Shown here piece after piece: positions 1-64,000 of a stretch of 64,000 bases of DNA. The notes below the pieces were generated by a model. It ran no database searches. It worked only from the letters and a program-made list of their open reading frames with translations, and was not told where the DNA came from. The stretch covers positions 259,519 through 323,518 of the forward strand of contig JACOZV010000001.1 of assembly GCA_016181175.1 (NCBI GenBank). Direction: 5' to 3'. Position 1 is the stretch's first letter; each line of letters begins with the position of its first letter. A program made the position numbers and the translations under genes. The DNA comes from Candidatus Yanofskybacteria bacterium (GTDB taxonomy: Bacteria > Patescibacteriota > Minisyncoccia > 2-02-FULL-40-12 > IGHO2-01-FULL-4-A).

Positions 1-1
1 T

Positions 2-241
2 ATTTCAAACAACAAAGAGATTTTTGAGATTCCGATTTTTTCAAAAAAAGTGATTGATACCGTTGGTGCCGGAGACGCGTACTATTCTTTGGTGGCGCCG
101 TGTGTTCGCGCCGGACTGCCGCTTGAGTTGTGCGGTTTCATTGGCAATGCCGCCGGAGCCATAGCCACAACATATCTGGGTAACAAGACCACCGTAAATT
201 CTAAAATGTTGCTTGGTTTTGTTGATACTCTTTTAGGATAA
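2..241 (+). CDS. PfkB-family carbohydrate kinase, C-terminal fragment (open at window start)
   Basis: Frame open from window start; C-terminal TVGAGDAY motif typical of ribokinase/PfkB ATP-binding loop. Confidence 0.6.
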   Translation: MSNNKEIFEIPIFSKKVIDTVGAGDAYYSLVAPCVRAGLPLELCGFIGNAAGAIATTYLGNKTTVNSKMLLGFVDTLLG

Positions 242-249
242 TATAAAAA

Positions 250-283
250 CCCGCTGTAAAACGGGTTCTTTTTTTTGGCTAGA
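250..283. terminator. bidirectional rho-independent terminator between convergent genes
   Basis: aacccgctgtaaaacgggtt hairpin followed by T-run. Confidence 0.6.
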
Positions 284-284
284 C

Positions 285-872
285 TTATTCGTCCAAATAT
301 TTATGTATTTGGGTAAGACATACTTCCTGTGGTTGCGAAGTATCTACGGCTAAATGTTCAAGCGCTGGCTTTCCTCCGCATCTTGCGTATCTTGCTTTGA
401 ACATATAATAGTCTTCTGGCCGTATCGGAGCTGCTTGGGTATCTTTTAATCTTTCATCTGATCTTTTTTTGATTTCTAGTTCATTGTCGTTAGTAATTTG
501 GCACCATATTATTTTTAGTTTTACTGAATACGATTCAGCTATTTGCTTAAGACGATCTTCCATGGTACCGACATGCCATTTTTTGGTAAGTGACGGCATT
601 TCCACGATCAGCGGCACATTATGGCCCGCACTATTTTTAATCGTTTCAAAGAGTTTATCATATGCTTGGGCGGTTTTCTGGTTTTCTATCGCTTCTTTTT
701 CTTGATTAGTCCAATCTTTTGGTGCCGATAAAACCGGTCCGAATAGTTTTTTCCTTATTTTGTCTAGATTGATAAAAGGAATGCCTGTTTCTTGGGCTAT
801 TATTTTGGCGAGAGTTGTTTTACCCGAAAGCTGGACTCCGAGAAAAATGATTAGTTTTGTCTGCACTGTCAT
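285..872 (-). CDS. P-loop NTPase / AAA-type kinase family protein
   Basis: Walker A GVQLSGKTTLA near N-terminus; 195 aa. Confidence 0.55.
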   Translation of the reverse strand: MTVQTKLIIFLGVQLSGKTTLAKIIAQETGIPFINLDKIRKKLFGPVLSAPKDWTNQEKEAIENQKTAQAYDKLFETIKNSAGHNVPLIVEMPSLTKKWHVGTMEDRLKQIAESYSVKLKIIWCQITNDNELEIKKRSDERLKDTQAAPIRPEDYYMFKARYARCGGKPALEHLAVDTSQPQEVCLTQIHKYLDE

Positions 873-878
873 CTCCCG

Positions 879-2090
879 TCAGATAAAATTAACATTCTTA
901 GGTAAGGAATCCGGTTGGAACGTTTCTTGTACATTTTCCGGTCCTGATTGGCGTTTCGTTTCCAAATCCCAGAGGGCTTCATTTACAAAATGCATCCTGC
1001 AATTTTTGCGGCAGGCCGAAATGTCAAAGTTTTTCATAAATTCAATGTGCTGGCGACGGCGTTCTCCCCACCAAATTTCTTTGAAGGTCTTATCTGTAAT
1101 GTTGCCGAGGTCAAAATCCGGGTTGCTGTTGTGGGCGGCACAGCTGATTATCATACCGTCCGATTGTAGATATGCCCACGACATGGGTGTAGCCAGACAT
1201 TTTTCGTATTCCCGTTTCGGCTTTTCATAGCTTAGTATTGTATTCCACCTGAAAACAACTTTAAAATTTGCATCATTCAGTTTTTGCAGTTCACCATCCA
1301 TTTTTTCAAATTCCTTCAGGAAGCCGGTATATTTCATGTCCCCATATCTTTGCATGGTTCCCAAGCTATAGGGATTTTGGCCGTATGGTTTAATCACTAC
1401 ATGATCTAACCCTGTTTCTTTGGCTTTTTTTGCCAAGTCAATAGCTTCATGCCAGTTGGCCGGCACAACCGTGCCGTCTAAATCTAGCGTGTCATTTACC
1501 AGAAGCACTGTTTGACAGCCGATTTCGCACGAATATCCGAATTTTGTTCTCATTTCTACCGCTTTTCCGAGATTGCGCCAGATTGTATCCCAATGATTGG
1601 GTCCAGCTTTGTGTATTTTTGTGTAAGTCTCTTTTTTACCGGCGTTAACGCTGGCCTTAATCCAGCTTAGGTGCGGTAGGGCGGGGTCAAGAAATTTTTC
1701 AGTTAAACCGGTGGCGTTGGTAGTGAGAGCGCTTTCAATGCCGCATCTGGCAGTTTCTGCGATAACTTCGGCCAGGTCTTTGTAGAGTGTAGGTTCACCT
1801 TCGCCCGCGTGCATTAAGCTTCTTACGCCCAAACCATCAGGGTCTTGAGATCTCAACCATGCCAGTTCTCGGATAAACCCAATCAGCCTCTCTTTAGGAA
1901 TACTTCTGTCGGGATAGCCCATTACTTCCTTGGCGCAGAAGGTACAGCGATGATTACAAAGACCAATGGGGGATATTTCGATATAAATTGGTGGCGTTGA
2001 AAAAGGATTATCTAACCATCGTTTCAACCAAGCTGGGTGATATGAAATTTTTTGACTATCAAATTGGGTGTCAATTCGTGGAGTTTCCAT
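879..2090 (-). CDS. radical SAM protein with C-terminal SPASM-like Cys-rich domain
   Basis: CNHRCTFC (CxxxCxxC) cluster; C-terminal extra cysteines (CAAHN...CRKNCRMHF). Confidence 0.75.
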   Translation of the reverse strand: METPRIDTQFDSQKISYHPAWLKRWLDNPFSTPPIYIEISPIGLCNHRCTFCAKEVMGYPDRSIPKERLIGFIRELAWLRSQDPDGLGVRSLMHAGEGEPTLYKDLAEVIAETARCGIESALTTNATGLTEKFLDPALPHLSWIKASVNAGKKETYTKIHKAGPNHWDTIWRNLGKAVEMRTKFGYSCEIGCQTVLLVNDTLDLDGTVVPANWHEAIDLAKKAKETGLDHVVIKPYGQNPYSLGTMQRYGDMKYTGFLKEFEKMDGELQKLNDANFKVVFRWNTILSYEKPKREYEKCLATPMSWAYLQSDGMIISCAAHNSNPDFDLGNITDKTFKEIWWGERRRQHIEFMKNFDISACRKNCRMHFVNEALWDLETKRQSGPENVQETFQPDSLPKNVNFI

Positions 2091-2216
2091 TGTGTTTCCT
2101 GTATTTTTTGTGAAATAGCTTTTGTGAGTTTATAACAATCTTGACGTATTGGCAATATACCACTTTTGTGATATTGACTTAGACAAGTTCGTTGACAAAT
2201 AATTCAGGAAAATCAT

Positions 2217-2966
2217 ATGGCCGTTTCTGTGAGCGTGGTGATGCCCGCTCACAAAGAAGCGGGCAATTTAGAGGGTGCGGTCGGGTATGTCACCGACAAC
2301 ATGAATATTTTTATCCAAAACGGGAAAGTCGTGGACTGGGAAATTATAATTGTTGATTCTCTTGAACCGGATGGTTCAAGTGATGGCACGCCAGAGCTTG
2401 CCGATAAGTTGGCAAGGCAAAATCAGCATATACGCGTTATCCACAATCAGGCCTTCGTCAATTTAGGTTTTAAATATAAGCAGGGATTAGCCATGGCGCG
2501 ATTTGGTTACTTTATGATGGTGCCTGGTAAAAATACTTTGCACGGCGATTCTTTGAAAAACCTTTTCGGTTGCCTGGAACATGCTGATGTCGTCATTGGC
2601 TATCAAGCCGATATGAGCCGCCGGCCATTTGGACGACGCCTGATTTCCAAAACATTTACCGTGTTCATGAATTTAATTTTTGGTTTGCGCCTTCGTTATT
2701 ACAATGGCACGACGATTATCCCGACCCAAATACTACGCGAGCTTAATCCCGATGCCGACGACTTTGCTTACATGGCCGAAATTTTGGTGATGCTTTTGAA
2801 AAAATACCGTCTGTCCTATGCAGAAGCGCCATTTTATACCCGCGGCCGCCGTAAATACGGTCGAACCAATGCCACAAGAATTGATAATGTTATAAGCGTT
2901 GCCAAGACCGTGCTTAAACTCATAAAAAAAGTCTATTTTTCTGGCAGGATGGGTAGAAATGTTTAA
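2217..2966 (+). CDS. family 2 glycosyltransferase (dolichyl/polyprenyl-phosphate sugar transferase-like)
   Basis: N-terminal VSVVMPAHKE GT-A fold start, internal DxD-like region; paralogue of 10634..11368. Confidence 0.75.
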   Translation: MAVSVSVVMPAHKEAGNLEGAVGYVTDNMNIFIQNGKVVDWEIIIVDSLEPDGSSDGTPELADKLARQNQHIRVIHNQAFVNLGFKYKQGLAMARFGYFMMVPGKNTLHGDSLKNLFGCLEHADVVIGYQADMSRRPFGRRLISKTFTVFMNLIFGLRLRYYNGTTIIPTQILRELNPDADDFAYMAEILVMLLKKYRLSYAEAPFYTRGRRKYGRTNATRIDNVISVAKTVLKLIKKVYFSGRMGRNV

Positions 2967-3495
2967 ATCAATGCTTCGTGAAGCGGTTGTGCGCTTGAAA
3001 CATTTTATTCCCTGGCTGTCGTATGAAGACAGATTCAGATTTTACGAGGTAGAAGCGGGCAAGTTATACCGTTCATCTCAACCCGCACCTGAAGCGTTGT
3101 CTTATTTCTTCAAAAAATATGGCATAAATTCCATTATTATTTTGTTAAAACATGCCGAGGATTGGGAATTTGATTGGGCTTTGTCTCACGATCTTGCCGT
3201 TTTGCAAATTCCCATATCAGGCCGCGCTCCTAGCGACGATGAAATAAACAAATTCATTGAATTTGTTTCCTGTAAGTCTAACCAGCCAGTTTTAATTCAC
3301 TGCGTTCATGGCAGGGATCGCACCGGCTGCCTCTGTTTTTTATACAGAGTTGAAGTGATGGGCTGGGATGCCAAAGATGCCTGGCGCGAGATGAAGAAGC
3401 TGGGCTATTGCAGTTTGCCATGGCACTTTCGAGAGCAAACGCAAATAAATATCACAAGGTGGTTGGAAAATAGATATAGAGTTCAGCTCAAATAG
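2959..3495 (+). CDS. protein-tyrosine/dual-specificity phosphatase
   Basis: HCVHGRDRTG = C(X)5R P-loop signature. Confidence 0.75.
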   Translation: MFKSMLREAVVRLKHFIPWLSYEDRFRFYEVEAGKLYRSSQPAPEALSYFFKKYGINSIIILLKHAEDWEFDWALSHDLAVLQIPISGRAPSDDEINKFIEFVSCKSNQPVLIHCVHGRDRTGCLCFLYRVEVMGWDAKDAWREMKKLGYCSLPWHFREQTQINITRWLENRYRVQLK

Positions 3496-3544
3496 TGCGC
3501 ATTGACGCACTTTTTTCTTGACAAAATACACGCTTGATTTGTTG

Positions 3545-3580
3545 CCCCGGCGTGTTATATTAGCACCAAATGTTATTTAA
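3545..3580 (+). promoter_or_regulatory. candidate sigma70-type promoter (TTGATT N16 TGnTATATT) upstream of TPP-enzyme gene
   Basis: cttgatttgttgccccggcgtgttatattag with extended -10. Confidence 0.35.
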
Positions 3581-3597
3581 TAATTTGAGGAGGGCCA

Positions 3598-5439
3598 ATG
3601 AAACTCTCGGATTACGTGATTCATTTTTTGGCCGATTTGGGCTTGAAACATGTTTTTGTGCTGACGGGCGGTTATGCCGTTAATCTGATTGACTCATTCC
3701 ACAAAGAACCGAGATTGAAACATATCTGTGTTAATCATGAACAGGTTGGGGCCATGGCGGCCGAGGCCTACTCTCGTTTTGCCGGTTTTGGCGCTATGAT
3801 CAGCACTAATGCGCCGGGGGCACTGAATCTGCTTAATGGCATAGATGGCGCGTGGAATGATTCTATTCCCTGTATTTTTATCTGTGGGCAGGTAGTTAGG
3901 GAGAGATGGAACCGCAGCAAAGACGTTACTTCACATGGCCGCGAGATTGTAGATATGGTTACCATTGCCGGTTCGGTTACCAAGTATGCCCAATATGTGG
4001 AAGACCCGGAGAATATAAAATATTATATGGAGACAGCCGTTTCTATTGCCAACGAAGGCAGACCGGGACCGGTGCTCCTTGAGATTCCTTTGGATGTGCA
4101 AAAAGCAAATGTTGAGCCGGAAAAACTGGTTGGTTTTAATCCGGATCCGGATGCGCATTTAAGATTGCAAAAAGTTGGACCGCAAAACCAAGACAAGATT
4201 TCCACTAAAATTACAGAAGCTCTGGCAATGATTAAAGAAGCCAAACGTCCAGTTGTTTTGCTGGGCGGCGGGTTAAGACTATCAGGCACAATTGAACAGG
4301 CGCGAATATTTATTGAATCTCTCGGCATTCCAACTGTTGCCACTTGGGCCGCTTTTGACAATATGCCGCATAACCATCCGCTTTATCTGGGCAATATTGG
4401 CAGTTACGGGAACAGGCGGGCTAATTTTACCGTTCAAAACGCAGATTTGGTTATTGCTCTTGGAGCGCGCTTAAATGTCAGACAAACCGGCGGCAGTCCG
4501 AACACATTCGCGCGAGACGCTAAAAAAATCATGGTTGATATTGATGAATTTGAGCTGGCAAGGGCGAGAGTCAAAGTTGACCTGCCAATCAAATGCGATT
4601 TGCGTGACTTCTTTGACCTTTTGTTCGGTCAAAACAAATATCTCCCAAAGCTTAATATTGACTGTTGGCGCAATCAAACAACGACTTACAAAATCTTATA
4701 CACGGAAGTTTTACCTGAATATTATAAGCAAAAAAATTCTGTTAACGTTTATGTTTTTTTAAAAACACTTTCTAATATGATAGATGCTTCTGTTCCGGCA
4801 GTTACGGACTGCGGCGGAAACCTTATCTGGACAATGCAGGCCTTTGAGGTAAAAGATGGCCAAAGAGTTTTTTCTAATATGGGTTTGTCGTCCATGGGCT
4901 ATTCGCTTGCCGCGAGCATCGGTGTTTGCCTTGCCAACGACAAAAAACCAACTGTTTGTATAATCGGAGACGGGGGATTCCAGGTTCACATACAAGAATT
5001 GGAAACTATTAAGCGGTTGGGGCTGCCGATTAAAGTTTTTGTTTTGAACAACCACAGCTACGGAATCATTAAGCAGACAATTGAGTCGTGGTTTGGTATT
5101 GCAAGCACGGAAGAGCTTGAAAAAAGATGTTTGGCTGTATCATCGCGCGACGGTTATAGTTGTCCTGATTTTTTAAAAGTTGCCCGGGCTTATGGCATTG
5201 CCAATCTTAGGATCGGTAGTCATGCCGAAATGGAATCAGGAATAAGAGAAGCTTTGGATTATAATGGTCCAATCGTTTGTGATGTGGTGCTGGATGAACA
5301 TCAAAAAATCACTCCGCGGCTGGAATTCGGCAATCCGCTTGAAGACCAGCATCCGCTGTTGCCAAGGGAAGAATTAAAAAAGGTTATGCTAATTGATGTT
5401 TTGAAAAATAATGAAGAAGAGTGGATGCAGGGGATATAA
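3598..5439 (+). CDS. thiamine-pyrophosphate enzyme of acetolactate-synthase/sulfoacetaldehyde-acetyltransferase family
   Basis: 613 aa; TPP-binding GDGGFQ...(27 aa)...NN motif; three-domain length. Confidence 0.8.
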   Translation: MKLSDYVIHFLADLGLKHVFVLTGGYAVNLIDSFHKEPRLKHICVNHEQVGAMAAEAYSRFAGFGAMISTNAPGALNLLNGIDGAWNDSIPCIFICGQVVRERWNRSKDVTSHGREIVDMVTIAGSVTKYAQYVEDPENIKYYMETAVSIANEGRPGPVLLEIPLDVQKANVEPEKLVGFNPDPDAHLRLQKVGPQNQDKISTKITEALAMIKEAKRPVVLLGGGLRLSGTIEQARIFIESLGIPTVATWAAFDNMPHNHPLYLGNIGSYGNRRANFTVQNADLVIALGARLNVRQTGGSPNTFARDAKKIMVDIDEFELARARVKVDLPIKCDLRDFFDLLFGQNKYLPKLNIDCWRNQTTTYKILYTEVLPEYYKQKNSVNVYVFLKTLSNMIDASVPAVTDCGGNLIWTMQAFEVKDGQRVFSNMGLSSMGYSLAASIGVCLANDKKPTVCIIGDGGFQVHIQELETIKRLGLPIKVFVLNNHSYGIIKQTIESWFGIASTEELEKRCLAVSSRDGYSCPDFLKVARAYGIANLRIGSHAEMESGIREALDYNGPIVCDVVLDEHQKITPRLEFGNPLEDQHPLLPREELKKVMLIDVLKNNEEEWMQGI

Positions 5440-5448
5440 ATACTTTAG

Positions 5449-5485
5449 ACGCCTCACAATAGTGAGGCTTTTTATTTTTTTAAAA
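5449..5485 (+). terminator. rho-independent terminator
   Basis: gcctcacaatagtgaggc hairpin + T-run directly after stop. Confidence 0.7.
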
Positions 5486-5512
5486 TATAATACTATTCCA
5501 TTAAAAACCCCC

Positions 5513-5670
5513 GCTCGCCATAGAACCTTTTGGGAATTTCGAAAACCTCCAGCGAGGTTTTCTCATCTTTTGTGATTGCCGCCATTTGTCAAGACACTCA
5601 CTTCGTTCGGTCATTGACAAAACCGTGCTGGCGGCAACCCCAGAAGTCCCAAAAGGCACTATGGCTCGCT
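5513..5670. repeat. divergent member of the family-1 terminal-inverted-repeat element (contains ccagcgag box)
   Basis: ends ctcgccatagaacctttt / aaaaggcactatggctcgct; shared ccagcgag box. Confidence 0.4.
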
Positions 5671-5831
5671 AAATTTTTGAAATAATAGATATCGCTAGAG
5701 ATCCTTTCGTGATTTCTTAAAAGTGTCTTTGGTATCGGCTTGGGGTTTGTAATTTTTGCACCCTTGACACATCGCAAATTCATATGCTAACCTATTACAA
5801 TATTAGTAACTTTAAAAATCGGGGGTTTTAA

Positions 5832-6212
5832 ATGTTAGAGCAAGCAGCCGAAGGTAACTTACTAATTGAAAGAAAGCCAATTGAGGTCTTGCTTTCAAAA
5901 ATAGAGAAATTAAAAAAGAGCAAAGAAAAAGAAGTAGCCGATTCGCTAAAAGCAGTAAAGAGAAGATTTCTCATGTGTATTTTTTGGTATACAGGTAAGG
6001 AGTATTCTTTAGATTACTTATGTATGGAATATTCTTCTGGTCTTTCGCGCCAAGAAATAATAATACAAGAAGTAATAATAGATGTACTTAGAAAATTTTC
6101 AGATCAAGAACTAGTAACTTTAGCGACCCATCTAATCCAGGAATCCGTCAAAAGGACGGATTACATTAAAAAAACCGGAAAAAGGTGTTGGTATTGTCGT
6201 TATTTACGCTAG
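5832..6212 (+). CDS. hypothetical protein
   Basis: 126-aa ORF, no recognisable motif. Confidence 0.35.
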   Translation: MLEQAAEGNLLIERKPIEVLLSKIEKLKKSKEKEVADSLKAVKRRFLMCIFWYTGKEYSLDYLCMEYSSGLSRQEIIIQEVIIDVLRKFSDQELVTLATHLIQESVKRTDYIKKTGKRCWYCRYLR

Positions 6213-6420
6213 GAATATATTGGTGCTACCTTACTCGGAATTTTGTTTATAGTTTTGGTTTAATAATTAGCAATTTGGACAAATTCAATGTTACTCCCCT
6301 CCAAGTACTAGAGGAATTTCTAAACGAGTAGCGTAAAAAACTAGAGTGAGATAGAGTTGTAACAGTGTCTTGACTTGAAAAGAAAAATTATTTACCGCCA
6401 TTGCTGGCGGTTTTGTTTTT

Positions 6421-6837
6421 TCAAAACAAATACAAAAATAAAATTGCGCCGGTGAAGTTTAATGCAAGGTCAAATAAACCATCCTTCCATTCGTAATTCA
6501 CGCTTTTAAGTCTGAATTTACTTTTTATGTATCTTGAAAGCGTCGGAGCAGACGCAATCAAAAACTCCGCCGATTCCCACAAAATGCTGATGATACCAAG
6601 ACTTATTAAAATCAAACTGACGGAGCTGAAAAAACTTGAGAAAAACATAGCTACAAAAAACCCGCCCAAAAAATGCAATGTCTGGAAAAACCAGTAATGC
6701 CGAACACCAAAACCGTAGTACATTCCCACAACCAAATTGAGAACAAAAATACCCAATAGTATGGCAACCGATGCCATCATCGTGGCAAGATTTATGTTTT
6801 CCATATTTTTATTATACAAGAATACGAGCTTTCTCAA
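6421..6837 (-). CDS. hypothetical membrane protein
   Basis: 138 aa, several hydrophobic helices. Confidence 0.45.
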   Translation of the reverse strand: MRKLVFLYNKNMENINLATMMASVAILLGIFVLNLVVGMYYGFGVRHYWFFQTLHFLGGFFVAMFFSSFFSSVSLILISLGIISILWESAEFLIASAPTLSRYIKSKFRLKSVNYEWKDGLFDLALNFTGAILFLYLF

Positions 6838-6907
6838 AAATTACAAACCAAGCTCACCCTCTGATTTTCTTACAACGTCATGCCTTTCTGCAAATTTTCC
6901 TCACCGT

Positions 6908-6989
6908 GCTATTGTTCCTGGCAATTTGCGGTTATCCATTCCCCCTTCGTCTTCTGACTCCGGGGCCCGCAAATTGCCAGCGGAACAAT
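6908..6989. repeat. 22-bp inverted repeat with 35-bp spacer in divergent intergenic region
   Basis: ctattgttcctggcaatttgcgg ... ccgcaaattgccagcggaacaata. Confidence 0.6.
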
Positions 6990-7125
6990 AAACGCCCGGT
7001 TCGTTAATTTACTAGTCGGCAGACGAATGACGAAAATCAAGAGGTTTCGCTTGCCTTTGGTTTGTAATTTTTTAGCGAACCATTGTGCCTTTTGTGATTT
7101 TTGTGGATAGCAAAATGGAAAAGCG

Positions 7126-7334
7126 AGGCCATTATGCCTCATAGCACCGTCAAAAGAGTGGATTGTCCCGATTCTGCTTTGCAGAATCGAGGATCCTCGA
7201 TTTTCATGAATGAAAATCGGGACATGGTTTGCGAGCAGTATAATATTTCCTCACTGCGAGCAAAATCCACGCTTTTGACGGAATGTAGAATTCTCGCTGG
7301 GAATTCAAATGGTGATAGGAGGTATAATGGCGAG
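7126..7334 (-). repeat. family-1 TIR/stem element, copy with internal palindromic insertion, followed by tandem partial duplication (7328-7387)
   Basis: reverse complement of 28019-28168 over both ends (ccattatgcctc..tcacc..ccagcgag..ccgtcaaaag.gtggatt). Confidence 0.7.
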
Positions 7335-7462
7335 CTAGTTTTTGAAATTACCAAAAGGCACTATGGCGAGCTGGTTTTTGAATTTGATAAAAATAGTGAT
7401 TCGTGCTATTTTCAATAACAAGTTTTTTAAAAATTAAATTATAGCCGGAGAGGAGGTGGAAT

Positions 7463-9124
7463 ATGGCCGACAAAATTCTTTTTGTTGTAAATAACGTTGA
7501 TTACATTGACCCGATGGGAGTGATGCTAATGTCGGCCTTGGCCAAACGGGAGGGATTCGCGACATTTCTAACCGTTTTAAGTCAGGACGACTTGGGCGAG
7601 GAATTGAAGCGTATTAAACCGGATATAGTCGCGCATTGCAGTGTCAAAACCGGCGAACAACAGTTTTTTCTAAAAGCCAACGACAAAATAAAGGATTATT
7701 CAAAAAGCATCGTTACGATAATGGGCGGTCCTCACCCGACCTTCAACCCTGACATTATTGAAGAAAGCCTAATTGATGCCGTTGGTATGGGCGAATGCGA
7801 TGTTGCCTGGCCCAAACTCCTTAAGGCGTTACGGGACAGAGAAGACACAAGCAACATACCAAATATCTTTACCAGAGATTCCTGGCTTTCTAAATGGAAA
7901 AATGAAACTGAAGCAAATCGTAATCGTTTTAGACACAAATTGACCCACCCTTTGGATGGCCTGCCTTTTTATGACAGAGAGATTGTTTACAGTAAAACTC
8001 ATCTTGGCAAATTTCCAATGCGCTGTTTTATGAGTTCCTGGGGCTGTCCGTTTGAATGCACCTATTGTTTTGAGCCAAAAACGAATGCCCAACAGCGCGG
8101 TCTGGGTCCGATATATAGGAGATACTCTCCAAGACGATTATGCGCCGAACTTAAAGAATTAAAAAATAGATATTCCACCCAGTTCATTAAGTTTTATGAT
8201 GATATGTTCGTTTTGAGCCGGAGCGTTGATCCTTGGCTTGCCGAATTTGCCGAAATTTACCCTCAAGAAGTCGGCTTGCCGTTTTTCTGCTTAACGCGAT
8301 GTAATGTTTTGACCAGAGAGAATCTTACCGTCCTCAAGAAGGCCGGCCTTCATTCAATAACAATGTCCATTGAGTCAGGTAATGATTATATCAGAGAAAA
8401 AGTTATAAAACGCCATATGACTCGGCCTGAAATTGAAGAGGCCTTTGCGCTTTGCAATGAAATGGGCGTAAAAACTTTTGCTAATTCAATTTTGGCTATT
8501 CCGGTAAAAAAGGAAATAATGGCCGAACAAGATAAAACCCCGATTGATTACGATTTTGATTCCCTGGAATTGAATCTCAAATCAAGAGTTACTTTTGGAG
8601 AATTTTCGCCGGTATATCCCTACCCAGGCTGTGAGCTTTCAGAATATGTAGTGGAAAACGGCTGGTTTGACTATACTGACTTTGGAAAACTTCACGCGAG
8701 TTATCAAAACGAGAGTCCGTTAAATTGTTTTACCCCACTGGAAAAAAGAATGCAAAGCAACATGTCGTTGCTGGGAACGGTATTTCTCGCTTTCCCGTTC
8801 TTATATTCCAGGAAATTTGCCGAATTTCTGTTCAAACTGCCGCTGGCAAAACTTTATTTTATTTTATACTTTTTCGTTAAGGGTTATCTAAATGTTTTCA
8901 AAATATATCCGATGAAATTTTCAGTTGTTAGCCTTTTGTTAAATATCCGCAGAAGCATAGCGTTAGAGTACAAGAAACATGCTCCCGGCGAGCGTATTTA
9001 TGAATCCAAGAGGACCATGTCTCAAGCGACTACGCCCATGCTTGGCGGTTTGCCGCAAGGCGGACTGATACCTCCACCGCCAAAGCCAAAAAAGAAAGAC
9101 GACATTTTTAAGATAATTGATTAA
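7463..9124 (+). CDS. B12-binding-domain radical SAM protein (class B)
   Basis: N-terminal B12-binding-like region; CPFECTYC (CxxxCxxC). Confidence 0.75.
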   Translation: MADKILFVVNNVDYIDPMGVMLMSALAKREGFATFLTVLSQDDLGEELKRIKPDIVAHCSVKTGEQQFFLKANDKIKDYSKSIVTIMGGPHPTFNPDIIEESLIDAVGMGECDVAWPKLLKALRDREDTSNIPNIFTRDSWLSKWKNETEANRNRFRHKLTHPLDGLPFYDREIVYSKTHLGKFPMRCFMSSWGCPFECTYCFEPKTNAQQRGLGPIYRRYSPRRLCAELKELKNRYSTQFIKFYDDMFVLSRSVDPWLAEFAEIYPQEVGLPFFCLTRCNVLTRENLTVLKKAGLHSITMSIESGNDYIREKVIKRHMTRPEIEEAFALCNEMGVKTFANSILAIPVKKEIMAEQDKTPIDYDFDSLELNLKSRVTFGEFSPVYPYPGCELSEYVVENGWFDYTDFGKLHASYQNESPLNCFTPLEKRMQSNMSLLGTVFLAFPFLYSRKFAEFLFKLPLAKLYFILYFFVKGYLNVFKIYPMKFSVVSLLLNIRRSIALEYKKHAPGERIYESKRTMSQATTPMLGGLPQGGLIPPPPKPKKKDDIFKIID

Positions 9125-9160
9125 ACAAAGACCCAGATCGGGTCTTTTAATTTAGCAAGG

Positions 9161-9475
9161 GGGTTGACCCCGCACCTTTTCAGCACAATAATCACAGCAT
9201 GCACTGGTTATACATAATTAAAAGTAAGGAAAATGGAGAATTATATATCGGCAGCACAGGAAATTTAGTGAAAAGACTGGCCGAACATAATACTGGCAAA
9301 TCTAGAGCTACGACCAGATATAAACCATGGTTTTTTGTTTATATTGAAGGCTATTTTTCTAAGGATGATGCCTTGCATCGCGAACGGAATCTGAAATACT
9401 TTGGCAAAGTCTATGCCCAATTAAAAAGACGTATTAAAAATAGCCTTCAGGGTGCTGAAAAGGTGCGGGGTTGAC
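9161..9475 (+). mobile_element. family-2 inverted-repeat element enclosing a GIY-YIG nuclease ORF
   Basis: ggttgaccccgcaccttttcagcac ... gtgctgaaaaggtgcggggttgac flank the ORF exactly. Confidence 0.6.
9199..9474 (+). CDS. GIY-YIG nuclease family protein (YhbQ/UPF0213-like)
   Basis: 91 aa; YIGSTGNL...RLAEHN GIY-YIG core. Confidence 0.75.
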   Translation: MHWLYIIKSKENGELYIGSTGNLVKRLAEHNTGKSRATTRYKPWFFVYIEGYFSKDDALHRERNLKYFGKVYAQLKRRIKNSLQGAEKVRG

Positions 9476-9548
9476 TTTGTATTCCATTTTGATTTACTGG
9501 TTATAAATATCAAGGTTCTTTTAAATAAAATAAAAAAGGAGACAAATT

Positions 9549-10472
9549 GTGTCTGACGAAAAAAATGCCATTCCTCTCCAATCGAAAATCAAGCGGGTGA
9601 CCATTAAAACCTTGCATGACATGAAGAAAAAAAGACCGGAGCCGGAAATTATTTGTGCTTTGAGCATCTATGATTCTTTACATGCCCGGCTATTTGACAG
9701 GGCTGGCGGAGATATGATTATTGTCGGCGATTCTGTAGGTATGACTTTGCAGGGTAGAGCTAACACCCTGCCGGTAACAATGGATGAAATGGTTATGTTT
9801 ACCCAAGCTGTAAGAAGGGGCACGGATAGATTATTTGTTGTTGGTGATATGCCCTTGGGTTCGTATGAGGTTTCAAACGAAGAAGCGGTGCGTAATGCTT
9901 TGCGCTTTGTCAAAGAAGCGGGTTGTAACGCAGTGAAGGTGGAAACCAATCTTGATTACATTGACCGCATCAGAGTTATTGCCAGCGCCTGTTTGGTGGT
10001 GGCGCATATCGGTTTAAATCCCAACAAAGCCGAGATGCTTGGAGGTTACAGGACGCAAGGTAAGACAAGAGAAAGCTTTTTGGAATTAAGCAAGGTAATT
10101 GTTGAAGCTGAAAAAGCGGGTGCCTGTATAATTTTAATAGAATCGGTTACGGAAGAAATAGCCGAAATGCTAAAGTCCAAAGTTAATATTCCAGTATTTG
10201 GCATTGCCGCCGGTCGCAAGCTTGATGGCCAGCTTGTCATCAGTTCTGATTTACTTGGATTTTTCGAATGGCCGGGCAACCCCCCGATTCACTTTGAAAA
10301 ATATCTTACAGAAAGACAGGGCATTACGATCGGTGATGTTACCCTGGATGCTTTTCGCTGGTATGTCAAAGCCGTAAAGGAAAAAAGATTTCCAAGCGAC
10401 AAACATGTCCATCACATTTCAGCCGACGAGTTAAGTCAAGTGTTACAAACCAATAACAATTCATCAGCCTAA
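9549..10472 (+). CDS. panB: 3-methyl-2-oxobutanoate hydroxymethyltransferase (PanB)-like protein with C-terminal extension
   Basis: IVGDSVGMTLQG and VVGDMPLGSYE match PanB hallmark GDSLGM / DMPFGSY. Confidence 0.65.
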   Translation: MSDEKNAIPLQSKIKRVTIKTLHDMKKKRPEPEIICALSIYDSLHARLFDRAGGDMIIVGDSVGMTLQGRANTLPVTMDEMVMFTQAVRRGTDRLFVVGDMPLGSYEVSNEEAVRNALRFVKEAGCNAVKVETNLDYIDRIRVIASACLVVAHIGLNPNKAEMLGGYRTQGKTRESFLELSKVIVEAEKAGACIILIESVTEEIAEMLKSKVNIPVFGIAAGRKLDGQLVISSDLLGFFEWPGNPPIHFEKYLTERQGITIGDVTLDAFRWYVKAVKEKRFPSDKHVHHISADELSQVLQTNNNSSA

Positions 10473-10473
10473 G

Positions 10474-10498
10474 ACCGTCTTAACGGTCTTTATTTTTA
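10474..10498 (+). terminator. rho-independent terminator
   Basis: gaccgtcttaacggtc hairpin + T-run. Confidence 0.6.
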
Positions 10499-10592
10499 GC
10501 CGTGCGATTGATTTTCAGAGAATATTGTGTTATTCAATATGCAGAAAACGAGAACTTTAAAAACGTTATCATCTACCACAAGAAGGGGGATT

Positions 10593-10637
10593 ATGCTATT
10601 TATTAGAATGAAACACAAACAGCGATGGAAAAAATGA
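10593..10637 (+). CDS. 14-codon upstream leader ORF (MLFIRMKHKQRWKK) with strong SD, stop overlapping GT2 start (ATGA)
   Basis: aagaagggggatt-ATG; TGA at 10635-10637 overlaps ATG 10634. Confidence 0.3.
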   Translation: MLFIRMKHKQRWKK

Positions 10638-11368
10638 AACCAACATTAACCGTAATAATGCCGGCCTACAATGAGCTTAAAAATCTTAGGGGGGCTTTTA
10701 TAAGCGCAACCGGGGCCCTTAAAATAGCCGGTATTTCTGATTACGAAATAATAATCATAACCAACACGAAGCGTGATGGTAGCCACGACGGTACGCCGTA
10801 TGTTGCCGAACAAATCGTGAAGGAAGATTCCAGGGTTAGGCATATTCATAACAACTCTTACGTGGGCTTGGGTTTTAAATTTAGACAAGGCATTGGAGAT
10901 GCCCGGAAGAGCTTCATAACTTGGGTGCCGGGCGATAATGAAAATATTGAGGAGTCCGTTGCCGGCATCTTCAGACATATCGGCGAAGCCGATATGATTA
11001 CCAGTTATACTTCCAACACTCAAGTCAGGAAATGGAAAAGACGTTTTGTGTCCAGATGTTTTACTGAGTTTTGTAATTTGCTGTTTGGTTTGAGATTGAA
11101 GTATTACAACGGTATTTGTATTTATCCGACGAAACTACTCCAAAAAGTGCCGACGAAGTCCGATAATTTTGCATACATGGCCGAGATTATTATTTACTTG
11201 GTCAAATCCGGAGTTAGATACAAAGAGGTTCCAATGGAAATCAAACCCACTGCAATCTCATCTTCCTTTAAGTTAAAAAGTGTTTTTGAAGCTTTGGGCA
11301 CTATCGCTTTGTTATTTTGGAATATTCATTTTAAGAGGACAAGGATTAAAATTGGTTCAATAAATTAA
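10634..11368 (+). CDS. family 2 glycosyltransferase (paralogue of 2217..2966)
   Basis: LTVIMPAYNE, YNGICIYP, FAYMAEII conserved with 2217 ORF; start chosen at ATGA-coupled ATG (alternative 10625). Confidence 0.75.
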   Translation: MKPTLTVIMPAYNELKNLRGAFISATGALKIAGISDYEIIIITNTKRDGSHDGTPYVAEQIVKEDSRVRHIHNNSYVGLGFKFRQGIGDARKSFITWVPGDNENIEESVAGIFRHIGEADMITSYTSNTQVRKWKRRFVSRCFTEFCNLLFGLRLKYYNGICIYPTKLLQKVPTKSDNFAYMAEIIIYLVKSGVRYKEVPMEIKPTAISSSFKLKSVFEALGTIALLFWNIHFKRTRIKIGSIN

Positions 11369-11431
11369 ATTCAATCGGATTATATCCGATTTTTTATTGT
11401 GAAATAATTTTGCATGTGCTAAGTTGAACTT

Positions 11432-12322
11432 ATGAATTGTATTATTTGCGGCGGAACTTCCCCGCGTTTTTTTAGGGAAAAAGATGGCTGGCAGTTAGTC
11501 GAATGTCCCAATGACGGGCTTATTTACGTTGATCCGCAGCCAACCGTGGAACAATTAACGGAATTTTATAATTCGGGAAAGTACTTTCATTCTGATGATC
11601 ATGGGGTGGGGTATAAAGATTATATCCGAGAAAAATTTTTTATAAACCTCGGGCATAAGCCAATACTTCGCAAGATTTCAAAATATTTTTCAAAGCTGAA
11701 TAAAAAAGAAGGAGCTCCACGCAAATTATTGGATGTCGGTGCCGCATATGGTTTTTTCGTTGAGTTGGCTTCAAAGTACGGGTTTGAAGCTATGGGAAAC
11801 GACATAACGCGGGAAGCGGTGGATTATGCAAAGAGCCGCAATGTAAACGTGGTTTTGGGCAAAACCAAAGAGCTTAATTTTCCGGACGGTTCTTTTGATG
11901 TTGTGACAGTTTTGGGGGTTATTGAGCATTGGTATGATCCCAAGGAAGAGTTATCGGAAATACGAAGAATTCTCAAAGTGGGGGGTCTACTAGTTGTTTT
12001 AACATTGGATACCGGAAACTTTTTAGGGAGAGGTGCGGTTAAAGTGCCGGAACACGTATTCTATTTTTCAAAAAGAAACCTAATCAGGTTTTTATCAGAT
12101 TGCGGTTTTAAAACCATTAAAACTTCAATCAACTGTACCTTTTTCAGTGTTGAAGAATTCTTCTTCCATTTATTTGGGCGTTTTTTCAAAAACGATAGTT
12201 TTGGTTGGTTGGAAAAACTCTTAGTCGGTTTGGCTCAAAAAACTCGTTTAGACAAAGTTCCTTTGCCGGTAATAGACGGCCAGATTCTTTTTATATGCCG
12301 AAAAGAAGGTAGTGCAAAATAA
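11432..12322 (+). CDS. class I SAM-dependent methyltransferase with N-terminal Zn-ribbon
   Basis: CIICGG...C...C ribbon; motif I LLDVGAAYGFF. Confidence 0.7.
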   Translation: MNCIICGGTSPRFFREKDGWQLVECPNDGLIYVDPQPTVEQLTEFYNSGKYFHSDDHGVGYKDYIREKFFINLGHKPILRKISKYFSKLNKKEGAPRKLLDVGAAYGFFVELASKYGFEAMGNDITREAVDYAKSRNVNVVLGKTKELNFPDGSFDVVTVLGVIEHWYDPKEELSEIRRILKVGGLLVVLTLDTGNFLGRGAVKVPEHVFYFSKRNLIRFLSDCGFKTIKTSINCTFFSVEEFFFHLFGRFFKNDSFGWLEKLLVGLAQKTRLDKVPLPVIDGQILFICRKEGSAK

Positions 12323-12401
12323 TCCTCTTTGATTTGACCTTATTTTAGTAATGGTTTATCTTGTTTGGGTGAAAGTTCTTTTATAAAGAAGAGGATAATT
12401 T

Positions 12402-12764
12402 ATGTCGGTTGAAATAAAAAACTTAGACGGAGAAGTTGTTTTTGTTTTTCCCGGTGATTCGTTGGTTGAAGCCAATTTGAGCAATAACAAAAACTTGGGT
12501 CGGGCCGATTTTCGCGGCCAAGACATGAGAAATGTTAACCTTGGTGGCGCTCATTGCCGCGGAGCTGACTTTTCCGGTGCGGATATGTCCGGCCAGAAAA
12601 CCTGCCTAGTTTATGCGCAGTGCCAAGATGCCAAGTTTGTCGGTACCAATCTTGAAGGAGCAGACATGGAAAGAATAAACATATGCGGGGCTGACCTGAC
12701 TGGCGCCAGAAAAAATGGCGCCAGAACATCATATTGGCACTGGGATGAAGATACGAAATTTTAG
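12402..12764 (+). CDS. pentapeptide-repeat protein
   Basis: tandem A(D/N)(L/F)xG repeats. Confidence 0.65.
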   Translation: MSVEIKNLDGEVVFVFPGDSLVEANLSNNKNLGRADFRGQDMRNVNLGGAHCRGADFSGADMSGQKTCLVYAQCQDAKFVGTNLEGADMERINICGADLTGARKNGARTSYWHWDEDTKF

Positions 12765-12769
12765 GGAGG

Positions 12770-13345
12770 GTGAAGAGAATGATAAAAATTCTGCACCGCC
12801 ATACAAGAGAATTGCTTTTTGTTTATCCTCGTGACACGTTTATCGGCCAAGACCTGCGGGGTTTCAATCTGGAGTTTGCAGACTTAAGCGGACAAGATTT
12901 AACAGAAGCAATTATGGAAGGCATGAATCTTGATGAAACCGAATTTTCTTATGCGACCTTGATTGGAGCCAAGATGGCTCGCTGTAGCTTAAGGGAAGCA
13001 ATTTTTGATAGTACCGACCTAACAGAAGCGAAACTGGATAATTGTAAATTTTCAATGACGGCCTTTGTACGAGCTGTTCTTACTCGAGCTGATTTTTCTG
13101 GTTCAGATTTTGAGGGGGTAACAAATTTTACGTACGCGATTGCTATTGGTACGAAGTTTAGGAATATTAAAAAAATTGGTTCACCAATTTTTGAAAATAT
13201 AGACTGTGGTGGCGCCGATTTTACGGGTACTGATTTAACGGTAATTTCGGAAGGCGATATTTTGGACGCAAACTTTGAGGGTGCCGTACTGGACCCGGCA
13301 TCAAAAGAATATTTGGAAAAAATTTTACGGAAGGAGATAAAATGA
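12770..13345 (+). CDS. pentapeptide-repeat protein
   Basis: ADLSGQDLTEA-type repeats. Confidence 0.65.
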   Translation: MKRMIKILHRHTRELLFVYPRDTFIGQDLRGFNLEFADLSGQDLTEAIMEGMNLDETEFSYATLIGAKMARCSLREAIFDSTDLTEAKLDNCKFSMTAFVRAVLTRADFSGSDFEGVTNFTYAIAIGTKFRNIKKIGSPIFENIDCGGADFTGTDLTVISEGDILDANFEGAVLDPASKEYLEKILRKEIK

Positions 13346-13539
13346 CCGATTCACCGTCCCCGCTTTGCGAAAACCATAAAGATACGCCCAAGCTAGAAGA
13401 TTCGGTAAAAATAAAATGCCGTATGTGTTCAACGGGTGATCCCGATTCACTTCGTGATTCATTTTATGAGGATGCCCAGCTTTGTCAGGAATGTCATGAC
13501 AACACGCAGTTCTGTATTATCTGCCAAGAACCCATCTAA
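13342..13539 (+). CDS. small Cys-rich zinc-ribbon protein
   Basis: CxxC...CxxC...CxxC; ATGA overlap with upstream gene. Confidence 0.45.
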   Translation: MTDSPSPLCENHKDTPKLEDSVKIKCRMCSTGDPDSLRDSFYEDAQLCQECHDNTQFCIICQEPI

Positions 13540-13540
13540 A

Positions 13541-13618
13541 TAGGACTTACGCGCATAGTCCTATGTAGGTCCAAATTAAAAACCCTAGCTTAATCTAATT
13601 AGCTAGGGTGTTTTTGTG
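13541..13618. terminator. pair of hairpins (palindrome ataggacttacgcgcatagtcctat; ccctagc..gctaggg + T-run) between convergent genes
   Basis: perfect palindromes followed by T-run. Confidence 0.55.
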
Positions 13619-13619
13619 T

Positions 13620-15290
13620 TTAAACAACGTCTTTAGGCTTTTCTTTGGAGTCAATTTGATCCTTTTGATGTTTGGCGGCTTCTTTCATGCCGGCCCGGAT
13701 ATTATCTAAAGGACTCGCGGGAAAAAGGCGCGGGAAAAAGGTTTTGGCGGCATAGCCCACATTTCTTAAGAACGAACCGTCGCCAATAGATTTTTTTATT
13801 TTCCAGAAAGCGTATCCGGGATTGTGAAGCGGTGAGTAAAATTCGCGATAAAACTTATTATACCAAGCCCGTAAAACTTCGGGTGTTAACTCTGGGTTGG
13901 GATGGCGGAACATGCCTTCTGCCCGATGAATATTATACAGGTCCCAACGTTCACTTAGAATTAATCCGGCTCGTTTCCAATCTTTGAATGCTCGAGTATC
14001 GGGAAAGGGAGTAAATATTGTCGCCTTGGCGAAATCTGGCCGCAACTTTTTGGCAAAATCAATAGTTTTTTGCATTGACCTTGGAGTGTCCTTAGGCGCT
14101 CCGATCATGAAAAAACCGATGGTCTCGACATTAAATTCTTTTAGCAATTTCATACATTCAATGGATTTATCTAGACTTAATGATTTTTGAATAGAATCCA
14201 GCGCGTCTTGGTCGCCTGATTCAAAGCCGGCGCCAAGAGAGTAAAGTCCGGTGCGGGTAGCTAGATCTAAGAATTCTCTGTCTATTCGGTCGGCCCGGAC
14301 TCCATTACCTAGATTTATCGCAAAATGGAGGCCGTGCTCTAACATTTTTTGATGAATGATTTTACCTCTTTTCACGTTGGTTAAATACTGATCGTCGGTA
14401 ATTCTTAATTCTTTGATATTTCTGAATTTGAAATACTTCATCAGTTCAATAACCTTATCCGGACTGAATACCCGATACGCATCTTCGGCTGAACAAAAAT
14501 TGCAATGAAATGGGCAACCGCGGCTGGTCTCAAAACCAATCCAGGGGTGTTCGTGAGCAAGAAGTCTTGGCATTTTGTAAAGATAGTAGGGATACAAGTC
14601 CAAATCCAATGGTGGCAGGTCATCCATTGTCAGAAATTTCCTGGGCGGGGTTTCTAGAACCTCCAATTTAACACTTTGTTCGGGCGGGTACATTGCGTCC
14701 AGAGCAACATAATAAGCAAGCTCGCCAGTCGAGAGGCGACGAATTATTTCATCAGTTGTTGTTTTGATGCTCCGATCATCTTCGCCAGTTCGATAAAATA
14801 CACCCCTAACATCCTTAATTGGCATACCAGAGCAGATATCAGCTAAAGTAGCCTCGCCTTCACCCTTAACGACAACATCGCACAGCGTCTCGCTAAGAGC
14901 TTCACTGGCCAAATTAGATGCGTGAACTCCGCCATGAATCAAAACTAATTCCGGACCCAAAACTTCTTTGGCGATAATGCCGGCTAATTTTGTACTAAAA
15001 AATGATGGCGTTACTACCATTAAGCCCAAATATTTAGGACGTTCCTCAAGCAGAAATCTCTTATAAGTGTGCCAAGCTAATTCTAGCTCAATTATGCCCA
15101 TATCTATCACGCAAGTCTTAAAACCCTTAAGATTAAGTTTTAGATAAGCCGATAACCATTGATAGGCCTGAATTGGAAACACCTGGGTCGCTGCATTAAT
15201 ACGGGTTCCAGTATAAGCGGTAAATATCTCTGGCATAACCGCAAAAGCGATTTTACGTTCATCCAGAACCGGATAGTTCTTTTTATTCAT
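13620..15290 (-). CDS. B12-binding-domain radical SAM protein (class B)
   Basis: SRGCPFHCNFC cluster; 556 aa. Confidence 0.75.
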   Translation of the reverse strand: MNKKNYPVLDERKIAFAVMPEIFTAYTGTRINAATQVFPIQAYQWLSAYLKLNLKGFKTCVIDMGIIELELAWHTYKRFLLEERPKYLGLMVVTPSFFSTKLAGIIAKEVLGPELVLIHGGVHASNLASEALSETLCDVVVKGEGEATLADICSGMPIKDVRGVFYRTGEDDRSIKTTTDEIIRRLSTGELAYYVALDAMYPPEQSVKLEVLETPPRKFLTMDDLPPLDLDLYPYYLYKMPRLLAHEHPWIGFETSRGCPFHCNFCSAEDAYRVFSPDKVIELMKYFKFRNIKELRITDDQYLTNVKRGKIIHQKMLEHGLHFAINLGNGVRADRIDREFLDLATRTGLYSLGAGFESGDQDALDSIQKSLSLDKSIECMKLLKEFNVETIGFFMIGAPKDTPRSMQKTIDFAKKLRPDFAKATIFTPFPDTRAFKDWKRAGLILSERWDLYNIHRAEGMFRHPNPELTPEVLRAWYNKFYREFYSPLHNPGYAFWKIKKSIGDGSFLRNVGYAAKTFFPRLFPASPLDNIRAGMKEAAKHQKDQIDSKEKPKDVV

Positions 15291-15422
15291 CAGTTCTTCT
15301 CCCTGAAGATTTGTTCGTTTTTTAAAGTTCGTATGAATAATTTTAACCTAAATACGGTGGTTGTCAATCTGTTGTGTAGGTAACATTTTCTATGTTAAGT
15401 TTTTATCAATGTAATTTTTATT

Positions 15423-17927
15423 ATGAATAATAAACTTAAAATATTTTTTGTGAGAAAAAACATTACACGTTTTTTTATTTTTTTAACGCCCGTAATAATT
15501 ACACTGGTTTTAATCGGCCCTACTCTTTGGGGCGGCAAGGTGTTTTTGGATTCCGCGCATTCTACGGTTCAATATTCGGCCCTGTTTTCCCTAAAGAGTT
15601 CTCTTAATTCCGGTGTATGGTTTCCGGTTTGGATTTCCCAATGGACAAGCGGATTTTCCCTCTGGCTACTTCCGGCGAATTTCGGGCTATTAAACCCGCT
15701 CCATATTATTCTGACTAAATTTTTAGATTTTGCTTTGGCGTCCCATATTCTTACCCTTTTTTATTTTATAGCCGGATTTTATGCGGCATATTTTTTGGGC
15801 AGGGCGTTGAGTTTATCCAGGGCTGCCTCCCTTATTGTCGCTCTAGCTTATGCTTTTAACAGTTTTAATGTTTGGTGGGGGCTTCTCCTTTCCTTTTCGT
15901 TTCTCTATTTTCTTTTGCCTTTTTTGTTTTTGACGTTGCTTAAGGCTTATCGGGGTGAGCGCAAGTTTATATATTGGTCGGCCCTTTTTATTTTTTTGGC
16001 TTGGCCGTTCGCTCTGCCCCAGATATTTTTATACTCGCTTATTGCGACATTTGCTTTTGCTTTGTATTTAGACTTTGCCAAACGTACGGAAGGTTTAGTT
16101 CAGAAACGCTGGCTGGCCATTAAAAGTTTTTTTTACTTTATCATCCCCGGCACTTTTTTGGCTCTCATTTGGTTGCTTCCGGTTTATGATTTTATTCAGC
16201 TTTCTTCCAGAGCCGGAGGTCTTGCTTTAGAGGCGGCAGGAGAAGGACGGCTTCTACCTTGGGATCTCATTTTTTCATATATCTATCCGTCTTTTTCAAT
16301 GCCCAAACTTATCCGCGAACATTTTTTATATATCGGTATTTTACCTTTTGCTTTAGCCATTTTTTCTTTGGTAAATTTTAGAAAAGACCGGCTGGTTAGA
16401 TTTTTTTTCATCGGTTATATTTTTATTATCTCTGCTTTATTTCCCGGTTCGCCTGTTTGGAGATTATTTAACATTACTCCGGTGCTTAATCTTTTCCGAG
16501 TGCCCCTGCAGTTACTTTTCGTGGGAAATTTTTTCTTGGCGATACTTGCTGGATTCGGTTTAGACGGATTGTCGGAAAACAAAACAATCTCGTATCTAAG
16601 GTTTTTCAAAAATTATGTCCGGGGATTGAAAATAATGGTTATATTTGGACTTGCGACGGCAATGGTTATAGCATTGATTATGAAGTTTTACAGGTCTAAC
16701 CTGCAAAATTTCGGTTATAATTATTTTGTTGAAAACTTGTTGCAATATACAAAATACCGTCCCTTGGAGCACTACTATGCCTTAATCAACGGATATTTTG
16801 ATAAGTTTTCTTGGCACGTATCTTTTCTAAATCCATATTTTTTGACCGCACTGTTTACGTTGAGTGCGGTTTTCGCCCTATTTTATTTTTACAGTCGGGG
16901 CAAACTTACATTTAACAACTTTAAAATAATCGCCGTTATTATTACTGTTCTTGATTTACTTTTCGTTTGGCGTGGCCACTACAGATTTATGCCCAGGGAT
17001 TGGTTAGACCCGGCTCCGGCGGCGGTATTTCTGAATTCAAGGGATAAAGAACCATTTAGGATTTATGTCATTTCCGAAGGGTATTTAGAGCTGGAAAAAA
17101 TGGGCTATGATAAATACGACCTCTCTAATTACAAAAAAGATATGCTTTTTAAACGGAGCCGGATGCTTGGTTTTGGATTAAACGGCGTATCTGGCATACA
17201 AGGTGAAATAACGATGCTTGATACGCGCCGTTATGCCAAAATTATAGATCTTATTACAGATTCAGACGACGGAAGGAGAATAGAACTTTCAACCGCTGAC
17301 AGAATTAAAGCATGGCAATCTTTGCAAAACAGAAATTTGCTTTCAATGATGAATGTAAAATACATTATTTCATCCTTTGACTTTAAGATGCCATGGAAAA
17401 AGATATTTGAAACCAAACCGGTTGAGGACGAGAAAATTATGACTTATGTTTATGAAAATACCGAAGTTTTGCCTAGGGTCTATTTTGCTAATAATGCAAG
17501 TTTTGCAGAACCAGACGAGTCCAGCACCAGTTTAGCCAAGGCCAAACTGGTGCTGGACGAGGCCAAAGCTTTTGACGCGTTACTGGCTATTAAAAACTTT
17601 AAGAACACAACGCTTGTTGAATGTGCGAGCGGGGATTGCGCTTATTCGGGCCAGCCGAATTTCAAAGATAGTCTGGAAATCATTGAAAAAAAAGAAGGCT
17701 ATTTAAAAGTTAAAACGCAAACCAAAAATCCAAGATATTTAGTTTATTCGGAGTCTAATTTGCCGTATTGGGAGGCGAGGATTGATGGGAAAATGTCCCC
17801 GATTCTTATGGCAAATTACGCGTATCAGGCGGTTTTGGTTCCACCGGGGGAGCATTTAGTGGAATTTCAGTATCCCGGCCCAATTACGCAGTTTAAGTAC
17901 TCACTCAAAAAACTGCTTGATTTCTAG
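15423..17927 (+). CDS. large polytopic membrane protein, YfhO-like (glycan/teichoic-acid glycosylation family)
   Basis: 834 aa, >12 predicted TM helices N-terminal, large C-terminal extracytoplasmic domain. Confidence 0.5.
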   Translation: MNNKLKIFFVRKNITRFFIFLTPVIITLVLIGPTLWGGKVFLDSAHSTVQYSALFSLKSSLNSGVWFPVWISQWTSGFSLWLLPANFGLLNPLHIILTKFLDFALASHILTLFYFIAGFYAAYFLGRALSLSRAASLIVALAYAFNSFNVWWGLLLSFSFLYFLLPFLFLTLLKAYRGERKFIYWSALFIFLAWPFALPQIFLYSLIATFAFALYLDFAKRTEGLVQKRWLAIKSFFYFIIPGTFLALIWLLPVYDFIQLSSRAGGLALEAAGEGRLLPWDLIFSYIYPSFSMPKLIREHFLYIGILPFALAIFSLVNFRKDRLVRFFFIGYIFIISALFPGSPVWRLFNITPVLNLFRVPLQLLFVGNFFLAILAGFGLDGLSENKTISYLRFFKNYVRGLKIMVIFGLATAMVIALIMKFYRSNLQNFGYNYFVENLLQYTKYRPLEHYYALINGYFDKFSWHVSFLNPYFLTALFTLSAVFALFYFYSRGKLTFNNFKIIAVIITVLDLLFVWRGHYRFMPRDWLDPAPAAVFLNSRDKEPFRIYVISEGYLELEKMGYDKYDLSNYKKDMLFKRSRMLGFGLNGVSGIQGEITMLDTRRYAKIIDLITDSDDGRRIELSTADRIKAWQSLQNRNLLSMMNVKYIISSFDFKMPWKKIFETKPVEDEKIMTYVYENTEVLPRVYFANNASFAEPDESSTSLAKAKLVLDEAKAFDALLAIKNFKNTTLVECASGDCAYSGQPNFKDSLEIIEKKEGYLKVKTQTKNPRYLVYSESNLPYWEARIDGKMSPILMANYAYQAVLVPPGEHLVEFQYPGPITQFKYSLKKLLDF

Positions 17928-17934
17928 TTCTAAA

Positions 17935-18094
17935 AGCTTGGCAAATACTGCCTTCTATCACCGCTAGCAACCCCAGCGAGATTGCGTCGCTCCGTTGAAA
18001 GCGTGGATTCGCCTCGCAGTTCAACCATTATACTGCTCGGTGACCGTGCAATCCACCCTTTCAACGGTGCTATAAAGCAGTATTTGCCAAGCTT
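17935..18094 (+). repeat. family-1 TIR/stem element
   Basis: aagcttggcaaatactgc...gcagtatttgccaagctt termini; internal tatcacc, cccagcgag, ccgttgaaagcgtggatt / aatccaccctttcaacgg. Confidence 0.75.
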
Positions 18095-18147
18095 TTAGAC
18101 TTGACATGTAATGTGTCCGCATATTAAATTTTATATTACTTAATGCC

Positions 18148-18930
18148 ATGAAAAATTCTATTAATAAAATGTCTATGAGAAAAAACCCAATTTGTCCATT
18201 TGGGGATTTAGCTTGGAAAAAATACTATTGGTTTTATCCCAGGCGCACCCCGCATTATGAAAAAAGTTATTGGGGAGAGGCGGTAGATCCCGATGGAAAC
18301 AAAAGAAATCTTCTGAAAGAGTGGGACCAGCAGGTTAAAAACCGTAAGCATATAGCCGGATTTTTGAAACAGGTAAAACCGGGCAGGATACTTGATATCG
18401 GCTGCGGTCCCGGGTTTTTGTTGTCGGTTTTAGACAAAAAATGGGATAAATACGGGACCGATATTTCCAAGTCCAAAACGGCTCTAGATATCTGTTCTAA
18501 ATACGCGCGGGTTTATCAGGGTGAATTGCCGCGCATTAATTTTAATAAAAAATATTTTGATGTTGTGGTTTTGAATCATGTGATAGAACAGTTGCCTAAG
18601 CCACTCGAATATATTAAAGAAATAAAAAGAATACTTAAAAAAGGCGGCGTCTTAATTATAGAAACTCCTGATTTTGATTCCGGCTGTGCGAGGAGATTCA
18701 AAAAAAATTTCCGCCTGCTTCATGATTCGGATCATGTCAGTTTATTCACTTCGTTTTCCTTGGTAAAGATGCTGGAAGATTATGGTTTTGAAATAATGCG
18801 TGTTGAATATCCATTTTTTGATTCCGCTTACTTTACGAAGGAAAACCTTCTTCGCCTATTTGATAATAAAAAAGTTTCCCCGCCCTTTTACGGCAACAAT
18901 ATTTTTGTTTGTTCACGACTCACCCGGTAA
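18148..18930 (+). CDS. class I SAM-dependent methyltransferase
   Basis: motif I ILDIGCGPGFL. Confidence 0.7.
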   Translation: MKNSINKMSMRKNPICPFGDLAWKKYYWFYPRRTPHYEKSYWGEAVDPDGNKRNLLKEWDQQVKNRKHIAGFLKQVKPGRILDIGCGPGFLLSVLDKKWDKYGTDISKSKTALDICSKYARVYQGELPRINFNKKYFDVVVLNHVIEQLPKPLEYIKEIKRILKKGGVLIIETPDFDSGCARRFKKNFRLLHDSDHVSLFTSFSLVKMLEDYGFEIMRVEYPFFDSAYFTKENLLRLFDNKKVSPPFYGNNIFVCSRLTR

Positions 18931-19011
18931 CGCATAATACCCTTGACGTAAGTTAGTTTGTTTTGTAATTTGAAATTAAGACAGCACCTTGTCAATAAAA
19001 CAGGAGAAAGA

Positions 19012-20064
19012 ATGCCATTTCCGAAGCTTGATCCTAAAAAAGTCCGACAGCTTCCGCTTTCCATGCGTCGGGATAAAATGACCTTTCAGAAAATAAAGTA
19101 TTTGGACGAGCCGGTGCCATCAATTAACAGCCCCGAAGTCCAACAAGAAATTAACGGCCTGGCCAAGAAAATTGCCGAGGCGCACAGGAATAACCGTCCA
19201 GTTATTTGGATGACAGGAGACCACGTCACTTTGAGGCGCGGTAACCAGCGCTATCTTATAGATTTGATGGAACGAGGCATAGTAACCCATCTTGCAGGAA
19301 ATGGTGCCGTTCCAATACACGATTTTGAGCTCGCGCTTATCGGCTCAACACTTGAAGACGTTGAATTTTATATCCGCGATGGCAAGTTTGGAAACTGGGA
19401 CGAAGTCGGTTTTGCAATCAATGAAGCGGCCAAATGGGCTGCTGAATTCAAGTGGGGTTTTGGCGAAACAATCGGCTGGATGATAGAAAATGACCGTTTT
19501 GACTTCAAGTTCCCGCACAAGGATATAAGTATTTTTGCCGCGGCTCATCGTTTGGGAATTCCGGCTACGGTACATGTTCTTATTGGCGCCGACATTGTTC
19601 ACCAGCATCCGAATATGGACGGCGCGGCTACTGGCCAGGCAACTTACACAGATTTACTTATTTTTGCTCGCGCGCTTAGAAATCTTGAAGGCGGGGTATT
19701 TTTAAACCTTGGCACGGCGGTTCACGGGCCTGAAGTATATCTCAAGGCCTTGTCTATGGCCAGAAACGTTGAGCTTCAAGAGGGCCGTGAAAATATTTTG
19801 AATTTTACCACGGCAGTTTTTGACATTTTGGATTTGGGTAACTGGCGTGAGTCACGAAAAGAGATTTACGACTGGCGTCGCGATATGAAAGCCATGGATA
19901 ATGGAGATAAAGAAAATCTTGACTCCAGATATTATTTTCGTCCCGGAAAAACTATTTTAACTCGCACGGTTGCCGGAGGATTCGGACAAAGCTTTTATAT
20001 AAGAGGCGATTGCGGTATTACCGTGCCGAATCTTTATCAGAGCATTATGAAAGAATTGGGATAA
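19012..20064 (+). CDS. hypothetical protein (start moved to SD-preceded ATG)
   Basis: aaacaggagaaagaATG; no confident family assignment. Confidence 0.45.
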   Translation: MPFPKLDPKKVRQLPLSMRRDKMTFQKIKYLDEPVPSINSPEVQQEINGLAKKIAEAHRNNRPVIWMTGDHVTLRRGNQRYLIDLMERGIVTHLAGNGAVPIHDFELALIGSTLEDVEFYIRDGKFGNWDEVGFAINEAAKWAAEFKWGFGETIGWMIENDRFDFKFPHKDISIFAAAHRLGIPATVHVLIGADIVHQHPNMDGAATGQATYTDLLIFARALRNLEGGVFLNLGTAVHGPEVYLKALSMARNVELQEGRENILNFTTAVFDILDLGNWRESRKEIYDWRRDMKAMDNGDKENLDSRYYFRPGKTILTRTVAGGFGQSFYIRGDCGITVPNLYQSIMKELG

Positions 20065-20211
20065 ACTGCAACATAATAAATTTGACAAGGTAGCGGCGCG
20101 AATTATCACGCCGTTTTTATTTACGCATAAACCACTTGGTCAACTAACTATTTTAAAAATCTTAAAGATTGCCATTGGCTCAGAAAATAAAACTATGTTA
20201 TTAATCTAATT

Positions 20212-20796
20212 ATGACCAGAGATAAATTTTTTGAGATAATAGACAAGAAGATGGGCTTTGAAGGTAGAGAGCAGATAGAATGGGCTTATGTGTTGGCTAA
20301 ACAATTTCATAGAGAGCAGGTACGGGATGAGGGTGTAAGATATTTTGAGCATTGTCGTGACGTGGCCCTTATTTTGATAAAGTATGGACCGACTAATCCC
20401 GATGAATTAATTGTCGGACTTTTGCATGATGTTTATGAAGATCAGTTTGTTCCCAGGGGCATGATAAGGCAACTTTTCGGTAATGAAGTTGACGAAGCTC
20501 TGAAGGCTTTATCTCACGAAAAGCTATTCTACAAAAGTCACGGTAAAATTACCAAAACACCAGAAAATAAAAAAGAATATTTTGATTCAATTAAACGTGG
20601 TTCTATTCTAATAAGAAGGGTAAAACTTGCCGATAGATTACACAATCTTTTAACCCTGGAGTTCTGTAAACCAGAGAAACGAATTAGAAAAATTAAAGAA
20701 ACAATGGCGCATATTTTACCGATAGCCCAAGAGACAGACTTGAGGTTTTTAAAAGCCATTAAAAATAGATGCGACTATTGGGAGCGTAAGTCTTAA
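20212..20796 (+). CDS. HD-domain phosphohydrolase, small alarmone hydrolase (SpoT/Mesh1 HD)-like
   Basis: H...LLHDVYEDQ pattern typical of (p)ppGpp-hydrolase HD domains. Confidence 0.55.
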   Translation: MTRDKFFEIIDKKMGFEGREQIEWAYVLAKQFHREQVRDEGVRYFEHCRDVALILIKYGPTNPDELIVGLLHDVYEDQFVPRGMIRQLFGNEVDEALKALSHEKLFYKSHGKITKTPENKKEYFDSIKRGSILIRRVKLADRLHNLLTLEFCKPEKRIRKIKETMAHILPIAQETDLRFLKAIKNRCDYWERKS

Positions 20797-20926
20797 ATAC
20801 CAAATATGTTTTCCTTGACACATAACAGACCAATATGTTAACCTATTTATGTTGTTGGAGAGCCATAAAAAGCCCCAGCAAATTGGTCTTTTTCAATTAA
20901 ATTGAATAGAGGAAGGAGAAGTTAAA

Positions 20927-21622
20927 ATGAATTCTTTGCAACCAACCAAACCAGAAACATTATTTCAAAGGCTTCATAAATCAATTACAAAAACAAGAAG
21001 AAACGCTAAAAAATCTGCTAAATTAAAACTTGAAACCGAAAGCGCAAACGCCAAGAGAGAAGCAGAGGGAATGTATGTGGAAATTGAAATACTTAGAAAA
21101 AAGGCACAAAAAAATTTGGAGAAAACACTTCGTGAATCTCCTAGTTTTAAAAAGTTTTTGTTAAAAAAACTTTCTTCTTCTCCTAGCGGCTTAGAAGATC
21201 GGGAAGAATTTATTCCAAGATTGGGTTTTAAACTTATTCCTAATCAGGATGAGTTTAGCCAATGGTTATCTGATGAGGATATTAAGGATTTGAATAAACA
21301 ATGGTTATCTGAATCTTTATCTAACTATTATGTTACAATAGACGAGAAACTTAGAATTGGTATTATGCATTATGGCAGTCCATTTAAAGATGGGGAAAAT
21401 ATATTCTTGTCTGGGATATGGCACGATCTTGGCTCACATAGAAATGAGTGGCAACTGAAAAACAAAGAAATCTATCCAACATTAAAAAGACTCCTTGAGC
21501 TTTTTTGTAATTCGGAGGCGTTGATCAAATTTTTACTCTATCTGAATTGGACCGACTTGGATTATCTTGGTAAAAATCAAGTTAAATATTTTGGCTTTTA
21601 CTATTTTCCTGAATGCTTTTGA
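20927..21622 (+). CDS. hypothetical protein
   Basis: 231-aa ORF with SD ggaaggagaag. Confidence 0.4.
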   Translation: MNSLQPTKPETLFQRLHKSITKTRRNAKKSAKLKLETESANAKREAEGMYVEIEILRKKAQKNLEKTLRESPSFKKFLLKKLSSSPSGLEDREEFIPRLGFKLIPNQDEFSQWLSDEDIKDLNKQWLSESLSNYYVTIDEKLRIGIMHYGSPFKDGENIFLSGIWHDLGSHRNEWQLKNKEIYPTLKRLLELFCNSEALIKFLLYLNWTDLDYLGKNQVKYFGFYYFPECF

Positions 21623-21807
21623 GTGGGCTGATTCTTTAAGGGGTTAAATACCATTTTGCTTAGGTCACGAAGGATAAGGAATCAATACCCGCTTGATGAA
21701 TGCCCGTCATAATTGATGGGTTTTATTTTCCTAACTATTTGAGCCACCACCAAAACCGGTCTCGGTCAAATTGGCTATAAAAAAACCCGCCAAGTCAGAC
21801 TTGGCGG

Positions 21808-22428
21808 TTATTTATTTTCTTTAGTCAAAAGATAAATATCCAAAATGCAGTCGAGAATGAAAAGGTGGGTTCTTTCGGTGTGACGATAGGCAGTTGATGG
21901 TACCGCATATTTAGTCAGTAATGGCACATAGAAATTAATGTCGCCCATTTGACGCAATCTGTTATTCGACTGAAAACCGGATAGAGTGATTATGGCTAAA
22001 CCCTTAGATTTGGCTGTGGCAACCGCGTTAATAATATTTTGTGATTCGCCGGAACTTGAAATTGCGATTAAAATATCGCCCGCTTGCCCAAAAGTATCAA
22101 GTGGCAGTTCAAAAACTCTTTCCCAACCCATGTCGTTTGCCGTGGCGGTGAGCATGGCCGGATCGTTGAAAGTATGAGCCTTCAAACCGCAAAACTTCCA
22201 AAAACGATTTGCCGTTTCGCTGGCAATTGAGGCGCTTCCACCGTTTCCGATTATAAAAATACGACCGCCGGATTGTTTTAGAACCTTTAACTTTGAGATG
22301 GCCGCAAAAACCACCCTTGAAAATTTTCTTGGAACGTCACAACAATCAGCCTCAATTGAACTAATAGAATCTACACATTGTTTAAAATATTCTTTGCATG
22401 CTGAATCTCGCCAGTCTAAAGTGTCCAT
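21808..22428 (-). CDS. gmhA: SIS-domain sugar-phosphate isomerase (GmhA/DiaA-like, sedoheptulose-7-phosphate isomerase family)
   Basis: IFIIGNGGSASIASE ... DILIAISSSGES. Confidence 0.75.
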   Translation of the reverse strand: MDTLDWRDSACKEYFKQCVDSISSIEADCCDVPRKFSRVVFAAISKLKVLKQSGGRIFIIGNGGSASIASETANRFWKFCGLKAHTFNDPAMLTATANDMGWERVFELPLDTFGQAGDILIAISSSGESQNIINAVATAKSKGLAIITLSGFQSNNRLRQMGDINFYVPLLTKYAVPSTAYRHTERTHLFILDCILDIYLLTKENK

Positions 22429-22548
22429 GCTTTTACCTCGTCAAGTTTTGGATTGTTAATAGTGCTAATAAATGGATACCCAATTTCAGGAATAATTGCA
22501 ATAGAATTTGTAGATGCCCCATTTTCACGACTTTAATTAAGTGTTAAT

Positions 22549-22689
22549 CTAACGGGATGAATCCCGAACGAGACAGCCTTTGCCAACAACAAGGAAGGGT
22601 TACGATGGCTATCTAAACGGGATTAATAAAGTATTTTTAATAGGCACGGAAATGATTTACTCAATAAATCATTTCCTGTCTCGTACGGG
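22549..22689 (+). repeat. family-3 element: gaatcccgaacgagacag / ctgtctcgtacggg arms with internal hairpin, ending at start codon
   Basis: near-identical copy at 30285-30377 (opposite strand). Confidence 0.75.
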
Positions 22690-23652
22690 ATGAGACGATA
22701 CCTATTTTTATTAATTCAGATTGTTGTCAGCGCGATGCTGGTTTTTTTTATTTTTCAAAATATTCATTTCGGTGACCTCTCGGGAGCGTTTAAGAACGTG
22801 CAGATAGAATATATTTTTATTGCTTTGGTGTTTTCCATTCCCGCGTGGCTTGTGGGTATTTTCAAATGGCAATTCCTGGCCAAAACCATCGTGGACAAAA
22901 CCCCGCCTTTTAGATTTTTTATTTCATACTATCTTGTGGGATATTTCTACGCTTTATTTGTGCCAGGCGGCCAACTTCTAGGCGAAGGAATGAAGGCTTG
23001 GAGGATGTCTAACAAGTCAGAATTCAAACCCCAGTTGTATTTATCGGTTTTTGCCGATAAGGCCATAGGTTTTATGGCTCTAGGCTGTCTGGTTTTAATA
23101 TCTTTTTTGACACAGCCTGTTTTATACGGCGACAGATTGAGTATTTTGAGTCTCGCGGTAAGTGCCGCCATTGTGCTGGCCGGTATTATGATTTTCTTCA
23201 GTCGCGTTTTGCTGGAATACTTTTATAAGGTTCCTGAATTTTTAGTCAAATTTTTGCCGTTATTTATAGCCGGCCACGTCGCCATTTTAAAGGGACTTCT
23301 CATTAAATACAATCAGCGCAGAAAATCTACTCTTATAGGTATCGGAATCGGAGCCATTGCACAGCTTATATGGGTTTTGGTTATATATTTTATTGCCCTC
23401 TCATTTAATCTCCATGTACCATTTTTATTTATTGCCTGGACTTTTTTGATAATGTCTGTAGCCACTTTTCTGCCGGTATCCTATGCCGGCTTGGGAGTGA
23501 GAGAGGGAACGTTTGTCTATTTTTTTTCGTTGTTGGGCGTATCCCGTGAGCTAGCCTTAAGCATATCGCTTATGCTATTCGGTTTTCAGGTGCTGGCTGC
23601 TTTAATCGGGGGAGGTTTTGAATTAAAAGAATTATGGAGTAGAATAAAATAA
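22690..23652 (+). CDS. polytopic membrane protein, flippase-like / lysylphosphatidylglycerol-synthase-TM-region (UPF0104) family
   Basis: 320 aa, ~8 TM helices. Confidence 0.5.
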   Translation: MRRYLFLLIQIVVSAMLVFFIFQNIHFGDLSGAFKNVQIEYIFIALVFSIPAWLVGIFKWQFLAKTIVDKTPPFRFFISYYLVGYFYALFVPGGQLLGEGMKAWRMSNKSEFKPQLYLSVFADKAIGFMALGCLVLISFLTQPVLYGDRLSILSLAVSAAIVLAGIMIFFSRVLLEYFYKVPEFLVKFLPLFIAGHVAILKGLLIKYNQRRKSTLIGIGIGAIAQLIWVLVIYFIALSFNLHVPFLFIAWTFLIMSVATFLPVSYAGLGVREGTFVYFFSLLGVSRELALSISLMLFGFQVLAALIGGGFELKELWSRIK

Positions 23653-23658
23653 AATCAC

Positions 23659-25956
23659 ATGCGCGAGCTATTACTAGTCAAAATCACTAAATATTTAGTT
23701 TATGCCACGGCCTTTGTGCCGTTGATTATATTCTCGCAATTCATATCGCCATTCCATTTCGGCAAAGTGGTGGTTTTTCGTTCGCTTGTGGAGATAATGG
23801 CCGTTTTTTATTTTATTCTGATCATCAAAGACAGAGGTTATTTTCCCAAAAAGCATATACTTCTGACAATTTTCTCTCTTTTCACGCTGATTTTTGTCAT
23901 TTCAACTTTTATCAGCGTCAACCCTTATCTAAGTTTTTGGGGTTCGCTTGAACGTATGGGCGGACTCTGGAGTTTTATCCATTATCTTGTCTATTTCATA
24001 ATTCTTATTTCCATATTCAAGACCCGCGAGGACTGGCTGCGGTTGTTTAAGATAGTTATTTTTGTCGGAGCTCTTTCCGCGTTTTATGGTTTTGGCCAAA
24101 AGACAAATATTGAATTTTTCATAGGTTCTGGGAAACGCGAGAGGATATTTGGCACTATCGGCAATGCCGCTCTGTTTGCTGGTTATCAGATTATAATTTT
24201 ATTCCTTGCTTTGTCTTTGGCTCTTTCTTCTTGGGTATCGACTAAACACAGAGGTTATTTTTTTACCGCCGCTCTTATAAACACAGTTGCTGTTTTAATG
24301 ACTGCCGTTAGGGGTTCTATATTGGGTGTTGGCGTAGGTTTTTTACTTTTTGCTTTCCTTTACACTATTTCTTCTCATTCGCGTACGGCAAAAAAGATTT
24401 TATTGGGCTTGGTCGGTTTGGCTGTTATTTTTGTCGGGTTTGCTTTTGCTTTCAAAACCTCCAATTTTGTAAAAAGTTCCGGTTACTTGACGCGTTTGAC
24501 TGATTTTTCATTCCAGACGCTTACGGTTCAAACTCGTTTTTGGGCTTGGCGAGCTGGGTTAACCGGCTGGGTGGAGACACCAAAAACAATTTTATTCGGC
24601 TGGGGTCCGGAAAACTTTAATGTCCCTTTTTCCAAGCATTTTAATCCCAAGTTTTTCCGCGGTATTGGTTCTGAAACTCTTTTTGACCGTGCCCATAATC
24701 AGTTCGTTGAGATTTTAGTAACAATGGGCGCATTGGCATTTCTGCTCTATATAGCCCTGTTTGCTGTAGCCATGCGTTTGTTGTGGAAACGCGTAGTGCA
24801 AAACGGAAAAGAAAGGGCGATTGGTGTGGGTTTGATATCTTTAATTACCGCATATATTATTCACAATTCATTCATATTTGACACCTCGGCTAATTTTATA
24901 ATATTTTTTACGGTTTTAGGTTTTATTGCATGGTTGACCCCGCACCTTTCTGCGGCAGGTAACATGGGCTTGCGCGAAGCGCAGCCGCAGAAAGGTGCGG
25001 GGCAAGCCCCCATTACCAGTTACCAGTTACCAGTTACCAGTTATAAATTAACCGTCGGTCAACAAACCCTATTGTTTCTTTTGCTGATTGGCGCGGCAGT
25101 CCTGATTTATCGGACGAATATCACGCAGTCCAAGGCTAATTACACAACCACACGTGCCATTGTTAGAAGTTGGTCTGGGGATTTTGATGGTGCTTTGGCT
25201 AAGTATAAAGAAGCGTTGGCTTACGATATACCCGGCAAATATGAGTATCGCCACCGTTTTGCCCAGTGGCTTCTTGAATATGCAAATGGCAAAAAACGGG
25301 GAGAAAAAGAAGAGGCCGCTTTGACGTATGCCATACAGCAAGTGCAGAAAAATGCTGATGAGTCTAATCAGGACTATTTACCATATCTTTACATTTCGCG
25401 TGCCTATATAATTTTAGGCAAAGACGATCTGAAATCGCCGTATAACGACGAAGCATTAAAAAATTCTATGAAAGCATTGGAAATTTCTCCAAGTTTTGTA
25501 AGAGCGTATTACGAAGTAGCGCAGGCTTTTCTAAATAAAAAAGATTATAGCAATGCTATAAAATATTTTGAGCAGGCAGTTAAATTAAACCCCGATGTTG
25601 GTTTGAGCCATTGGTACTTGGGGGCAATCCTAATAGAAACGGGCGATATCGAGGGGGGATTAAAGGCGGTTAGCAGAGCCACTGAACTGGGTTATATGCT
25701 TTCCGAATCCGATACCTTAAGACTGATCAACCTTTACATTAAAACCGGCGATCTTAACAAAATAACTTTCCTTTTTGAGAGATTGATTAGTATAAAGCCC
25801 AATAACCCGCAATATCGTGCTTCGTTGGCGGCAGGTTATGCAAAAATCGGAAAAATAGATGAAGCAGTTGAACAGGCACGTGCCGCTGCTCAACTAGACA
25901 AAACTTTTGAAAGTGAAGCTCGTTCGTTTGTGCGGAGTTTGGGCAGGGAGTGGTAA
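23659..25956 (+). CDS. O-antigen ligase/polymerase (Wzy_C)-like membrane protein with C-terminal TPR repeats; carries in-frame repeat insertion
   Basis: multi-TM N-terminal domain, TPR-like C-terminal; palindrome + heptamer repeat at 24942-25043 inside CDS. Confidence 0.6.
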   Translation: MRELLLVKITKYLVYATAFVPLIIFSQFISPFHFGKVVVFRSLVEIMAVFYFILIIKDRGYFPKKHILLTIFSLFTLIFVISTFISVNPYLSFWGSLERMGGLWSFIHYLVYFIILISIFKTREDWLRLFKIVIFVGALSAFYGFGQKTNIEFFIGSGKRERIFGTIGNAALFAGYQIIILFLALSLALSSWVSTKHRGYFFTAALINTVAVLMTAVRGSILGVGVGFLLFAFLYTISSHSRTAKKILLGLVGLAVIFVGFAFAFKTSNFVKSSGYLTRLTDFSFQTLTVQTRFWAWRAGLTGWVETPKTILFGWGPENFNVPFSKHFNPKFFRGIGSETLFDRAHNQFVEILVTMGALAFLLYIALFAVAMRLLWKRVVQNGKERAIGVGLISLITAYIIHNSFIFDTSANFIIFFTVLGFIAWLTPHLSAAGNMGLREAQPQKGAGQAPITSYQLPVTSYKLTVGQQTLLFLLLIGAAVLIYRTNITQSKANYTTTRAIVRSWSGDFDGALAKYKEALAYDIPGKYEYRHRFAQWLLEYANGKKRGEKEEAALTYAIQQVQKNADESNQDYLPYLYISRAYIILGKDDLKSPYNDEALKNSMKALEISPSFVRAYYEVAQAFLNKKDYSNAIKYFEQAVKLNPDVGLSHWYLGAILIETGDIEGGLKAVSRATELGYMLSESDTLRLINLYIKTGDLNKITFLFERLISIKPNNPQYRASLAAGYAKIGKIDEAVEQARAAAQLDKTFESEARSFVRSLGREW
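24942..25003 (+). repeat. family-2 inverted repeat (ggttgaccccgcacctttctgcggc...gccgcagaaaggtgcgggg) inside CDS, in frame
   Basis: same arms as 9161/9455. Confidence 0.75.
25014..25043 (+). repeat. heptamer tandem repeat (accagtt)x4
   Basis: direct reading; related heptamers at 47691-47768. Confidence 0.8.
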
Positions 25957-25969
25957 GCGTGTTTTGGGT

Positions 25970-26968
25970 TTATATGACTTTTCCCTTGGCTACTAACTTC
26001 ATATCCGATTCAACCATCATTTTGACCAAATCTTTGAATTTTGTTTTGGGTTTCCAGCCGAGAATTTTGCGGGCTTTGGAATAGTCGCCAATTAGTAGAT
26101 TGACTTCGGATGGACGAATGTCGGCTGAATTATTCCATACGATATATTTTGCCGGATTAAGTCCGGCAACCCTGAACGCTTCTTCGGCAAATTCTCTAAC
26201 CGAGTGATTTTCTCCGGTAGCGATAACATAATCATCGGGTTTTGGCTGCTGCATCATCATCCACATGGCTTGAACAAAATCCCCGGCATAGCCCCAGTCA
26301 CGCTTAGCGTTTGGATTGCCGAGATATAACTTACTGGCTAGGCCGTGTTTGATAAGCGCGGCGGTGTGAGTAATTTTTCTGGTCACGAATTCTATACCGC
26401 GGCGAGGACTTTCGTGGTTAAAAAGTATGCCGCAAACGGCAAACATCTTAATAGCAGGATGGTTACGGTAGTAGCGCGTCATATGATGGCCGGTAACCTT
26501 GGATATTCCGTAAGGGGATCGCGGGTTAAACGCGGTCAGTTCAGTTTGCGGCACCTCCAGGACGTCCCCGAACATCTCGCTTGAAGCTGCGAAGTAAAAC
26601 TTTGCCTTTGGTACGATTTGGCTTATAGCCGCTAAAACAAAATGCACCCCAGAAACATTCGTGTGCATTGTTGAATGCTCATCTTCAAAAGAGTAAGAGA
26701 CAAAACTTTGTGCGGCTAAGTGGTATACCTCGTCGGGTTTTACTTTGGTTAAAACGTTGCAAATACTCGGGTAGCTTTCCAAGGATGCGCCATGCAGTTT
26801 AATGCGACCAGTTTTGATTAGATGGTTAATCCTGGAAAAGCGGTTATCGCTGTCCTCAAAAGCAACCCGGCGTACCATGCCGTGAACCCGATAGCCTTTT
26901 TTTAATAAAAATTCGGCTAGATAAGAGCCGTCTTGGCCAGTTATTCCCGTTATTAGTGCCTTTTTCAC
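25970..26968 (-). CDS. gmd: GDP-mannose 4,6-dehydratase
   Basis: N-terminal KKALITGITGQDGSYLAEFLL, full-length SDR-extended fold. Confidence 0.9.
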   Translation of the reverse strand: MKKALITGITGQDGSYLAEFLLKKGYRVHGMVRRVAFEDSDNRFSRINHLIKTGRIKLHGASLESYPSICNVLTKVKPDEVYHLAAQSFVSYSFEDEHSTMHTNVSGVHFVLAAISQIVPKAKFYFAASSEMFGDVLEVPQTELTAFNPRSPYGISKVTGHHMTRYYRNHPAIKMFAVCGILFNHESPRRGIEFVTRKITHTAALIKHGLASKLYLGNPNAKRDWGYAGDFVQAMWMMMQQPKPDDYVIATGENHSVREFAEEAFRVAGLNPAKYIVWNNSADIRPSEVNLLIGDYSKARKILGWKPKTKFKDLVKMMVESDMKLVAKGKVI

Positions 26969-27041
26969 TTTTTTAAGTTATTAAACATTGGTTATATTGT
27001 CAATCTTGTTTTTGGATATAAATATGTCATAATTTTTTTGG

Positions 27042-27527
27042 ATGAAACTTAGAGAACATCTGATAATTGGCGTTGTGTCTGTGATTATTTTAACTCCGCA
27101 TTGGGGCCTGTGGCGGGCGCTTTTATTTTGGGGAGCGGAGGTACTGATAGACGCCGACCATTATTGGGACTATTTGTGGCGGAGCAAGTTTCAGGATTGG
27201 AGCGGTTGGCGGATGTTTAGGTATTATAACCGAATAACCGAGCACATGCATGATAAAAACTTTTTTGCAATCAGCATATTGCATACCGTCGAAGTTTTTA
27301 TCGGCGTGTATTTGTTGGCCAGTTATTGGAATTACAACTTTTTTATGACGATTTTTTGGGGGTTGGTGTTTCATCTGATTTTGGATATGATTTATCAGTT
27401 GAAACTCAAATGCTTCTTCGTTCGCGCCTACTCAATAGTTGAGTATTTAATTCGCAAACGTTTAATGCTTAATCGCGGCCTCAACCCCGATGGCTTTTAC
27501 AAAAAAATGTTTGAGCTGTCAAAGTGA
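27042..27527 (+). CDS. hypothetical membrane protein
   Basis: 161 aa, hydrophobic. Confidence 0.4.
   Translation: MKLREHLIIGVVSVIILTPHWGLWRALLFWGAEVLIDADHYWDYLWRSKFQDWSGWRMFRYYNRITEHMHDKNFFAISILHTVEVFIGVYLLASYWNYNFFMTIFWGLVFHLILDMIYQLKLKCFFVRAYSIVEYLIRKRLMLNRGLNPDGFYKKMFELSK
27478..27514 (+). repeat. 37-bp direct repeat, copy 1 (gcctcaaccccgatggcttttacaaaaaaatgtttga)
   Basis: second copy at 27945-27981. Confidence 0.8.
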
Positions 27528-27933
27528 ATTTGACAGTATTTTCACCGGTGCTAGACTAAATGTCATGAAGAAGGATTTAAATAAAAAAGATAAATTAGTT
27601 ACCGAAAGTATTCTAGAGCGGAAACTTAAAAATGCGCTCGAACCTTATGTTACCAAGGATTTCTTGAAGAAAGAGTTTGTCAGACAAAACGAAAGAAATT
27701 TGGCGATTTTTGCGACCAAGCAAGACCTGAAAGAAGGATTGGGTGGGCTAGAAGAAAAAATGAATTGGAAGTTTGATAAATTACTAACTGCTTCAGAAAA
27801 AATATACGCCAAGCTGGAAAAGAAAGAACTTGAGGGTGTGGTGCATAGCTACCTCCACAAATCTGCAGAAGACCAATTGGCTAACCACGACAAACGAATC
27901 ACAAATCTTGAAAAAACTGTCCTGACGCAATGA
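27490..27933 (+). CDS. hypothetical coiled-coil protein within cassette bounded by 37-bp direct repeats
   Basis: ORF lies exactly between the direct repeats; likely true start at internal Met. Confidence 0.35.
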   Translation: MAFTKKCLSCQSEFDSIFTGARLNVMKKDLNKKDKLVTESILERKLKNALEPYVTKDFLKKEFVRQNERNLAIFATKQDLKEGLGGLEEKMNWKFDKLLTASEKIYAKLEKKELEGVVHSYLHKSAEDQLANHDKRITNLEKTVLTQ

Positions 27934-27944
27934 GCTTTACCGCA

Positions 27945-27981
27945 GCCTCAACCCCGATGGCTTTTACAAAAAAATGTTTGA
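27945..27981 (+). repeat. 37-bp direct repeat, copy 2
   Basis: matches 27478-27514. Confidence 0.8.
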
Positions 27982-28018
27982 ATTTTCAAAATAACACTTG
28001 CCCCCATCAAAAATTATC

Positions 28019-28168
28019 GCTCGCCATTATGCCTCCTATCACCATTTGAATTCCCAGCGAGAATTCTACATTCCGTCAAAAGCGTGGATTTTGCTCGCAG
28101 TGTTTTACTATTATACTGCTCGCAAACCGTGCAATCCACTCTTTTGACGGTGCTATGAGGCATAATGC
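28019..28168 (+). repeat. family-1 TIR/stem element
   Basis: ctcgccattatgcctcctatcacc...cccagcgag...ccgtcaaaagcgtggatt...aatccactcttttgacggtgctatgaggcataatgc. Confidence 0.75.
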
Positions 28169-28229
28169 TTTGACCGAATTAGAAAAATAAAAACCGCCTC
28201 AGCCATGAAAGCATCGACGGTAGATTTAT

Positions 28230-28661
28230 TTATAAAGGAAAACGCTTGAACCTATCTTCATAGGTACGCATAAGTTCATTAAACTCCCGTTCGGTTATAC
28301 CAAGTTTTTCCCAAGAAATTTCACCGCAATGCACCCCTTTTCTAATGGCGGTGGCAGATGCTCTTGCATGATAAGGATAGTTTGCTGCACGACGGAGTTC
28401 TTTTAATGCCAAGGGGTAATAAAGAAGCTTGTTTTGTAAAACCAGTTCTTTTAATTTCCCCGGCGTTGTTCCAAGCTCTTCCCATGAAATAACGGCATCA
28501 GAAACAGAAGATAGAATTTCTTGAGCCGAATATTCAGCGTGGAATGGTAACATTCCAAGGCAAAAATGAATCATATTTCGCAGTTGCTTAATATTTTCTA
28601 GTGCTATTCTTTTTCTTTGCTTACGAGTAGGCTTGTTTTGTAATGTTTCACACCTTGTCAT
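28230..28661 (-). CDS. hypothetical protein with internal duplicated ~35-aa motif
   Basis: EISWEELGTTPGKLKELV / EISWEKLGITEREFNELM. Confidence 0.4.
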   Translation of the reverse strand: MTRCETLQNKPTRKQRKRIALENIKQLRNMIHFCLGMLPFHAEYSAQEILSSVSDAVISWEELGTTPGKLKELVLQNKLLYYPLALKELRRAANYPYHARASATAIRKGVHCGEISWEKLGITEREFNELMRTYEDRFKRFPL

Positions 28662-28949
28662 TTTAATCTCCTATTTTTAAAAAACTAGTTTAAAACAGCA
28701 TAGCATAAATAGTGATATGTTGTCAAATTTTTGCTATGTTTCAGAATGCTTTCTCAAAAATTAAAAAACCTAAGCCGTCAACAGACGGCGGTTTTTATCA
28801 CTCCCATAATTGTTAAGGAGAGGATGTCAGTTTCCGGCGCAGGCGGACCCTTTTTGTGAAAAATCCCAGCAGGGTGGATTGAACAAAAAGGGTCCGCGGA
28901 GCCGGAAGATAAACTATTATGCTACCTTATTTTAATTTTTGAGGTCTAA

Positions 28950-30284
28950 CTAGCGGAATGCTTTTTTTAAGAGGATATTTATTGTTTTAAGTAAAATTCC
29001 CAGGTCTAAGATCAATGACCTGTTTTTTATGTAAAACAAATCATGCTGGAGTTTTTCATACGTATCTTTGATGGTCATGCCGCCGCGGAAGTCCAGCTTA
29101 TATTTGATTTGCGCCCAACCGGTCAGTCCCGGCTTGACCAAGTAGCGTTCTTCGTAAAAAGGGATTTCAGATTTTAATTTCTGGTGGAACTCGGGTCTTT
29201 CCGGGCGAGGCCCAACAAATGACATTTCGCCGCGCAATATGTTCCAAATTTGCGGTAGTTCGTCAATTCTTGTTTTGCGCAAAAACTTGCCGACTCGCGT
29301 AGTTCGAGCATCATTTTCAGCGGCCCAAATCGGACCCGTACTTTTTTCAATCTCCTGAAACATTGTCCTGAACTTTATTACGGTGAAAATTTTGCCGATT
29401 CGTCCCATTCGTCCTTGGTGATAGAAAACTTGACCACGCGAATCAAGTTTTATAGCTAAGATTATCAAGGGATAAAACGGCAGGGTCAGCAGCCCTATGA
29501 TTATGGTGCCGATTAAATCTAAAATTCTTTTTCCAGTTTCGTATCCGCGTCGGCTACCCTGAGAGAGGTTTTCCAAAAACCAAACCTGATCTATAGTTTC
29601 CAGTGGTATTCTTCCGGCAACTCGTTCATAAAAATCGGACAAGTTGAAAAAATTTATCCCAAAACCTACCAGGTGGTAAAACACGTCTATTATGTGCGGT
29701 ATCTTATAAACCGTCGGAGCCAGAACCAATGTCCGGATATTTTTTCTCTTAATCAGGTTGTCTAAAATTGCAGAAGCGGTTTTATCTCCAATATCAAGTA
29801 TGCCTAAGACGCCGTATCCCAGTTGTGGATTATTCAACAAAAAGTCGTAAAGCTCTTGAGATTGTTGACTCAAGCCGACTATTAATGTATTATTTTTGTA
29901 GCCGTTTTTGGCGGTGAGCCGATTAAAGAAAAAGCGCCAAAATCCTTGTAAGGCTGCAATAATGACAATAAAAACAAATAAGTTGGTTTTGGGGGCGATT
30001 CTAAAAAACTGGACAAAATAGAAGAAAAAAATAGAGATAGACGAAATAACGGCAATTGTATAAAAAAGATCGGAAAAAAAGCGGGCGTTATTTTTAGAAA
30101 GACCTATTTCATACAGATTGGAAATATAAAAAACTATTACCCAAACAACAAAAATAATGGTGAACGGTAGAAAGTGCATGCTGATCTGCTCGTCAAAACT
30201 ACGCCCATACCTTGCATAGAGGGTCAAAAAAAGCGCTAGATATAGGGTAATAATGTCGCCCAAGAAGAGTAAAAATTTACGCAT
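28950..30284 (-). CDS. polyprenyl-phosphate sugar phosphotransferase (bacterial sugar transferase, WbaP/PglC-like)
   Basis: C-terminal [25 protein letters not shown]; N-terminal TM helices; start moved to ATG abutting family-3 repeat. Confidence 0.8.
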
Positions 30285-30377
30285 CCCGTACGAGACAGGA
30301 AATGATTTATCTGAGTAAATCATTTCCGTGCCCATTTAATCTACTTTATTAATCCCGCCTAGATAACCATCGTAACC
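30285..30377 (-). repeat. family-3 element copy (lacks left arm), abuts sugar-transferase start
   Basis: ~90% identical to 22592-22689. Confidence 0.75.
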
Positions 30378-30391
30378 ATTTCGGTATTGGA

Positions 30392-31345
30392 ATGGTGGGG
30401 GAACCGATTAAAAGGTGGTTTGAAGAAAACCAAAAATATAGACGCGGAAAGGAACTGTTTTGTTACGATGCCGATCCCAAAAAGGGTTATAGCGATGACG
30501 TTAATTTGGCTGATATTATTTTTGTTGCCGTACCGACACCAACAAATCCTGATGGTAGCTGTAATGTTTCTATTGTACAAAGCGTTACCTCAACAATTAA
30601 TGACGGTAAGATCGTGATTATTAAATCTACAGTGCCGCCGGGGACAGTGGAGGGGCTGCAAAAGAAATATCCTAGCAAGAAGTTTGTTTTTAATCCGGAA
30701 TTTTTAACCGAGTCACAAGCTTGGCTTGATTTTATAAAGCCAAGCCGTCAGATTCTTGGCCACACAGCCCGAAGCTATGCTGACGTAAAAGAAATTATGG
30801 CTTTGCTTCCTCAAGCGCATTTTGAGCGCCCCTGGGCGAGTGATTATAGCAAGAAAGATATCAACGCTACCGAAGCGGAACTTGCCAAATATGCCAGCAA
30901 CGTTTTTGGCTATATCAAGGTAATTTATGGCAATATTTTAGCTGATCTGTGCCATGCTCTCGCAGTCAATTTTAAAAACAATAAAATAAATTCGGAAGTT
31001 ACCTACGAAAATATAAAAGAAGTTATTTCTGCAGATCCCAGAATCGGCCCGGCATGGCTCAATGTGGAGCATGGCAATTATTGCGGAGCCGGCGGATATT
31101 GTTTTCCCAAGGATATGAACGCCCTGATAAGTTTTGCAGAAAGTTTGGTTAAAGACTTGTCCAAGAATAAAAAGAACTTGGATTTGGTCACTTCTTTAAA
31201 AAAGGGTGTAGCTGTTTTAAGGGCTGTTACGGATTACAATAAGTCAATTCTTAATTTGCAGGGATTAACCATTGAAGATGTCTCGCGTCACGATAAAGAA
31301 ATTATTACGCTAAAACGCAAGCCGATACGAGTTAGAAAATCATAA
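30392..31345 (+). pseudogene. UDP-glucose/GDP-mannose dehydrogenase family protein lacking N-terminal ~45 aa (GxGxxG NAD-binding turn)
   Basis: begins at the GEPI...EPGL-equivalent region; ADIIFVAVPTP and catalytic-domain C motifs present; the missing 5' region is occupied by family-3 repeat and divergent gene. Confidence 0.5.
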
Positions 31346-31349
31346 AAAA

Positions 31350-32369
31350 ATGATCGATCAAATTATAAAAAAACGAAAAAAAGCAGTGGTAACCGGCGGG
31401 GCTGGTTTTATCGGGTCGCACTTAACGGACGCGTTGATAAAAGACGGTTTTGACGTTGTGGTTTTGGATAATCTTTCAACCGGCAAGAGATCGCAAGTCA
31501 ATAAAGCAGCCAAGTTCGTCAAAACAGATATCCGGAATCTTAAAAAAATCAAGCCATATTTCAAAGGAGCGGAATTGGTTTTTCATACCGCGGCTCAAGC
31601 GCGAATGCAGCCATCAATAAAAGATCCGACCCTTACTTTGGATAATAACGTAACAGGAACACTCAATGTTTTAATTGCGGCTAGCGATGCCGGAGTTAAG
31701 CGGTTAATTTACTCGGCTTCGTCTTCTTTTTACGGCGATCAAGAAACAGTGCCGTTTCATGAAGAAATGACACCAAATTTTAAAAATCCTTACGCGCTAT
31801 TCAAATATGTGGGTGAAAAACTATGCCAGCTTTTTACCGATTTGCATGGCTTAGAAACCGTTTCTTTAAGATATTTTAATGTCTATGGTCCGAGGCAATT
31901 GTCATCCGGTAATTATGCCACGGTAATTGGTATTTTTCTAAAACAAGAAAAACAGGGTAAGCCCCTTACAATTGTTGGTGATGGTAGAATGCGTCGAGAT
32001 TTCACACACGTTTATGATGTGGTAAGGGCAAATATGCTGGCGGCCCAATCCAAGAAAGTAGGCAGGGGTGAAGTAATAAATATCGGACCCGGCAAAAGTT
32101 ATTCAATAAACGAAGTGGCGGCAATGATTTTGGCACCAGATACATTCCAGTCGATGGGCGGTTCGCAGGCCAGAACCGTTGCAATTGAAAATTCACAACC
32201 CGAAGTTGTGCTTGCGGCCGCTCTTAAAAGTAACCGTGCTAAATATATTCCCCCGCGTATTAATGAATCTCAGCGCAGTTTAGCTAATAACTCAAAAGCC
32301 CGTGAACTTCTCGACTGGAAACCAACAATTTCATTTGAAGACGGCTTGGCGATGTTAAAAAAAATTTAA
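31350..32369 (+). CDS. NAD-dependent epimerase/dehydratase (UDP-sugar 4-epimerase/decarboxylase-like)
   Basis: VVTGGAGFIGSHL; YxxxK. Confidence 0.8.
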   Translation: MIDQIIKKRKKAVVTGGAGFIGSHLTDALIKDGFDVVVLDNLSTGKRSQVNKAAKFVKTDIRNLKKIKPYFKGAELVFHTAAQARMQPSIKDPTLTLDNNVTGTLNVLIAASDAGVKRLIYSASSSFYGDQETVPFHEEMTPNFKNPYALFKYVGEKLCQLFTDLHGLETVSLRYFNVYGPRQLSSGNYATVIGIFLKQEKQGKPLTIVGDGRMRRDFTHVYDVVRANMLAAQSKKVGRGEVINIGPGKSYSINEVAAMILAPDTFQSMGGSQARTVAIENSQPEVVLAAALKSNRAKYIPPRINESQRSLANNSKARELLDWKPTISFEDGLAMLKKI

Positions 32370-32436
32370 TTTATCTACTTTGAAGCAATTAAAAACCGGC
32401 TAGGCCGGTTTTTAATATTAGTGTAAGATTATTAGA

Positions 32437-34212
32437 ATGGAAAATAAAATTAAGTTGTACACTGTTTCTATTTTTGTATTTTTTATTTCGGTTTCTTTTA
32501 GCGCGAGTGCAGATACTCTTGGCCAAAATCAGCGGTTTTTTATCAGTTCGCAATATGACGCTCAATCACGCGAGTCAACTTCGGCTACCCTTAGGCATGT
32601 TTCAGAACACGCCTATTTTTATATTGCTGATGACTATTGGAATGTCATAAGTACGAATGCGCGTAATCAGGTTTTGAACAAAGTAGAAATTATTGCTCGT
32701 GAGTTCGACGGACGTATTTATCCTATTGAGACTCAATTTTTCGGTTCCGAACCCAATCCGGGTATTGATGGCGATTCTCGTATTACGATTCTAATGGCGC
32801 CGCTTATAGAAAACGCCGGTGGTTATTTTGATGCGGTTAATCAGTATAGCATTTCCGAAGCCAACAACTCTAACCAGAGGGAGATTATTTATCTGAACGT
32901 CAAAGAAGTGGCTGATCAAGCCAGGATGTTTATTTTTCTAGCCCATGAATTTCAGCACCTTATTTCTTTTAATCAAAAAGAAAAACTCCGAAATATCTAC
33001 GATGACATTTGGCTCAATGAGTTGAGGTCGGAATACGCGCCCACCCTGCTTGGTTATAACGATATCTTCCTGGGTTCAAATTTAGAAAAGCGTAGCCTTG
33101 ATTTATCAGATGCGCCATCCGACAGTTTAACCGAATGGAAAAACCTTCCGGCAGATTACGGTCAGATTGGCATGTTCAGTGAATATATAGCCGAACACTG
33201 GTCGCCTCAAGTAATAGCCGATACACTGAAGAATAATCTTAAAAGTATACCCAGTTTTAATTATGCGCTTTCGCAAAACGGATTTTCCGACAACTTCACT
33301 GATGTTTATCGAGATTGGCTTATTTCTAATTACTTGAACGACGATTCTTATAACGGTAAATTTGGTTATTCAAGGATAGACTTGGCCAATTTCAAGGTGT
33401 CAGCCACAAAAACCTTAAGTAATCTTGACGATAATGCTGCATTTCTTGTTTCTGGTTCTATAAAAGATTGGCAAGGCAGATGGTACGATCTTATTCAACT
33501 TGCGCCTGGTCAGAAGAACGTCTTGAAGATTTCTTTTACCTCGTCGTCACTGGCCAGTTTTTACGTTCCTTATGTTGTTTTTGATTCTACTGGTAAACAT
33601 CAATTATACATTTTCAATCCTACGCCTAGTTCTAACGCTATTTATGTTTCAAACATAGGAGCCGATGTTAGAAGAGTTTTGATTTTGCCTATTAAAAAAG
33701 ACAAACTTTCCAATTTTTTTATTAATGAAACGTCCGTACGGTTGGATACTACTTTTGAACGTGTTGCTTCGGTGCCGTCAATCATTTCCGCACCCGTTTC
33801 TGTAATGGCTGATTCTGTGCCATCTGTGTCTGATACTAAATACGAAATACCTAAAAATAATTTTCCCGACGGTTCTTTGATCCGCGCGCGCGGAGATTAC
33901 AAGGTTTATGTCGTAAAGGGTAAATGGCGAAGACACATAATAGATTCAAGGATTTTCAATTTTTATCCCGGACTTGGTTTTGAAAAAGTAACGGAAGTTG
34001 AACCGTCTATATTAAATCAGTATCAGGAAAGCGACCTTGTCCGTTATGCTGATAGCCAGCGAGTTTATAGTATTGATAAGATTGGTGTCCGCCACTGGTT
34101 AGATATAAGCGGCGCGCAATTCACTGCTTCTGGCCGTGCGTGGGACGCTATTTTTGAAGTTAATATAAGAGAGTTGAATTTCTACAAGATCGGGACTAGT
34201 ATAGTGGAATAG
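32437..34212 (+). CDS. secreted protein with HExxH zinc-metallopeptidase motif
   Basis: N-terminal signal peptide; FLAHEFQHLISF. Confidence 0.5.
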   Translation: MENKIKLYTVSIFVFFISVSFSASADTLGQNQRFFISSQYDAQSRESTSATLRHVSEHAYFYIADDYWNVISTNARNQVLNKVEIIAREFDGRIYPIETQFFGSEPNPGIDGDSRITILMAPLIENAGGYFDAVNQYSISEANNSNQREIIYLNVKEVADQARMFIFLAHEFQHLISFNQKEKLRNIYDDIWLNELRSEYAPTLLGYNDIFLGSNLEKRSLDLSDAPSDSLTEWKNLPADYGQIGMFSEYIAEHWSPQVIADTLKNNLKSIPSFNYALSQNGFSDNFTDVYRDWLISNYLNDDSYNGKFGYSRIDLANFKVSATKTLSNLDDNAAFLVSGSIKDWQGRWYDLIQLAPGQKNVLKISFTSSSLASFYVPYVVFDSTGKHQLYIFNPTPSSNAIYVSNIGADVRRVLILPIKKDKLSNFFINETSVRLDTTFERVASVPSIISAPVSVMADSVPSVSDTKYEIPKNNFPDGSLIRARGDYKVYVVKGKWRRHIIDSRIFNFYPGLGFEKVTEVEPSILNQYQESDLVRYADSQRVYSIDKIGVRHWLDISGAQFTASGRAWDAIFEVNIRELNFYKIGTSIVE

Positions 34213-34237
34213 TTTTTTCAAAATTGGGAGGATAAAT

Positions 34238-35176
34238 ATGAAGTTGCCGGACTTTATAAGACAAAATGTTCCATTGGCCGGCTACTCTACGCTGGGAGTG
34301 GGCGGTACGGCTGACTATTTTACTGATATCAAAAGGATCAAAACATATAATTCCAGGTCTGAAGAAACTTACATTCAGGAAGCCAAGGCGGAGTTTTTTG
34401 TTAATCTGTGCGAAACTCATGAATTTGCAAAAGAAAACGGACTTGATATTTTTGTTCTTGGGCGTGGTTCTAATATTATGTTTGCCGATTCCGGTTTTCG
34501 GGGATTAGTTTTGCGCATGGGCATGTCGCGGGTGCATTTTTACAATGACGAATTATGGGTTGAAGCGGGAGTATTAGTTTCTGAACTGGTTACGCTGTAC
34601 GAAAATGGTTACATGGGATTGGAGTGTTTTGCAGGTTTACCCGGCACTGTTGGCGGTGCAATCTTCGGAAATGCCGGTTGTTACGGCGGACAGTTCTGGG
34701 ATGTGGTTGAGGAGGTTATGTTTTTTGACGGGGAATATTTTAAAACTATAAAAAAAGACCCGGTTCTGTTCGGCTATCGCCAGAGTATTTTTAAAAGAAA
34801 TCCCAACTGGATTATTACTGGCTGTCGTTTAAAATTTGAGCCAAAAGACAGAGAACTAGTTGTAAAAGAAACAAAAAGAATAAGAAAATTGCGCCAGACA
34901 AGTCAGCCAAAATCGCCCAGCGTTGGTTGCATTTTTAAAAATCCGGATGTTGACGGTGAAAAAGTATCAGCCGGTTTGCTTATTGAAAGAGCCGGTCTTA
35001 AGGGTATGTGCATTGGCGGGGCGATGATATCTTACGAGCATGCCAATTTTTTTATAAATCTTGGTGGCGCCATTGCAAGCGATTTTCTTAAGCTGATTAA
35101 AGTTGCCAAGAGCCGCGTTCTTGAACAATCAGGAATTTTACTGGAAGAAGAAATTATTCAAATCGGAGAGTTTTAA
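34238..35176 (+). CDS. murB: UDP-N-acetylenolpyruvoylglucosamine reductase
   Basis: LAGYSTLGVGGTADYF FAD-binding N-terminus; C-terminal MurB domain. Confidence 0.85.
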   Translation: MKLPDFIRQNVPLAGYSTLGVGGTADYFTDIKRIKTYNSRSEETYIQEAKAEFFVNLCETHEFAKENGLDIFVLGRGSNIMFADSGFRGLVLRMGMSRVHFYNDELWVEAGVLVSELVTLYENGYMGLECFAGLPGTVGGAIFGNAGCYGGQFWDVVEEVMFFDGEYFKTIKKDPVLFGYRQSIFKRNPNWIITGCRLKFEPKDRELVVKETKRIRKLRQTSQPKSPSVGCIFKNPDVDGEKVSAGLLIERAGLKGMCIGGAMISYEHANFFINLGGAIASDFLKLIKVAKSRVLEQSGILLEEEIIQIGEF

Positions 35177-35352
35177 CCCGCCATTAAGGCGGTTTTAATT
35201 TGCCGCCAAGTTATCCACTTTTTTATAATAAAAAAATTTTTTCGTGATATAATTAATAAGTAAGTGGAAAATATTTTTGATAACAAAAATATTTTTGAAA
35301 ACTTTTGACGGCTTGGTCAGTCGTCATATTAGGAGGGCGAGATAACTGATCG

Positions 35353-35370
35353 CTAGAAACTAGTTTCTAG
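35353..35370. promoter_or_regulatory. perfect 18-bp palindrome ctagaaactagtttctag (operator-like)
   Basis: self-complementary. Confidence 0.4.
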
Positions 35371-35465
35371 GAACTAGCAAAAAGTTGTCTCGTGACTTCA
35401 AAGCCAAATGGCAAAGAAAAAGAAGGCAAAGAAGAAGAAGAGAATATAAGCTTCTTCGCGCCGGA

Positions 35466-35498
35466 AGGCGTACTCCGAAAACCCCGCGTTGCGGGGTT
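35466..35498 (+). terminator. rho-independent terminator
   Basis: aaaaccccgcgttgcggggtttt. Confidence 0.65.
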
Positions 35499-35531
35499 TT
35501 CAATTTGTTTATTTTGTGATAAATTATAGGG

Positions 35532-35690
35532 GCTTAGCGAATAATACCTTCTATCACCATTTGTCGCCCCAGCGAGGCGACTGCATTCCGTCAAAAATAT
35601 TAATTTTGATTTTGTTGAAGAAATATTGTAACAAAATCAAACCATGCAATTAACACTTTTGACGGTGCTATAAGGTATTATTCGCTAAGC
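35532..35690 (+). repeat. family-1 TIR/stem element
   Basis: gcttagcgaataatacc...ggtattattcgctaagc termini; tatcacc, ccccagcgag, ccgtcaaaa / ttttgacggtgctata. Confidence 0.75.
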
Positions 35691-35700
35691 CCGTTCATAT

Positions 35701-36036
35701 ATGCGTACAATGATTCATACTAAAAACCTGGAGCTGACTCCGTCAATAGAAATTTTTGTTAAACAAAAGATGGATACGATTGCCAAGCTTTTTAAGCCAG
35801 GTGAACAATTAACCGAGGCGCGTATTGAAATTGGTAAGCCCTCTAGTCATCACCAAAAAGGCCCGGTTTATTATGCCGAGATTAACCTCAAAATAGGCGG
35901 CAAGTTATTGAGAGCTACTACCGAACACGTGGATCTTCGAACCGCCATTGACTTTGCTAGGGACGAAGTTGAACGTCAAATCAAAAAATTTAAATCTAAA
36001 ATTAGAGATACACAGAGGATTCCAAAACGGTCATGA
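35701..36036 (+). CDS. hpf: ribosome hibernation-promoting factor / RaiA family
   Basis: MIHTKNLELTPSI... typical S30AE family. Confidence 0.8.
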   Translation: MRTMIHTKNLELTPSIEIFVKQKMDTIAKLFKPGEQLTEARIEIGKPSSHHQKGPVYYAEINLKIGGKLLRATTEHVDLRTAIDFARDEVERQIKKFKSKIRDTQRIPKRS

Positions 36037-38768
36037 ATTTATTATCCAAAATATTCGGTGATGCCAATCAGCGGACAGTTGATAGTTACAAGCCGATTGT
36101 CCAGAAAATAAACGAGCTCGAACCGACGTTCGAGCGTTTTTCATTTGATGAACTTCGGAGCAAGACAACTGAATTTAAACAACGGCTTGCTGGTGGTGAA
36201 TCACCAGATGACATATTGCCTGACGCCTTTGCTATGGTCCGTGAAGCATCCAAGCGCACGCTTGGCCAGAGGCACTTTGATGTTCAGCTGATGGGTGGCG
36301 TAGCGCTTCATCAAGGTAAAATTTCTGAAATGAAAACCGGTGAAGGCAAGACTTTGGTCGCAACTCTGCCAGCCTATCTCAATGCGCTTACTGGGCGCGG
36401 TGTCCACATAGTAACCGTTAACGATTATCTTTCACGACGCGATGCGGTTTGGATGGGTCAAATATATCACTTGCTTGGATTAACTGTGGGATGTATTAAC
36501 CACGAATCATCTTTTGTATACGATCCGCTACATAGTGAAATTCAAAATGATAATTTAAAATTTAAAAGTGAAAAGGAAAATGAAAAATCAGAAAAGTTAG
36601 ATGAAATACGCGATACAACCGGTTCATTTCGGGTTGTGCATGAATTCTTAAGACCGGTTACAAGACAAGAGGCTTACGAGGCGGACATAACCTATGGTAC
36701 CAACAATGAATTCGGTTTTGATTATCTGCGTGACAATATGGCTTATGAGCTGGTGCAAATTGCACAAACTAAATCCCACAATTACGCAATAGTAGACGAG
36801 ATTGATTCCATTTTGATAGATGAAGCGCGCACTCCACTCATTATTTCCGCGCCAGACTCCGATTCAACCAAACTTTACGAAACTTTTGCCAAAATCGTTC
36901 CGCGTCTTCATGAAAACGAAGATTACAATGTTGATGAAAAATTAAAGGCCGTGTCAATTACCGAGAAAGGTATTGAAAAAGTTGAAGGCATGCTTAACTT
37001 AAAAAATATTTACGAAGAAGGCGGTACTCGCTATGTCCACCACCTTGAGCAAGCGTTAAAGGCGGAAATACTTTTTCACCGCGACAAAGACTACGTTGTT
37101 AAAGATGGAGAAGTTATTATAGTTGATGAGTTTACGGGGCGTTTGATGCCGGGCCGACGCTGGTCGGAGGGATTGCATCAGGCCGTGGAGGCTAAGGAGG
37201 GCGTTTACGTGCAGAAAGAATCGCGCACATTTGCCACGATTACTTTTCAAAATTATTTTCGTTTGTACAAAAAACTGGCAGGCATGACCGGTACGGCGCA
37301 GACATCTGCTGAAGAATTCCACAAAGTTTACAAACTTGATGTTGTTTCAATTCCGACAAATAAACAAATGGTTCGTAACGATTTACCCGATCGCATTTAC
37401 AAAACTGAAGCCGGCAAATTAAGGGCGATTGTCGCTGAAATCAAAGATCGTCATTTGAGGGGTCAACCGGTGCTTGTCGGCACCGCGGCGATTACCAAGA
37501 ATGAACTTTTATCGGTTCATCTCAATCGGGAAGGTATTCCGCATAAAGTATTAAATGCTAAAAATCACGAGCAGGAAGGTGAAATCATTGCTCAAGCTGG
37601 TCGTCCGGGTGCCGTAACGGTAGCGACCAATATGGCGGGAAGGGGAGTTGATATTATTCTTGGCGGCAATCCGCTAGACACAGAAGAAGCAATCAGGGTT
37701 CGCGAATATGGTGGTTTGCACGTTATGGGCACTGAGAGACACGAGGCGAGACGGATTGACAACCAATTGCGCGGGCGCGCTGGTCGTCAAGGCGATCCCG
37801 GTTCCTCACAATTTTTTGTATCCACCGAAGATGAATTAGTGCGCATATTCGGCGGTGACCGTTTAAAGAACCTCATGGATCGCTTGGGAGTGGGCGAGGA
37901 TGATGTTATTGAAAACCGATTTATTTCACGCGCTATTGAACAAGCGCAATCCAAGATTGAGGGCAACAACTTTGACATAAGAAAATACGTCTTAGAATAT
38001 GACGATGTAATGAATAAGCACAGAACAGCGATTTATGGATTGCGCAACGATATACTTAGATCGGCTAATACCAGAGAAAAAACACTAGATTATGTCCACA
38101 ATCAAATTGATAAAATTTTGCAATTCCATACAAGTGTCACTTCGGAATCTTTTAGTGAGGGATGGAATATTGAAGAAATTGCCGAAAACATCAAAACTAT
38201 TATACCCATTGAAAATGACCTGCACGGCAAGTTAAAAGAAATTTCAACCACAAAGGACCCGAACCAATTATCAGAATTTTCTCACAAAATAATTGATGAT
38301 GCCTATGCTGCACGTGAAAAGCAGGTTGGTGTTGAAGCAATGAGGCATCTTGAAAAAATGGTTTTACTACGTGTGATTGACGAATTGTGGGTTGACCATC
38401 TTGAGCAAATGGAATATCTGCGTGATTCGGTGCGTTTACGCGCCTACGGTCAGCGTGACCCGTTGGTTGAGTATAAAATAGAAGGCCAGAAAATGTTCAA
38501 CCAATTGCAAGAGGCAATCGGCGCGCAAGTCGCCGGCATGATTTTTAAAGTAGGATTTGTTCACCCCGAACGAAGCCGTAAGGGAACGCAGCATGCTCTT
38601 GCTTCATCTGGAGTTCAGAAATCGAATGCTATGGTAATTGAAGAAAAGCGTCGCAATGATCAAGAACAAAGTCGGTTGGCAAATGTTCATGACCATAATA
38701 AAATAGGCAGGAATGATCCCTGCCCTTGCGGGTCTGGTAAAAAATATAAGAAGTGTCATGGAAAGTGA
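36033..38768 (+). CDS. secA: preprotein translocase ATPase SecA
   Basis: 911 aa; MKTGEGKT Walker A; C-terminal CPCGSGKKYKKCHG zinc motif. Confidence 0.95.
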   Translation: MNLLSKIFGDANQRTVDSYKPIVQKINELEPTFERFSFDELRSKTTEFKQRLAGGESPDDILPDAFAMVREASKRTLGQRHFDVQLMGGVALHQGKISEMKTGEGKTLVATLPAYLNALTGRGVHIVTVNDYLSRRDAVWMGQIYHLLGLTVGCINHESSFVYDPLHSEIQNDNLKFKSEKENEKSEKLDEIRDTTGSFRVVHEFLRPVTRQEAYEADITYGTNNEFGFDYLRDNMAYELVQIAQTKSHNYAIVDEIDSILIDEARTPLIISAPDSDSTKLYETFAKIVPRLHENEDYNVDEKLKAVSITEKGIEKVEGMLNLKNIYEEGGTRYVHHLEQALKAEILFHRDKDYVVKDGEVIIVDEFTGRLMPGRRWSEGLHQAVEAKEGVYVQKESRTFATITFQNYFRLYKKLAGMTGTAQTSAEEFHKVYKLDVVSIPTNKQMVRNDLPDRIYKTEAGKLRAIVAEIKDRHLRGQPVLVGTAAITKNELLSVHLNREGIPHKVLNAKNHEQEGEIIAQAGRPGAVTVATNMAGRGVDIILGGNPLDTEEAIRVREYGGLHVMGTERHEARRIDNQLRGRAGRQGDPGSSQFFVSTEDELVRIFGGDRLKNLMDRLGVGEDDVIENRFISRAIEQAQSKIEGNNFDIRKYVLEYDDVMNKHRTAIYGLRNDILRSANTREKTLDYVHNQIDKILQFHTSVTSESFSEGWNIEEIAENIKTIIPIENDLHGKLKEISTTKDPNQLSEFSHKIIDDAYAAREKQVGVEAMRHLEKMVLLRVIDELWVDHLEQMEYLRDSVRLRAYGQRDPLVEYKIEGQKMFNQLQEAIGAQVAGMIFKVGFVHPERSRKGTQHALASSGVQKSNAMVIEEKRRNDQEQSRLANVHDHNKIGRNDPCPCGSGKKYKKCHGK

Positions 38769-38810
38769 GGATAAAAAACCGTTGGTTGGACCAACGGGTG
38801 ACAAAAAAAT

Positions 38811-39107
38811 TTACTCTCTAATTGGGCAGACAATTCTAGTTTCTTTGCCATTATTTTTAATGTGCCTATCTTGAGGATTTTGGAGGTCAATTGCCGATTT
38901 GCAGTTGGGGCAAGTCTTCAGATTGTTCGGGTAAACAAATTGCCCGCATTCCGTACACCATTCCACAATAGTGCCATTGCGCTTTATTCCATAGCGGAAA
39001 GGAGAATTGCCGCAGAGCGGATGGAAGCGTCCTTTGTTGGGGCACAGGTCTTTAATTCCTAAGCTGCGTGCATCTTCCTCAAGCTCACTAAGCATTTTAG
39101 ACCTCAC
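38811..39107 (-). CDS. Cys-rich double zinc-ribbon protein
   Basis: CTECGQ...CPNCK. Confidence 0.4.
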   Translation of the reverse strand: MRSKMLSELEEDARSLGIKDLCPNKGRFHPLCGNSPFRYGIKRNGTIVEWCTECGQFVYPNNLKTCPNCKSAIDLQNPQDRHIKNNGKETRIVCPIRE

Positions 39108-39167
39108 CTGATTTTAAGCCGCTTTCATGTTTAAAATTAACTGTTAATATTAATAGAGTCAACCCCG

Positions 39168-39240
39168 TTAGAAGTCTCGCTCGTGCCTAATGGCACGAGT
39201 CCGAAGGACATCGGCGAGGCCACTTCTAACGGGGTCAACC
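39168..39240. repeat. family-2 inverted repeat, ORF-less (gtcaaccccgttagaagt...acttctaacggggtcaacc)
   Basis: arms share gttgaccccg core with 9161 element. Confidence 0.7.
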
Positions 39241-39276
39241 CGTCCCCACTTGGAAAGCATTTGCTTTTTATCTTTC

Positions 39277-39720
39277 ATGAAAAACAAAAATAAAATTATT
39301 ATAGTCGTGTCAGGCGGTATGGATCCGCTTCATCCGGGCCACATACGTCTTTTCCAGGAAGCCAAGAAGTTGGGCGATGAGCTTGTTGTCATTCTAAATA
39401 ACGACAACTGGTTGAAAAAGAAAAAAGGTTACGTGTTTATGTCTGAAAAAGAACGCAAGGAAGTCATTGAGGCAATCAAGGGGGTTGATCGGGTAATTCT
39501 TACTAAACATTCGTCTAAGACGTTAGATATGAGTGTGCGTGCCGAACTGAAAAAAATTCGGCCCCACATTTTTGCAAACGGCGGCGACAGAAACGAAGGT
39601 AATATTCCAGAAATTGCTGTTTGCAAAAAAATAGGATGCAAGGTGGTTTTTAATGTCGGACGAGGAGGCAAAATCGCTTCAAGTTCTAAACTTGTTGCCG
39701 GCTTTGCAAAAGAAAGTTAA
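39277..39720 (+). CDS. cytidylyltransferase-like nucleotidyltransferase (HxGH; glycerol-3-P cytidylyltransferase/heptose-1-P adenylyltransferase family)
   Basis: IIVVSGGMDPLHPGHIRLF. Confidence 0.75.
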   Translation: MKNKNKIIIVVSGGMDPLHPGHIRLFQEAKKLGDELVVILNNDNWLKKKKGYVFMSEKERKEVIEAIKGVDRVILTKHSSKTLDMSVRAELKKIRPHIFANGGDRNEGNIPEIAVCKKIGCKVVFNVGRGGKIASSSKLVAGFAKES

Positions 39721-39724
39721 TAAT

Positions 39725-39847
39725 GAATCCCGAACGAGACAGCTAATTTTTACCTTGCTAAATAATTGCCGTGTTATTAGTTGTCATTTATGGCGGGATT
39801 ACTTATAATCAACGGAAATGCATAAAGCATTTCCTGTCTCGTACGGG
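39725..39847 (+). repeat. family-3 element spanning the whole intergenic spacer (arm after stop, arm before ATG)
   Basis: gaatcccgaacgagacagc ... ggaaatgcataaagcatttcctgtctcgtacggg-ATG. Confidence 0.75.
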
Positions 39848-40408
39848 ATGAATATTCAAAAAGTAATTTCGGAGACGAGAGATATATTTCTCAAGTCGGA
39901 CGTGTCTTTACCGCTTTTGCTTAAAATAAAAACCACCGAGCTGGTTTTGAATCTTATGGCCCATCAAAAAAATTTTGGTCTTTTTATAATACTTGGCTGG
40001 CAGGATAAATGGCAGGAATATACGGATATTTCTGATGCCGCTCAGGATATTTTTGTTGCTCACCGCATAAACCTGAACGATATAGAAAATCACTCTGATT
40101 GGTATCTTGAGGTGGAGTCTACGGTTGGTTTTGACGGTGCTATCCTGATAGATGGTAACGGCGTGATACAACACTCCGGCGTTATATTGGAAGGTTTGCG
40201 TCCCCGAATGGTTGCCGACGCGATAAATCCGGGTCAGTTCAAGGACTTGTCAGAACAGTTTGGTTTCAAGCAAAAAGTCCATTCAAGACATCTTTTTGCC
40301 ATTACTTCTTCTCATGTTTTTAAAAATACCGCCGTTTTTACTGTTTCTGAAGAGAACAACACTTTCCACATTTTTGAAGCCGGAAAGATTGTTTACTCAA
40401 CAGACTGA
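39848..40408 (+). CDS. hypothetical protein, possible DisA_N/diadenylate-cyclase-like domain (tentative)
   Basis: FDGAILIDGNGVI...RHLFAIT weakly resembles DAC DGA/RHR motifs. Confidence 0.3.
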   Translation: MNIQKVISETRDIFLKSDVSLPLLLKIKTTELVLNLMAHQKNFGLFIILGWQDKWQEYTDISDAAQDIFVAHRINLNDIENHSDWYLEVESTVGFDGAILIDGNGVIQHSGVILEGLRPRMVADAINPGQFKDLSEQFGFKQKVHSRHLFAITSSHVFKNTAVFTVSEENNTFHIFEAGKIVYSTD

Positions 40409-40794
40409 TGCAATTTAAACCTCCTAAAAACGACGATAAATACCAGTGGACTAACCATGTTAAAGGCAAGATGGTTTATTACGGGATTTCTGAAAGTTTA
40501 ATAAAACGTATAACTAGATTTCCTAAACGTAAAGAAGTTGGCATTGCGACCAATACCGTTGCAGTTATGCAGTCGACTAGCAACAAGAATAAACCGCAAG
40601 AAGTGTGGGTGATGTTTCAACCCGTGGGTTCTGGACGCACAAGTAACAATAAGTCACCGGTTTTTGATTTCAAGCAAAATAAGATAAGAATAATTTCCGC
40701 GTGGCGTTACCCCGGCGTAAGTCCGGTTGGCAAAACCGTACCCATACCCGATGAAATTTTACAGGAACTTAGCAATTTGATAGAGTTGGCTTAA
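40408..40794 (+). CDS. hypothetical protein
   Basis: 128-aa ORF overlapping upstream stop. Confidence 0.4.
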
Positions 40795-40795
40795 C

Positions 40796-41476
40796 ATGAA
40801 AATTTTAGTTTTACTTTTCGCAATAGCGGTCGTAGCCCTTGGTGGTTATTTTGCCATGAAGAAAGGTGGTGGCGTCAATGTAAGCGCATCGCCAGAGCCG
40901 TCACCGACACCGACTGCTCCTGTAGACATTCAGTCACAAGAACCATTGCCAGATGTAGTCAAAGCCATACTGGTAACCGCTCGCGGCAATATTGAGCTTG
41001 AACTTTACCAGAAAGTGGCGCCCAAAACCGTTGCTAACTTTGTAAAATTAGCCGCATCGGGTTTCTACGATGGCACCAAGTTTCATCGGGTCATTGACGA
41101 TTTTATGATACAAGGGGGCGATCCATTATCTAAAACTGACGATCCTCGCGTGGGCACAGGCGGGCCCGGTTATCAATTTGAAGACGAAATTAACCTCAAA
41201 TCACTTGGCGCTCCGGATGAACTAATTGCCCAATATGAAGCGCAAGGTTATAAATATAGCAACATCCTTCAGTCATTGCCTGTGGATCCGGGTTACATTG
41301 CCATGGCTAATGCCGGACCTAATACCAATGGCAGTCAGTTTTTTATCGTGACAACTAAACCCCAACAACATCTCTATGGCAAACACACGGTATTTGGCAA
41401 AGTGGTTAAGGGAATGGATGTGGTGTTAAAAATCAAACAGGGAGATTTATTAAAGAAGGCAGTTGTTAATTTTTAA
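40796..41476 (+). CDS. cyclophilin-type peptidyl-prolyl cis-trans isomerase, membrane-anchored/secreted
   Basis: [22 protein letters not shown]. Confidence 0.85.
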
Positions 41477-41525
41477 ACATTGATATTTATTTAAAAATTA
41501 AAAATTGGAAATTAAAAATTCTTGA
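41476..41525. promoter_or_regulatory. AT-rich repeat motif ttaaaaattaaaaattggaaattaaaaatt (shared with 49060-49139 in opposite orientation)
   Basis: ~30-bp near-identical block. Confidence 0.5.
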
Positions 41526-42233
41526 ATGTCGTTTGTAAGAACCTCAAAACTACTAAAAATATCCCGCGCCAATATTCAGCTGATGAAAGAATGTCCGCGC
41601 TGTTTTTGGTTATACAAGCATAAGGGTATCGGTCGGCCGCAGGGCTATCCGTACACGCTTTCAATAGCAGTAGACCAGTTGCTTAAGCATGAGTTTGACG
41701 AGTATCGGGAGAGGGGAGAGATGCACCCGGTTTTAGTTGGATTTGATGGGCTGGCGGAAGCTCATCTTTTTTCTGACCAAGGACAGCTTCAAAAGTGGCG
41801 CAATAATTTTGAAGGACTTAAATACCACGACGAGGGTCTGGATGCCACGCTTTTCGGTGCGGTTGACGATATGTTGGAGTTTTCCGATGGTTCGCTTGCG
41901 GTGATAGATTATAAATCTTCAGGTGCCAAGGAAATATCCGTTTATGATGATTACAAAATGCAGATGGATGTCTATACGTATATTTTGGAACAACTCGGTT
42001 ATAAGACTGCCCGAAAAGGGTATTTCGTATTTTTTCAGGTAGACAAAACAGACGGTTTTAGAGGGCGTTTGCCGTTTCGTGGTGAAATACGTGATGTGGA
42101 TGCTGATCCAAGCTATATTTATGATCTTTTTGCTAAGGCCGTTACCTTGGCTCGTTCAGACAATCCACCTCCGTCTCATGCCGAGTGTCAATATTGTATG
42201 TATGCGGAGCACCATAAACATATAAATGAATAA
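41526..42233 (+). CDS. PD-(D/E)xK nuclease, Cas4/RecB-nuclease-like with Cys cluster
   Basis: N-terminal CPRCFWL, VIDYKS (D-x-K), C-terminal CQYCMY. Confidence 0.6.
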   Translation: MSFVRTSKLLKISRANIQLMKECPRCFWLYKHKGIGRPQGYPYTLSIAVDQLLKHEFDEYRERGEMHPVLVGFDGLAEAHLFSDQGQLQKWRNNFEGLKYHDEGLDATLFGAVDDMLEFSDGSLAVIDYKSSGAKEISVYDDYKMQMDVYTYILEQLGYKTARKGYFVFFQVDKTDGFRGRLPFRGEIRDVDADPSYIYDLFAKAVTLARSDNPPPSHAECQYCMYAEHHKHINE

Positions 42234-43689
42234 AATGGTTGATAAAAAACCAAAACTTACCGGCGAACATTTTTATAAATTTTTCCAATGTCCGCATTGG
42301 ATTTGGTATGATATCTATGCCGATCAAACCAAAAAGGGTGGAATTCCTCCTCTGATAGAGATGATTCACCGGGGCGGTCTCAAGCATGAAAAAGAAATGA
42401 TCCAGACGCGCAAGTTTGAAGAAATAAAGCCGGAACTTTTTCGCGATCTTGATGAAGCTTTTTTGTCTACGCTTGAGCTGATGAAACAAGGGAAAAATAT
42501 CTACCACGGTGTGTTGATGGATCAGAATTGGGTTGGCATTCCGGACCTGCTTGAAGCGCGGCCAGTGGAGAAAGGAATGAAATCTAACTTTGGTGACCAT
42601 TACTATGTTGTATATGATGTTAAAACCGGCAAAGAAATGCGTGACGAATACAAATTCCAGCTGGTTTTCTACAGTTTAATTTTGGAACGACTGCAGGGGG
42701 TTTTGCCGCGCGATGCTTTTATCGTCAACTCTGACGGCGAGGAGCGTTCATTCATGGTTGATGACTTTCTTGACTATTTTCACTTGACCAGGGAGAGAAT
42801 TGAACGAGTTTTGGCCGGCGAAAAACCGCCACCATTTCTTAAAAGTGGCTGCAAGCAATCGCCATGGTATTCACTTTGTGTTGATGAGACAAAGGGTTGC
42901 GACGATGTCTCGTTGATTTACAGGTTGAGCCAGAACGACCAACGGCGTTTTTATGAACTTGGTATACATAGCGTAAAAGATTTGGCTTCAGCCGATTTGG
43001 ATAACTTACGTTCGCGGCTTGAAGACTGGCCGTTTGATAAAATCCTGCGTTTTTATAATCAGGCCCAAGTACTGGTTTCAAACGAGCCAAAAGTTCTCAA
43101 GAAAAGCGAGTTTCCTCAAGTAGAAAACGAAATATATTTTGATATTGAATCTGATCCAACGGAGGGCATCGATTATCTTTTTGGGATGCTCATAAAAAGC
43201 GGAAACAAAAAACCCGAATACAAATATTTTTTGGCACAGGATAAAAAGGACGAGGAAAGGGTGTGGCGTGATTTTTTGGATTTTCTCGAATCTCTTAATG
43301 ACTTTGTCATTTATCACTATTCTTATTACGAAAGAGAAGTTTTTAAGCGTTTGGGCAATGAATATGGTATTTCAGTGGCGCTTGAAGATAAGTTCAAAAA
43401 TAATACAATTGATTTACACTGGAAATTTATTGAAGCAGCAGTTTTGCCAATTTATTTTTACAGCCTAAAAGATGTTGCCAAGTATCTTGGCTTCAAATGG
43501 CAGGCCGATGACGCTGGCGGAGCAGAATCGGTGGTTTGGTACAATGATTGGTTGCAGAAGCATGACCAAAAAATCATGGACAAAATCATCAAATATAATG
43601 AGGACGATGTAAAAGCTACACTGTTTCTCAAGGAGTGGTTGGATAAACAAAAACCCCGAACAAGCAAGGAGCGACTGCCGGAAGACTAG
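42226..43689 (+). CDS. RecB-family nuclease (TM0106-like) with C-terminal RNase-H-like 3'-5' exonuclease (YprB-like) domain
   Basis: CPHWIWY, YDVKTGKEMRDEYKFQL; IYFDIESDP...YHYSYYE. Confidence 0.55.
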   Translation: MNKMVDKKPKLTGEHFYKFFQCPHWIWYDIYADQTKKGGIPPLIEMIHRGGLKHEKEMIQTRKFEEIKPELFRDLDEAFLSTLELMKQGKNIYHGVLMDQNWVGIPDLLEARPVEKGMKSNFGDHYYVVYDVKTGKEMRDEYKFQLVFYSLILERLQGVLPRDAFIVNSDGEERSFMVDDFLDYFHLTRERIERVLAGEKPPPFLKSGCKQSPWYSLCVDETKGCDDVSLIYRLSQNDQRRFYELGIHSVKDLASADLDNLRSRLEDWPFDKILRFYNQAQVLVSNEPKVLKKSEFPQVENEIYFDIESDPTEGIDYLFGMLIKSGNKKPEYKYFLAQDKKDEERVWRDFLDFLESLNDFVIYHYSYYEREVFKRLGNEYGISVALEDKFKNNTIDLHWKFIEAAVLPIYFYSLKDVAKYLGFKWQADDAGGAESVVWYNDWLQKHDQKIMDKIIKYNEDDVKATLFLKEWLDKQKPRTSKERLPED

Positions 43690-43778
43690 TGTTTATATTA
43701 AAACAAGAAAAAAATCAGCTTATGCTGATTTTTTGGTGACTTGATTTTTAAATAATAGTATTTTACTATCAAATTTAA

Positions 43779-43891
43779 TCCCGTTAGAAGTCGCCCTAAC
43801 GGGTTCGCGGTCATAATTAGCAAATAATTTAAAGTCTTATTGTTTAGCCGTAACTTATGTATAAGGCTACACAGTAGCGACTTCTAACGGG
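43779..43891. repeat. family-2-related inverted repeat, ORF-less (cccgttagaagtcgc ... gcgacttctaacggg)
   Basis: arms share ccgttagaagt with 39168 copy. Confidence 0.65.
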
Positions 43892-43895
43892 ACAA

Positions 43896-45287
43896 GTGTT
43901 ACGTAGATTTACTCCATTGATAATTTTAGCCGTTGCTCTGTTTTTGGGCGTTTTTGCTTATCCTCAAGGTTGGGATATGGGCGCGGACATAGTAAATTCA
44001 AAACTCAAAATCCAAAATTCAAAATATAAGATTCCACGTATGTTTAAAATTCCGCCATTTCGTCTTGGTCTTGACCTGTTGGGCGGTACCCACTTAGTTT
44101 ATCAAGCCGATTTGTCTGGAACCGAGGGTCAAAGCGCTGGTGACGCTATGTCTGGTGTGCGTGACGTTATCGAGCGCAGAGTTAATCTTTTTGGCGTTGC
44201 AGAACCGTTGGTGCAAATTGAAGGCAACGATCGTCTTGTGGTGGAATTGGCCGGCATCAAAGATGTAAATCAGGCAATACAGATGATTGGTCAGACGCCA
44301 TTTTTGGAATTCAAAGAAGAACGTCCGTCAGAAGAGTCGCAAAAAATTATTGAAGCCCAACAAAAAGGTTCATCCAGCACCAGTTTGGACAGCCCCGAAC
44401 TGGTGCTGGACAAGCAACAGTTTGAAGATCCGTATTTTAAGCCAACCGGTTTAACCGGTCGATATCTTAAGCGTTCCCAATTGACATTTGATCAGACAAC
44501 ATCACAACCGGAGGTTTCGCTGGAATTAAACGACGACGGAGCAAAATTATTTGCTGAAATTACAAAGCGAAATATTGGGAAGCGTGTTGCAATTTATGTT
44601 GACGGCGTGGGCATAAGCGCACCGACGGTTCAAAGCGAAATTCCAAGCGGTCGTGCCGTGATCAGTGGCAGTTTTTCCATAAAAGAAGCCAGGGATTTAG
44701 TTAACAATCTTAATGCCGGGGCACTGCCGGTACCGATAAATTTAATTTCACAACAGACGGTGGGCCCTTCTTTGGGGCAGGAATCACTGCAAAAATCATT
44801 GACGGCCGGCTTATACGGATTGCTTGCGGTAGCCATTTTCATGATATTGTTTTACCGTTTGCCCGGCCTTGTGTCAGTTGTCGCTTTGTTGGTGTATGTT
44901 GCAATTGTTCTGACTGTCTATAAAGTAATTCCGGTAACGCTGACTTTGGCCGGAATAGCAGGTTTTATATTGTCTTTGGGTATGGCTGTGGATGCCAATA
45001 TTTTGATTTTTGCCAGAATGCGCGAAGAGTTAAAGGCTGGCAATTCTTTAGCACAGTCATTTGCAAGCGGTTTCCACCGAGCTTGGTACTCAATCCGTGA
45101 CAGTCACGTTACAACTTTGCTCGGCGCTTTTGTGCTGTATGCTTTTTCAACATCTGTGGTTAGGGGATTTGCTTTGACGCTTGGAATCGGAGTTTTGGCA
45201 AGTTTGTTTACGGCCATTGTTATTACTAAATCATTTTTAAGGTTGTTTATTGGACACAAAATGGAGAAAACAAAGTGGATGTTTTAA
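43896..45287 (+). CDS. secD: protein-export membrane protein SecD
   Basis: 463 aa; N-terminal TM, periplasmic domain, C-terminal 6-TM RND-like block. Confidence 0.9.
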   Translation: MLRRFTPLIILAVALFLGVFAYPQGWDMGADIVNSKLKIQNSKYKIPRMFKIPPFRLGLDLLGGTHLVYQADLSGTEGQSAGDAMSGVRDVIERRVNLFGVAEPLVQIEGNDRLVVELAGIKDVNQAIQMIGQTPFLEFKEERPSEESQKIIEAQQKGSSSTSLDSPELVLDKQQFEDPYFKPTGLTGRYLKRSQLTFDQTTSQPEVSLELNDDGAKLFAEITKRNIGKRVAIYVDGVGISAPTVQSEIPSGRAVISGSFSIKEARDLVNNLNAGALPVPINLISQQTVGPSLGQESLQKSLTAGLYGLLAVAIFMILFYRLPGLVSVVALLVYVAIVLTVYKVIPVTLTLAGIAGFILSLGMAVDANILIFARMREELKAGNSLAQSFASGFHRAWYSIRDSHVTTLLGAFVLYAFSTSVVRGFALTLGIGVLASLFTAIVITKSFLRLFIGHKMEKTKWMF

Positions 45288-45291
45288 ATAT

Positions 45292-45570
45292 GAATCCCAA
45301 ACGAGACAGCAAAACCATGTTTTATACATATGTTTTAAGAAATAAAAAAAGCCGCTTTTATGTTGGTTTTACTTATGATTTACGGAAACGCTTCAATGAA
45401 CATAATAATAAAAAATCAACTTATACAAAATATCGTGGCCCATACGAACTTATTTACTATGAAGCTTGTCTTGATGAGAATGACGCTCGTTAAAGAGAAA
45501 AGTATTTTAAATCTGGAACAGGTAAACGCTACTTCAAAAACAGATTGAAGCGTTTCCTGTCTCGTACTGG
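45292..45570 (+). mobile_element. family-3 arms enclosing a GIY-YIG ORF, inserted between secD and secF
   Basis: gaatcccaaacgagacagc after secD stop; ttcctgtctcgtactgg immediately before secF ATG. Confidence 0.6.
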
Positions 45571-45571
45571 A
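45317..45571 (+). pseudogene. GIY-YIG nuclease (YhbQ-like) interrupted by in-frame TAA at codon 59; would otherwise end ATGA-overlapped with secF
   Basis: FYTYVLRNKKSRFYVGFTYDLRKRFNEHN...YELIYYEACLDENDAR-stop-REKYFKSGTGKRYFKNRLKRFL. Confidence 0.6.
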
Positions 45572-46461
45572 TGAAACCCATATATACAATTATGTTTTTT
45601 ATTTCCATGGCGCTGACTGTCGCGGCCGTTATTTTGGTGGCAGTTTTTGGTTTGCGTTTTGGGGTAGATTTCAAGGGCGGCTCTTTACTGGAAATTGCCT
45701 TTGTTAATCCTCGTCCATCAACCGGAGAAATACAAAATATTATAAGCGGGATTGACGGTGTCAAAAACATAAATGTAAATCCGGTGGGTGACAACGGTGC
45801 TTTAATAAGGCTAAATGATATCAATGAGCAGACTCATCAAGATATTTTAACTAAGATTTCCGGAAGTTTTGGTGAGATAATGGAAAATCGCTTTGATTCC
45901 ATAGGTCCTGTAGTCGGCAATGAGTTGAGAGATAAGAGCGTTAAGGCAATAGTAATTTTATTAATAGCTATAATTATTTATCTCGCTTTTGTTTTTAGGA
46001 AAATTTCACGCGTTCTTTCCTCTTGGGCTATGGGTTTAGCTGCCATTGTTGCGCTGGTTCATGATGTTATTATACCCGTTGGCGTTTTTGCGTTACTTGG
46101 GCATTATTATGGAATTGAGATTACGGCAATTTTTGTGGCGGCCGCATTAACTATTTTGGGGTATTCGCTTTCTGACTCCGTTGTTATTTTTGATAGAGTA
46201 AGAGAAAACGTGCTTCGTTTGGGCATTTCTCATCAAAGTTTCGGAGCACTTGTCCACAAAAGTGTCTTACAAACCCTGGTCCGTTCCATTAATACGACCC
46301 TCACAACGCTATTTTCTCTGATTGTGATTTACTTTTTTGGAGGAGAATCAATAAAATACTTTTCTTTAGCCCTAATTATAGGTATTTTTTCAGGCGCTTA
46401 TTCTTCAATTTTTGTTGCTTCTCCGATTCTAGTTTGGCTTAGCAATCGACGCAAGAGTTAA
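45571..46461 (+). CDS. secF: protein-export membrane protein SecF
   Basis: 296 aa, 6-TM SecF pattern. Confidence 0.9.
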   Translation: MKPIYTIMFFISMALTVAAVILVAVFGLRFGVDFKGGSLLEIAFVNPRPSTGEIQNIISGIDGVKNINVNPVGDNGALIRLNDINEQTHQDILTKISGSFGEIMENRFDSIGPVVGNELRDKSVKAIVILLIAIIIYLAFVFRKISRVLSSWAMGLAAIVALVHDVIIPVGVFALLGHYYGIEITAIFVAAALTILGYSLSDSVVIFDRVRENVLRLGISHQSFGALVHKSVLQTLVRSINTTLTTLFSLIVIYFFGGESIKYFSLALIIGIFSGAYSSIFVASPILVWLSNRRKS

Positions 46462-46628
46462 AAAATATGGTGGTATTGACATGTCAGGCGCACGGTTATA
46501 TGTTGATATGTTAAGCAGTTGACCCATTTAAAACTATATGGTATCTTTATAAATAACAACCAACTAATGGTTAGAAAATAGTAATAATTAGTTTACTTTT
46601 TACTATTATTTGTTGGCATAAGTGATAC

Positions 46629-47684
46629 TTGACAAATTTGAATAGTACAATCAGGGGGGTAGTCGGACAGGTGCTTTATGTTTTAAACACCAGAAATAAG
46701 GATGTGATATCCCGGCGTTTTGGTTTGAAAACCGGCAAAAAAGAGACGCTGGAATCGATTGGTAAAAGCTACGGTATTACTCGTGAAAGAGTCAGGCAGA
46801 TTGAAGAAGCATCGCTAAAGCAGATTAGGGAAAATTTAAATTCCAGCCTGGCCAGTAAGGTGAAGCCCTTTGTTGACCTTGCTGAAAACACTCTTGAACA
46901 AGCCGGAGGTGTAACCAGCGAAGATAATCTTTTTGCAAAGTTTTCGGGTGTTGCTAAAGAAAATCCGGCCAATGCTACACTAGTCTTTTTTCTTTCTTTG
47001 GATGGCAGACTCAGGAAATTTATTGAGACTGATGATTTTAATACTTTTTGGGCATTATCCGATCAGCATGCCGAATCATTTAATAAGTCCATTTTTGCTT
47101 TTATCGACGCTCTAAAAAAGTTAGGGACGCCAATTGCCGAATCGGCAGTTGTCGATTTTTATAAGAAATCTGGTGCCACCCTCAAAGATGTAACGTCTGC
47201 AACTGTTGCTTCTTTTATTTCAGTTTCTAAGAATATTGCCAAAAACAACTTTGGCCAGCTTGGTTTGACTAGTTGGCCTGACATAAAACCTCGTGGCGTA
47301 AAAGATAAGGCCTTTCTTGTGCTTAAGCGTGATGGTAAGCCCCGACATTTCAGGGAAATAACCCAATTGATTAATACGTCAAGTTTTGGTAACCGCAAGG
47401 CTAATGTACAAACAGTTCACAACGAACTAATCAAGGACAAAAGATTTGTTTTAGTTGGCCGCGGTTTATACGGTTTGACCGAATGGGGATATAAGGCGGG
47501 AACCGTTAAAGATGTTATAGTTGACATATTGCGTTCTACCGGTCAGCCCATGCATAAAAAAGACATTGTAACCCAGGTTTTATCTAATCGTATGGTTAAA
47601 GAAAATACGATTCTTTTAAATTTACAGAACCCCAAAGTCTTTGAAAGAAAAGGCAATGGAGTCTACGCACTTAAAGAAGCATAA
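46629..47684 (+). CDS. sigma-70 region-4-like HTH protein with C-terminal HARE-HTH-like domain
   Basis: ETLESIGKSYGITRERVRQIEEASLKQIR; C-terminal KKDIV...GVYALKE. Confidence 0.55.
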   Translation: MTNLNSTIRGVVGQVLYVLNTRNKDVISRRFGLKTGKKETLESIGKSYGITRERVRQIEEASLKQIRENLNSSLASKVKPFVDLAENTLEQAGGVTSEDNLFAKFSGVAKENPANATLVFFLSLDGRLRKFIETDDFNTFWALSDQHAESFNKSIFAFIDALKKLGTPIAESAVVDFYKKSGATLKDVTSATVASFISVSKNIAKNNFGQLGLTSWPDIKPRGVKDKAFLVLKRDGKPRHFREITQLINTSSFGNRKANVQTVHNELIKDKRFVLVGRGLYGLTEWGYKAGTVKDVIVDILRSTGQPMHKKDIVTQVLSNRMVKENTILLNLQNPKVFERKGNGVYALKEA

Positions 47685-47690
47685 ATGCTT

Positions 47691-47768
47691 CCAGTAAACG
47701 GTAATCAGTAACCAGTAATCAGTAATTTATTTTTTGATTTTTCCAGTTACCAGTTACGAGTTACTAAT
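47691..47768. repeat. inverted arrays of agtaacc/agtaatc heptamers around a T-run
   Basis: taatcagtaaccagtaatcagtaat ... ccagttaccagttacgagttactaat. Confidence 0.7.
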
Positions 47769-47779
47769 TACTTTGTATT

Positions 47780-49057
47780 TTGTTCTACGACGTTTTTAGT
47801 CCACTAAAAACCGCTTTTTCTCTTATCTTGCTCTATTGGTGGATTTTCACCCCGTTTTTATTTTTTTTCGGCGCACTTGACGGCTGGCTTTTTTATAAAA
47901 GAAAAAAGCACCTGCTCTCCATCAGGTGGGTTTTACTTGAGGTTAAGCCTCCACCTGACGTCCAAAAAAGTCCCAAAATAGCTGAAAATATATTTTCTGG
48001 CCTTCACGCTGTTTATTCGGGACCAAAAAGCTGGAAGGACAAATTTTTTAAAGGCGAAGTTCAGCCCTGGTTTTCGTTTGAAATCGTTGGCAATGGCGGT
48101 GAAATTAACTTTTATGTCAGGACACCAGAAGACCTGCGCAACTTAGTCGAAGCTCAAATTTTCGCGCAGTATCCAGACGCGGAAATTAAAATTGCTGATG
48201 ATTACATAAGCCAACTTCCCGAGCATTTGCCCAACAATGACTATGATATGTTCGGCACCGAACTCGTATTTTCAAAACCAAACGCCTATCCAGTCAAAAC
48301 GTATCCGTTTTTTGAAGAGGAGTCCGGCAAGGACGAATTCAGGCGGACGGATCCACTGGCACCGCTTGCAGAAATAATGAGTGCGTTGGAATCAGGCGAG
48401 CACATCTGGGTGCAGCTTTTAATAAGGGCTACTGGCGATGCGTGGGTTAAAGAAGCAAAGATTGAGATAGACAAACTAGTCGGCAAAGAGCCAAAAATTG
48501 AACGCGATGCGCTTGGCAAAGCTGTTGACTTTGTGGACCAGCTTTTGCCTGGCGGAACACCACCGCAGGAAGAAAAGAAAAAAGAAGATTTTTCACCGCA
48601 AAAACTTACGCCGGGTCAGAAATTTACTCTTGAACAGGTTGAAAATAAAATTTCAAAACTGGGCTTCAAATCCGGTTATAGATTTTTTTACATTGCGCGC
48701 AAAGACCGTTTTCATGGGTCACATATTTCAGCGGTTATGGGCATGTTCAAACAGCTTTATTTCAATAACCTTAACAGTTTCAAACCCAATAAAAGGGTTA
48801 TTACCAAGGACAAAGGATGGTTCCCATGGCTTTTCCCTTCGGAAAAAGGATTTTTTTATCGTGAACGTGAATATAGGCGCAAGGAGTATCTTTATCAGAA
48901 ATACCGCGAGAGGGCTTTTGTCGACCAGTTTATAATTTTAAACACTGAAGAACTAGCCACATTATTCCATTTGCCTGGCATTGGCGTGAAGGCGCCGGCA
49001 TTTCCAAGGGTTGAAGCGAAGAAGGGGCAACCGCCTGCCGGTTTACCAACAGGGTAG
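47780..49057 (+). CDS. hypothetical membrane-anchored protein
   Basis: N-terminal TM helices; 425 aa. Confidence 0.45.
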   Translation: MFYDVFSPLKTAFSLILLYWWIFTPFLFFFGALDGWLFYKRKKHLLSIRWVLLEVKPPPDVQKSPKIAENIFSGLHAVYSGPKSWKDKFFKGEVQPWFSFEIVGNGGEINFYVRTPEDLRNLVEAQIFAQYPDAEIKIADDYISQLPEHLPNNDYDMFGTELVFSKPNAYPVKTYPFFEEESGKDEFRRTDPLAPLAEIMSALESGEHIWVQLLIRATGDAWVKEAKIEIDKLVGKEPKIERDALGKAVDFVDQLLPGGTPPQEEKKKEDFSPQKLTPGQKFTLEQVENKISKLGFKSGYRFFYIARKDRFHGSHISAVMGMFKQLYFNNLNSFKPNKRVITKDKGWFPWLFPSEKGFFYREREYRRKEYLYQKYRERAFVDQFIILNTEELATLFHLPGIGVKAPAFPRVEAKKGQPPAGLPTG

Positions 49058-49059
49058 AA

Positions 49060-49139
49060 TGTTGATAATTTTTAATTTCCAATTTTTAATTTTTAAACAT
49101 TAGAAATTATTTATAAAATTAAAAATTTAAAAATTTTTC
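49060..49139. promoter_or_regulatory. AT-rich repeat motif (inverted copy of 41476-41525 block)
   Basis: aatttccaatttttaatttttaa. Confidence 0.5.
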
Positions 49140-50828
49140 ATGAACGTAGTGAATGACAATCCAGTCGTATTATTTGGTGAAACTAACTTTCGCAATAAGA
49201 AAGTGACTTTTGGTGTTAAGATGGATGACCGCCGCCGCCATATGTATGTAATCGGTAAAACCGGTATGGGCAAATCAGAACTGCTCAAAAATATTGCCAT
49301 ACAGGATATTCAGGATGGCAGGGGGCTTGCTTTTGTTGATCCGCACGGGGATCCTGTTGAAGACCTGTTTGATTACATTCCAGAAGACAGAATAAAAGAT
49401 GTTATTTATATAAATCCTGCCGATTTGGAATATCCGATTGCTTTCAATGTCATGGAACAAGTTGATCCAGACAAGCGCCACCTGGTTGCTGACGGTGTGA
49501 TGGGCGTATTCAAAAAAATATGGGTTGACGTATGGTCGCCGCGCATGGAATACATCCTCAATAACACCATCTTGGCTTTGTTGGAAACTCCGGATGCGAC
49601 ACTGCTTGGCATTAATAGAATGCTTGCCGAGAAGGAATATCGGGCAAAAGTTGTGAATCAGCTAACTGATCCGGTTGTAAAAGCGTTTTGGACTGAAGAA
49701 TTTGCCAAATACGCCGACAGATTTGCTTCGGAGGCAACAGCGGCGATACAAAACAAAGTTGGTCAGTTCGTATCCTCATCTTTAATCCGCAACATTATTG
49801 GCCAATCGAAATCCACGCTTGATATGCGAAAAATTATGGACGACGGTAAGATTCTGCTGGTCAATATTTCAAAGGGAAGAATCGGCGAAGATGCCTCGCG
49901 ATTGCTTGGTGCGTTGATTATCACCAAAATTCAGCTTGCGGCAATGTCTCGTGTTGACATGCCAGAGCGGGAGCGCAAGGATTTTATACTTATGGTAGAC
50001 GAATTCCAGAATTTTGCCACTGCTTCATTCGCCAATATTTTATCGGAGGCCCGCAAATATCATTTAAGTTTGGTTATTGCACACCAGTATGTTGCACAAA
50101 TGGACGAAGGTGTCAGAGATGCGGTTTTTGGCAATGTGGGAACAATTGTTTCTTTTAGAGTGGGCGCAGAAGATGCAGAATTACTGGAAAAAGAATTAGC
50201 GCCGGAATTCATGGCAACCGATATAGTTAATCTAGGCAAAAGGCAGATATATTTGAAGCTTATGATTGACGGTGTGGCGTCGCGCGCTTTTTCAGCAATG
50301 ACGATGGATACAATTAAACGCTTACCCATCGGTTATCGCCAAAGAATTATCGACTATTCAAGAGAACATTATTCTGCTCGCCGTGAAGATGTGGAGAAAA
50401 AAATTGCTGACTGGCATGCCCCGGTAACTGCTGATATTAGCAGATTCGACAAATCCACCGCGGGCAGATTTTATGATGAACGTCCGCAACGCGAAATGCG
50501 TTCGCCACGCCCAAATTATGGCGAGTCAAACCGATTCGATACTCTTCCAACACGATTTGAACCCAGACCCCAAGTTTTTCAGCATCGTCCCGCACCCAGC
50601 GAGGTTAGGGCCGTGCCTGGACCCATGCGATCTAATCCCATTGCTTCATCTAAACCACCAATTAAACCAATTTCTTTTTCAGAAGCCATAAAAAGCGGTC
50701 CTGTTGATTTTAAGGGGCGCAAACTTGAGCCAAAAACAGTTGTGCCGCGACCAAAAGTTGAAGTTGATGTCGGTGGATTGCGTAAGATTCTGGAAGAGAG
50801 CATGAACAAAGAAGAAAGCCCTGATTAG
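49140..50828 (+). CDS. FtsK/HerA/TraD(VirD4)-superfamily P-loop ATPase with Pro-rich disordered C-terminus
   Basis: GKTGMGKS Walker A, VDPHGD, ILMVDEFQNF Walker B. Confidence 0.6.
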   Translation: MNVVNDNPVVLFGETNFRNKKVTFGVKMDDRRRHMYVIGKTGMGKSELLKNIAIQDIQDGRGLAFVDPHGDPVEDLFDYIPEDRIKDVIYINPADLEYPIAFNVMEQVDPDKRHLVADGVMGVFKKIWVDVWSPRMEYILNNTILALLETPDATLLGINRMLAEKEYRAKVVNQLTDPVVKAFWTEEFAKYADRFASEATAAIQNKVGQFVSSSLIRNIIGQSKSTLDMRKIMDDGKILLVNISKGRIGEDASRLLGALIITKIQLAAMSRVDMPERERKDFILMVDEFQNFATASFANILSEARKYHLSLVIAHQYVAQMDEGVRDAVFGNVGTIVSFRVGAEDAELLEKELAPEFMATDIVNLGKRQIYLKLMIDGVASRAFSAMTMDTIKRLPIGYRQRIIDYSREHYSARREDVEKKIADWHAPVTADISRFDKSTAGRFYDERPQREMRSPRPNYGESNRFDTLPTRFEPRPQVFQHRPAPSEVRAVPGPMRSNPIASSKPPIKPISFSEAIKSGPVDFKGRKLEPKTVVPRPKVEVDVGGLRKILEESMNKEESPD

Positions 50829-51077
50829 GCAAACCCTGGAGTTACATCAAAAATTACAAATTTAATTAGCAAAAAAGATTATTTGCCGGCTACGCGCACG
50901 TGTTTTGCTGGCCCTCTTGGACAGGCGCAAAACGCGCGCGCCTCCGCCGGTAAGTAACATCCTCTGCTTAGCAATTATGGGAGTGATAAAAACCGCCGAT
51001 TGGTATCGGCTTTTGTTTTGTAATTTTTGATGATAGCAATTTGATTTTTTGTATTTTTTGATATTTAATCAAAGGTA

Positions 51078-52364
51078 ATGGCTACTCATAAATGGATTCC
51101 GTGGCCGGGCATAGGACAGGTGGACAAGGGGAGCATCTCTCCGGTTGTAGACAATCATTTTTTCCGACGTTTGAGCGATAAGCGCCAGCTCGCTTTCAGT
51201 TACTTGGTTTTTCCCGGGGCGACACATGACCGCCGTCAGCATTCAATGGGCGCTTACATTAAAACTTGCGAGTTTACCGCGCGGATGGTTGAGCGCGGTT
51301 TTTTAACCAAAAAACAAGCCTTGAACCTCGGCCTTTACGCACTGTTACACGATATCGGCCACGGTCCCTTTTCTCATATTATAGAACCGTTTACCAAGAT
51401 TAACCACAAGGAATACGGCCTTAAGATTGTGGATAGGATGACGGATGATATTAAAAAATGCGGCGGTGATATTAAGCTGATAAAAAGCTATATGAAAAAA
51501 AAGGATCCGGCTTGGCGGATAGTCAGCGATAAGAATTTTGGCATGGAAAAAATGGATTACCTGGTTCGCGATCAAGAAGCGACAGAATTCGGCCCTAATA
51601 TACGTCGCTGTGTGGAGAGCGTTTTTAACCATTTGGAATATAAAAACGGCAGTCTTACGGTTGATTTAAAAGCGTTGGATGCGGCTATTGAAATACAGAG
51701 AGCTTACATCTATTTTTACAGAAACGTTCATCTGGAGAAAAGCGCCTATTTAATCCAGCGTTTTATGCAGAAGCTGATGTACAGATTACTCAATACGCCC
51801 AAAAAACTCGGTGGGATTACCGAAGACGAGCTGTGGGAGATGGTAGACGGCGACTTGATTCATGCTTTGAAAAAATGCCGTGACGAGACCGTCAGAAATG
51901 GCATAGCGATTTTTGATAACGGTGTGCGCCATTTTCCAAAGACTGCTTTGGCAATCCGTTTAACAGGATATAAGTGGCTTGAACGGCGCGCTGGCAAGCA
52001 GATAAAGGTTGTTGAAGCTGATAAGAAATTTTTTGATAAGTTTTTTGTAAAATCCAGCGCCGCCGATTTGGAAAAAATAGAAACAGCAATTGCCAAATTG
52101 TTGGGCATAGAAAGTTGGAAAATGGCCGTAAGCCATATAGTGGAGAAAAACCGCTTTATTCCAGAGGATATTTTATTTTTTGACGGACCGAAAACTTATT
52201 CATTAAAACAGCAAGATCCGAGTTATTTTGAACTTCTTGAAAAAGAATTGGATAAATATTTGTGTGTCAGGGTCTGCGTGGTGCCTGAACATCGCCAGGC
52301 GCTATATTCCAAATGGAAAGAAGTTTTTGATCTTGTTTGCAAATATGTTGGTCATAAACCATAA
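51078..52364 (+). CDS. HD-domain phosphohydrolase (dGTPase/SAMHD1-like)
   Basis: H...HD...LLHDIGHGPFSH. Confidence 0.7.
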   Translation: MATHKWIPWPGIGQVDKGSISPVVDNHFFRRLSDKRQLAFSYLVFPGATHDRRQHSMGAYIKTCEFTARMVERGFLTKKQALNLGLYALLHDIGHGPFSHIIEPFTKINHKEYGLKIVDRMTDDIKKCGGDIKLIKSYMKKKDPAWRIVSDKNFGMEKMDYLVRDQEATEFGPNIRRCVESVFNHLEYKNGSLTVDLKALDAAIEIQRAYIYFYRNVHLEKSAYLIQRFMQKLMYRLLNTPKKLGGITEDELWEMVDGDLIHALKKCRDETVRNGIAIFDNGVRHFPKTALAIRLTGYKWLERRAGKQIKVVEADKKFFDKFFVKSSAADLEKIETAIAKLLGIESWKMAVSHIVEKNRFIPEDILFFDGPKTYSLKQQDPSYFELLEKELDKYLCVRVCVVPEHRQALYSKWKEVFDLVCKYVGHKP

Positions 52365-52398
52365 AACCGGCTTAAGCCGGTTTTATGGTTTATGAGGG

Positions 52399-52447
52399 TC
52401 CGTCCACCAGGAATCGAACCTGGAACCTTCTCCTTAAAAGGGAGCTG
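52399..52447 (-). repeat. duplicated 3' half (anticodon stem to 3' end) of tRNA-Lys, not a complete tRNA
   Basis: 49 nt identical to 52489-52537 region of the full gene. Confidence 0.8.
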
Positions 52448-52488
52448 TCCTGGTTTTGTAAACAAAATCGAGGATTCTCGATACAAAG

Positions 52489-52561
52489 TCCGTCCACCAG
52501 GAATCGAACCTGGAACCTTCTCCTTAAAAGGGAGCTGCTCTACCAATTGAGCTATGGACGG
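52489..52561 (-). tRNA. tRNA-Lys (anticodon UUU)
   Basis: manual fold: acceptor CCGTCCA/TGGACGG, U8, D-loop AATTGGTA, anticodon loop CUUUUAA, T-loop TTCGATT. Confidence 0.75.
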
Positions 52562-52639
52562 ACTTTGTATCGGAACTCTTCCGGGGAATTTTTTGACGGA
52601 AATCGAGACGATTTCCTAAAATTACCGTCAAAGCCAAGC

Positions 52640-52678
52640 AGTTGGTTTTGACCCAACTGAGCTAAGGGCGGAAAGTAA
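52640..52678 (-). other. tRNA-like 5' fragment (GCCCTTAGCTCAGTTGG...) without matching 3' half
   Basis: acceptor/D-arm-like sequence, no GAGC/T-arm. Confidence 0.25.
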
Positions 52679-52704
52679 CATTCTAGCATAGAAAACGAGT
52701 TTAC

Positions 52705-52745
52705 TCAATAAAAAAGCCTCGTGTGCATGAGCTACACGAGGCTTG
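52705..52745 (-). terminator. rho-independent terminator of SPFH gene
   Basis: gcctcgtgtagctcatgcacacgaggc + T-run on minus strand. Confidence 0.6.
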
Positions 52746-52864
52746 CCAGTTCAGTATGGAACTTGACGGTTTACTGCTTGGGGCTTGTCCGAGGAATACT
52801 CATGTCTAGCCCGAGCTCTCTTGCCGTTTTGGTGGATAGCACAGTCAGCACTATCCTGTTGTGA

Positions 52865-53692
52865 TTACTTTTGTGGCAATTGGAGAAAAGGAATAGCTCC
52901 ACCACCATTGTAGGTCGGTAGGTTGCCGTTCCATTTGACGATCGCCTGGCCTTGTAGCTCTAGGCGTCGCCACTCCAGGAGTGTTGGCGAGAGCGAACTC
53001 GTGAGGATCTTGTTTGACTCCGCTTCGCCTTCGGCTGCTGCGATTCGTTTCTGTGCCTCTGCCCTAGAGGTTCGCAATTGGTTCTCCGCCATGATGGCTT
53101 GCTGGATGGCCCTTACCTTTTCGTTGATTGCGTCCACAACTGCTTGAGGTGGTCGTGGTGCACCAATGAAACCGAACTGATCGAGAATTACCCCCTGCGG
53201 CTCCAGTTCTTCTTGGAGGGCCTTCCTGGTATCTGCCAGGAACTTAGCGTTGTCGCCCATGATGTCCTCTATTTTATACTTGCCGGCTATGTTGTCGAAC
53301 TTCTCGCGGGCCATGTTACGGAGAAAACCGTGCGTAAACGTTTGCAGATCGTCAGACCTGAACTTGACGTAAAATGCAGGCACTTTCTCTGCAACGAGAT
53401 GGTAGGCCAAACTGATGTCCGCGTCCACCTTCATCTGGTCACCGGTGGTGAACGTAATTTCCTCATTCACCGGATTTCCTTCTTCAAGCGACTTTGTCCA
53501 GGCCACTGTTTGGACGAAGGTAGGATATTCCTCAATTTCTGTCGAAATCGGGTTGTAAAATACCCAGCCCGTTTTCAATGTGAAGTCCTGAACTCCACGC
53601 TGGCTGCCAGCAAGATCCACTTCAATCCCCACATGGCCAGGGCCGATCCGCGTACAGCCACTGCCGGCTAGCATTGAAGAAGCAACCGCCAA
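52865..53692 (-). CDS. SPFH/band-7 (prohibitin/HflK-like) protein; upstream in-frame extension to 53938 contains TGA at 53909-53911
   Basis: SPFH domain with coiled-coil C-terminus; GC-rich (~55-60%) versus ~40% surroundings. Confidence 0.7.
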   Translation of the reverse strand: MAVASSMLAGSGCTRIGPGHVGIEVDLAGSQRGVQDFTLKTGWVFYNPISTEIEEYPTFVQTVAWTKSLEEGNPVNEEITFTTGDQMKVDADISLAYHLVAEKVPAFYVKFRSDDLQTFTHGFLRNMAREKFDNIAGKYKIEDIMGDNAKFLADTRKALQEELEPQGVILDQFGFIGAPRPPQAVVDAINEKVRAIQQAIMAENQLRTSRAEAQKRIAAAEGEAESNKILTSSLSPTLLEWRRLELQGQAIVKWNGNLPTYNGGGAIPFLQLPQK

Positions 53693-54065
53693 AATAATGA
53701 CGGCTGACCTTACGTTGTCTTCCCTCTGCTCGCCAGTCAGGCATGGCTTCAGTATCCTTTTGCAGTAGTAGAATCCGCAAATTCCGACTGTGAGCAGAAT
53801 CGCTACACCCTCGACGACGCCAGCGTCGCTCGGTGAGTTGATCAGAGCGAAAGCGAAGTTAACGACCCGGATGGCGACAAGACCTAAAACGATCGTCAGA
53901 ACAACGGTTCAGACACTAAACTTCTTTCGTATCCGCATGAGATTTCTCCTTCTGCTATTTTTAGGCCTTTTGCCTCGGCATAGCTACCAGTTTGGTTGTC
54001 AGCGAACTACTTCTACATTCTAACAAACAGCTACATTTTTGTCAAACAAGACAACGACTCAAAAA

Positions 54066-56072
54066 TTATAACTGTTTTCGGAGCTTAAGCATCTGTTCCC
54101 GCAGATACATCGCCTTTTCAAATTTGAGTTCTTTGACTGCCCGTTCCATTTCTTTTTGCAGGCGTTCTACTTGCATTGTGGGCGTTAGATGTTCTATTTC
54201 TTTTTCTTTGTCGGATAAATCATAACTATACCACTTGCTGATTCGTGCTTTTTTTGCCGAAGGTAAATCCGAGCGTTTAACCGCTTTTTGTATGGATGTA
54301 GGAGTAACGCCATGCTTGCGATTATATTCTTCCTGCACCTTGCGCCTGCGTTCCGTTTCTTTTATTGCATTAGCCATTGAACGCGTTATTTTGTCGGCAT
54401 ACATAATGACATGGCCGTCCAAATGCCGTGCCGCACGGCCCATGGTCTGTATCAATGTGGTGGCGTTGCGCAGAAAACCTTCTTTATCGGCATCCAAAAT
54501 TGCGATCAATGAGACTTCCGGTAAGTCCAACCCTTCCCGAAGCAAATTAACGCCGACAATGACATCATAGTTACCAAGTCGCAGGTCATGTATAATCTCA
54601 AGCCGTTGGAGAGTTTTGATTTCTGAATGTATGTAGTTGACCTTGATACCGTTGTCGGCCAAGTGTTCCGACAAATCCTCGGCCATTCTTTTGGTAAGTG
54701 TTGTAACCAAAATTCTCTGGCCATTAGTTATACGTTTTTTTATTTCACCGAGCAGATGTTTTATTTGATTTTTGGTTGGTCTGATTTCAATAGTCGGATC
54801 AAGTAGTCCGGTAGGTCGTACCAGTTGCTCGGCTATACCCTTTTTGCCGGATTTCTTGAGCTCATATTCCTTGGGAGTGGCTGACATATATATTGTCTGG
54901 CCGACATTTTTTTTGAATTCATCAAAACGGAGCGGACGGTTATCCAGCGCCGATGGCAAGCGGAAGCCATATTCAACTAGCGTGGCCTTGCGGGAGTAAT
55001 CGCCGGCATGCATGCCGTTTAATTGTGGGATCGTGAGGTGTGATTCGTCTATGATCGTCAAAAAGTTGCTTTTAGTTTTGAAGAAGTCAAGCATTGTAAA
55101 AGGTGGTGCGCCGGGGGTGCGGAAATCAAGGTGGCGCGAGTAATTTTCAATGCCATGGCAGTAACCGGTTTGTTTTATCATTCGGATATCGCGTTCAGTG
55201 CGTTCTTTTAGCCTGGCTGCTTCAAGGGCTAGCCCATTTCGTTCAAGTTTTTTTATGTGCCACTGAAGCTCGGTTTTTATGTTTTCAATAGCCAGATCTA
55301 TTTTATCGTCTGCGGCTATCCAGTATTTGGCCGGAAAAATTTTAGTTTCAATGATTTTCTCATATGCCGGATCTGTATAAATAAGAGAATCCAAATCCAC
55401 GCCATCGGCAACGGCGATTTTTTCTATGTGATTGTTTTTTGTTTTGATCCTTGTGATTTTGTTGCCAGTCGCCGAAACTATTTCTATTTCATCAGTTGAT
55501 TTACGAAATGTTCCTCGCTTGAGTTCTATGTCCTGGGCGTATTGTAATTTCAGTAGGGAGAATGCCAATTGTTTTAAATTTATTTTTTGTCCTTCAAAAA
55601 GGTGAAGCGACATTTTCTGGTAATCTTCGGGCGAGCCGAGGTTATAAATGCAGGAAACCGAAGCTATTACTATGACGTCATCGCGAGTCATAACTGCCTG
55701 AGTTGCCGCGTGGCGCAAGCGGTCTATTTCCTCGTTTATGCGGGCATCCTTTTCTATGTAAGTGTCGGTGTGGGGAATGTAGGCCTCGGGCTGATAGTAG
55801 TCGTAATAACTGACAAAGTAGTGAACGGAATTATGGGGGAAAAACTCCCTGAATTCCTGATAAAGTTGTGCGGCTAATGTTTTGTTGTGGGAAATGATAA
55901 GCGTCGGCTTTTTGATGTTGGCGATTACGTTAGCGATTGTGTAGGTTTTACCGCTACCAGTTACGCCGACCAAAGTTTGATGTTTTGCGCCGCGCTCAAG
56001 CCCACGAGTTAGTTTTGCTATGGCATCAGGCTGGTCGCCAGTCGGCTTGAATTTTGAGTTTAGGTTAAACAT
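54066..56072 (-). CDS. uvrB: excinuclease ABC subunit B
   Basis: GVTGSGKT Walker A; helicase motifs; C-terminal UVR domain. Confidence 0.95.
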   Translation of the reverse strand: MFNLNSKFKPTGDQPDAIAKLTRGLERGAKHQTLVGVTGSGKTYTIANVIANIKKPTLIISHNKTLAAQLYQEFREFFPHNSVHYFVSYYDYYQPEAYIPHTDTYIEKDARINEEIDRLRHAATQAVMTRDDVIVIASVSCIYNLGSPEDYQKMSLHLFEGQKINLKQLAFSLLKLQYAQDIELKRGTFRKSTDEIEIVSATGNKITRIKTKNNHIEKIAVADGVDLDSLIYTDPAYEKIIETKIFPAKYWIAADDKIDLAIENIKTELQWHIKKLERNGLALEAARLKERTERDIRMIKQTGYCHGIENYSRHLDFRTPGAPPFTMLDFFKTKSNFLTIIDESHLTIPQLNGMHAGDYSRKATLVEYGFRLPSALDNRPLRFDEFKKNVGQTIYMSATPKEYELKKSGKKGIAEQLVRPTGLLDPTIEIRPTKNQIKHLLGEIKKRITNGQRILVTTLTKRMAEDLSEHLADNGIKVNYIHSEIKTLQRLEIIHDLRLGNYDVIVGVNLLREGLDLPEVSLIAILDADKEGFLRNATTLIQTMGRAARHLDGHVIMYADKITRSMANAIKETERRRKVQEEYNRKHGVTPTSIQKAVKRSDLPSAKKARISKWYSYDLSDKEKEIEHLTPTMQVERLQKEMERAVKELKFEKAMYLREQMLKLRKQL

Positions 56073-56086
56073 GTTATTATAAAGAC

Positions 56087-56677
56087 ATGATTGGCTATAT
56101 ATCAGGCACAATTCAGGCGATTTCAGGTAAGTATGCCATTGTTGATGTCCATGGCGTGGGTTATCGCGTGACTATGCCAACTAAAAGCCTGAATAGTATA
56201 GCAAAAATAGGGGAGACAGTCAAGCTTTTTACGCACTATCAAACCAACCCCAGAGACGGTTCGGTAGAGTTATATGGTTTTACCACACCCGAGGAACTGA
56301 ATTTCTTTGAATTGCTTACTACTGTGTCAGGTATTGGCCCAAAATCAGCCCAAGCAATATTGGCTTCAGCTGAATTGCAGACTCTACAAATTGGCATAAT
56401 CCGTGGTGACGGCGATTATTTACATAAAGTATCCGGAATTAGTGAGAAAACCGCCCACCGGCTTGTGCTTGAACTTAAAAACAAAATTATGACCGCCGAC
56501 GTCGGTGTTGTCGCAGATTCAGATGCTGGCACGGATTCGGATGCCATAGATGCTCTTGTAACTCTTGGTTACTCACAGTATCAGGCCAGAGACATACTTA
56601 AGCATGTTGGAAAAACCGCCAAGACATCGGAAGAAAAAATAAAAGAAGCACTGAGAATTCTTGGGTCTAAAAAATAA
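56087..56677 (+). CDS. ruvA: Holliday junction branch-migration protein RuvA
   Basis: MIGYISGTI...VDVHGVGYRV. Confidence 0.9.
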   Translation: MIGYISGTIQAISGKYAIVDVHGVGYRVTMPTKSLNSIAKIGETVKLFTHYQTNPRDGSVELYGFTTPEELNFFELLTTVSGIGPKSAQAILASAELQTLQIGIIRGDGDYLHKVSGISEKTAHRLVLELKNKIMTADVGVVADSDAGTDSDAIDALVTLGYSQYQARDILKHVGKTAKTSEEKIKEALRILGSKK

Positions 56678-56759
56678 AAAGCCGCATTTCTACAGAAGTA
56701 TACTTTGCGGCCATAGGTGTGCCTACGCCAAGAGTAACTTTTGGCAGGTTCCAGGTTTG

Positions 56760-56855
56760 TTACTGGAACAATGCCCAAACAACTACTGCTATTGAGGCAA
56801 TACCTGCGAGAGCACTAATGATCGCGGCCCACCTTACTAATTCTTTGTTATTCAT
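56760..56855 (-). CDS. 31-aa single-TM small protein
   Basis: strong SD aaagaggaggggg 6 nt upstream of ATG; hydrophobic core. Confidence 0.3.
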   Translation of the reverse strand: MNNKELVRWAAIISALAGIASIAVVVWALFQ

Positions 56856-56903
56856 TTAGCCCCCTCCTCTTTGTTAGTATTAGTATATCAAATAAGTTAC
56901 GAT

Positions 56904-57818
56904 ATGTCAATATTTCTGCAATCCAAACAATGGATGGAATTTCAAAAGTCGCTGGGGCGGGAGGTTTTTGAATATGAGAAAGGGGGGATATCAGCCAAGA
57001 TAATAAAGCATGATTTACCACTCGGCAAGAATTACTTATACATTCCCTATGGGCCGGATATGGATTTTAACCAAATGATCGGCGGGTTCAAAAATCCGGT
57101 TGCTAATTTTGTCGGGTGGCTGCGCGAAGAAGCCAAAATGCGCAAATCTATTTTTGTAAAAATTGAACCGATGACCGACGGCGTGGCACAGGTATTGGCT
57201 GAACATAAATTTAAAAAATCTAAAAAAGAAGTCCAGCCTAGCAAAACTGTGGTTATTGATTTAAGCAAAGGCGAGGAAGAGTTACTTGCCGAGATGCACC
57301 ACAAAACCCGCTATAACATTGGGGTCGCTGACAGGCACGGCGTGGTTGTTGGCGAGCATAGCGACTCAGATTCTTTCTTGGGCTTACTTAAAAAAACTAC
57401 TAAAAGAGATAAGTTCAATCCGCACCCAGCTGATTATTATAAAAAACTTTTTGATTGCAGAGAATTGCAAACCAAACTATATTTTGCCAATCACAACGGT
57501 AAACCTGTTGCGGCGGCTTTAGTTTTAGTTTTTGGCGATACCGGTTACTATCTCCATGGCGCGTCAGACTATGAGTATCGGTCGTTGATGGCGCCCTATG
57601 CCCTTCATTGGCACATAATTAAACAATTAAAAACTGAAGGATTGAAACAGTATGACTTTTGGGGTATAGATGCCCGTAAGTGGCCCGGCGTCACCCGTTT
57701 CAAGCTGGGCTGGGGAGGTAAAACCGTTGAATACCCGGGTTCATTCAATTTGCCTATTTCTAAGTTTTGGTATATGGTTTATAAAATAACTCAAAAGTTG
57801 TCAGTAATACGCATTTGA
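56904..57818 (+). CDS. FemAB-family peptidoglycan interpeptide-bridge aminoacyltransferase-like protein
   Basis: N-terminal FLQSKQWMEFQK; Fem fold length. Confidence 0.65.
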   Translation: MSIFLQSKQWMEFQKSLGREVFEYEKGGISAKIIKHDLPLGKNYLYIPYGPDMDFNQMIGGFKNPVANFVGWLREEAKMRKSIFVKIEPMTDGVAQVLAEHKFKKSKKEVQPSKTVVIDLSKGEEELLAEMHHKTRYNIGVADRHGVVVGEHSDSDSFLGLLKKTTKRDKFNPHPADYYKKLFDCRELQTKLYFANHNGKPVAAALVLVFGDTGYYLHGASDYEYRSLMAPYALHWHIIKQLKTEGLKQYDFWGIDARKWPGVTRFKLGWGGKTVEYPGSFNLPISKFWYMVYKITQKLSVIRI

Positions 57819-57879
57819 CGAATCAAGCCAGTTCTCATATGCTTTTTTATTATTAGTACTTTTATAACTGGAGAGTGAT

Positions 57880-59703
57880 ATGCCGGAACAGACACAGCCA
57901 CACCCGCTGCGCAGATTTATTATTTCCCTTAAGTTATACAGGGCACACATAGGATTGGGTAGTAACGAAAAGCTTATTAAGTTTGTTGATGAGCTTGTTC
58001 AAAGTGCTGAAAGAATTGAAACAAGGCAGGAGGCATCGGGCAGATCGGTTGGGTTAAGTTTTGAGTTTTTAGATTCAGTTTGCGGTTTCCTTTATAACCA
58101 ACTGCAAAAAGTAACAGCAGAAAACAATAAAAATAAGGCCGAAGCCAATAAATTATTGGAAAACCTGAAAAGTGCCGTTGAAGAAATAAAAGCTCTTCAA
58201 CGCCCTCCCCATTCGTTTGTTTTTTTTCAGAAGTTGGAAGAAAGAGGTGGCGAATTTTGGATTCGTACAAAAGATAGTACTGCTTTAGTATTTTCAGACG
58301 AATTGGTTGAGAAACTAAAAACCGCCAAAGCGGGCCAAAAGGTTCGGCTCAACGAATCCGGTGTAGCCATAGAATTGTTGGACGAGTTTGATAAAGACGG
58401 CGACATGGTGCAAGTTCTCGAGTTGTTGGGTGACAACCGATTGAGGGTTAGCCAAGAAAATAGGGGTGAAAGCATAGTTTTTATTTCTCCTTGTGTCCAA
58501 GAGGCGGATCTCAAAATAGGCGATAAGGTTTTACTTTCGCGATATAACAATTTAGTTACTGAAAAATTGTCCAGCTCCGAAGTAACCGAACTGGTTTTGC
58601 ATAAAGTTCCTAATTATACCTGGGATGATATTGGTGGTTTGGAAGAACAAATTGGTGCGTGGCGGGACGAAGTTGAAACCAACCTGGTTGATCCCGAATC
58701 AGCCAAAATTTACGGAATTGAGCAAACGAAAGGCGTTTTAATTACCGGTCCGCCCGGAGTCGGTAAGACTTTTCTCGTAAAAGTCGCGCTTAGCGAAACC
58801 GTAAAGTTTGTTAATCAGCAAACAGGCAGAAATATCGAGGGTTTTTATATCCTTGTAAACGGTCCAGCCGATATTTTGCGCGGTATTGTGGGGGATTCGC
58901 CGCGGCGAATCCAATATCTTTTCGCTGAAGCCAAAAGAAGGGCCAAGGAAGGCCATTTGGTTTTTATAATTTTGGATGAGTTCGAATCGTTATTTAGAAT
59001 ACGCGGCTCAATGGTTTTGGATGCCGGGGTTGGCAATGAAGATGTTAACCAGTTAAATGCTGAAATGGACGGCATTGAAGAATTGGATGGCGTACTGGTT
59101 GTGGCTTTGTCAAACAGGGCTGACCTAATTGACCCCGCCGTAATCAGACCCGGCAGGTTTGATCTCAAGATAGAAATTCCGAGATATGATAAAAAAACTG
59201 CCGCCAAAGTCTTTAGCAAATACATCAAACCGACACTCAAGTTCCATCACCAATATAAAAATCAAGACCCGGAACAAACTGCAAACCTGTTTGTTAACAA
59301 CATCGTTGATCTGTGTTATGACAGTCAGAGACCAGAAAATCAGCTGGCAGAAGTCATAGATGATGACTCCGGAGAATCTATCGTGTTCACTATTGGCAAC
59401 TTTATGTCCGGAGCTTTGATTAAAAACATAGTTTCAAGGGCAAAAAAAATTGCCCGTCGCCGGTTTGTGAATATTCCCAAAGAACAAGGCGAGAAAAGAG
59501 AATTAGAAGGGCTTATGTTGGACGACTTTTTCCAATCCATTGCAATAATTATCAGAAGCGAAATTAAATTACCGACCGGCGAGCAGGCACTAGAAGAATG
59601 GCTTCAAATTGAAGGTTATCAACACAGAAAAATAAGAAGAATGCGTTTTCTTTTGGACAAGAAAGATCCGTCCCGGACACCGGAACGCAGGGTCATGTCT
59701 TAA
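57880..59703 (+). CDS. proteasome-associated AAA ATPase (ARC/Mpa-like): coiled coil + OB-like region + AAA module
   Basis: GPPGVGKT Walker A, IILDEF Walker B, N-terminal coiled coil. Confidence 0.75.
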   Translation: MPEQTQPHPLRRFIISLKLYRAHIGLGSNEKLIKFVDELVQSAERIETRQEASGRSVGLSFEFLDSVCGFLYNQLQKVTAENNKNKAEANKLLENLKSAVEEIKALQRPPHSFVFFQKLEERGGEFWIRTKDSTALVFSDELVEKLKTAKAGQKVRLNESGVAIELLDEFDKDGDMVQVLELLGDNRLRVSQENRGESIVFISPCVQEADLKIGDKVLLSRYNNLVTEKLSSSEVTELVLHKVPNYTWDDIGGLEEQIGAWRDEVETNLVDPESAKIYGIEQTKGVLITGPPGVGKTFLVKVALSETVKFVNQQTGRNIEGFYILVNGPADILRGIVGDSPRRIQYLFAEAKRRAKEGHLVFIILDEFESLFRIRGSMVLDAGVGNEDVNQLNAEMDGIEELDGVLVVALSNRADLIDPAVIRPGRFDLKIEIPRYDKKTAAKVFSKYIKPTLKFHHQYKNQDPEQTANLFVNNIVDLCYDSQRPENQLAEVIDDDSGESIVFTIGNFMSGALIKNIVSRAKKIARRRFVNIPKEQGEKRELEGLMLDDFFQSIAIIIRSEIKLPTGEQALEEWLQIEGYQHRKIRRMRFLLDKKDPSRTPERRVMS

Positions 59704-59745
59704 TAAAATAAATAAAACCTCGCTTTACTTGGCGAGGTTTTTTAC
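59704..59745 (+). terminator. rho-independent terminator
   Basis: cctcgctttacttggcgagg + T-run. Confidence 0.6.
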
Positions 59746-59789
59746 TTAGAGTGGTTTAATTAGTGCAGATCTTTAAAAACGAGAGGAAT

Positions 59790-61445
59790 ATGAGTATTAA
59801 AAAAATTGTTGGAATAGAAACCGAGCTAAGACTTGACTGCGTCGATCCCGAAAATGACAAAAACCGAAAGAATTCTGGAGAATTGGAAGATTACGTGCTT
59901 CCGGGGAGTGTTGTTAAAAACGCGTTGAGCCAATCTGGTGGAGTTGTCGCCGTTGGTTCCGACACGCAACCCGCAAATTTGCAAAAAAATTTGGCGATTG
60001 TGGAAAATTTAAAAAAACTTTATCCGTCGTCACAAAAAGCCATACAAGAGCATTTGGAAAACAGAAGCGCAAGAAAGCGGGACCGTGGCATATCTGAAGA
60101 AGACTGCCTTGATACATATCAAAGATTTGGCCTTTCGGGCGGTTATACGTTTTCGGGTTTTAGGATTTATGTTGATGGAACTCATCCCGAAGTGTCAACG
60201 CCTGAATGTGCCACTCCTTTTGATTTGGTTTGCCGGCAAAAAGCCGGGGAAAGGATCATAGAAGAGGGCAGAAAGAAAACCGAAGAAGAAACCGGACGAC
60301 GGATTACGCTTTCGGCTGACAACAGCGACGGTTTGGGGGGAAGCTGGGGTTCTCACGAAAATTACCTTGTAAGCGATGAGCTTTTCGAGAGCCTTACTGA
60401 GGAAGGATGCCACCGTCACGATTTTCGCAGAACCCTTAATTCATATCAGGACTTTTGGGCCTCTTTTTTGGTGACACGTTTTGTATTTTGTGGTTCTGGC
60501 AAAATGGGCAGTGAAATTGACCAGGATTTGGAAAATAAATTTTTGATTTCGCAAAGAGCGGAGTTTATAAGCTGTAATTTTAGTCATAGAACCATGGAAC
60601 ACCGTCCCATTATAAATCTGCGCGATATTCCTTATGTTGGACCCGGATTTGGCCGGAGGCTGCACGTAATAATTGGTGACTCTAACATGTGTGAACCGGC
60701 AATTTACCTAAAAGTTGGCACGGCGATGATAATGCTGATGATGTTAGAAGATAATTTTATTTCTGAAGGTTCTTTCCCTATTTTTGAAAAACCGGTTAAA
60801 GCCTTGCAAACCGTCATGTCTGACGTTGATTGCTCCAATCTCCTAGATGTCTATGTTGGCGGTCAGTTTAGACACATGACCGCGATAGATATACAGAAGT
60901 TTTTTTGCGAATTGGCGGCAAAATGGCTTGAAGAACGTTTTAAAAATACCAGCGACAAAAAATCTGTTTCTTGGGTTTCGGAAGTTTTGTTCAGATTAGA
61001 TCAAGTTTTGACCAAGTTAAAAAATGATCCCATGGATCTTTTTGGCACAATTGACTGGGTGACCAAGTATGGCTTATGTTGTTCTGAACTTGAAAACCGA
61101 AATGCTGGTTGGACAGACGTAACCTCGCGTTCGAACCCGCTATTTCGCCGTTTGATCGGGATATGCGGCGCATATCATAGGTTAGACGAACTTGGCATAT
61201 ACAATAAATTAGAAGAAGCTCAAGAAGTTGAACGTATTGTTCAGGACGTTAATATTCACATTGCTTGTCTTGAGCCGCCGCAAGGCACCAGGGCTTTTGA
61301 GAGGGGCAAATTTCTTAGACATTTCAGGGACGACATATATCTTGTAAACTGGAACCTCATTTGCATTAAACGCAATCCTTACAAAATATTTCTAAACAGT
61401 CCATATTCATTTTCACCCGCTTTAGATGTGGAGCAAGAATCATGA
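59790..61445 (+). CDS. Pup-ligase/deamidase (PafA/Dop) family homologue 1, divergent N-terminal motif
   Basis: IVGIETELRL (instead of ETEYG), HPEVSTPECATPFD; SD gagagga. Confidence 0.65.
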   Translation: MSIKKIVGIETELRLDCVDPENDKNRKNSGELEDYVLPGSVVKNALSQSGGVVAVGSDTQPANLQKNLAIVENLKKLYPSSQKAIQEHLENRSARKRDRGISEEDCLDTYQRFGLSGGYTFSGFRIYVDGTHPEVSTPECATPFDLVCRQKAGERIIEEGRKKTEEETGRRITLSADNSDGLGGSWGSHENYLVSDELFESLTEEGCHRHDFRRTLNSYQDFWASFLVTRFVFCGSGKMGSEIDQDLENKFLISQRAEFISCNFSHRTMEHRPIINLRDIPYVGPGFGRRLHVIIGDSNMCEPAIYLKVGTAMIMLMMLEDNFISEGSFPIFEKPVKALQTVMSDVDCSNLLDVYVGGQFRHMTAIDIQKFFCELAAKWLEERFKNTSDKKSVSWVSEVLFRLDQVLTKLKNDPMDLFGTIDWVTKYGLCCSELENRNAGWTDVTSRSNPLFRRLIGICGAYHRLDELGIYNKLEEAQEVERIVQDVNIHIACLEPPQGTRAFERGKFLRHFRDDIYLVNWNLICIKRNPYKIFLNSPYSFSPALDVEQES

Positions 61446-62956
61446 AACCACTAACCAGTTTTGCATGTGAGCTGGACCGGATTTACGGTACGGAAACAGA
61501 ATACGGCCTCTATTGGAATACCAATAAAACCGACATTTTTGATTTGATGGATAGAAATTTTGCTCTATCCATTACGGATTATGAAAACCTTTTTAACTGT
61601 TTTGATAACTTAAATTTTAGTCGATTGTCCGAATTTTTTGTTCAAAATGGCGGTTTAATCAAGAAAGATAATCCAAATGATTACTGTGATTGTACGCCAG
61701 AATTTGCCACACCGGAATGTAAATCAGCCAGAGACGCGGTTTGTTGGGAAAAAGCCGGGGAAATAATAATGCGGGGCTTGTTCGATCTTTCAGGTGCGAA
61801 TAATTCTGTTTTTTTGATGGTCAAGCACGGCCGCGGCATGGCAAATTATTGGGGTTTGGACGGCACAGTAGTGGAAGTTTCTTGCGGCCATCATGAAAAT
61901 TATTCATATGACGAAGAACTTAAAGCAAGATTAAAAAAAGACAGCTGGGAATCCTGCGTATTTGTTTCGTTTCTTGCCTCGCGTATTCTATTTAGCGGAG
62001 CAGGTTGGTTGGATTCAAAAGGTTTGGGTTATAAGTTAAGTCAACGGGTTGATTTTTTAGAACAAATTAAAGGTTTGAGCACAACCGAAAAACGAGCCCT
62101 GATTTGTACTCGTGATGAACCATTGGGAACACTAAGTCCGCCACGATTGCATCTTATTGCCGGCGATCATTTAATGTCGGAAGTGGCCTTGTATTTAACC
62201 CTTGGATCCACGGGTTTGGTTGTGAGGATGTTGGAATCGGGATACGATTTTGCCGGTGTGCCAATTTTGGAAAATCCGATTTTGGCCTTGCGTATATTTA
62301 ATTCGGACCCGTTGTTAAAAAATAAGGCAATGCTTAGCGGACTCCAAAAAGAAATAACTGCTCTTGAAATTCAGGAATATTTTTGTGCCAGAGCCGGTGA
62401 GTTTATTAATTGTAACCCGTCGACTGAAGAAGAAAATGATATTGTAGCCTATTGGGCAAGCGTGCTGAAGCGTCTCAAAAAAGATATTTACTCTCTTTAT
62501 GGTGAACTCGACTGGGTTACCAAATTGTGTTTAATGGAATCTTATTTGGAAAAATACGGCATTTGTCCCGAGAGGATTAGGGAGACCAATGGTTTGCCGC
62601 TAGAAACTTTAAATTGTTGCATGAGCCTTGATCTGACATATCATTTTATCACGCCTGACGGCCTGTATAACAAACTTAAAGAAGCGGGTTTGATCAAAAG
62701 GCTTCTGTCTGACGAAGAAATAACTCATGCCGTGACCAATCCGCCGCAAGATACCAGAGCAAGAATTAGGGGAGAAATGATTCAACTTATGAAGTCTGGC
62801 AAAATAGAAGGCCGAGTTGGCAATTGGAATAGCTTTAGCTTAAGTGGTCTTCCGCCGCACCAGCGTTTGGTTAGATCCGTCATAGGCATGGAAGATCCTT
62901 TTGATTTTTATTGCAAAGTATGGCAAGATCAAAAAAGATCATTAGGCTTCTCTTAA
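61442..62956 (+). CDS. Pup-ligase/deamidase (PafA/Dop) family homologue 2
   Basis: YGTETEYGLYW and TPEFATPECKSARD match PafA/Dop N-terminal signatures; ATGA overlap with homologue 1. Confidence 0.7.
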   Translation: MKPLTSFACELDRIYGTETEYGLYWNTNKTDIFDLMDRNFALSITDYENLFNCFDNLNFSRLSEFFVQNGGLIKKDNPNDYCDCTPEFATPECKSARDAVCWEKAGEIIMRGLFDLSGANNSVFLMVKHGRGMANYWGLDGTVVEVSCGHHENYSYDEELKARLKKDSWESCVFVSFLASRILFSGAGWLDSKGLGYKLSQRVDFLEQIKGLSTTEKRALICTRDEPLGTLSPPRLHLIAGDHLMSEVALYLTLGSTGLVVRMLESGYDFAGVPILENPILALRIFNSDPLLKNKAMLSGLQKEITALEIQEYFCARAGEFINCNPSTEEENDIVAYWASVLKRLKKDIYSLYGELDWVTKLCLMESYLEKYGICPERIRETNGLPLETLNCCMSLDLTYHFITPDGLYNKLKEAGLIKRLLSDEEITHAVTNPPQDTRARIRGEMIQLMKSGKIEGRVGNWNSFSLSGLPPHQRLVRSVIGMEDPFDFYCKVWQDQKRSLGFS

Positions 62957-62967
62957 GAGGTGATGAA

Positions 62968-63150
62968 ATGTCGCAGGAAGAAAAAACCAAAAAAAGGCCT
63001 GGCGATAATCGCGAACCGCAAGAAGAATCAAGAAAAAAAGCAGAACGAGAGCGAAGATCAAAAAAGCATAAAGACATTCTTGAAGACCTTCAAGATGTAA
63101 TAGGTGAAACGGAAAAACAAAGGCAGAAGGGCCGCAAGGGCGGTCAGTAA
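62968..63150 (+). CDS. prokaryotic ubiquitin-like protein (Pup/UBact-like), 60 aa, C-terminal GGQ
   Basis: disordered K/R/E-rich N-terminus, ILEDLQDVIGETE helix, ...KGRKGGQ-stop; SD agaggtga. Confidence 0.65.
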   Translation: MSQEEKTKKRPGDNREPQEESRKKAERERRSKKHKDILEDLQDVIGETEKQRQKGRKGGQ

Positions 63151-63151
63151 A

Positions 63152-63177
63152 GCGGATTTAATCCGCTTTTTTTCTTG
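63152..63177 (+). terminator. rho-independent terminator
   Basis: agcggatttaatccgct + T-run. Confidence 0.6.
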
Positions 63178-63241
63178 ACTTCAGCATGGTATCTAGGATA
63201 AACTTTTAGCAACTTGCTGTTTGAAATTTATAGGGGATATT

Positions 63242-64000
63242 ATGGAATTTCTAACCGCCGAAGAGGTTTTTGATAAATCTAGTGCTGAAGCGTTTAAGGG
63301 GTTAAATGATACAAATGGCGTCAGTATTGCTGACATTGGAAAGTTTTTATTGCACGGCACGACTGATTTAGCCATTCTTTTTGAGAGCGGGATAGTGTTA
63401 GCTACAGACGGCCGAGCCGCCGGACAAGATATGCATATCGGAGATGAATTTTTTGACAAAACATGCATGCTTGATAGTCACTCCCTGATTGCAATTTCTG
63501 GCGTTCCCGGGCTGGGTTTTTCCATGGCGAAACTAATAAGAGCAAGATTCATGTTTTCAGCAATGGACCACGAAAACCTTCCGCTTCCTGCCGAGACCAA
63601 AGCCAATGTCGTTGCCGCAAGCATCAGGGATAATTTGGGTTTGGTGTTAACTCACAAACTGGTTGTTCAGCCAATTTTGGCAATTTTTGATTTAAGTGAA
63701 TCCAAACCGTGCGGTAAAATTTTTAGCATCTGGATTGACGGAACGGTGCAAAAAGGAAACCGCTACGTTACTTGCGGTTCTGGCGGTCAAGTCGCGGACG
63801 TTGTTCTGGACCTGGCCCTTAACGTTATAAAAAAGAAACCGGACCAACTTTCACTCCAGGATGCCCAACATCTAGCGGTCTTAGCGCTTGAGTATGCCCA
63901 CAAAAGAGATGCGGCCACCGGAGGAAAGATATTTATGCGCGTTATTACCAAACACGGCGTAGAGTCCGTTTCGGAAGAAGAGATAAGCGGGTTTAGCGAA
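63242..64000 (+). CDS. prcB: 20S proteasome beta subunit (partial, runs off window)
   Basis: propeptide then HGTTDLAILFESGIVLATDGRA (N-terminal Thr nucleophile context); ORF open at window end. Confidence 0.75.
   Translation, partial: MEFLTAEEVFDKSSAEAFKGLNDTNGVSIADIGKFLLHGTTDLAILFESGIVLATDGRAAGQDMHIGDEFFDKTCMLDSHSLIAISGVPGLGFSMAKLIRARFMFSAMDHENLPLPAETKANVVAASIRDNLGLVLTHKLVVQPILAIFDLSESKPCGKIFSIWIDGTVQKGNRYVTCGSGGQVADVVLDLALNVIKKKPDQLSLQDAQHLAVLALEYAHKRDAATGGKIFMRVITKHGVESVSEEEISGFSE

Follow-up and report, generated by a model that had tools for sequence, protein, structure and literature searches.

A putative C-branched-sugar glycan locus with a YerE-like carboligase and three radical SAM enzymes in Candidatus Yanofskybacteria

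The 64,000-nucleotide stretch of Candidatus Yanofskybacteria DNA analyzed here (hereafter the window) carries what we consider, with some confidence, to be an extended cell-envelope glycan locus that makes and exports a C-branched, probably heptose-derived sugar tailored by radical SAM enzymes. The best-supported modification would be an acyl or hydroxyalkyl carbon branch on this probably heptose-derived sugar, because the thiamine diphosphate (ThDP, or TPP) enzyme of the locus is YerE-like and is accompanied by a PanB-like gene. C-methylation is one possible extra modification alongside the carbon branch. We found no description of a thiamine-dependent branching enzyme in genetic linkage with three radical SAM enzymes.

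Extent and gene content of the locus

Gene calls were checked with Pfam and NCBIfam profiles (Table 1). The surface-glycan locus covers about 30 kb and is larger than the 879-15290 interval named by the first-pass annotation: on the left it reaches a PfkB kinase gene truncated by the window edge, and on the right it extends to at least about 27.5 kb and probably to 32.4 kb. The profiles bear out the three radical SAM genes, two GT2 genes, TPP enzyme, PTP-like phosphatase and two pentapeptide-repeat proteins that had been reported in that interval, while only the first of its two SAM methyltransferases lies inside, the second being found downstream. The gmd, gmhA, epimerase and cytidylyltransferase genes announced further along are present as GMD-like, GmhA-like SIS, epimerase and cytidylyltransferase-like genes; the PanB-like gene was missing from the earlier list. 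The RfaE-II-like gene, about 11 kb beyond 27.5 kb on the far side of MurB and SecA, may belong to the pathway although housekeeping genes intervene. An envelope destination of the glycan is suggested by the flippase-like, Wzy_C, Bac_transf and YfhO-like genes, the last encoding many predicted TM segments in its first 520 residues followed by a C-terminal soluble domain.

Table 1. Predicted features of the glycan locus, in window coordinates.
Feature	Position	Strand	Evidence or remark
PfkB-family sugar kinase (HldE kinase-domain-like), C-terminal 79 aa	2-241	+	DTVGAGDA motif in translation; tblastn with L127 HldE-like protein, E 3e-16
AAA_33 P-loop kinase	285-872	-	Pfam
Radical SAM enzyme, partial SPASM (twitch-like) domain; probably nucleotide-sugar substrate	879-2090	-	Pfam Radical_SAM + SPASM
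Soluble GT2 glycosyltransferase, GT2a	2217-2966	+	Pfam; no TM segment predicted
PTP/DSP-like phosphatase, start overlapping GT2a end	2959-3495	+	Pfam
YerE-like ThDP-dependent carboligase (putative sugar C-branching enzyme)	3598-5439	+	Pfam N/M/C domains; GDG...NN ThDP motif
Gene-poor interval of ~2 kb, short direct and inverted repeats	5440-7462	.	Contains DUF2238-like membrane ORF 6421-6837 (-)
B12rSAM1, B12-binding-domain radical SAM enzyme 1, conserved partner of ThDP enzyme	7463-9124	+	Pfam B12-binding + Radical_SAM
PanB-like 2-oxoacid hydroxymethyltransferase	9549-10472	+	Pfam 257 bits
Soluble GT2 glycosyltransferase, GT2b	10625-11368	+	GT2b type near B12rSAM1 in most ortholog loci
Class I SAM methyltransferase (first)	11432-12322	+	Pfam
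Two pentapeptide-repeat proteins (PRP)	12402-12764, 12770-13345	+	Pfam
65-aa Cys-rich small protein, three CxxC, translationally coupled to PRP2	13342-13539	+	
B12rSAM2, B12-like radical SAM enzyme 2	13620-15290	-	Pfam Radical_SAM; sub-threshold B12-binding match
Polytopic membrane protein, YfhO-like GT-C glycosyltransferase candidate	15423-17927	+	YfhO match sub-threshold but colinear
Class I SAM methyltransferase (second)	18148-18930	+	Pfam
GSU2086-family protein	18958-20064	+	NF052581, 334 bits
SIS-domain protein, GmhA-like sedoheptulose-7-phosphate isomerase candidate	21808-22428	-	gmhA families top matches, below cut-off
Flippase-like membrane protein (LPG_synthase_TM)	22690-23652	+	Profile match
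Wzy_C (O-antigen ligase/polymerase-like) membrane protein with TPR repeats	23659-25956	+	Profile match
GMD-like NDP-sugar 4,6-dehydratase, putative source of 4-keto-6-deoxy sugar	25970-26968	-	Pfam 375 bits; TIGR01472 366 vs cut-off 415
Small membrane protein	27042-27527	+	Weak YdjM match
Bac_transf initiating phosphoglycosyl transferase	28950-30335	-	Profile match
NDP-sugar dehydrogenase (apparently truncated) and SDR epimerase/dehydratase (31350-32369)	30392-32369	+	Profile matches
RfaE-domain-II-like (cytidylyltransferase-like) nucleotidyltransferase	39190-39720	+	TIGR02199 top match, 74 bits vs 181.5 cut-off

Recurrence in related genomes

The first-pass annotation had proposed to look for the block in relatives and had named radical SAM genes unlinked to glycan genes as evidence against its reading. 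The block recurs in a sister Yanofskybacteria genome and in other Parcubacteria, with glycan and sugar-nucleotide genes accompanying the radical SAM genes, and this test therefore fails to refute it. Other genomes show these genes grouped together as well, so their clustering is not due to chance.

The sister Yanofskybacteria genome L127 has 13 genes in common with the window: twelve, arranged almost as they are here, at 72-92% protein identity and a swapped GT2 at 43%. Identities there are 90% for the second SAM methyltransferase, 85% for the GSU2086-family protein (a homolog of which adjoins an E1 alpha/beta pair in L091), 83% for the first SAM methyltransferase (38% in L001 and L089), 83% for B12rSAM2 (57% in L002, 53% in L128), 82% for the YfhO-like candidate (31% in L128), 81% for the flippase-like protein (also present in L086 and followed in L127 by the same Wzy_C/TPR gene) and 72% for the 65-aa Cys-rich protein, which has a homolog in L128. 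Proteins in the position of the YfhO-like candidate carry PF09586 in L089 and L128, and the pentapeptide pair convergent to B12rSAM2 is found in L002/3, L127 and L128. The L127 interval equivalent to 5440-7462 contains an rve IS integrase, a GmhB-like HAD gene and DUF2238.

The Parcubacteria-like L089 and L001 both possess the AAA_33, rSAM-SPASM, GT2, TPP, PanB, B12rSAM1 and SIS genes, mostly at 55-69% identity (GT2a, 61-67%; AAA_33 and SIS, about 40%); the AAA_33 kinase keeps its place beside the SPASM radical SAM enzyme in L001, and in L089 it forms a fusion with a GT2 domain. TPP, several radical SAM genes, GT2, HldE and, in most cases, SIS are encountered in L002/3, L086, L090 and L091, in blocks adjoining SDR genes, GT1/GT9 transferases or PMT-like genes. 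Parts of the block also occur in DPANN archaea, Elusimicrobia, Rokubacteria, Nitrospirae and Deltaproteobacteria, and the small membrane protein gives tblastn matches (32-37% identity) to the gene directly after B12rSAM1 in L004, L007, L008 and L009, from other phyla. In all genomes examined, the locus is bordered by genes for glycan assembly. Every carrier whose gene context was inspected is uncultivated. The source organism is a CPR bacterium with a tiny genome, from groundwater; its proteins match those of a Candidatus Yanofskybacteria MAG at 100% identity, on a 374.5-kb contig.

An SIS gene lies immediately beside B12rSAM1 in L001, L002, L086 and L089, the GMD-like homologs of L002 and L089 (51-52% identity) have HldE and SIS as neighbours, and relatives have an HldE-like fusion that is complete, as well as HAD phosphatases, the latter in place of the PTP-like phosphatase. 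The sugar is probably heptose-derived, an identification weakened by the lack of a complete HldE in the window and by the scores of its GmhA-like, GMD-like and RfaE-II-like proteins, which are all under the curated cut-offs.

The carboligase and its putative donor

Among solved proteins, the product of the ThDP gene is most closely related to YerE-like ketone-accepting carboligases and not to acetolactate synthases (AHAS). It falls below all AHAS NCBIfam equivalog cut-offs, and its best PDB sequence matches are JanthE (8rph, 325 bits) and 5ahk (313 bits), whereas any true AHAS reaches at most 245 bits. YerE-like carboligases put acyl branches on keto-sugars. JanthE is a YerE-like enzyme (PMC12188165, PMC12247030), and both YerE-like enzymes and E1 alpha/beta pairs are known to branch keto-sugars (PMC12247030, PMC4753412). 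No clear YerF-type reductase gene lies beside the TPP gene in the window.

Close relatives of the PanB-like protein (55-71% identity) adjoin YerE-like TPP, SDR, GT and aminotransferase genes, whereas distant ones (41% or less) have no such neighbours. In YerE-like clusters, an aldolase supplies gamma-hydroxy keto-acid donors (PMC9306805); the donor-supply role held by aldolases in the erwiniose and caryophyllose clusters would here fall to the PanB-like enzyme.

The radical SAM enzymes

Pfam supports the assignment of the first radical SAM enzyme to the SPASM type, but its C-terminal region holds only four conserved cysteines (C298, C317, C360, C364), enough for one auxiliary cluster and therefore twitch-like. 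The sugar-nucleotide enzymes BlsE and DesII come nearest to its model, and some homologs carry a fused RfaE-II-like (heptose-1-phosphate) adenylyltransferase domain. Of the two enzymes previously described as B12-binding, B12rSAM1 passes the PF02310 threshold narrowly (33.8 versus 32.1) and B12rSAM2 stays below it (22.6).

The first-pass annotation took both for class B C-methyltransferases acting on unactivated carbons of a surface sugar, a reading in which the TPP and PanB genes would be incidental. Its glycan locus and the linkage of radical SAM to glycan genes stand; the methyltransferase role is not established and, as a complete explanation, we consider it unlikely. Both enzymes score far below every curated methylase family (28-78 bits versus cut-offs of 280-750), and the nearest NCBIfam families, HpnJ and BchE (the top matches of B12rSAM2, far below cut-off), are not methylases. 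The best match in the PDB, by sequence and by structure, is AprD4, a 1,2-diol dehydratase.

The genomic neighbourhood of B12rSAM1 also bears on this question. Among ortholog loci (at least 35% identity, at least 5 kb of flank; n=20), 12 have a ThDP enzyme (YerE-like or an E1 alpha/beta pair) no more than 6 kb away and 16 have one no more than 10 kb away, against none of 39 lower-identity paralog loci, counted at 6 kb; in the other four ortholog loci, such as L087 and L006, no ThDP enzyme occurs within 10 kb. Likewise, a GT2 gene is found within 6 kb in 17/26 ortholog and 5/65 paralog loci, and SIS or HldE in 9/26 and 0/65, respectively. These last counts, together with the adenylyltransferase-fused homologs of the SPASM-type enzyme and its likeness to BlsE and DesII, speak for the heptose link. 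Being the most consistent B12rSAM1 neighbour across phyla, the TPP gene is not incidental.

Proposed route to a C-branched sugar

Family assignments aside, we infer every step of this route. A nucleotide-activated heptose would be made by candidates including the GmhA-like SIS protein, the left-edge PfkB kinase, the AAA_33 kinase, the PTP-like phosphatase and the RfaE-II-like nucleotidyltransferase; a GDP-hexose could be used in addition or instead. The GMD-like 4,6-dehydratase, the radical SAM enzymes or both would provide a keto-sugar acceptor. The YerE-like carboligase would then decarboxylate a 2-oxo acid and join the acyl group to the keto carbon, creating the branch; the donor may be a gamma-hydroxy-2-oxo (alpha-keto) acid, perhaps supplied by the PanB-like enzyme. 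The B12-type radical SAM enzymes, by C-methylation, dehydration or rearrangement, and the two SAM methyltransferases would tailor the sugar or its branch. Finally, the GT2s, flippase-like protein, YfhO-like GT-C, Wzy_C/TPR protein and Bac_transf would build up the glycan and deliver it to the envelope.

Other readings of the locus

A less probable proposal than C-methylation is that the target of the locus is a glycolipid or the head group of a membrane lipid, and not a polysaccharide or glycoprotein. Its model is the system in which HpnI (GT2), HpnK (YdjC) and HpnJ (B12 radical SAM) turn a glycosylated hopanoid into a cyclitol ether. Both B12-type enzymes do match HpnJ best among the NCBIfam families, at 78 and 132 bits, but these scores are far under its cut-off of 577.6. 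B12rSAM1 orthologs do have a small GT2 and a small membrane protein as neighbours, a YdjC gene lies inside the L089 cluster and the locus encodes the LPG_synthase_TM protein; against this, there are no hopanoid or lipid-synthesis genes, TM prediction gave no TM segments for the GT2s and radical SAM enzymes, and the strong association with ThDP carboligases, SIS/HldE, NDP-sugar dehydratases and aminotransferases speaks for chemistry on nucleotide-sugars.

A RiPP or small-molecule antibiotic cluster, with the radical SAM enzymes as peptide maturases, the 65-aa ORF as precursor and the pentapeptide proteins conferring self-resistance, is highly improbable. An RRE domain is missing from the SPASM enzyme, whose radical SAM core begins at about residue 40, and both its single auxiliary-cluster Cys set and its adenylyltransferase-fused homologs speak against a maturase. 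The 65-aa ORF is conserved over its full length, like a folded zinc-ribbon protein, and L002 has no space for it between PRP2 and B12rSAM2; protease, transporter and leader-peptide features are absent, and the flanking genes are those of glycan assembly throughout.

No more credible is a chance placement in a glycan region of an ordinary acetolactate synthase and ketopantoate hydroxymethyltransferase for valine and pantothenate: AHAS families do match the TPP protein strongly over its full length (356 bits) and the PanB-like protein lies just above the TIGR00222 equivalog cut-off (217 versus 207.55), so that by its sequence alone it may be an ordinary PanB, but the former is nearer YerE-like enzymes, IlvN, IlvC, IlvD, PanC, PanD and PanE are all absent from the window, and TPP and PanB recur within the same sugar cluster in L001, L089 and L127 and also in L095, L096 and L099.

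Gene content of the locus

Genes were called from an ORF listing combined with Pfam and NCBIfam scans. By these calls, glycan-related genes follow one another nearly unbroken from the left edge of the window over at least 27.5 kb, probably 32.4 kb, and the PfkB fragment cut by that edge implies that the locus extends leftward beyond it. The first-pass annotation had listed three radical SAM enzymes among glycosyltransferase and methyltransferase genes; this gene list was essentially right and is given here with corrections. The remainder of the window encodes housekeeping functions (MurB, SecA, SecDF, UvrB, FemAB and a Pup-ligase family gene).

Table. Features of the glycan locus, in window positions
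Feature	Position	Strand	Remark
PfkB sugar kinase, C-terminus	2-241	+	79 aa; DTVGAGDA motif; cut by window edge
AAA_33 kinase	285-872	-
Radical SAM + SPASM protein (rSAM-SPASM)	879-2090	-
GT2	2217-2966	+
PTP-like phosphatase	2959-3495	+
Three-domain TPP enzyme	3598-5439	+
Gene-poor interval	5440-7462		about 2 kb between TPP gene and B12rSAM1; no enzyme gene
B12-binding radical SAM (B12rSAM1)	7463-9124	+
PanB-like protein	9549-10472	+
GT2	10625-11368	+
SAM methyltransferase (MT11)	11432-12322	+
Two pentapeptide-repeat proteins	12402-13345	+
Cys-rich ORF	13342-13539	+	65 aa; three CxxC pairs; start overlaps stop codon of second pentapeptide gene
Second B12-like radical SAM (B12rSAM2)	13620-15290	-
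Polytopic membrane protein	15423-17927	+	834 aa
Second methyltransferase (MT23)	18148-18930	+
GSU2086-family protein	18958-20064	+
SpoT-like HD hydrolase	20212-20796	+
GmhA-like SIS protein	21808-22428	-
Flippase-like protein	22690-23652	+
Wzy_C/TPR protein	23659-25956	+
GMD-like dehydratase	25970-26968	-
Small membrane protein	27042-27527	+
Bac_transf	28950-30335	-
NDP-sugar dehydrogenase + SDR epimerase	30392-32369	+

Rfam scans of the whole window, and at a permissive threshold of the gap at 5400-7500, returned only a tRNA (52489-52561) and one sRNA match at chance level; neither scan found a cobalamin or SAM riboswitch upstream of a radical SAM gene. The gene-poor interval contains a DUF2238-like membrane ORF (6421-6837, minus strand) along with short repeats, some direct and some inverted (5505-5546, 5644-5692, 7071-7106 and 7320-7394). 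At the same position, the sister Yanofskybacteria genome L127 carries an rve-type IS integrase, a GmhB-like HAD protein and small ORFs, and given this different content the interval looks like a decayed insertion or a rearrangement hot spot. The HD hydrolase found within the locus carries a SpoT/RelA-type domain and is possibly a small alarmone hydrolase. The NDP-sugar dehydrogenase (30392-31345) counts only 317 aa, matches its family profile from about position 70 onward and has no C-terminal domain match; it may be truncated or a pseudogene.

The ThDP enzyme and its candidate donor supplier

The TPP enzyme is the most informative gene of the locus. Its product displays the TPP_enzyme N/M/C three-domain architecture in Pfam, with a GDG...NN ThDP motif in a segment of 30 residues, and in the window as in relatives the gene sits among keto-sugar-forming enzymes and glycosyltransferases. 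The best PDB matches are 5ahk (313 bits), which we take to be PpYerE, and 8rph (325 bits), against at most 245 bits for true acetohydroxyacid synthases (AHAS). The 8rph structure is that of JanthE, a YerE-like ThDP enzyme coupling 2-oxo acids to ketones (PMC12188165, PMC12247030), and it is from YerE-like enzymes that LPS sugars of the deoxy-keto class receive their acyl branches, as for yersiniose, erwiniose and caryophyllose (PMC12247030, PMC9306805, PMC4753412). The protein scores 356.6 with TIGR00118, whose cut-off is 538.35, and likewise remains under the cut-offs of all other AHAS models of NCBIfam. Sequence similarity places it nearer to the YerE-like enzymes that have been characterised than to any AHAS. 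A role as biosynthetic acetolactate synthase was rejected on account of these equivalog cut-offs and of the Pfam and NCBIfam scans, which found no IlvN, IlvC or IlvD gene within the window.

The PanB-like protein matches PF02548 with 257 bits, TIGR00222 with 217 (cut-off 207.55) and NF001452 with 253.8, under the cut-off of 272, and PanB structures of the PDB match it at E values of 1e-39 to 1e-43. The same scans identified no panC, panD or panE within the window, and close PanB relatives reside in sugar clusters; the assignment of the PanB and TPP genes to ordinary primary metabolism was rejected on these grounds and on those given above for the TPP enzyme. A phosphonate pathway, combining a PEP-mutase-like enzyme, a TPP decarboxylase and a P-methylase, was dropped because the PanB-like protein clearly belongs to the PanB family and the TPP enzyme to the three-domain AHAS-like type. 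On two Parcubacteria-type contigs (L001 and L089) the PanB-like gene adjoins the TPP gene. Close metagenomic relatives of PanB, sharing 55-71% identity (L095, L096, L099, L100), lie beside genes for YerE-like TPP enzymes, SDR enzymes, GT4 transferases, aminotransferases and methyltransferases, and PanB homologs of at most 41% identity have none of these sugar-cluster neighbours. In L099, PanB adjoins a translationally coupled SDR-TPP pair in a YerF/YerE-like arrangement.

According to the 'unifying scheme' proposed for long-branched sugars, an aldolase of the cluster makes the gamma-hydroxy-2-oxo acid that serves as donor for the YerE-like enzyme (PMC9306805). PanB chemistry, the addition of a hydroxymethyl group onto a 2-oxo acid, would lead to a product of exactly this type. 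We infer that PanB may have been co-opted as donor supplier for the ThDP enzyme, and the scheme would thereby be extended to a PanB-type supplier.

Association of B12rSAM1 with ThDP enzymes

B12rSAM1 has at least 618 homologs. We collected 85 loci around homologs of B12rSAM1, from one-genome-per-species contigs and metagenome contexts, and scored them by the window's proteins and annotated neighbours; homologs of at least 35% identity were considered orthologs and those below paralogs. In loci with at least 5 kb of flank, a ThDP enzyme lies within 6 kb of 12 of 20 orthologs and of none of 39 paralogs; within 10 kb, a count covering orthologs only, the figure rises to 16 of 20. The other components follow the same partition within 6 kb: the GT2 of about 240 aa accompanies 17/26 orthologs and 5/65 paralogs, rSAM-SPASM 12/26 and 1/65, and SIS or HldE 9/26 and 0/65. 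The small membrane protein of the window has homologs that often come after B12rSAM1 in other phyla.

The ThDP neighbour exists in two types. Parcubacteria-type contigs have the YerE-like one, as do two groups of DPANN archaea, Woesearchaeota and Pacearchaeota (L015, L017). A stand-alone E1 alpha/beta pair, recognised from Pfam domains only, takes its place in Rokubacteria, Elusimicrobia, Deltaproteobacteria and Nitrospirae (L004/5, L088, L007-L010, L012); in several of these loci the pair immediately precedes the radical SAM gene, with which it shares one boundary base in L088. E1 alpha/beta enzymes (alpha-KADH2) constitute the second known route to sugar C-branching (PMC12247030). The presence of two ThDP types with the same job beside the same ortholog is strong context evidence that B12rSAM1 acts in a ThDP-dependent sugar-branching pathway, and this linkage of a B12-type radical SAM enzyme with both types, tight and maintained across phyla, offers a testable enzyme pair.

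In a Brocadiales locus (L087), five more radical SAM genes stand in a row (1-5829) upstream of the B12rSAM1 ortholog, which is preceded by an NTP_transferase and an SDR dehydratase and has no ThDP enzyme nearby.

Possible chemistry of the B12-type radical SAM enzymes

Both enzymes carry the CX3CX2C motif, at C195, C199 and C202 in B12rSAM1, where it is invariant in 18 homologs, and at C259, C263 and C266 in B12rSAM2. The B12-binding profile PF02310 (threshold 32.1) is matched just above threshold by B12rSAM1 (33.8 bits) and below it by B12rSAM2 (22.6 bits). With NCBIfam, both score well under every curated family cut-off, the top families being HpnJ and BchE. AprD4, the radical SAM 1,2-diol dehydratase of apramycin biosynthesis, is the best PDB sequence match of both and shares their fold, at an identity of only about 14% over that fold, and the methylase MgmA scores equally well. 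Two elements of B12rSAM1 have no counterpart in AprD4: a helical C-terminal region of some 100 residues, and a disordered tail.

AprD4 is not known to use cobalamin, and GenK and GenD1 are cobalamin-dependent radical SAM sugar C-methylases. With scores under all family cut-offs and AprD4 as best match, methylase and non-methylase chemistry are inseparable here. Dehydration of the AprD4 kind would yield a deoxy-keto sugar, the class of acceptor required by the ThDP enzyme. The first-pass annotation had proposed a C-methylated or otherwise modified surface sugar, and C-methylation of the sugar or of the branch by the B12-type enzymes is equally possible.

B12rSAM2 and the two pentapeptide-repeat proteins form a separate conserved module, encountered in four genomes (the window, L127, L002/3 and the Paceibacterota contig L128) and including the Cys-rich ORF in most of them. 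In L127 (72% identity) and L128 this ORF, which may encode a zinc-ribbon or electron-carrier protein, again separates the pentapeptide genes from B12rSAM2.

The SPASM-type enzyme and its probable link to heptose

The rSAM-SPASM protein matches PF13186 with 35.1 bits and belongs to a family of 1810 proteins at E <= 1e-30. Besides the CX3CX2C motif, only C298, C317, C360 and C364 are conserved in its C-terminal part among 13 homologs, and the seven-cysteine motif for two auxiliary [4Fe-4S] clusters is not present; the four cysteines suggest a single, twitch-like auxiliary cluster. Its identity to BlsE (cytosylglucuronate decarboxylase) and DesII (TDP-4-amino-4,6-dideoxyglucose deaminase) is 17%, with the peptide maturases SkfB and SuiB only slightly behind in score. 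The radical SAM core begins at about residue 40 and no RRE or PqqD-like domain was detected with Pfam. A RiPP maturase was rejected since an RRE is lacking, the gene is flanked by those of a kinase and a GT2, and homologs are fused to a nucleotidyltransferase.

These fusions, found in the homologs P0298 and P0330, join an N-terminal RfaE-domain-II-like heptose-1-phosphate adenylyltransferase domain to rSAM-SPASM, and L089 (3619-4905) combines the AAA_33 kinase with a GT2 domain in a single gene. The two kinds of fusion tie the enzymes concerned to nucleotide-sugar metabolism, and the RfaE-II fusions, together with the SIS and HldE neighbours, point to a nucleotide-heptose as substrate of rSAM-SPASM. 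They would add radical chemistry on nucleotide-heptoses, for which we met no description in the searchable literature; no radical SAM enzyme acting on a nucleotide-heptose is reported in the literature searched.

The SIS protein of the window reaches 82-83 bits against gmhA cut-offs of at least 209, and the RfaE-II-like protein 74 bits against 181.5, the HldE side being the PfkB fragment; in relatives, full PfkB+CTP_transf fusions adjoin the cluster. With the GmhA-like, GMD-like and RfaE-II-like proteins all under curated cut-offs, the identity of the sugar stays uncertain.

Conservation of the block in relatives

L127 (GCA_016185545.1) shares 12 genes with the window at 72-92% protein identity and in nearly the same order: the TM138 homolog, B12rSAM1, PanB, both pentapeptide proteins, the Cys-rich ORF, B12rSAM2, MT11, the 834-aa protein, MT23, the GSU2086-family protein and the flippase-like protein. 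The Wzy_C/TPR gene comes next and the TPP gene lies at the edge of the locus. Its GT2 is a swapped version (43% identity), and an HldE-like gene occupies the position of the SpoT-like gene.

The Parcubacteria-type contigs L089 and L001 carry AAA_33, rSAM-SPASM, GT2, TPP, PanB, B12rSAM1 and SIS, mostly at 55-69% identity to the window and at about 40% for AAA_33 and SIS. In L089, genes for YfhO, a methyltransferase and another B12 radical SAM enzyme come before this set, and HldE, an SDR gene, a GMD-like gene, YdjC, GT2 and PMT come after it. Four more loci (L002/3, L086, L090, L091) have in common a TPP gene, several B12 radical SAM genes, GT2 and HldE as well as HAD, cupin and DJ-1 genes. The first three also encode rSAM-SPASM, absent from L091; L002/3 and L086 possess Rieske genes and the SIS gene, the latter missing from L090 and L091. 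Their flanks consist of varying combinations of SDR enzymes, GT1/GT9 transferases and PMT-like proteins. The association of radical SAM with glycan genes, which the first-pass annotation expected to break down in relatives if fortuitous, is thus maintained in these relatives.

Every carrier seen in context is uncultivated; a homolog of rSAM-SPASM exists in the cultured Malaciobacter molluscorum. In L128, a diversity-generating retroelement with bAvd and reverse transcriptase (11554-12922) is nested inside a radical SAM/heptose cluster.

Probable envelope assembly

The flippase-like, Wzy_C/TPR, Bac_transf and 834-aa proteins indicate a glycan probably assembled on the cell envelope. Many transmembrane segments are predicted within the first 520 residues of the 834-aa protein, which aligns colinearly with the C-terminus of the YfhO profile PF09586, at 15.9 bits for a threshold of 28.5; the proteins at the same position in L089 and L128 do carry PF09586 matches. 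Three-component extracytoplasmic glycosylation systems are exemplified by GtrA/GtrB/Gtr and CsbB/GtcA/YfhO. The window resembles these systems in grouping genes for GT2 enzymes, a membrane protein of flippase-like type and a YfhO-like GT-C protein, the YfhO assignment being sub-threshold here; unlike GtrB and CsbB, its GT2s are devoid of C-terminal transmembrane helices.

Comparison with known branched-sugar systems

The closest known systems are the YerE-type clusters for acyl-branched sugars of LPS/LOS: yersiniose (YerE/YerF), erwiniose (ErwE/F/I/J) and caryophyllose (MMAR_2331-2333) (PMC12247030, PMC9306805). The window resembles them in its AHAS-like ThDP enzyme, nearest to solved YerE-like proteins and accompanied by keto-sugar-forming SDR enzymes, glycosyltransferases and methyltransferases, in having an enzyme capable of forming a gamma-hydroxy-2-oxo acid, and in a product predicted to be destined for the envelope. 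It differs in several respects. The acceptor of YerE-type clusters is a CDP-3,6-dideoxy-4-keto-hexose made by E1/E3-type enzymes, whereas the window has a heptose-type precursor set (SIS, HldE); the donor comes from pyruvate aldolases instead of a PanB-like enzyme; the YerE-type cluster literature searched mentions no radical SAM genes, against three in the window; and the host, a CPR bacterium, lacks LPS.

Avilamycin AviB1/B2, aldgamycin and kibdelomycin KbDH (E1 alpha/beta, alpha-KADH2) share the alternative ThDP solution to C-branching (PMC12247030), mirrored in the Rokubacteria, Elusimicrobia, Deltaproteobacteria and Nitrospirae whose B12rSAM1 ortholog directly follows a stand-alone E1 pair inside sugar clusters. 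The ThDP enzyme of the window, however, is YerE-like, and the known alpha-KADH2 examples belong to actinomycete secondary metabolism and not to envelope glycan loci.

No description of such a gene combination emerged from the literature searched, which did not include the in-silico survey by Krug et al. (2024) on YerE-like clusters, and searches pairing radical SAM enzymes with heptose, cobalamin, glycans, CPR, YerE or ADP-heptose returned nothing relevant. Functional steps past family assignment are drawn from context and similarity. A tentative reading, to which we assign a low probability, is that the module of ThDP carboligase, small GT2, B12-type and twitch-type radical SAM enzymes would produce an undescribed branched, higher-carbon or carbocyclic heptose derivative on CPR/DPANN episymbionts and other uncultivated anaerobes, the B12-type chemistry on the nucleotide-heptose being non-methylating. 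Candidate reactions of the B12-type enzyme would then include a dehydration yielding the keto acceptor, a ring contraction, or a cyclisation that engages the branch installed by the ThDP enzyme. Given the minimal genomes and host-attached life of CPR bacteria, spending some 30 kb on a single elaborate surface sugar implies a biological importance of the glycan, possibly in attachment, host recognition or phage evasion.

Other features of the window

Downstream of the glycan region, two PD-(D/E)XK/Cas4-like nucleases, one of them with a fused RNase_H_2 domain, are encoded along with a TrwB/TraG-like coupling ATPase (41526-43689 and 49140-50828). Further on, an ARC/Mpa-like AAA ATPase (57880-59703) is followed by a Pup-ligase family protein (59763-61445) and an overlapping ORF of 504 aa; by its predicted proteins, this region (57880-62956) is a pupylation-type system in a CPR genome.

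Follow-up and report, generated by a model that had tools for sequence, protein, structure and literature searches.

What is a gene for a small nuclease doing in the loop of a hairpin formed by the DNA on its two sides? The question is raised by positions 9160-9475 of the window, as we call the whole 64,000-nt stretch of the Candidatus Yanofskybacteria contig that was analysed, where a 91-aa GIY-YIG open reading frame (ORF) lies between the arms of an inverted repeat. An earlier note, made from the sequence, had taken the arrangement for a small selfish element whose only cargo is a structure-specific nuclease. Its features are the following.

9160-9168, plus strand: left flanking direct repeat, GGGGTTGAC, as read from the sequence, with TTGA at 9164-9167
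9164-9192, plus strand: putative sigma-70-like promoter, TTGACC-17 nt-AATAAT, 10/12 matches
9167-9186, plus strand: left arm of the hairpin, ACCCCGCACCTTTTCAGCAC, perfect inverted repeat
9199-9474, plus strand: GIY-1, single-domain GIY-YIG nuclease gene, 91 aa, Pfam PF01541 at E=5.7e-19
9345-9358, plus strand: 5' half of an internal inverted repeat, TGAAGGCTATTTTT (codons EGYF), inside the GIY-1 ORF
9436-9449, plus strand: 3' half of the same internal repeat, AAAAATAGCCTTCA (codons KNSL), ending 2 nt short of the right arm
9452-9471, plus strand: right arm of the hairpin, GTGCTGAAAAGGTGCGGGGT, perfect inverted repeat
9467-9475, plus strand: right flanking direct repeat, GGGGTTGAC, holding the stop codon TGA at 9472-9474

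The inverted repeat itself is confirmed. Its arms are 20 nt each, 100% complementary and separated by 265 nt; with up to three mismatches allowed, the 20-mer is found at these two places only, two matches were obtained in 0 of 100 shuffles, and a chance match is ruled out. The nesting of the ORF within the repeat, as first described, stands, but of the 25-bp arms given at the time only a 20-nt palindrome is left: the outer GGTTGA and TTGAC are not complementary and belong to a 9-nt direct repeat, GGGGTTGAC, found on both sides of the element and outside the palindrome. The stop codon, which had been placed inside the right arm, sits in the same direct repeat, one base beyond the perfect arm; the arm itself encodes the last six residues of the protein (AEKVRG), and in most homologues, the stop is a TAA inside the arm proper, 14 nt ahead of its end. 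On the left side, the flanking TTGA and the CC at the head of the arm together make up the -35 box, with arm sequence as the spacer, and the ATG of GIY-1 follows 7 nt past the -10 box AATAAT; we infer that this promoter is functional, and the mRNA is likely to be leaderless. The same promoter layout is seen at two homologous loci (L001 and L002). The left GGGGTTGAC repeat and the first CCCC of the left arm also form a mini-hairpin, GGGG-TTGA-CCCC, and TTGA...TTGA flanks are seen again around homologous elements of other genomes. The TTGAC of the right flank is probably native sequence upstream of panB; at the homologous place, a related panB locus (L062) has GGGGTGTTGAT and lacks the element.

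The association of gene and hairpin is not particular to this locus. The ORF lies between the arms in each of the 36 homologous loci that could be read on both sides (32 from the genome scan, the window and three metagenome loci), with the arms 246-275 nt apart and a conserved arm core, CCCCGCACC / GGTGCGGGG, and the internal inverted repeat is kept at the same position of the ORF in most close homologues, with compensatory variants. In GIY-1, PF01541 spans residues 1-66, with no other domains, and Y16, G18, R26, H30, E50, R61 and E62 are invariant among 25 homologues. The AF2 model (pLDDT 81) is a compact GIY-YIG fold, beta-beta-alpha-beta-alpha-alpha, with a disordered tail at residues 86-91; its best solved structural matches are UPF0213 (BH0048) and Slx1 (TM 0.6-0.66, rmsd 2.0-2.2 A), and the fold of I-TevI is also among the matches. 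Slx1 requires Slx4 and has an extra RING-type domain, and we know of no association of YhbQ with hairpin repeats. An exact-sequence look-up of the window protein returned no record, and the NCBIfam search gave a sub-threshold match to TIGR01453 only.

The first description called the protein YhbQ-like, and it is here that a second family has to be considered. The Ssn nucleases (CDD model cd10448; SsnA, Neisseria meningitidis) are single-domain GIY-YIG enzymes of ~94 aa, described in 2025 from Proteobacteria, which cut single-stranded DNA beside the hairpin repeats flanking their own genes, with specificities that co-vary, and spare both RNA and duplex DNA (Chenal et al., Nat Commun 2025, PMC11893778). 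GIY-1 is 34% identical to the SsnA orthologue of N. gonorrhoeae over 70 aa (44 bits), with a pairwise E of 2e-12 and a tblastn E of 3e-4 at database scale; the criterion of the Ssn paper is a blastp E<1e-10 to N. meningitidis SsnA (PMC11893778). In hhalign, the probability for the SsnA orthologue is 97.7%, and the score is 69.5 for Ssn vs. 61.1 for UPF0213, a modest margin; BH0048, of UPF0213, gives 35 bits at 30% identity. Within the clade, Ssn proteins outscore UPF0213 for 24 of the 25 members, the mean being 44-51 bits for the former and 29-35 for the latter. UPF0213/YhbQ and Slx1 have the GIY-YIG (URI) fold in common with GIY-1, but UPF0213/YhbQ has lower sequence scores to it than the Ssn proteins give, and we place GIY-1 modestly nearer the Ssn family, its homology to SsnA being moderate, and abandon the YhbQ-like identity. 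The other half of the description, a structure-specific nuclease, agrees with a family that is hairpin-directed (PMC11893778).

The window contains further structures of the kind.

22563-22689, no strand: ORF-less hairpin, family 2, CCCGAACGAGACAG / CTGTCTCGTACGGG, flanks ATGAAT / ATGAGA
24938-25002, no strand: ORF-less hairpin, GIY-1 arm family, CCCCGCACCTTTCTGCGGC / GCCGCAGAAAGGTGCGGGG, 19-nt perfect inverted repeat with a 27-nt loop
39162-39235, no strand: ORF-less hairpin, family 3, ACCCCGTTAGAAGT / ACTTCTAACGGGGT, flanked by TCAA...TCAA
39729-39847, no strand: ORF-less hairpin, family 2, direct repeat ATGAAT on its flanks
43779-43892, no strand: ORF-less hairpin, family 3, TCCCGTTAGAAGTCGC / GCGACTTCTAACGGGA, 3 nt upstream of the secD start
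45296-45570, plus strand: GIY-2 element, arms CCCAAACGAGACAG (45296-45309) and CTGTCTCGTACTGG (45557-45570), with a second GIY-YIG gene within

Six hairpins with 14-nt arms beginning CCC were found in the window vs. none in each of 20 Markov controls, and as single-stranded DNA, the window hairpins fold with z-scores of -5.0 to -8.4. The GIY-2 gene (45317-45574), overlooked in the earlier note together with the hairpins at 22563-22689 and 39729-39847, is 35% identical to GIY-1 and decayed, with an in-frame TAA at 45491-45493; the element lies between secD and secF, and its arms differ from those of GIY-1. The two family 2 hairpins carry the GIY-2 arm type: the one at 22563-22689 ends exactly at the ATG of ORF 22690-23652, and the other ends at a probable start codon at 39848. 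The family 3 hairpins were previously located at 39168-39240 and 43779-43891 and credited with a related core; they do exist, with the boundaries given above, but form a separate family with the core CCCGTTAGAAGT, for which no cognate nuclease gene is present within the window. One hairpin family is denoted CCCGTTAGAAG.

The ORF-less hairpin of the GIY-1 arm family is also real, at 24938-25002 rather than 24942-25003, but it does not have quite the same arms: the left flank GGTTGA, the core CCCCGCACCTTT and the outer 12-13 nt of the arm are in common with the GIY-1 element, and the interior is unrelated. It folds as DNA at -35.7 kcal/mol (z -8.3) and is in frame within the 765-aa Wzy_C-TPR ORF 23659-25956, where it encodes ...TPHLSAAGNMGLREAQPQKGAG...; the peptide is found in four orthologues and missing from equally close ones, and the protein linker is hypervariable, the orthologues giving presence or absence and not exact junctions. 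ORF-bearing and ORF-less copies with common arms do occur, as the note had it, and in nine genomes (the window and eight others), ORF-less hairpins that have the matching variant of the core are found within 10-16 kb. The series drawn at the time from the one to the other, on the other hand, is unsupported as a derivation, family 3 being separate and the interior of 24938-25002 unrelated.

Comparison with related genomes gives evidence for insertion. GIY-2 is surrounded by a direct repeat of ATGAA (45290-45294 and 45571-45575), the right copy of which is the secF start codon; in three related genomes (L090, L091 and L092), the secD-secF junction is empty and ATGAA present in a single copy vs. 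the duplicated ATGAAT[element]ATGAAA of the window. The hairpin at 43779-43892 is missing at the same place in L090 and L091, and two hairpins present in L088, one of which is an in-frame insertion of 75 nt, have no counterpart at the corresponding sites of the window. An 87% identical copy of hairpin 39162-39235 is an in-frame insertion in a gene of L088, at a place empty in the window, and L088 has an 88% identical copy of hairpin 22563-22689 at a different, nonorthologous site. For the copy at 9160-9475, the comparison is less informative: across 35 loci of panB relatives, the element is absent from all, as is the upstream radical-SAM gene, and synteny ends at the element, which leaves no clean empty site. 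The reading as small elements, insertions absent at orthologous sites in relatives and bordered by short duplications, is borne out, with empty sites for GIY-2 and other hairpins though not for the copy first flagged.

The boundaries and the target are seen from other copies. In one metagenome-assembled genome, two paralogous ORF-bearing units (L017 and L019) are ~90% identical exactly arm to arm, as the proposed unit boundaries would have it, with unrelated flanks and with the flanking repeats TCAA..TCAA vs. TTGA..TTGA; gene-bearing units are found at new loci in either orientation. Flanking direct repeats of at least 4 nt were observed at 31 of 77 hairpins, with ~0.4 expected. The repeat varies between copies of one family in one genome (e.g., TTGA vs. 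TGAA in L042), and because of this variation, the flanking tetranucleotide has to be derived from the target. In five loci, the element is bordered by a 7-nt duplication from the 5' end of a tRNA (positions 4-10), and one element is inside rnpB (RNase P RNA). The duplications are 3-9 nt and variable, unlike those of a classical transposase; no recognised transposase or recombinase family was matched, the sole ORF of the element being the GIY-YIG nuclease domain, and no HUH/Y1 transposase was found beside any copy examined. There is no sign of a phage-borne element: among viral contigs, an ORF-sized pattern had no matches and a hairpin-sized pattern two, both of them unrelated GC-rich sequence. 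Judged by these sequence comparisons, the ORF-bearing and ORF-less hairpins are discrete small insertions, and we infer that the nuclease itself drives their mobility.

We consider it likely that 9160-9475 is an Ssn-type element, that is, a gene for a single-domain GIY-YIG nuclease housed in the loop of the DNA hairpin cognate to it. By homology with the characterised Ssn enzymes (those of Neisseria, Wolbachia and related systems), from which we take the presumed activity of GIY-1, the nuclease would bind its arms once these have folded in single-stranded DNA, would nick the folded strand a few nucleotides beyond the base of the hairpin and would be inactive on duplex DNA and RNA. The hairpin family CCCCGCACC...GGTGCGGGG is found without the gene as well, and the second nuclease gene has another arm family, which likewise includes gene-less copies. 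Insertions go to short T/A/G-rich sites (TTGA, TGAA/ATGAA and TAAA), many of them start codons or -35 boxes, each duplicating 3-9 nt of the target, and are tolerated in protein linkers (in frame), tRNA leaders and RNase P RNA loops because the arms pair. The element would use the duplicated TTGA for its -35 box and, in the copy at 9160-9475, for its stop codon; the spread of the hairpin is presumably due to nicking by this nuclease combined with host replication or repair. A hydrolytic nuclease alone is incapable of strand transfer, which counts against what we regard as the best explanation.

More tentatively, the Ssn-type GIY-YIG nuclease could be the sole enzyme in a class of bacterial mobile elements that has so far escaped recognition, a joint reading that we regard as possible but rather doubtful. 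A hairpin-ended unit would in that case move via a single-stranded DNA stage, through nicking and host replication or repair, leaving duplications that vary in length, and would mobilise gene-less hairpins with arms of its own type in trans; its sites would be -35 boxes, start codons, tRNA 5' ends, protein linkers and RNase P RNA loops, with the tRNA start rebuilt from the GGG end of the element and the duplication.

The alternative that survives best, which we nevertheless think improbable, is that of a domesticated host system, in which the nuclease would control transformation or recombination by cutting single-stranded DNA, incoming or exposed, at the hairpins; these would spread by other means (recombination or replication slippage), with the gene simply tagged by the sites that it targets. 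A host-level role in the control of transformation is described for the one characterised Ssn member, and this is the sole experimentally supported role of an Ssn nuclease (PMC11893778); the clade is kept across many Patescibacteria with its catalytic residues intact, and competence and type IV pilus genes adjoin one homologue (L001). For the same reason, the word selfish in the earlier note is one reading only, given that the characterised member of the family controls transformation. Domestication leaves unexplained the target-site duplications and the arm-bounded, gene-bearing units duplicated at new loci in either orientation, and the decay of one of the two nuclease genes of the window speaks against it as well. 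A host function and a mobile element are, however, mutually compatible.

Far less probable is a free-standing homing endonuclease gene, copied by repair into the loops of pre-existing host hairpins such as terminators or REP-like sequences. Many homing enzymes are found among the GIY-YIG nucleases, the ORF is always in a hairpin loop, and the weak TIGR01453 match and the I-TevI fold match point the same way. In homing endonucleases of the I-TevI type, however, the nuclease domain is joined to a DNA-binding domain, and the gene lies in an intron or next to a cleavable allele without intron or ORF. Here the protein is of 91 aa only, with no DNA-binding domain, there is no intron in the window, and no ORF-less hairpin has the inner stem or the loop ends of the ORF-bearing one and could represent an empty allele. 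Moreover, the hairpins are themselves insertions with target duplications, also inside genes, and the Ssn enzymes spare duplex DNA (PMC11893778).

A structure acting at the level of RNA, with the arms pairing in the transcript to stabilise, process (by RNase III) or regulate the mRNA of the nuclease and its neighbours and covariation reflecting selection on RNA only, appears the least credible of these and very improbable. The arms and the second, internal stem do covary strongly, and the insertions are in transcribed places tolerant of a helix (RNase P RNA loops and tRNA leaders). In the alignment of the arms, 97.1% of the cells are paired, a percentage inflated by the arms having been located by an inverted-repeat search, and 15 of 20 pairs have changed on both sides, in 147 cells, a result equalled in 0 of 500 shuffles. 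The compensation is, however, almost purely Watson-Crick, with 13 cells changed on one side and a standard pair kept vs. the 147 changed on both; given the very few G-T pairs, both strands can fold, which indicates a structure at the DNA level. The Rfam gathering scan of the window found tRNA-Lys only and placed no intron, riboswitch or other known RNA at a hairpin, the gene-less copies are in both orientations relative to genes, and the target duplications and empty sites are left unexplained. An integron attC cassette (no integrase; stem simple and perfect), IS200/IS605 (no TnpA or TnpB; flanking tetranucleotide varying within a family), a homing gene within a group I intron and chance palindromes were all rejected.

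As an Ssn-type element in the loop of its own hairpin, the locus resembles several known systems and coincides with none. The likeness is closest to the Ssn genes: a single-domain GIY-YIG protein in the range of ~90-94 aa, a gene enclosed by inverted repeats that form hairpins and have further copies in the genome, repeat variants particular to each nuclease lineage and a repeat start, GTCA(T/A)(T/C)CCCGC, much as GTCAACCCCGC here; the ssn genes of Neisseria and Azospirillum that we recovered are flanked by repeats starting GTCAT(T/C)CCCGC. The Ssn repeats are known as NTS/SRM, and the published SRM motif, HGTCWYN(0-2)YYVSBRHN(0-5)WNVSBRGN(0-2)RNCYNB, has no matches in the window and four related Patescibacteria loci vs. 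nine in the Neisseria and four in the Azospirillum control, and the likeness to it is limited to the first bases, GTCA-N-CCCCGC. The hairpins here are of 65-135 nt with a 13-20-bp stem, whereas the Ssn repeat is 28 nt, and the gene is inside one hairpin, between its arms, whereas the Ssn gene is between complete hairpins. The host belongs to Patescibacteria, a phylum unmentioned in the Ssn paper (PMC11893778), and target duplications, empty sites, in-frame copies and insertions in tRNA and RNase P RNA are documented here. The authors of that paper raised an IS-like origin only as a hypothesis and left open whether the repeat-gene-repeat unit is mobile and what role it has outside Neisseria (PMC11893778); a literature search on GIY-YIG with Patescibacteria, tRNA, RNase P RNA, cd10448 and Ssn follow-ups found the 2025 Ssn paper only.

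The remaining parallels are with short palindromic repeats. REP/REPIN-RAYT systems likewise have a single gene flanked by inverted short palindromic repeats, gene-less hairpins dispersed in the genome and a presumed recognition of the hairpin in single-stranded DNA, but the enzyme here is a hydrolytic GIY-YIG nuclease and not a HUH/Y1 transposase, and the insertions have short target duplications. The Rickettsia palindromic elements (RPEs) are palindromic elements, some of which lie in frame within protein-coding genes. They share with MITEs and with the hairpins studied here the character of short palindromic insertions bordered by duplications, and as in RPEs, in-frame copies are retained as an extra peptide (24938-25002 in the window and 3116-3186 in L088), a comparison that rests on the features of the elements and not on relatedness of sequence; the differences are the variable length of the duplication and an autonomous-looking partner that has the same arms and carries a nuclease gene.

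The locus and its relatives bring Patescibacteria and other uncultivated phyla into the range of the Ssn family, with a form of it that the published repeat motif misses, and add comparative evidence for mobility in the form of empty sites, target duplications and arm-to-arm paralogues. For annotation, they account for many of the small GC-rich palindromes and short "hypothetical" gene extensions in these reduced genomes. If it is true that the nuclease drives the spread, this would be a route of transposition without a transposase, and it would provide many new pairs of nuclease and hairpin for single-strand DNA tools.

The GIY-1 gene is nested within an inverted repeat, as the earlier note had described, although the perfect arms measure 20 nt rather than 25 bp, and the outer GGGGTTGAC is a direct repeat. 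Across 9160-9475, the element reads GGGGTTGA-CCCCGCACCTTTTCAGCAC-(12 nt)-ATG...ORF...-GTGCTGAAAAGGTGCGGGG-TTGAC, and its ORF (9199-9474) codes for 91 aa, in which a GIY-YIG domain (PF01541, E=5.7e-19) is the sole domain. The 20-mer of the arm has no further match in the window at up to three mismatches, and no shuffle had two matches. The right arm encodes the last six residues of the protein; the stop codon, said to lie inside that arm, is a TGA supplied by the flanking TTGA, and it is in most homologues that the stop, a TAA, falls within the arm, 14 nt short of its end. The flanking TTGA and the arm also compose a predicted promoter, and as this ends only 7 nt from the ATG, its position suggests that the mRNA would be leaderless. 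Within the ORF there is a second stem. Most close homologues retain it, at identical codons (EGYF / KNSL) and with compensatory substitutions (for example, AAGGCTACGCC/GGCGTAGCCTT at the homologous locus L028), while another nuclease subfamily has a different internal inverted repeat, around 80 nt into the element.

Elements and hairpins of the window
9160-9168 and 9467-9475: direct repeat GGGGTTGAC outside the GIY-1 arms, same orientation
9164-9192: predicted sigma-70-like promoter, TTGACC-17-AATAAT, 10/12 matches
9167-9186 / 9452-9471: perfect 20-nt inverted repeat (GIY-1 arms), arm spacing 265 nt
9345-9358 / 9436-9449: second stem inside the GIY-1 ORF, 3' half abutting the right arm
24938-25002: ORF-less hairpin of the GIY-1 arm type, in frame within a 765-aa Wzy_C-TPR gene
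22563-22689 and 39729-39847: ORF-less family 2 hairpins, CCCGAACGAGACAG/CTGTCTCGTACGGG, exposed by the scan for CCC-initial hairpins
39162-39235 and 43779-43892: ORF-less family 3 hairpins, CCCGTTAGAAGT common to both
45296-45309 / 45557-45570: arms of the GIY-2 element between secD and secF, family 2 type, 12/14 alike; ORF 45317-45574
45384-45397 / 45544-45557: second inverted repeat inside the GIY-2 ORF, 3' half abutting the right terminal arm

The ORF-less copy reported near 24942-25003 is present, its exact span being 24938-25002; the hairpins taken for related-core copies at 39168-39240 and 43779-43891 carry CCCGTTAGAAGT and form a separate family. The scan for CCC-initial hairpins gave six hits in the window, against zero across 20 Markov controls, and every ORF-less hairpin of the window folds strongly as ssDNA (z -5.0 to -8.4). 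The GIY-2 protein is 35% identical to GIY-1, and its reading frame is broken by a TAA at 45491-45493. With family 2 arms around GIY-2 and ORF-less copies elsewhere, both nuclease genes of the window have an arm type of their own that also occurs in ORF-less hairpins, and one further family, family 3, has no gene in view. The hypervariable linker that contains the in-frame hairpin also has, directly after the hairpin, a fourfold tandem repeat of CCAGTTA (24996-25050; peptide SYQLPVTSY).

Other structured repeats occur in the same stretch. A branched hairpin family of about 165 nt (17929-18099, 35530-35692 and 28025-28167; also 21851-21949 in L088, from a related Yanofskybacteria genome) conserves the motifs CCTTCTATCACC...CCCAGCGAG...CATTCCGTCAAAAG...GACGGTGCTATAAGG; all copies are intergenic, RNAalifold predicts 59 pairs with compensatory changes in 25, and no Rfam family matches. 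It could be a new small RNA or another mobile hairpin. An AT-rich inverted-repeat pair, CTCAAAAATTACAAA / TTTGTAATTTTTGAG, with arms 150-200 nt apart, occurs at 6833-7075, 50845-51032 and 28753-28943 and at 14590-14696 of L088, one copy being 90.7% identical to a copy elsewhere in that genome. The tRNA-Lys(TTT) gene (minus strand, 52488-52561) lies within a 27-nt inverted repeat (52470-52581) that adds about 18 bp to the acceptor stem, reaching into leader and trailer; such a processing stem is unusually long among bacterial tRNAs.

A neighbouring gene product matches a protein of a Candidatus Yanofskybacteria MAG at 100% identity. The GIY-1 protein has 55 close homologues, the named ones from Patescibacteria; many end in an arm-encoded (A)EKVRG tail or start with an N-terminal 'TPHL' extension, and the called ORFs thus extend into the arms. 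A protein-alignment scan with one genome per species gave 34 loci, in the main from Patescibacteria and for the rest from some MAGs labelled WOR-3, Elusimicrobia, Omnitrophota and others. At every locus readable on both sides (32 from the scan, the window and three from metagenomes), arms 246-275 nt apart enclose the ORF. The outer arm core is conserved (CCCCGCACC/GGTGCGGGG; variants CCCCTCACC, CCCACACC and CCCCGCACTAAC), and the inner half varies among loci with compensatory changes. Over 33 sequences, 97.1% of cells are paired, a figure biased upward by the arms having been located by inverted-repeat search; both sides have changed in 15 of 20 pairs (147 cells), and shuffled and slid controls came nowhere near the observed covariation. 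As just 13 cells show a one-sided change that still leaves a standard pair, both strands are able to fold, which argues for a structure at the level of DNA rather than RNA.

Empty sites were found at the secD-secF junction of relatives and, opposite two hairpins of L088, in the window, but not for the GIY-1 copy. L088 shares synteny with the window, at about 80% nucleotide identity, and has its hairpins at other places: a CCCCGTTAGAAGT hairpin adds 75 nt in frame to the orthologue of ORF 15423-17927, and a CCCGAACGAGACA hairpin stands directly upstream of the ATG in the orthologue of ORF 27042, both sites being empty in the window. At the secD-secF junction, three related genomes lack the insert; one of them (L091) reads TTTTAATTTT followed by ATGAAAAAT, and the window reads TTTTAAAT-ATGAAT(element)ATGAAACCC, with ATGAA duplicated around the GIY-2 element and its right copy serving as the secF start codon. 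The window's hairpin upstream of secD (43779-43892) is likewise missing in two of these three. Two ORF-bearing copies from one MAG (L017 and L019) are about 90% identical precisely from arm to arm within unrelated flanks, and their flanking TCAA..TCAA versus TTGA..TTGA indicates insertion in either orientation. Over all loci, direct repeats of at least 4 nt flank 31 of 77 hairpins, most commonly TTGA, with TGAA, TAAA(A), TCAA and 7-mers too; since copies of one family within one genome differ in this repeat, it is derived from the target. Four orthologues of the Wzy_C-TPR protein have the in-frame hairpin (peptide TPHLS...KGAGQAP) and equally close ones lack it, in a linker so variable that exact junctions are not definable. 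The GIY-1 element is found in none of 35 related panB loci, the closest of which, L062, reads GGGGTGTTGAT...TTTACTGGTTAT opposite the window's right flank, GGGGTTGACTTTG...TTTACTGGTTAT; as synteny stops at the panB junction, this comparison points only indirectly to the GIY-1 copy being itself an insertion. Upstream of panB, this 90%-identical relative has a different GC-rich hairpin of about 65 nt (~2900-2965, GGGGCACACTGTGTGCCC core), which the window lacks. At another locus, L027 (9958-10334), an ORF-less hairpin with arms of the same type comes immediately after an ORF-bearing element, the two sharing one TTGA in a small palindrome, GGTGCGGGG-TTGA-CCCCGCACC, and a right-arm remnant, TGCGGGG, lies on the left side; elements thus seem to insert beside one another.

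Many copies sit at TTGAC, an actual or potential -35 box, as does a family 3 hairpin upstream of panB at locus L053, and many others precisely at a start codon (ATGA...). In a tRNA-linked nuclease subfamily with CCCCTCACC arms (five loci, L029, L032, L033, L035 and L037; ~9980-10275 in most), the right arm ends in the G residues with which a tRNA gene (Ala, Val or Met) begins, and the left flank copies tRNA positions 1-10, so that a 7-nt duplication and the element's GGG rebuild the tRNA 5' end; the nuclease gene seems to be expressed from the tRNA promoter. At L034 (9940-10440), a truncated tRNA 5' half and then a complete tRNA-Ala come after the element, and two copies of the 16-nt palindrome ATCGAGGATCCTCGAT bracket the whole, which suggests that an insertion of a different type is nested here. 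In WOR-3-type MAGs, one hairpin of the RNase P RNA (RF00010, 236.6 bits; L049 9881-10658, also L045 and L046) contains the ORF-bearing element as an insert of 287 nt, and in that gene the P12 loop is occupied by an ORF-less hairpin with arms of the same type; L046, which shares its MAG with L049, resembles a rearranged second rnpB copy. Because the arms pair, insertions in such sites are tolerable.

The nuclease had been called YhbQ-like, but for 24 of 25 clade members the scores against two Ssn proteins (mean 44-51 bits) exceed those against UPF0213 proteins (29-35 bits). Ssn enzymes are single-domain GIY-YIG nucleases of ~94 aa (CDD cd10448) that bind a hairpin repeat (NTS, generally SRM) in ssDNA and cut a few bases 5' of it, leaving duplex DNA and RNA uncleaved; the repeats flanking their genes are scattered in up to hundreds of copies (Chenal et al. 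2025, PMC11893778). We recovered an N. gonorrhoeae SsnA orthologue of 94 aa, which has nine exact copies of the NTS within 3.2 kb, from a plasmid record that is in fact a chromosome, and an Azospirillum homologue between sufB and sufC with SRM doublets on its flanks. GIY-1 is 34% identical to the former over 70 aa, and the clade profile matches that Neisseria protein with 97.7% probability. The AF2 model of GIY-1 (pLDDT 81) has a compact GIY-YIG fold, nearest to UPF0213 BH0048 and the Slx1 nuclease domain in a PDB set that holds no Ssn structure. The repeats begin alike, with GTCAT(T/C)CCCGC in Neisseria and Azospirillum and GTCAACCCCGC in the window (strand opposite the ORF), but the published SRM motif, which matches in both these controls, has no match in the window or related loci. 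The hairpin here is, moreover, long (13-20-bp stem, 65-135 nt overall), and the gene is located inside it. GIY-1 and its arms resemble an Ssn/repeat pair and are most likely a diverged member of that type, with a different repeat geometry.

Beyond the anatomy, conservation, covariation, homology and insertion polymorphisms that we observe, the characterised enzymes suggest that the GIY-1 protein would bind the folded arms in ssDNA and nick beside them, and such nicking, with host replication or repair, might spread both ORF-bearing and ORF-less forms. Duplications of such variable length, 3-9 nt, are more in keeping with insertion through repair than with a classical transposase. A Neisseria-type role in restricting incoming ssDNA is possible and compatible with mobility: there, the Ssn/repeat pair reduces transformation by DNA flanked with the repeats (PMC11893778). 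An IS-like architecture and a REP/RAYT parallel were raised by the same authors as a hypothesis only, in a paper that mentions neither Patescibacteria nor tRNA (PMC11893778). While the initial observation is confirmed, its interpretation as a small selfish element is supported in part only. The system is most likely of the Ssn type, a nuclease with cognate hairpin repeats.

What the first reader, a model, noticed from the sequence alone, without database searches (positions are those of the whole stretch)
17935..18094. Family-1 150-bp structured repeat with terminal inverted repeats and compensatory stem changes (5-6 copies)
Copies at 5513-5670 (divergent), 7126-7334, 17935-18094, 28019-28168 and 35532-35690 share an ordered set of boxes. 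Copy ends pair as inverted repeats. The internal stem co-varies: copy 28019 has ccgtcAAaag / cttTTgacgg, copy 17935 has ccgtTGaaag / cttTCAacgg. Compensatory changes argue for selection on a hairpin (structured RNA or DNA cruciform), not just sequence drift. All copies are intergenic. One (7126-7334) carries a nested palindromic insertion and a tandem partial duplication.
Basis: seen in the sequence. Interest (0 to 1): 0.65.

Follow-up and report, generated by a model that had tools for sequence, protein, structure and literature searches.

The report
Branched palindromic repeat family in Patescibacteria
A real, previously uncatalogued family of about 165-230 bp intergenic repeats in tiny-genome (CPR/Patescibacteria) bacteria folds into a conserved Y-shaped hairpin; it behaves most like miniature mobile DNA of the REPIN/MITE kind, not like a classical RNA gene.

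Summary
A covariance model finds exactly five copies in the window: 17929-18099, 27997-28168, 35530-35692, 7123-7335 (minus strand) and a sister type at 5513-5669. A pattern scan found 56 more copies in 12 Patescibacteria MAGs.

On 49 full copies the fold is a three-way junction. It has a long terminal stem (P1), a 6-bp side hairpin with loop CCAGCGA (P2), and a long arm with a 3' bulge ACCRTGC (P3). 97.2% of cells pair, 31 of 49 pairs carry changes on both sides, and 0 of 500 shuffles match this.

Several results argue against a strand-specific RNA gene:
- Pairs are almost purely Watson-Crick (G·T 1.0%, A·C 1.9%).
- Orientation relative to neighbouring genes is random (20 versus 17).
- There is no internal promoter and no Rfam match.

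Presence/absence at an orthologous site, nesting of copies, and a second small palindrome inserted at one fixed bulge position indicate mobility. However, several copies sit at orthologous loci in genomes only about 70% identical and still keep locus-specific paired stems, so the hairpin is maintained in place.

Best reading: structure-dependent, non-autonomous mobile DNA (REPIN/MITE-like) with an unknown partner enzyme. This is a new family of a known kind, of moderate interest.

The parts
17929..18099 (+). Index copy (A-type, 'type ii' ends): complete element of 171 nt. It starts 2 nt after the stop codon of ORF 15423-17927. It ends 2 nt before a promoter-like TTGACA-18-TAAATT at 18101-18130.
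   Evidence: I10; 150.2 bits
17929..17963 (+). P1 5' arm of the index copy. It pairs with 18065-18099 and contains the box CTATCACC (17955-17962).
   Evidence: I10 (35 nt, 91% complementary)
17967..17985 (+). P2 side hairpin GCAACC-CCAGCGA-GATTGC. The 7-nt loop CCAGCGA is conserved in all types, while the stem sequence is replaced from copy to copy.
   Evidence: (helix 2: 5 of 6 pairs change on both sides)
17990..18064 (+). P3 long arm. It contains CCGTTGAAAGCGTGGATT / AATCCACCCTTTCAACGG, the 3' bulge ACCGTGC (18043-18049), and the apical part with a CTCGC box (18013-18017).
18065..18099 (+). P1 3' arm of the index copy, containing the box GGTGCTAT (18066-18073).
   Evidence: I10
27997..28168 (+). 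A-type copy with the 'long-form' 5' shell (CTTGCCCCCATCAAAAATTATC, then GCTCGCC...). The 3' shell is missing. It is orthologous to the copy in L020.
   Evidence: (165.5 bits)
35530..35692 (+). A-type copy with a variant apical stem. It lies between the murB terminator (35477-35501) and the hpf start (35710). The orthologous site is empty in L057 and L059 and filled in L056.
   Evidence: (145.4 bits)
7123..7335 (-). A-type core that carries a nested insertion and lies inside a B-type shell.
   Evidence: I1, I7; 67.4 bits
7165..7223 (-). Nested 59-nt 'cloverleaf' palindrome GTCCCGA-hairpin-TCGAGGATCCTCGA-hairpin-TCGGGAC. It is inserted exactly in the P3 bulge (ACCATG^CAATCC).
7339..7371 (-). B-type 5' arm (GCTCGCCATAGTGCCTTTTGGTAATTTCAAAAAC) that forms the outer shell of the composite.
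   Evidence: (I8: 83% complementary to 5505-5546)
7074..7095 (-). B-type 3' arm (CACAAAAGGCACAATGGTTCGC) of the composite shell.
   Evidence: (D12, D13)
5513..5669 (+). B-type sister copy. It has the same architecture, the same P2 loop (CCAGCGA at 5549-5555) and the same bulge (ACCGTGC at 5622-5628), but entirely different stem sequences.
   Evidence: (46.1 bits)

Best explanation
Family-1 is a non-autonomous, structure-dependent mobile DNA element of Patescibacteria. It is a 165-230 bp imperfect palindrome without an ORF, closest in behaviour to REPINs and hairpin-forming MITEs.

Proposed mechanism:
- When one strand is unpaired it folds into a three-way junction. P1 is a terminal stem of 20-35 bp. 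P2 is a 6-bp hairpin with the loop CCAGCGA. P3 is a long arm with the 3' bulge ACCRTGC and optional GCTCGC/GCTCGC internal loops.
- The helices matter only as helices, because their sequences are freely replaced by Watson-Crick alternatives.
- The unpaired loop, the bulge and the CTCGC boxes are conserved in sequence. They are inferred to be the contacts for a protein acting in trans that has not been identified.
- Copies insert into very short AT-rich intergenic gaps, next to stop codons and promoters, in either orientation and without a clear target duplication.
- Loops and bulges of existing palindromes are favoured targets, which produces nested composites.
- Copies then persist for long periods, with the two arms kept complementary in place.

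Shown: repetition, fold, covariation, strand neutrality, presence/absence polymorphism, nesting, and persistence at orthologous sites.

Inferred: that single-stranded DNA is the active form, that a dedicated enzyme exists, and the mode of insertion.
For: 1. Family and fold. There are 5 copies in 64 kb and 56 more in 12 MAGs. 97.2% of cells pair, 31 of 49 pairs change on both sides, and 0 of 500 shuffles match.
2. Pairing is almost purely Watson-Crick: 2307 Watson-Crick, 23 G·T, 45 A·C and 22 other cells. Wobble pairs are not enriched as they are in RNA families.
3. Orientation relative to co-directional flanking genes is 20 same versus 17 opposite. No promoter-like site lies inside copies 17935 or 35532.
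4. Mobility.
 - Upstream of hpf the site is filled in the window and in L056 but empty in L057 and L059.
 - L056 and L057 are each other's closest relatives (hpf 83% identical, against 72.5% for window versus L056).
 - The flanks of the window copy join up to the length of the empty site.
 - A second filled/empty case is L030 2300-2465 against L044 and L007.
5. Nesting. An A core sits inside a B shell in the window, L014, L029 and L046. A 57-59-nt cloverleaf palindrome is inserted at the identical bulge position in four different host variants from four genomes, and also occurs free-standing.
6. There is no ORF. Length differences in the loops are not multiples of three.
7. The same unpaired motifs are kept in A-, B- and C-type copies whose stems differ completely.
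8. CTCGC occurs at four fixed positions on one strand, about 20-fold above background.
9. [quoted passage not shown]
Against: - No transposase, RAYT or other partner gene was found. The genes between inverted pairs are housekeeping genes or an orphan ORF.
- No ORF-carrying autonomous version exists among about 60 copies.
- No consistent target-site duplication was found.
- Several copies are at orthologous loci in genomes whose flanks are only 66-79% identical, and they still have near-perfect, locus-specific stems. A purely selfish, decaying MITE would not show this. It requires selection on each copy or arm-to-arm correction.
- Core variants up to 98% identical occur at non-orthologous loci of different genomes. 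This needs strong constraint or horizontal spread.
- The three boxes used in the retrieval pattern are invariant by construction.
Confidence: 0.5

Rival explanations
1. Host-retained cis element. The copies are kept because the long hairpin itself does something useful at gene boundaries, in either orientation. Possible roles are a bidirectional transcription barrier or insulator, an RNase III or mRNA-stability hairpin in polycistronic transcripts, or a cruciform that binds nucleoid or topoisomerase proteins. Mobility would then be only how the copies arrived.
For: - Copies abut the stop codon of the upstream gene and often fill the whole intergenic gap.
- Copy 17935 sits between a stop codon and the next promoter, with no other terminator there.
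- Orthologous copies persist across genomes about 70% identical, with locus-specific stems that are still paired.
- Strand neutrality fits a function of the hairpin as such.
Against: - The most conserved parts are the asymmetric unpaired motifs (P2 loop, bulge, CTCGC boxes). A plain hairpin function does not need them, and as RNA they would differ between the two orientations.
- Copies 35532 and 5513 sit downstream of an independent intrinsic terminator or a terminator-like hairpin.
- No T-run follows the stems consistently.
- Close relatives do without the element at the hpf site.
Confidence: 0.2
2. A multicopy structured non-coding RNA. Each copy would be transcribed from one element strand, probably the complement of the strand written here, and would act as RNA. 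The P2 loop and the bulge would serve as protein- or RNA-binding sites.
For: - Strong covariation and conserved unpaired motifs.
- The complement strand folds more stably in 48 of 49 copies, with means of -66.8 and -59.9 kcal/mol.
- A·C mismatches outnumber G·T 45 to 23 on the written strand, which means G·U on the complement. By my tally, this excess is seen in both orientation classes (18:8 and 16:9).
- The P2 loop GCGAG is complementary to the CTCGC boxes, so a loop-receptor contact is possible.
Against: - Wobble pairs are only 1-2% of cells.
- There is no internal or consistently placed promoter or terminator.
- Flanking sequences are unrelated between copies.
- Orientation relative to neighbours is random, and copies are wedged 0-25 nt from coding sequences.
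- Dozens of copies per roughly 1-Mb genome would be unusual for an RNA gene.
- No Rfam family matches.
- The strand asymmetry comes from homologous, non-independent copies.
Confidence: 0.12
3. Folded recombination sites (like integron attC sites, or Xer-type sites) that mark points of gene-cassette exchange.
For: - Copy 28019 lies directly after a variable island bounded by a 57-nt direct repeat. The island holds one ORF in the window and CotH/VTC/DUF4956 in L020 (D7, 25, 31).
- attC sites are also imperfect palindromes recognised by structure (own knowledge).
Against: - Copies are 1.7-10 kb apart, in mixed orientation, and not in arrays.
- Most copies flank housekeeping genes with conserved synteny.
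- No integrase gene was recognised in the parts of the window and loci that were examined.
- The ends lack the RYYYAAC/GTTRRRY core.
Confidence: 0.04

Closest known systems
REPINs (REP doublets forming hairpins) mobilised by RAYT transposases
   Same: Both are short, ORF-less, intergenic and multicopy, and both fold as a long hairpin in a single strand. Compensatory changes in the stem are common in both (PMC3116915). Both show long vertical persistence with occasional gain or loss, both orientations, and clustered or nested arrangements.
   Different: Family-1 is not a doublet of two short REP palindromes. It is an asymmetric three-way junction of 165-230 bp with a side hairpin and a bulge. 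It has no conserved REP-type 5' tetranucleotide, and no RAYT was found. The host phylum is Patescibacteria, whereas the REPIN hosts named in the cited paper are Pseudomonas, E. coli and Nostoc.
Hairpin-forming bacterial MITEs and structured intergenic repeats (Correia/NEMIS, ERIC/IRU, RUP, BOX, Bacillus cereus bcr1); recalled from own knowledge, not tested here
   Same: Size of 100-250 bp, terminal inverted repeats, intergenic location close to gene ends and promoters, stable predicted folds, modular or mosaic composition, and frequent co-transcription with neighbouring genes.
   Different: Those families usually have a defined target duplication (for example TA for Correia) and sequence-conserved terminal repeats. 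Here the outer stem sequence is locus-specific, no consistent duplication is seen, and the conserved parts are the unpaired loop and bulge.
Integron attC sites
   Same: Both are imperfect palindromes whose structure is conserved more than their sequence, with asymmetric unpaired bases.
   Different: Family-1 is not in arrays, has no fixed orientation, has no cassette-sized spacing, lacks the conserved R/L core boxes, and no integrase gene was recognised nearby.
Rfam structured RNA families
   Same: Covariation-supported secondary structure with conserved loops.
   Different: No family matches at gathering score or at E of 10 or less, apart from spurious miRNA hairpins at 13-24 bits against cut-offs of 51-95. 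Wobble pairs are not enriched, and there is no orientation bias and no promoter.

Membership tests
MITE (miniature inverted-repeat transposable element) | Small (under about 300 bp), no ORF, multicopy | tested here: met
   Elements are 165-230 bp. There are 5 copies in 64 kb and 56 in 12 MAGs. Loop length differences are not multiples of three.
MITE (miniature inverted-repeat transposable element) | Terminal inverted repeats | tested here: met
   P1 arms of 20-35 nt in every full copy. However, their outer sequence varies between loci.
MITE (miniature inverted-repeat transposable element) | Target-site duplication of fixed length | tested here: not met
   Flanks of 25 type-ii copies and two filled/empty comparisons show no consistent duplication. 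There is only a tendency for T or TA at the 3' flank.
MITE (miniature inverted-repeat transposable element) | Presence/absence polymorphism at orthologous sites | tested here: met
   The hpf upstream site is filled in the window and L056 and empty in L057 and L059. L030 2300-2465 is filled where L044 and L007 are empty.
MITE (miniature inverted-repeat transposable element) | A related autonomous element that encodes a transposase and shares the ends | tested here: inconclusive
   None was found among about 60 copies, between inverted pairs, or in viral, plasmid and phage collections. Whole genomes could not be searched.
REPIN / RAYT system | Unit made of two inverted REP sequences, each a short palindrome with a conserved 5' motif | tested here: not met
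   The consensus fold is an asymmetric three-way junction, not a REP doublet.
REPIN / RAYT system | Hairpin in a single strand with compensatory changes | tested here: met
   (31 of 49 pairs); PMC3116915 for the family trait.
REPIN / RAYT system | A single-copy RAYT (IS200-like Y1 transposase) gene in the same genome, flanked by the repeats | not testable with these tools
   Only 64 kb of the 374,535-bp source contig and loci of at most 8 kb were available. No such gene was noticed in them.
Structured non-coding RNA gene or cis-regulatory RNA (Rfam-type family) | Covariation-supported secondary structure | tested here: met
Structured non-coding RNA gene or cis-regulatory RNA (Rfam-type family) | Strand-specific signature (G·U tolerated, A·C avoided) and a fixed orientation relative to the genes served, or its own promoter and terminator | tested here: not met
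   G·T 23 against A·C 45 of 2397 cells. Orientation is 20 versus 17. No promoter-like site lies inside the copies.
Structured non-coding RNA gene or cis-regulatory RNA (Rfam-type family) | Match to a curated family | tested here: not met
Integron attC site | Arrays of same-orientation sites separating cassettes, conserved R''/L''-L'/R' boxes, intI nearby | tested here: not met
   Spacing is 1.7-10 kb, orientation is mixed, the ends lack GTTRRRY, and no integrase gene was recognised in the ORF lists or Pfam sample examined.

The most novel reading that the evidence does not exclude
The family could be the nucleic-acid half of a Patescibacteria-specific partnership that has not been described. 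In this reading, a conserved three-way-junction fold with a GCGAG loop and CTCGC 'receptor' boxes is recognised as single-stranded DNA or RNA by a dedicated, possibly domesticated, enzyme unrelated to RAYTs. One speculative candidate is the class of small GIY-YIG nucleases, which in the same window sit inside their own inverted-repeat elements. The system would be maintained by selection in genomes of about 1 Mb.
Probability: 0.2. Interest if true: 0.75.

Novelty: new member of a known kind. Interest (0 to 1): 0.5.

Why it matters
CPR/Patescibacteria genomes are among the smallest and most streamlined known (own knowledge). This 165-230 bp element occurs about once per 13 kb in this window. 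It is kept at up to 98% core identity between genomes whose genes are only 70-80% identical, and it is retained at orthologous sites with compensated stems.

This means that either a persistent mobile-DNA/enzyme partnership or a host-level use of structured DNA or RNA exists in these organisms. The family gives a clean, covariation-rich test case for separating DNA-hairpin constraints from RNA constraints.

It is also a practical annotation item. It is absent from Rfam, and it creates spurious small ORFs and miRNA-like hits.

Tried and rejected
- Rfam at gathering score over the whole window, and at E of 10 or less on two copies, gave only a tRNA and sub-threshold miRNA hairpins.
- Viral contigs, plasmid records and phage records gave no match.
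- I looked for a partner gene between inverted copy pairs. The genes found were rpmF-nusB-rnc in L011, a hydrolase-like ORF in L040, and an orphan 126-aa ORF in the window whose only database match is itself.
- I tested for GIY-YIG association with Family-1. Only one further GIY-YIG hit turned up in about 1 Mb of loci, and it is not next to a copy.
- I looked for a target-site duplication and found none that is consistent.
- I looked for an internal sigma-70-type promoter or a terminator tail and found none.
- A coding reading of the small ORFs that run through copies is rejected. Stems change by paired substitutions, and loop lengths vary by non-multiples of three.
- The integron attC reading is rejected on spacing, orientation and end sequence.
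- The first look-up of the source contig failed because of the choice of start codon. It was resolved by P0001, a Yanofskybacteria MAG with a 374,535-bp contig.
- The literature search found no description of such repeats in CPR bacteria.

Full report
**1. The observation**

Repeat finding links 17945-18079, 28026-28162 and 35541-35677 as direct copies, and 7130-7335 as an inverted copy (D1, D3, I1, I3, I5, I7). The index copy has a 35-nt terminal inverted repeat, 17929-17963 / 18065-18099, 91% complementary (I10).

A covariance model built mostly from copies in other genomes finds exactly these five in the 64-kb window:

| Copy | Strand | Score (bits) |
|---|---|---|
| 28023-28169 | + | 165.5 |
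| 17942-18086 | + | 150.2 |
| 35538-35684 | + | 145.4 |
| 7147-7312 | - | 67.4 |
| 5517-5665 | + | 46.1 |

All other hits are reverse-strand echoes or weak hairpins.

The index copy folds far better than shuffles. As DNA it reaches -49.8 kcal/mol (z = -9.7). As RNA on the other strand it reaches -89.8 kcal/mol (z = -10.6). The quoted compensatory change (CA/TG to TG/CA in the P3 stem) is real. All copies lie between ORFs.

**2. Where the window comes from and how wide the family is**

A neighbouring methyltransferase is 100% identical to a protein of a Candidatus Yanofskybacteria MAG on a 374,535-bp contig. The pattern CTATCACC-N9-14-CCCAGCGAG-N8-12-TCCGT found 55 loci (56 copies) in the species-representative genome collection. 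All are Patescibacteria/CPR MAGs labelled Yanofskybacteria, Paceibacteria/Paceibacterota, 'Saccharibacteria', Buchananbacteria or Patescibacteria group, from 12 assemblies. Viral contigs, plasmids and phages hold none. Rfam has no match. The held literature has no description of such repeats in CPR bacteria.

**3. Anatomy**

Forty-nine uninterrupted copies align over 159 columns. The consensus fold is a three-way junction:
- P1 is a terminal stem. Nineteen pairs fall within the modelled core, and it extends to 20-26 bp in most 'type ii' copies.
- P2 is a 6-bp side hairpin closed by C-G around the 7-nt loop CCAGCGA.
- P3 is a long arm (CCGTYRAAAGCGTGGATT...) with a 3' bulge ACCRTGCA. Its apical stem usually carries GCTCGC on both arms, which gives a T·C/C·T internal loop.

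The motif CTCGC sits at four fixed places on the same strand (two in P1 of 'type i' copies, two in P3). Its density is about 10 per kb, against 0.5 per kb in the rest of the window. Its complement GCGAG occurs only in the P2 loop.

Sister types share the architecture, the CCAGCGA loop and the ACCRTGC bulge, but their stem sequences are entirely different:
- B-type: window 5513-5669, and copies in L013, L014 and L049.
- C-type: L011 2099-2247 and L057 2242-2387.

One caveat applies. Three boxes are invariant in the A-type set because the retrieval pattern required them. The evidence that the loop and bulge are truly conserved therefore rests on the B- and C-type copies and on L030 2300-2465. 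Of these, the C-type copies and L030 were found by the model alone. The B-type copies were picked out by a CCAGCGAG-plus-bulge text search, so they are not independent evidence for those two motifs.

**4. Covariation**

On the 49 copies, 97.2% of cells form a standard pair. The shuffled mean is 82.0%, and slid controls give 36-47%. Thirty-one of 49 pairs show changes on both sides, in 362 cells. No shuffle out of 500 reaches any of the five measures. P2 is the clearest case: GAATTC/GAATTC, GCAACC/GGTTGC, GTCGCC/GGCGAC, GTCCGC/GCGGAC and others all surround an unchanged loop.

**5. RNA or DNA?**

Four results bear on this question.
- Pair types. There are 2307 Watson-Crick cells, 23 G·T, 45 A·C and 22 other. 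Wobble pairs are as rare as true mismatches, which is unlike RNA families.
- Orientation. Among copies between co-directional genes, 20 face the same way as the genes and 17 the opposite way. Eight lie between convergent genes and two between divergent genes.
- Promoters and terminators. No promoter-like site lies inside copies 17935 or 35532. Next to them are a promoter-like site immediately downstream of 17935 (18101-18130) and a terminator upstream of 35532 (35477-35501).
- Flanks. They are unrelated between copies, and copies are often 0-25 nt from the neighbouring coding sequences. In L031 the copy lies directly between the stop codon of the upstream ORF and an ATG.

Together these results argue against a discrete RNA gene and against an orientation-dependent cis-regulatory RNA.

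A residual strand signal exists. A·C exceeds G·T on the written strand, which is G·U on the complement. By my tally, this holds in both orientation classes. The complement strand also folds better in 48 of 49 copies. The copies are homologous, so this signal is weak. It hints that one particular strand is the folded, functional one, whether as single-stranded DNA or as RNA.

**6. Mobility**

- The hpf site. In the window the order is murB, terminator, element, hpf. The contig L056 has a copy at the same position, 16-17 nt before the hpf ATG. L057 and L059 have murB, terminator and hpf with no element, and a spacer of 44-47 nt. That equals the joined flanks of the window copy (46 nt).
- What the relationships imply. 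The hpf sequences of L056 and L057 are 83% identical, while window versus L056 is 72.5%. At least two events (two gains, or a gain and a precise loss) are therefore needed. The two filled copies are only 58% identical and carry different stem variants.
- A different element at the same place. L058 carries a different repeat (Family-2) at this site, so the site is permissive for insertions.
- A second filled/empty case. L030 2300-2465 is filled. In L044 and L007 the site is empty, and a TGTTATAAT box lies 6-7 nt before the start codon.
- Nesting. An A-type core lies inside B-type arms in the window (7074-7371), L014, L029 and L046.
- A nested cloverleaf. A 57-59-nt palindrome (GTCCCGA-hairpin-TCGAGGATCCTCGA-hairpin-TCGGGAC) is inserted at exactly ACCATG^CAATCC. 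This is seen in the window, L008, L016 and L052, whose host copies are different variants. The same palindrome occurs free-standing in L048 and L051, and nested in itself in L062.
- Target duplication. No consistent duplication is seen.

**7. Persistence**

With the elements masked, all-against-all comparison of the loci shows several sets of copies at orthologous sites in different genomes. Examples are L048/L009/L037/L002, L044/L007/L030, L029/L005/L022, L021/L049/L039, L011/L024 and window 28019/L020. The flanks in these sets are 66-81% identical.

Within a set, the outer P1 sequence is locus-specific and shared. GACAGGGCAA / TTGCCCTGTC is found in both L048 and L037, and CTAGTCAGACCCC in L049 matches CTAGCCAGACCC in L039. 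The two arms also remain complementary: 21 and 23 perfect pairs in L048 and L037. Pairing is therefore maintained in place over long times.

Orthologous cores are 65-88% identical, about the same as the coding flanks. By contrast, the nearest relative of a copy lies in another genome for 40 of 49 copies, and reaches 98% identity at non-orthologous loci. The stem variants behave as discrete modules that recombine. A decaying selfish insertion would not look like this. The pattern requires element-level or host-level purifying selection, arm-to-arm correction, or both.

**8. Interpretation**

The best-supported reading is a structure-dependent, non-autonomous mobile DNA family of the REPIN/MITE kind. 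Its helices are needed as helices. Its unpaired loop, bulge and CTCGC boxes are probably protein contacts. REPINs show the same combination of a single-strand hairpin, common compensatory changes and long persistence (PMC3116915).

Membership in REPINs is not claimed. The unit is not a REP doublet, and no RAYT could be looked for beyond the 64-kb window and the 8-kb loci. Classical MITE membership fails on target duplication and lacks a known autonomous parent.

The rival readings are a host-retained hairpin function at gene boundaries, a multicopy RNA, and recombination sites. They are scored in the structured fields. The first two are not excluded, and the first may coexist with mobility.

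**9. Verdict**

The element is a new, uncatalogued family, but it belongs to a known kind of bacterial repeat. Its interest lies in three things: the host lineage, the unusually clean branched fold with conserved unpaired motifs, and the evidence for long-term maintenance in very small genomes.

Noticed in passing
window 22551-22693, 30273-30380, 39717-39851, 45284-45574: A second repeat family (Family-2) with terminal inverted repeats ATCCCG(A/T)ACGAGACAG. Three copies are short. The copy at 45284-45574 carries a 72-aa GIY-YIG ORF (45275-45493; Pfam GIY-YIG, E = 6.7e-12), so it looks like the autonomous form. The right end ...CGTACGGGATGA abuts or supplies the ATG of the downstream genes; the 'FPVSYGM' N-termini of ORFs 39818 and 28950-30335(-) are read-through of the repeat. 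A copy also sits just upstream of hpf in L058.
   Followed up: partly
window 9160-9478: A 91-aa GIY-YIG ORF (9199-9474; Pfam E = 5.7e-19) is bracketed by a near-perfect inverted repeat of about 24 bp (GGGGTTGACCCCGCACCTTTTCAGCAC ... GTGCTGAAAAGGTGCGGGGTTGAC). This is another small nuclease gene inside its own palindrome.
   Followed up: partly
window 7165-7223; L048 ~5340-5410; L051 ~2180-2290; L062 ~650-790; fragment at window ~52466-52482: A 57-59-nt 'cloverleaf' palindrome (GTCCCGA-hairpin-TCGAGGATCCTCGA-hairpin-TCGGGAC) is a family of its own. Its two inner hairpins covary. It inserts at one fixed position of Family-1 copies, also occurs alone, and is nested in itself in L062. A related fragment (AAATCGAGGATTCTCGAT) lies between the tRNA-Lys and its partial duplicate.
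   Followed up: partly
window 6845-7040 (- strand); L029 1722-1930; L039 1500-1745: A non-coding stretch of about 190 nt is conserved in three genomes. Its consensus fold is rod-like, and 8 of 57 predicted pairs change on both sides among only three sequences. It has no Rfam match (best E = 1.8-6.9). It lies upstream of a class II aldolase-like ORF in L029 and of a 138-aa membrane-protein-like ORF in the window. It is a candidate uncatalogued structured RNA (a leader or a small RNA).
   Followed up: partly
window 27467-27523 and 27934-27990; L020 1131-5126: A 57-nt direct repeat (89% identical) of the 3' end of the 161-aa gene brackets a variable island. The island holds one 147-aa ORF in the window, and three ORFs of 795, 246 and 228 aa in the syntenic L020, which I read from their sequences as a CotH / VTC-domain / DUF4956 cluster (not run against Pfam). 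This is a gene-exchange hotspot directly upstream of copy 28019.
   Followed up: partly
window 52398-52447 and 52488-52537: tRNA-Lys(UUU) at 52488-52561 (-) has an exact 50-nt duplicate of its 3' part 90 nt away. This looks like an attachment-site scar.
   Followed up: partly
L044 ~2590-2615, L007 ~3805-3825, L057 ~385-400, window 35693-35712: In empty sites a good extended -10 box (TGTTATAAT or CATAAT) lies only 6-7 nt before the start codon, which suggests leaderless mRNAs. Element insertions fall just upstream of the -10 box, or between it and the ATG.
   Followed up: no
window 28754-28856 and 50928-51030; also 5729-5758 / 51000-51029 / 7053-7102: Another inverted repeat pair, 103 nt and 83% complementary, lies upstream of genes 28950-30335(-) and 51078-52364(+). 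A shared motif TTGGTATCGGCTT..GTTTTGTAATTTTTG also occurs near copy 5513. It was not examined.
   Followed up: no
window 17519-17561 and 44370-44414: A 42-nt palindromic motif (TCCAGCACCAGTTT..AAACTGGTGCTGGA) occurs twice (81-83% identical), apparently inside coding regions. It was not examined.
   Followed up: no
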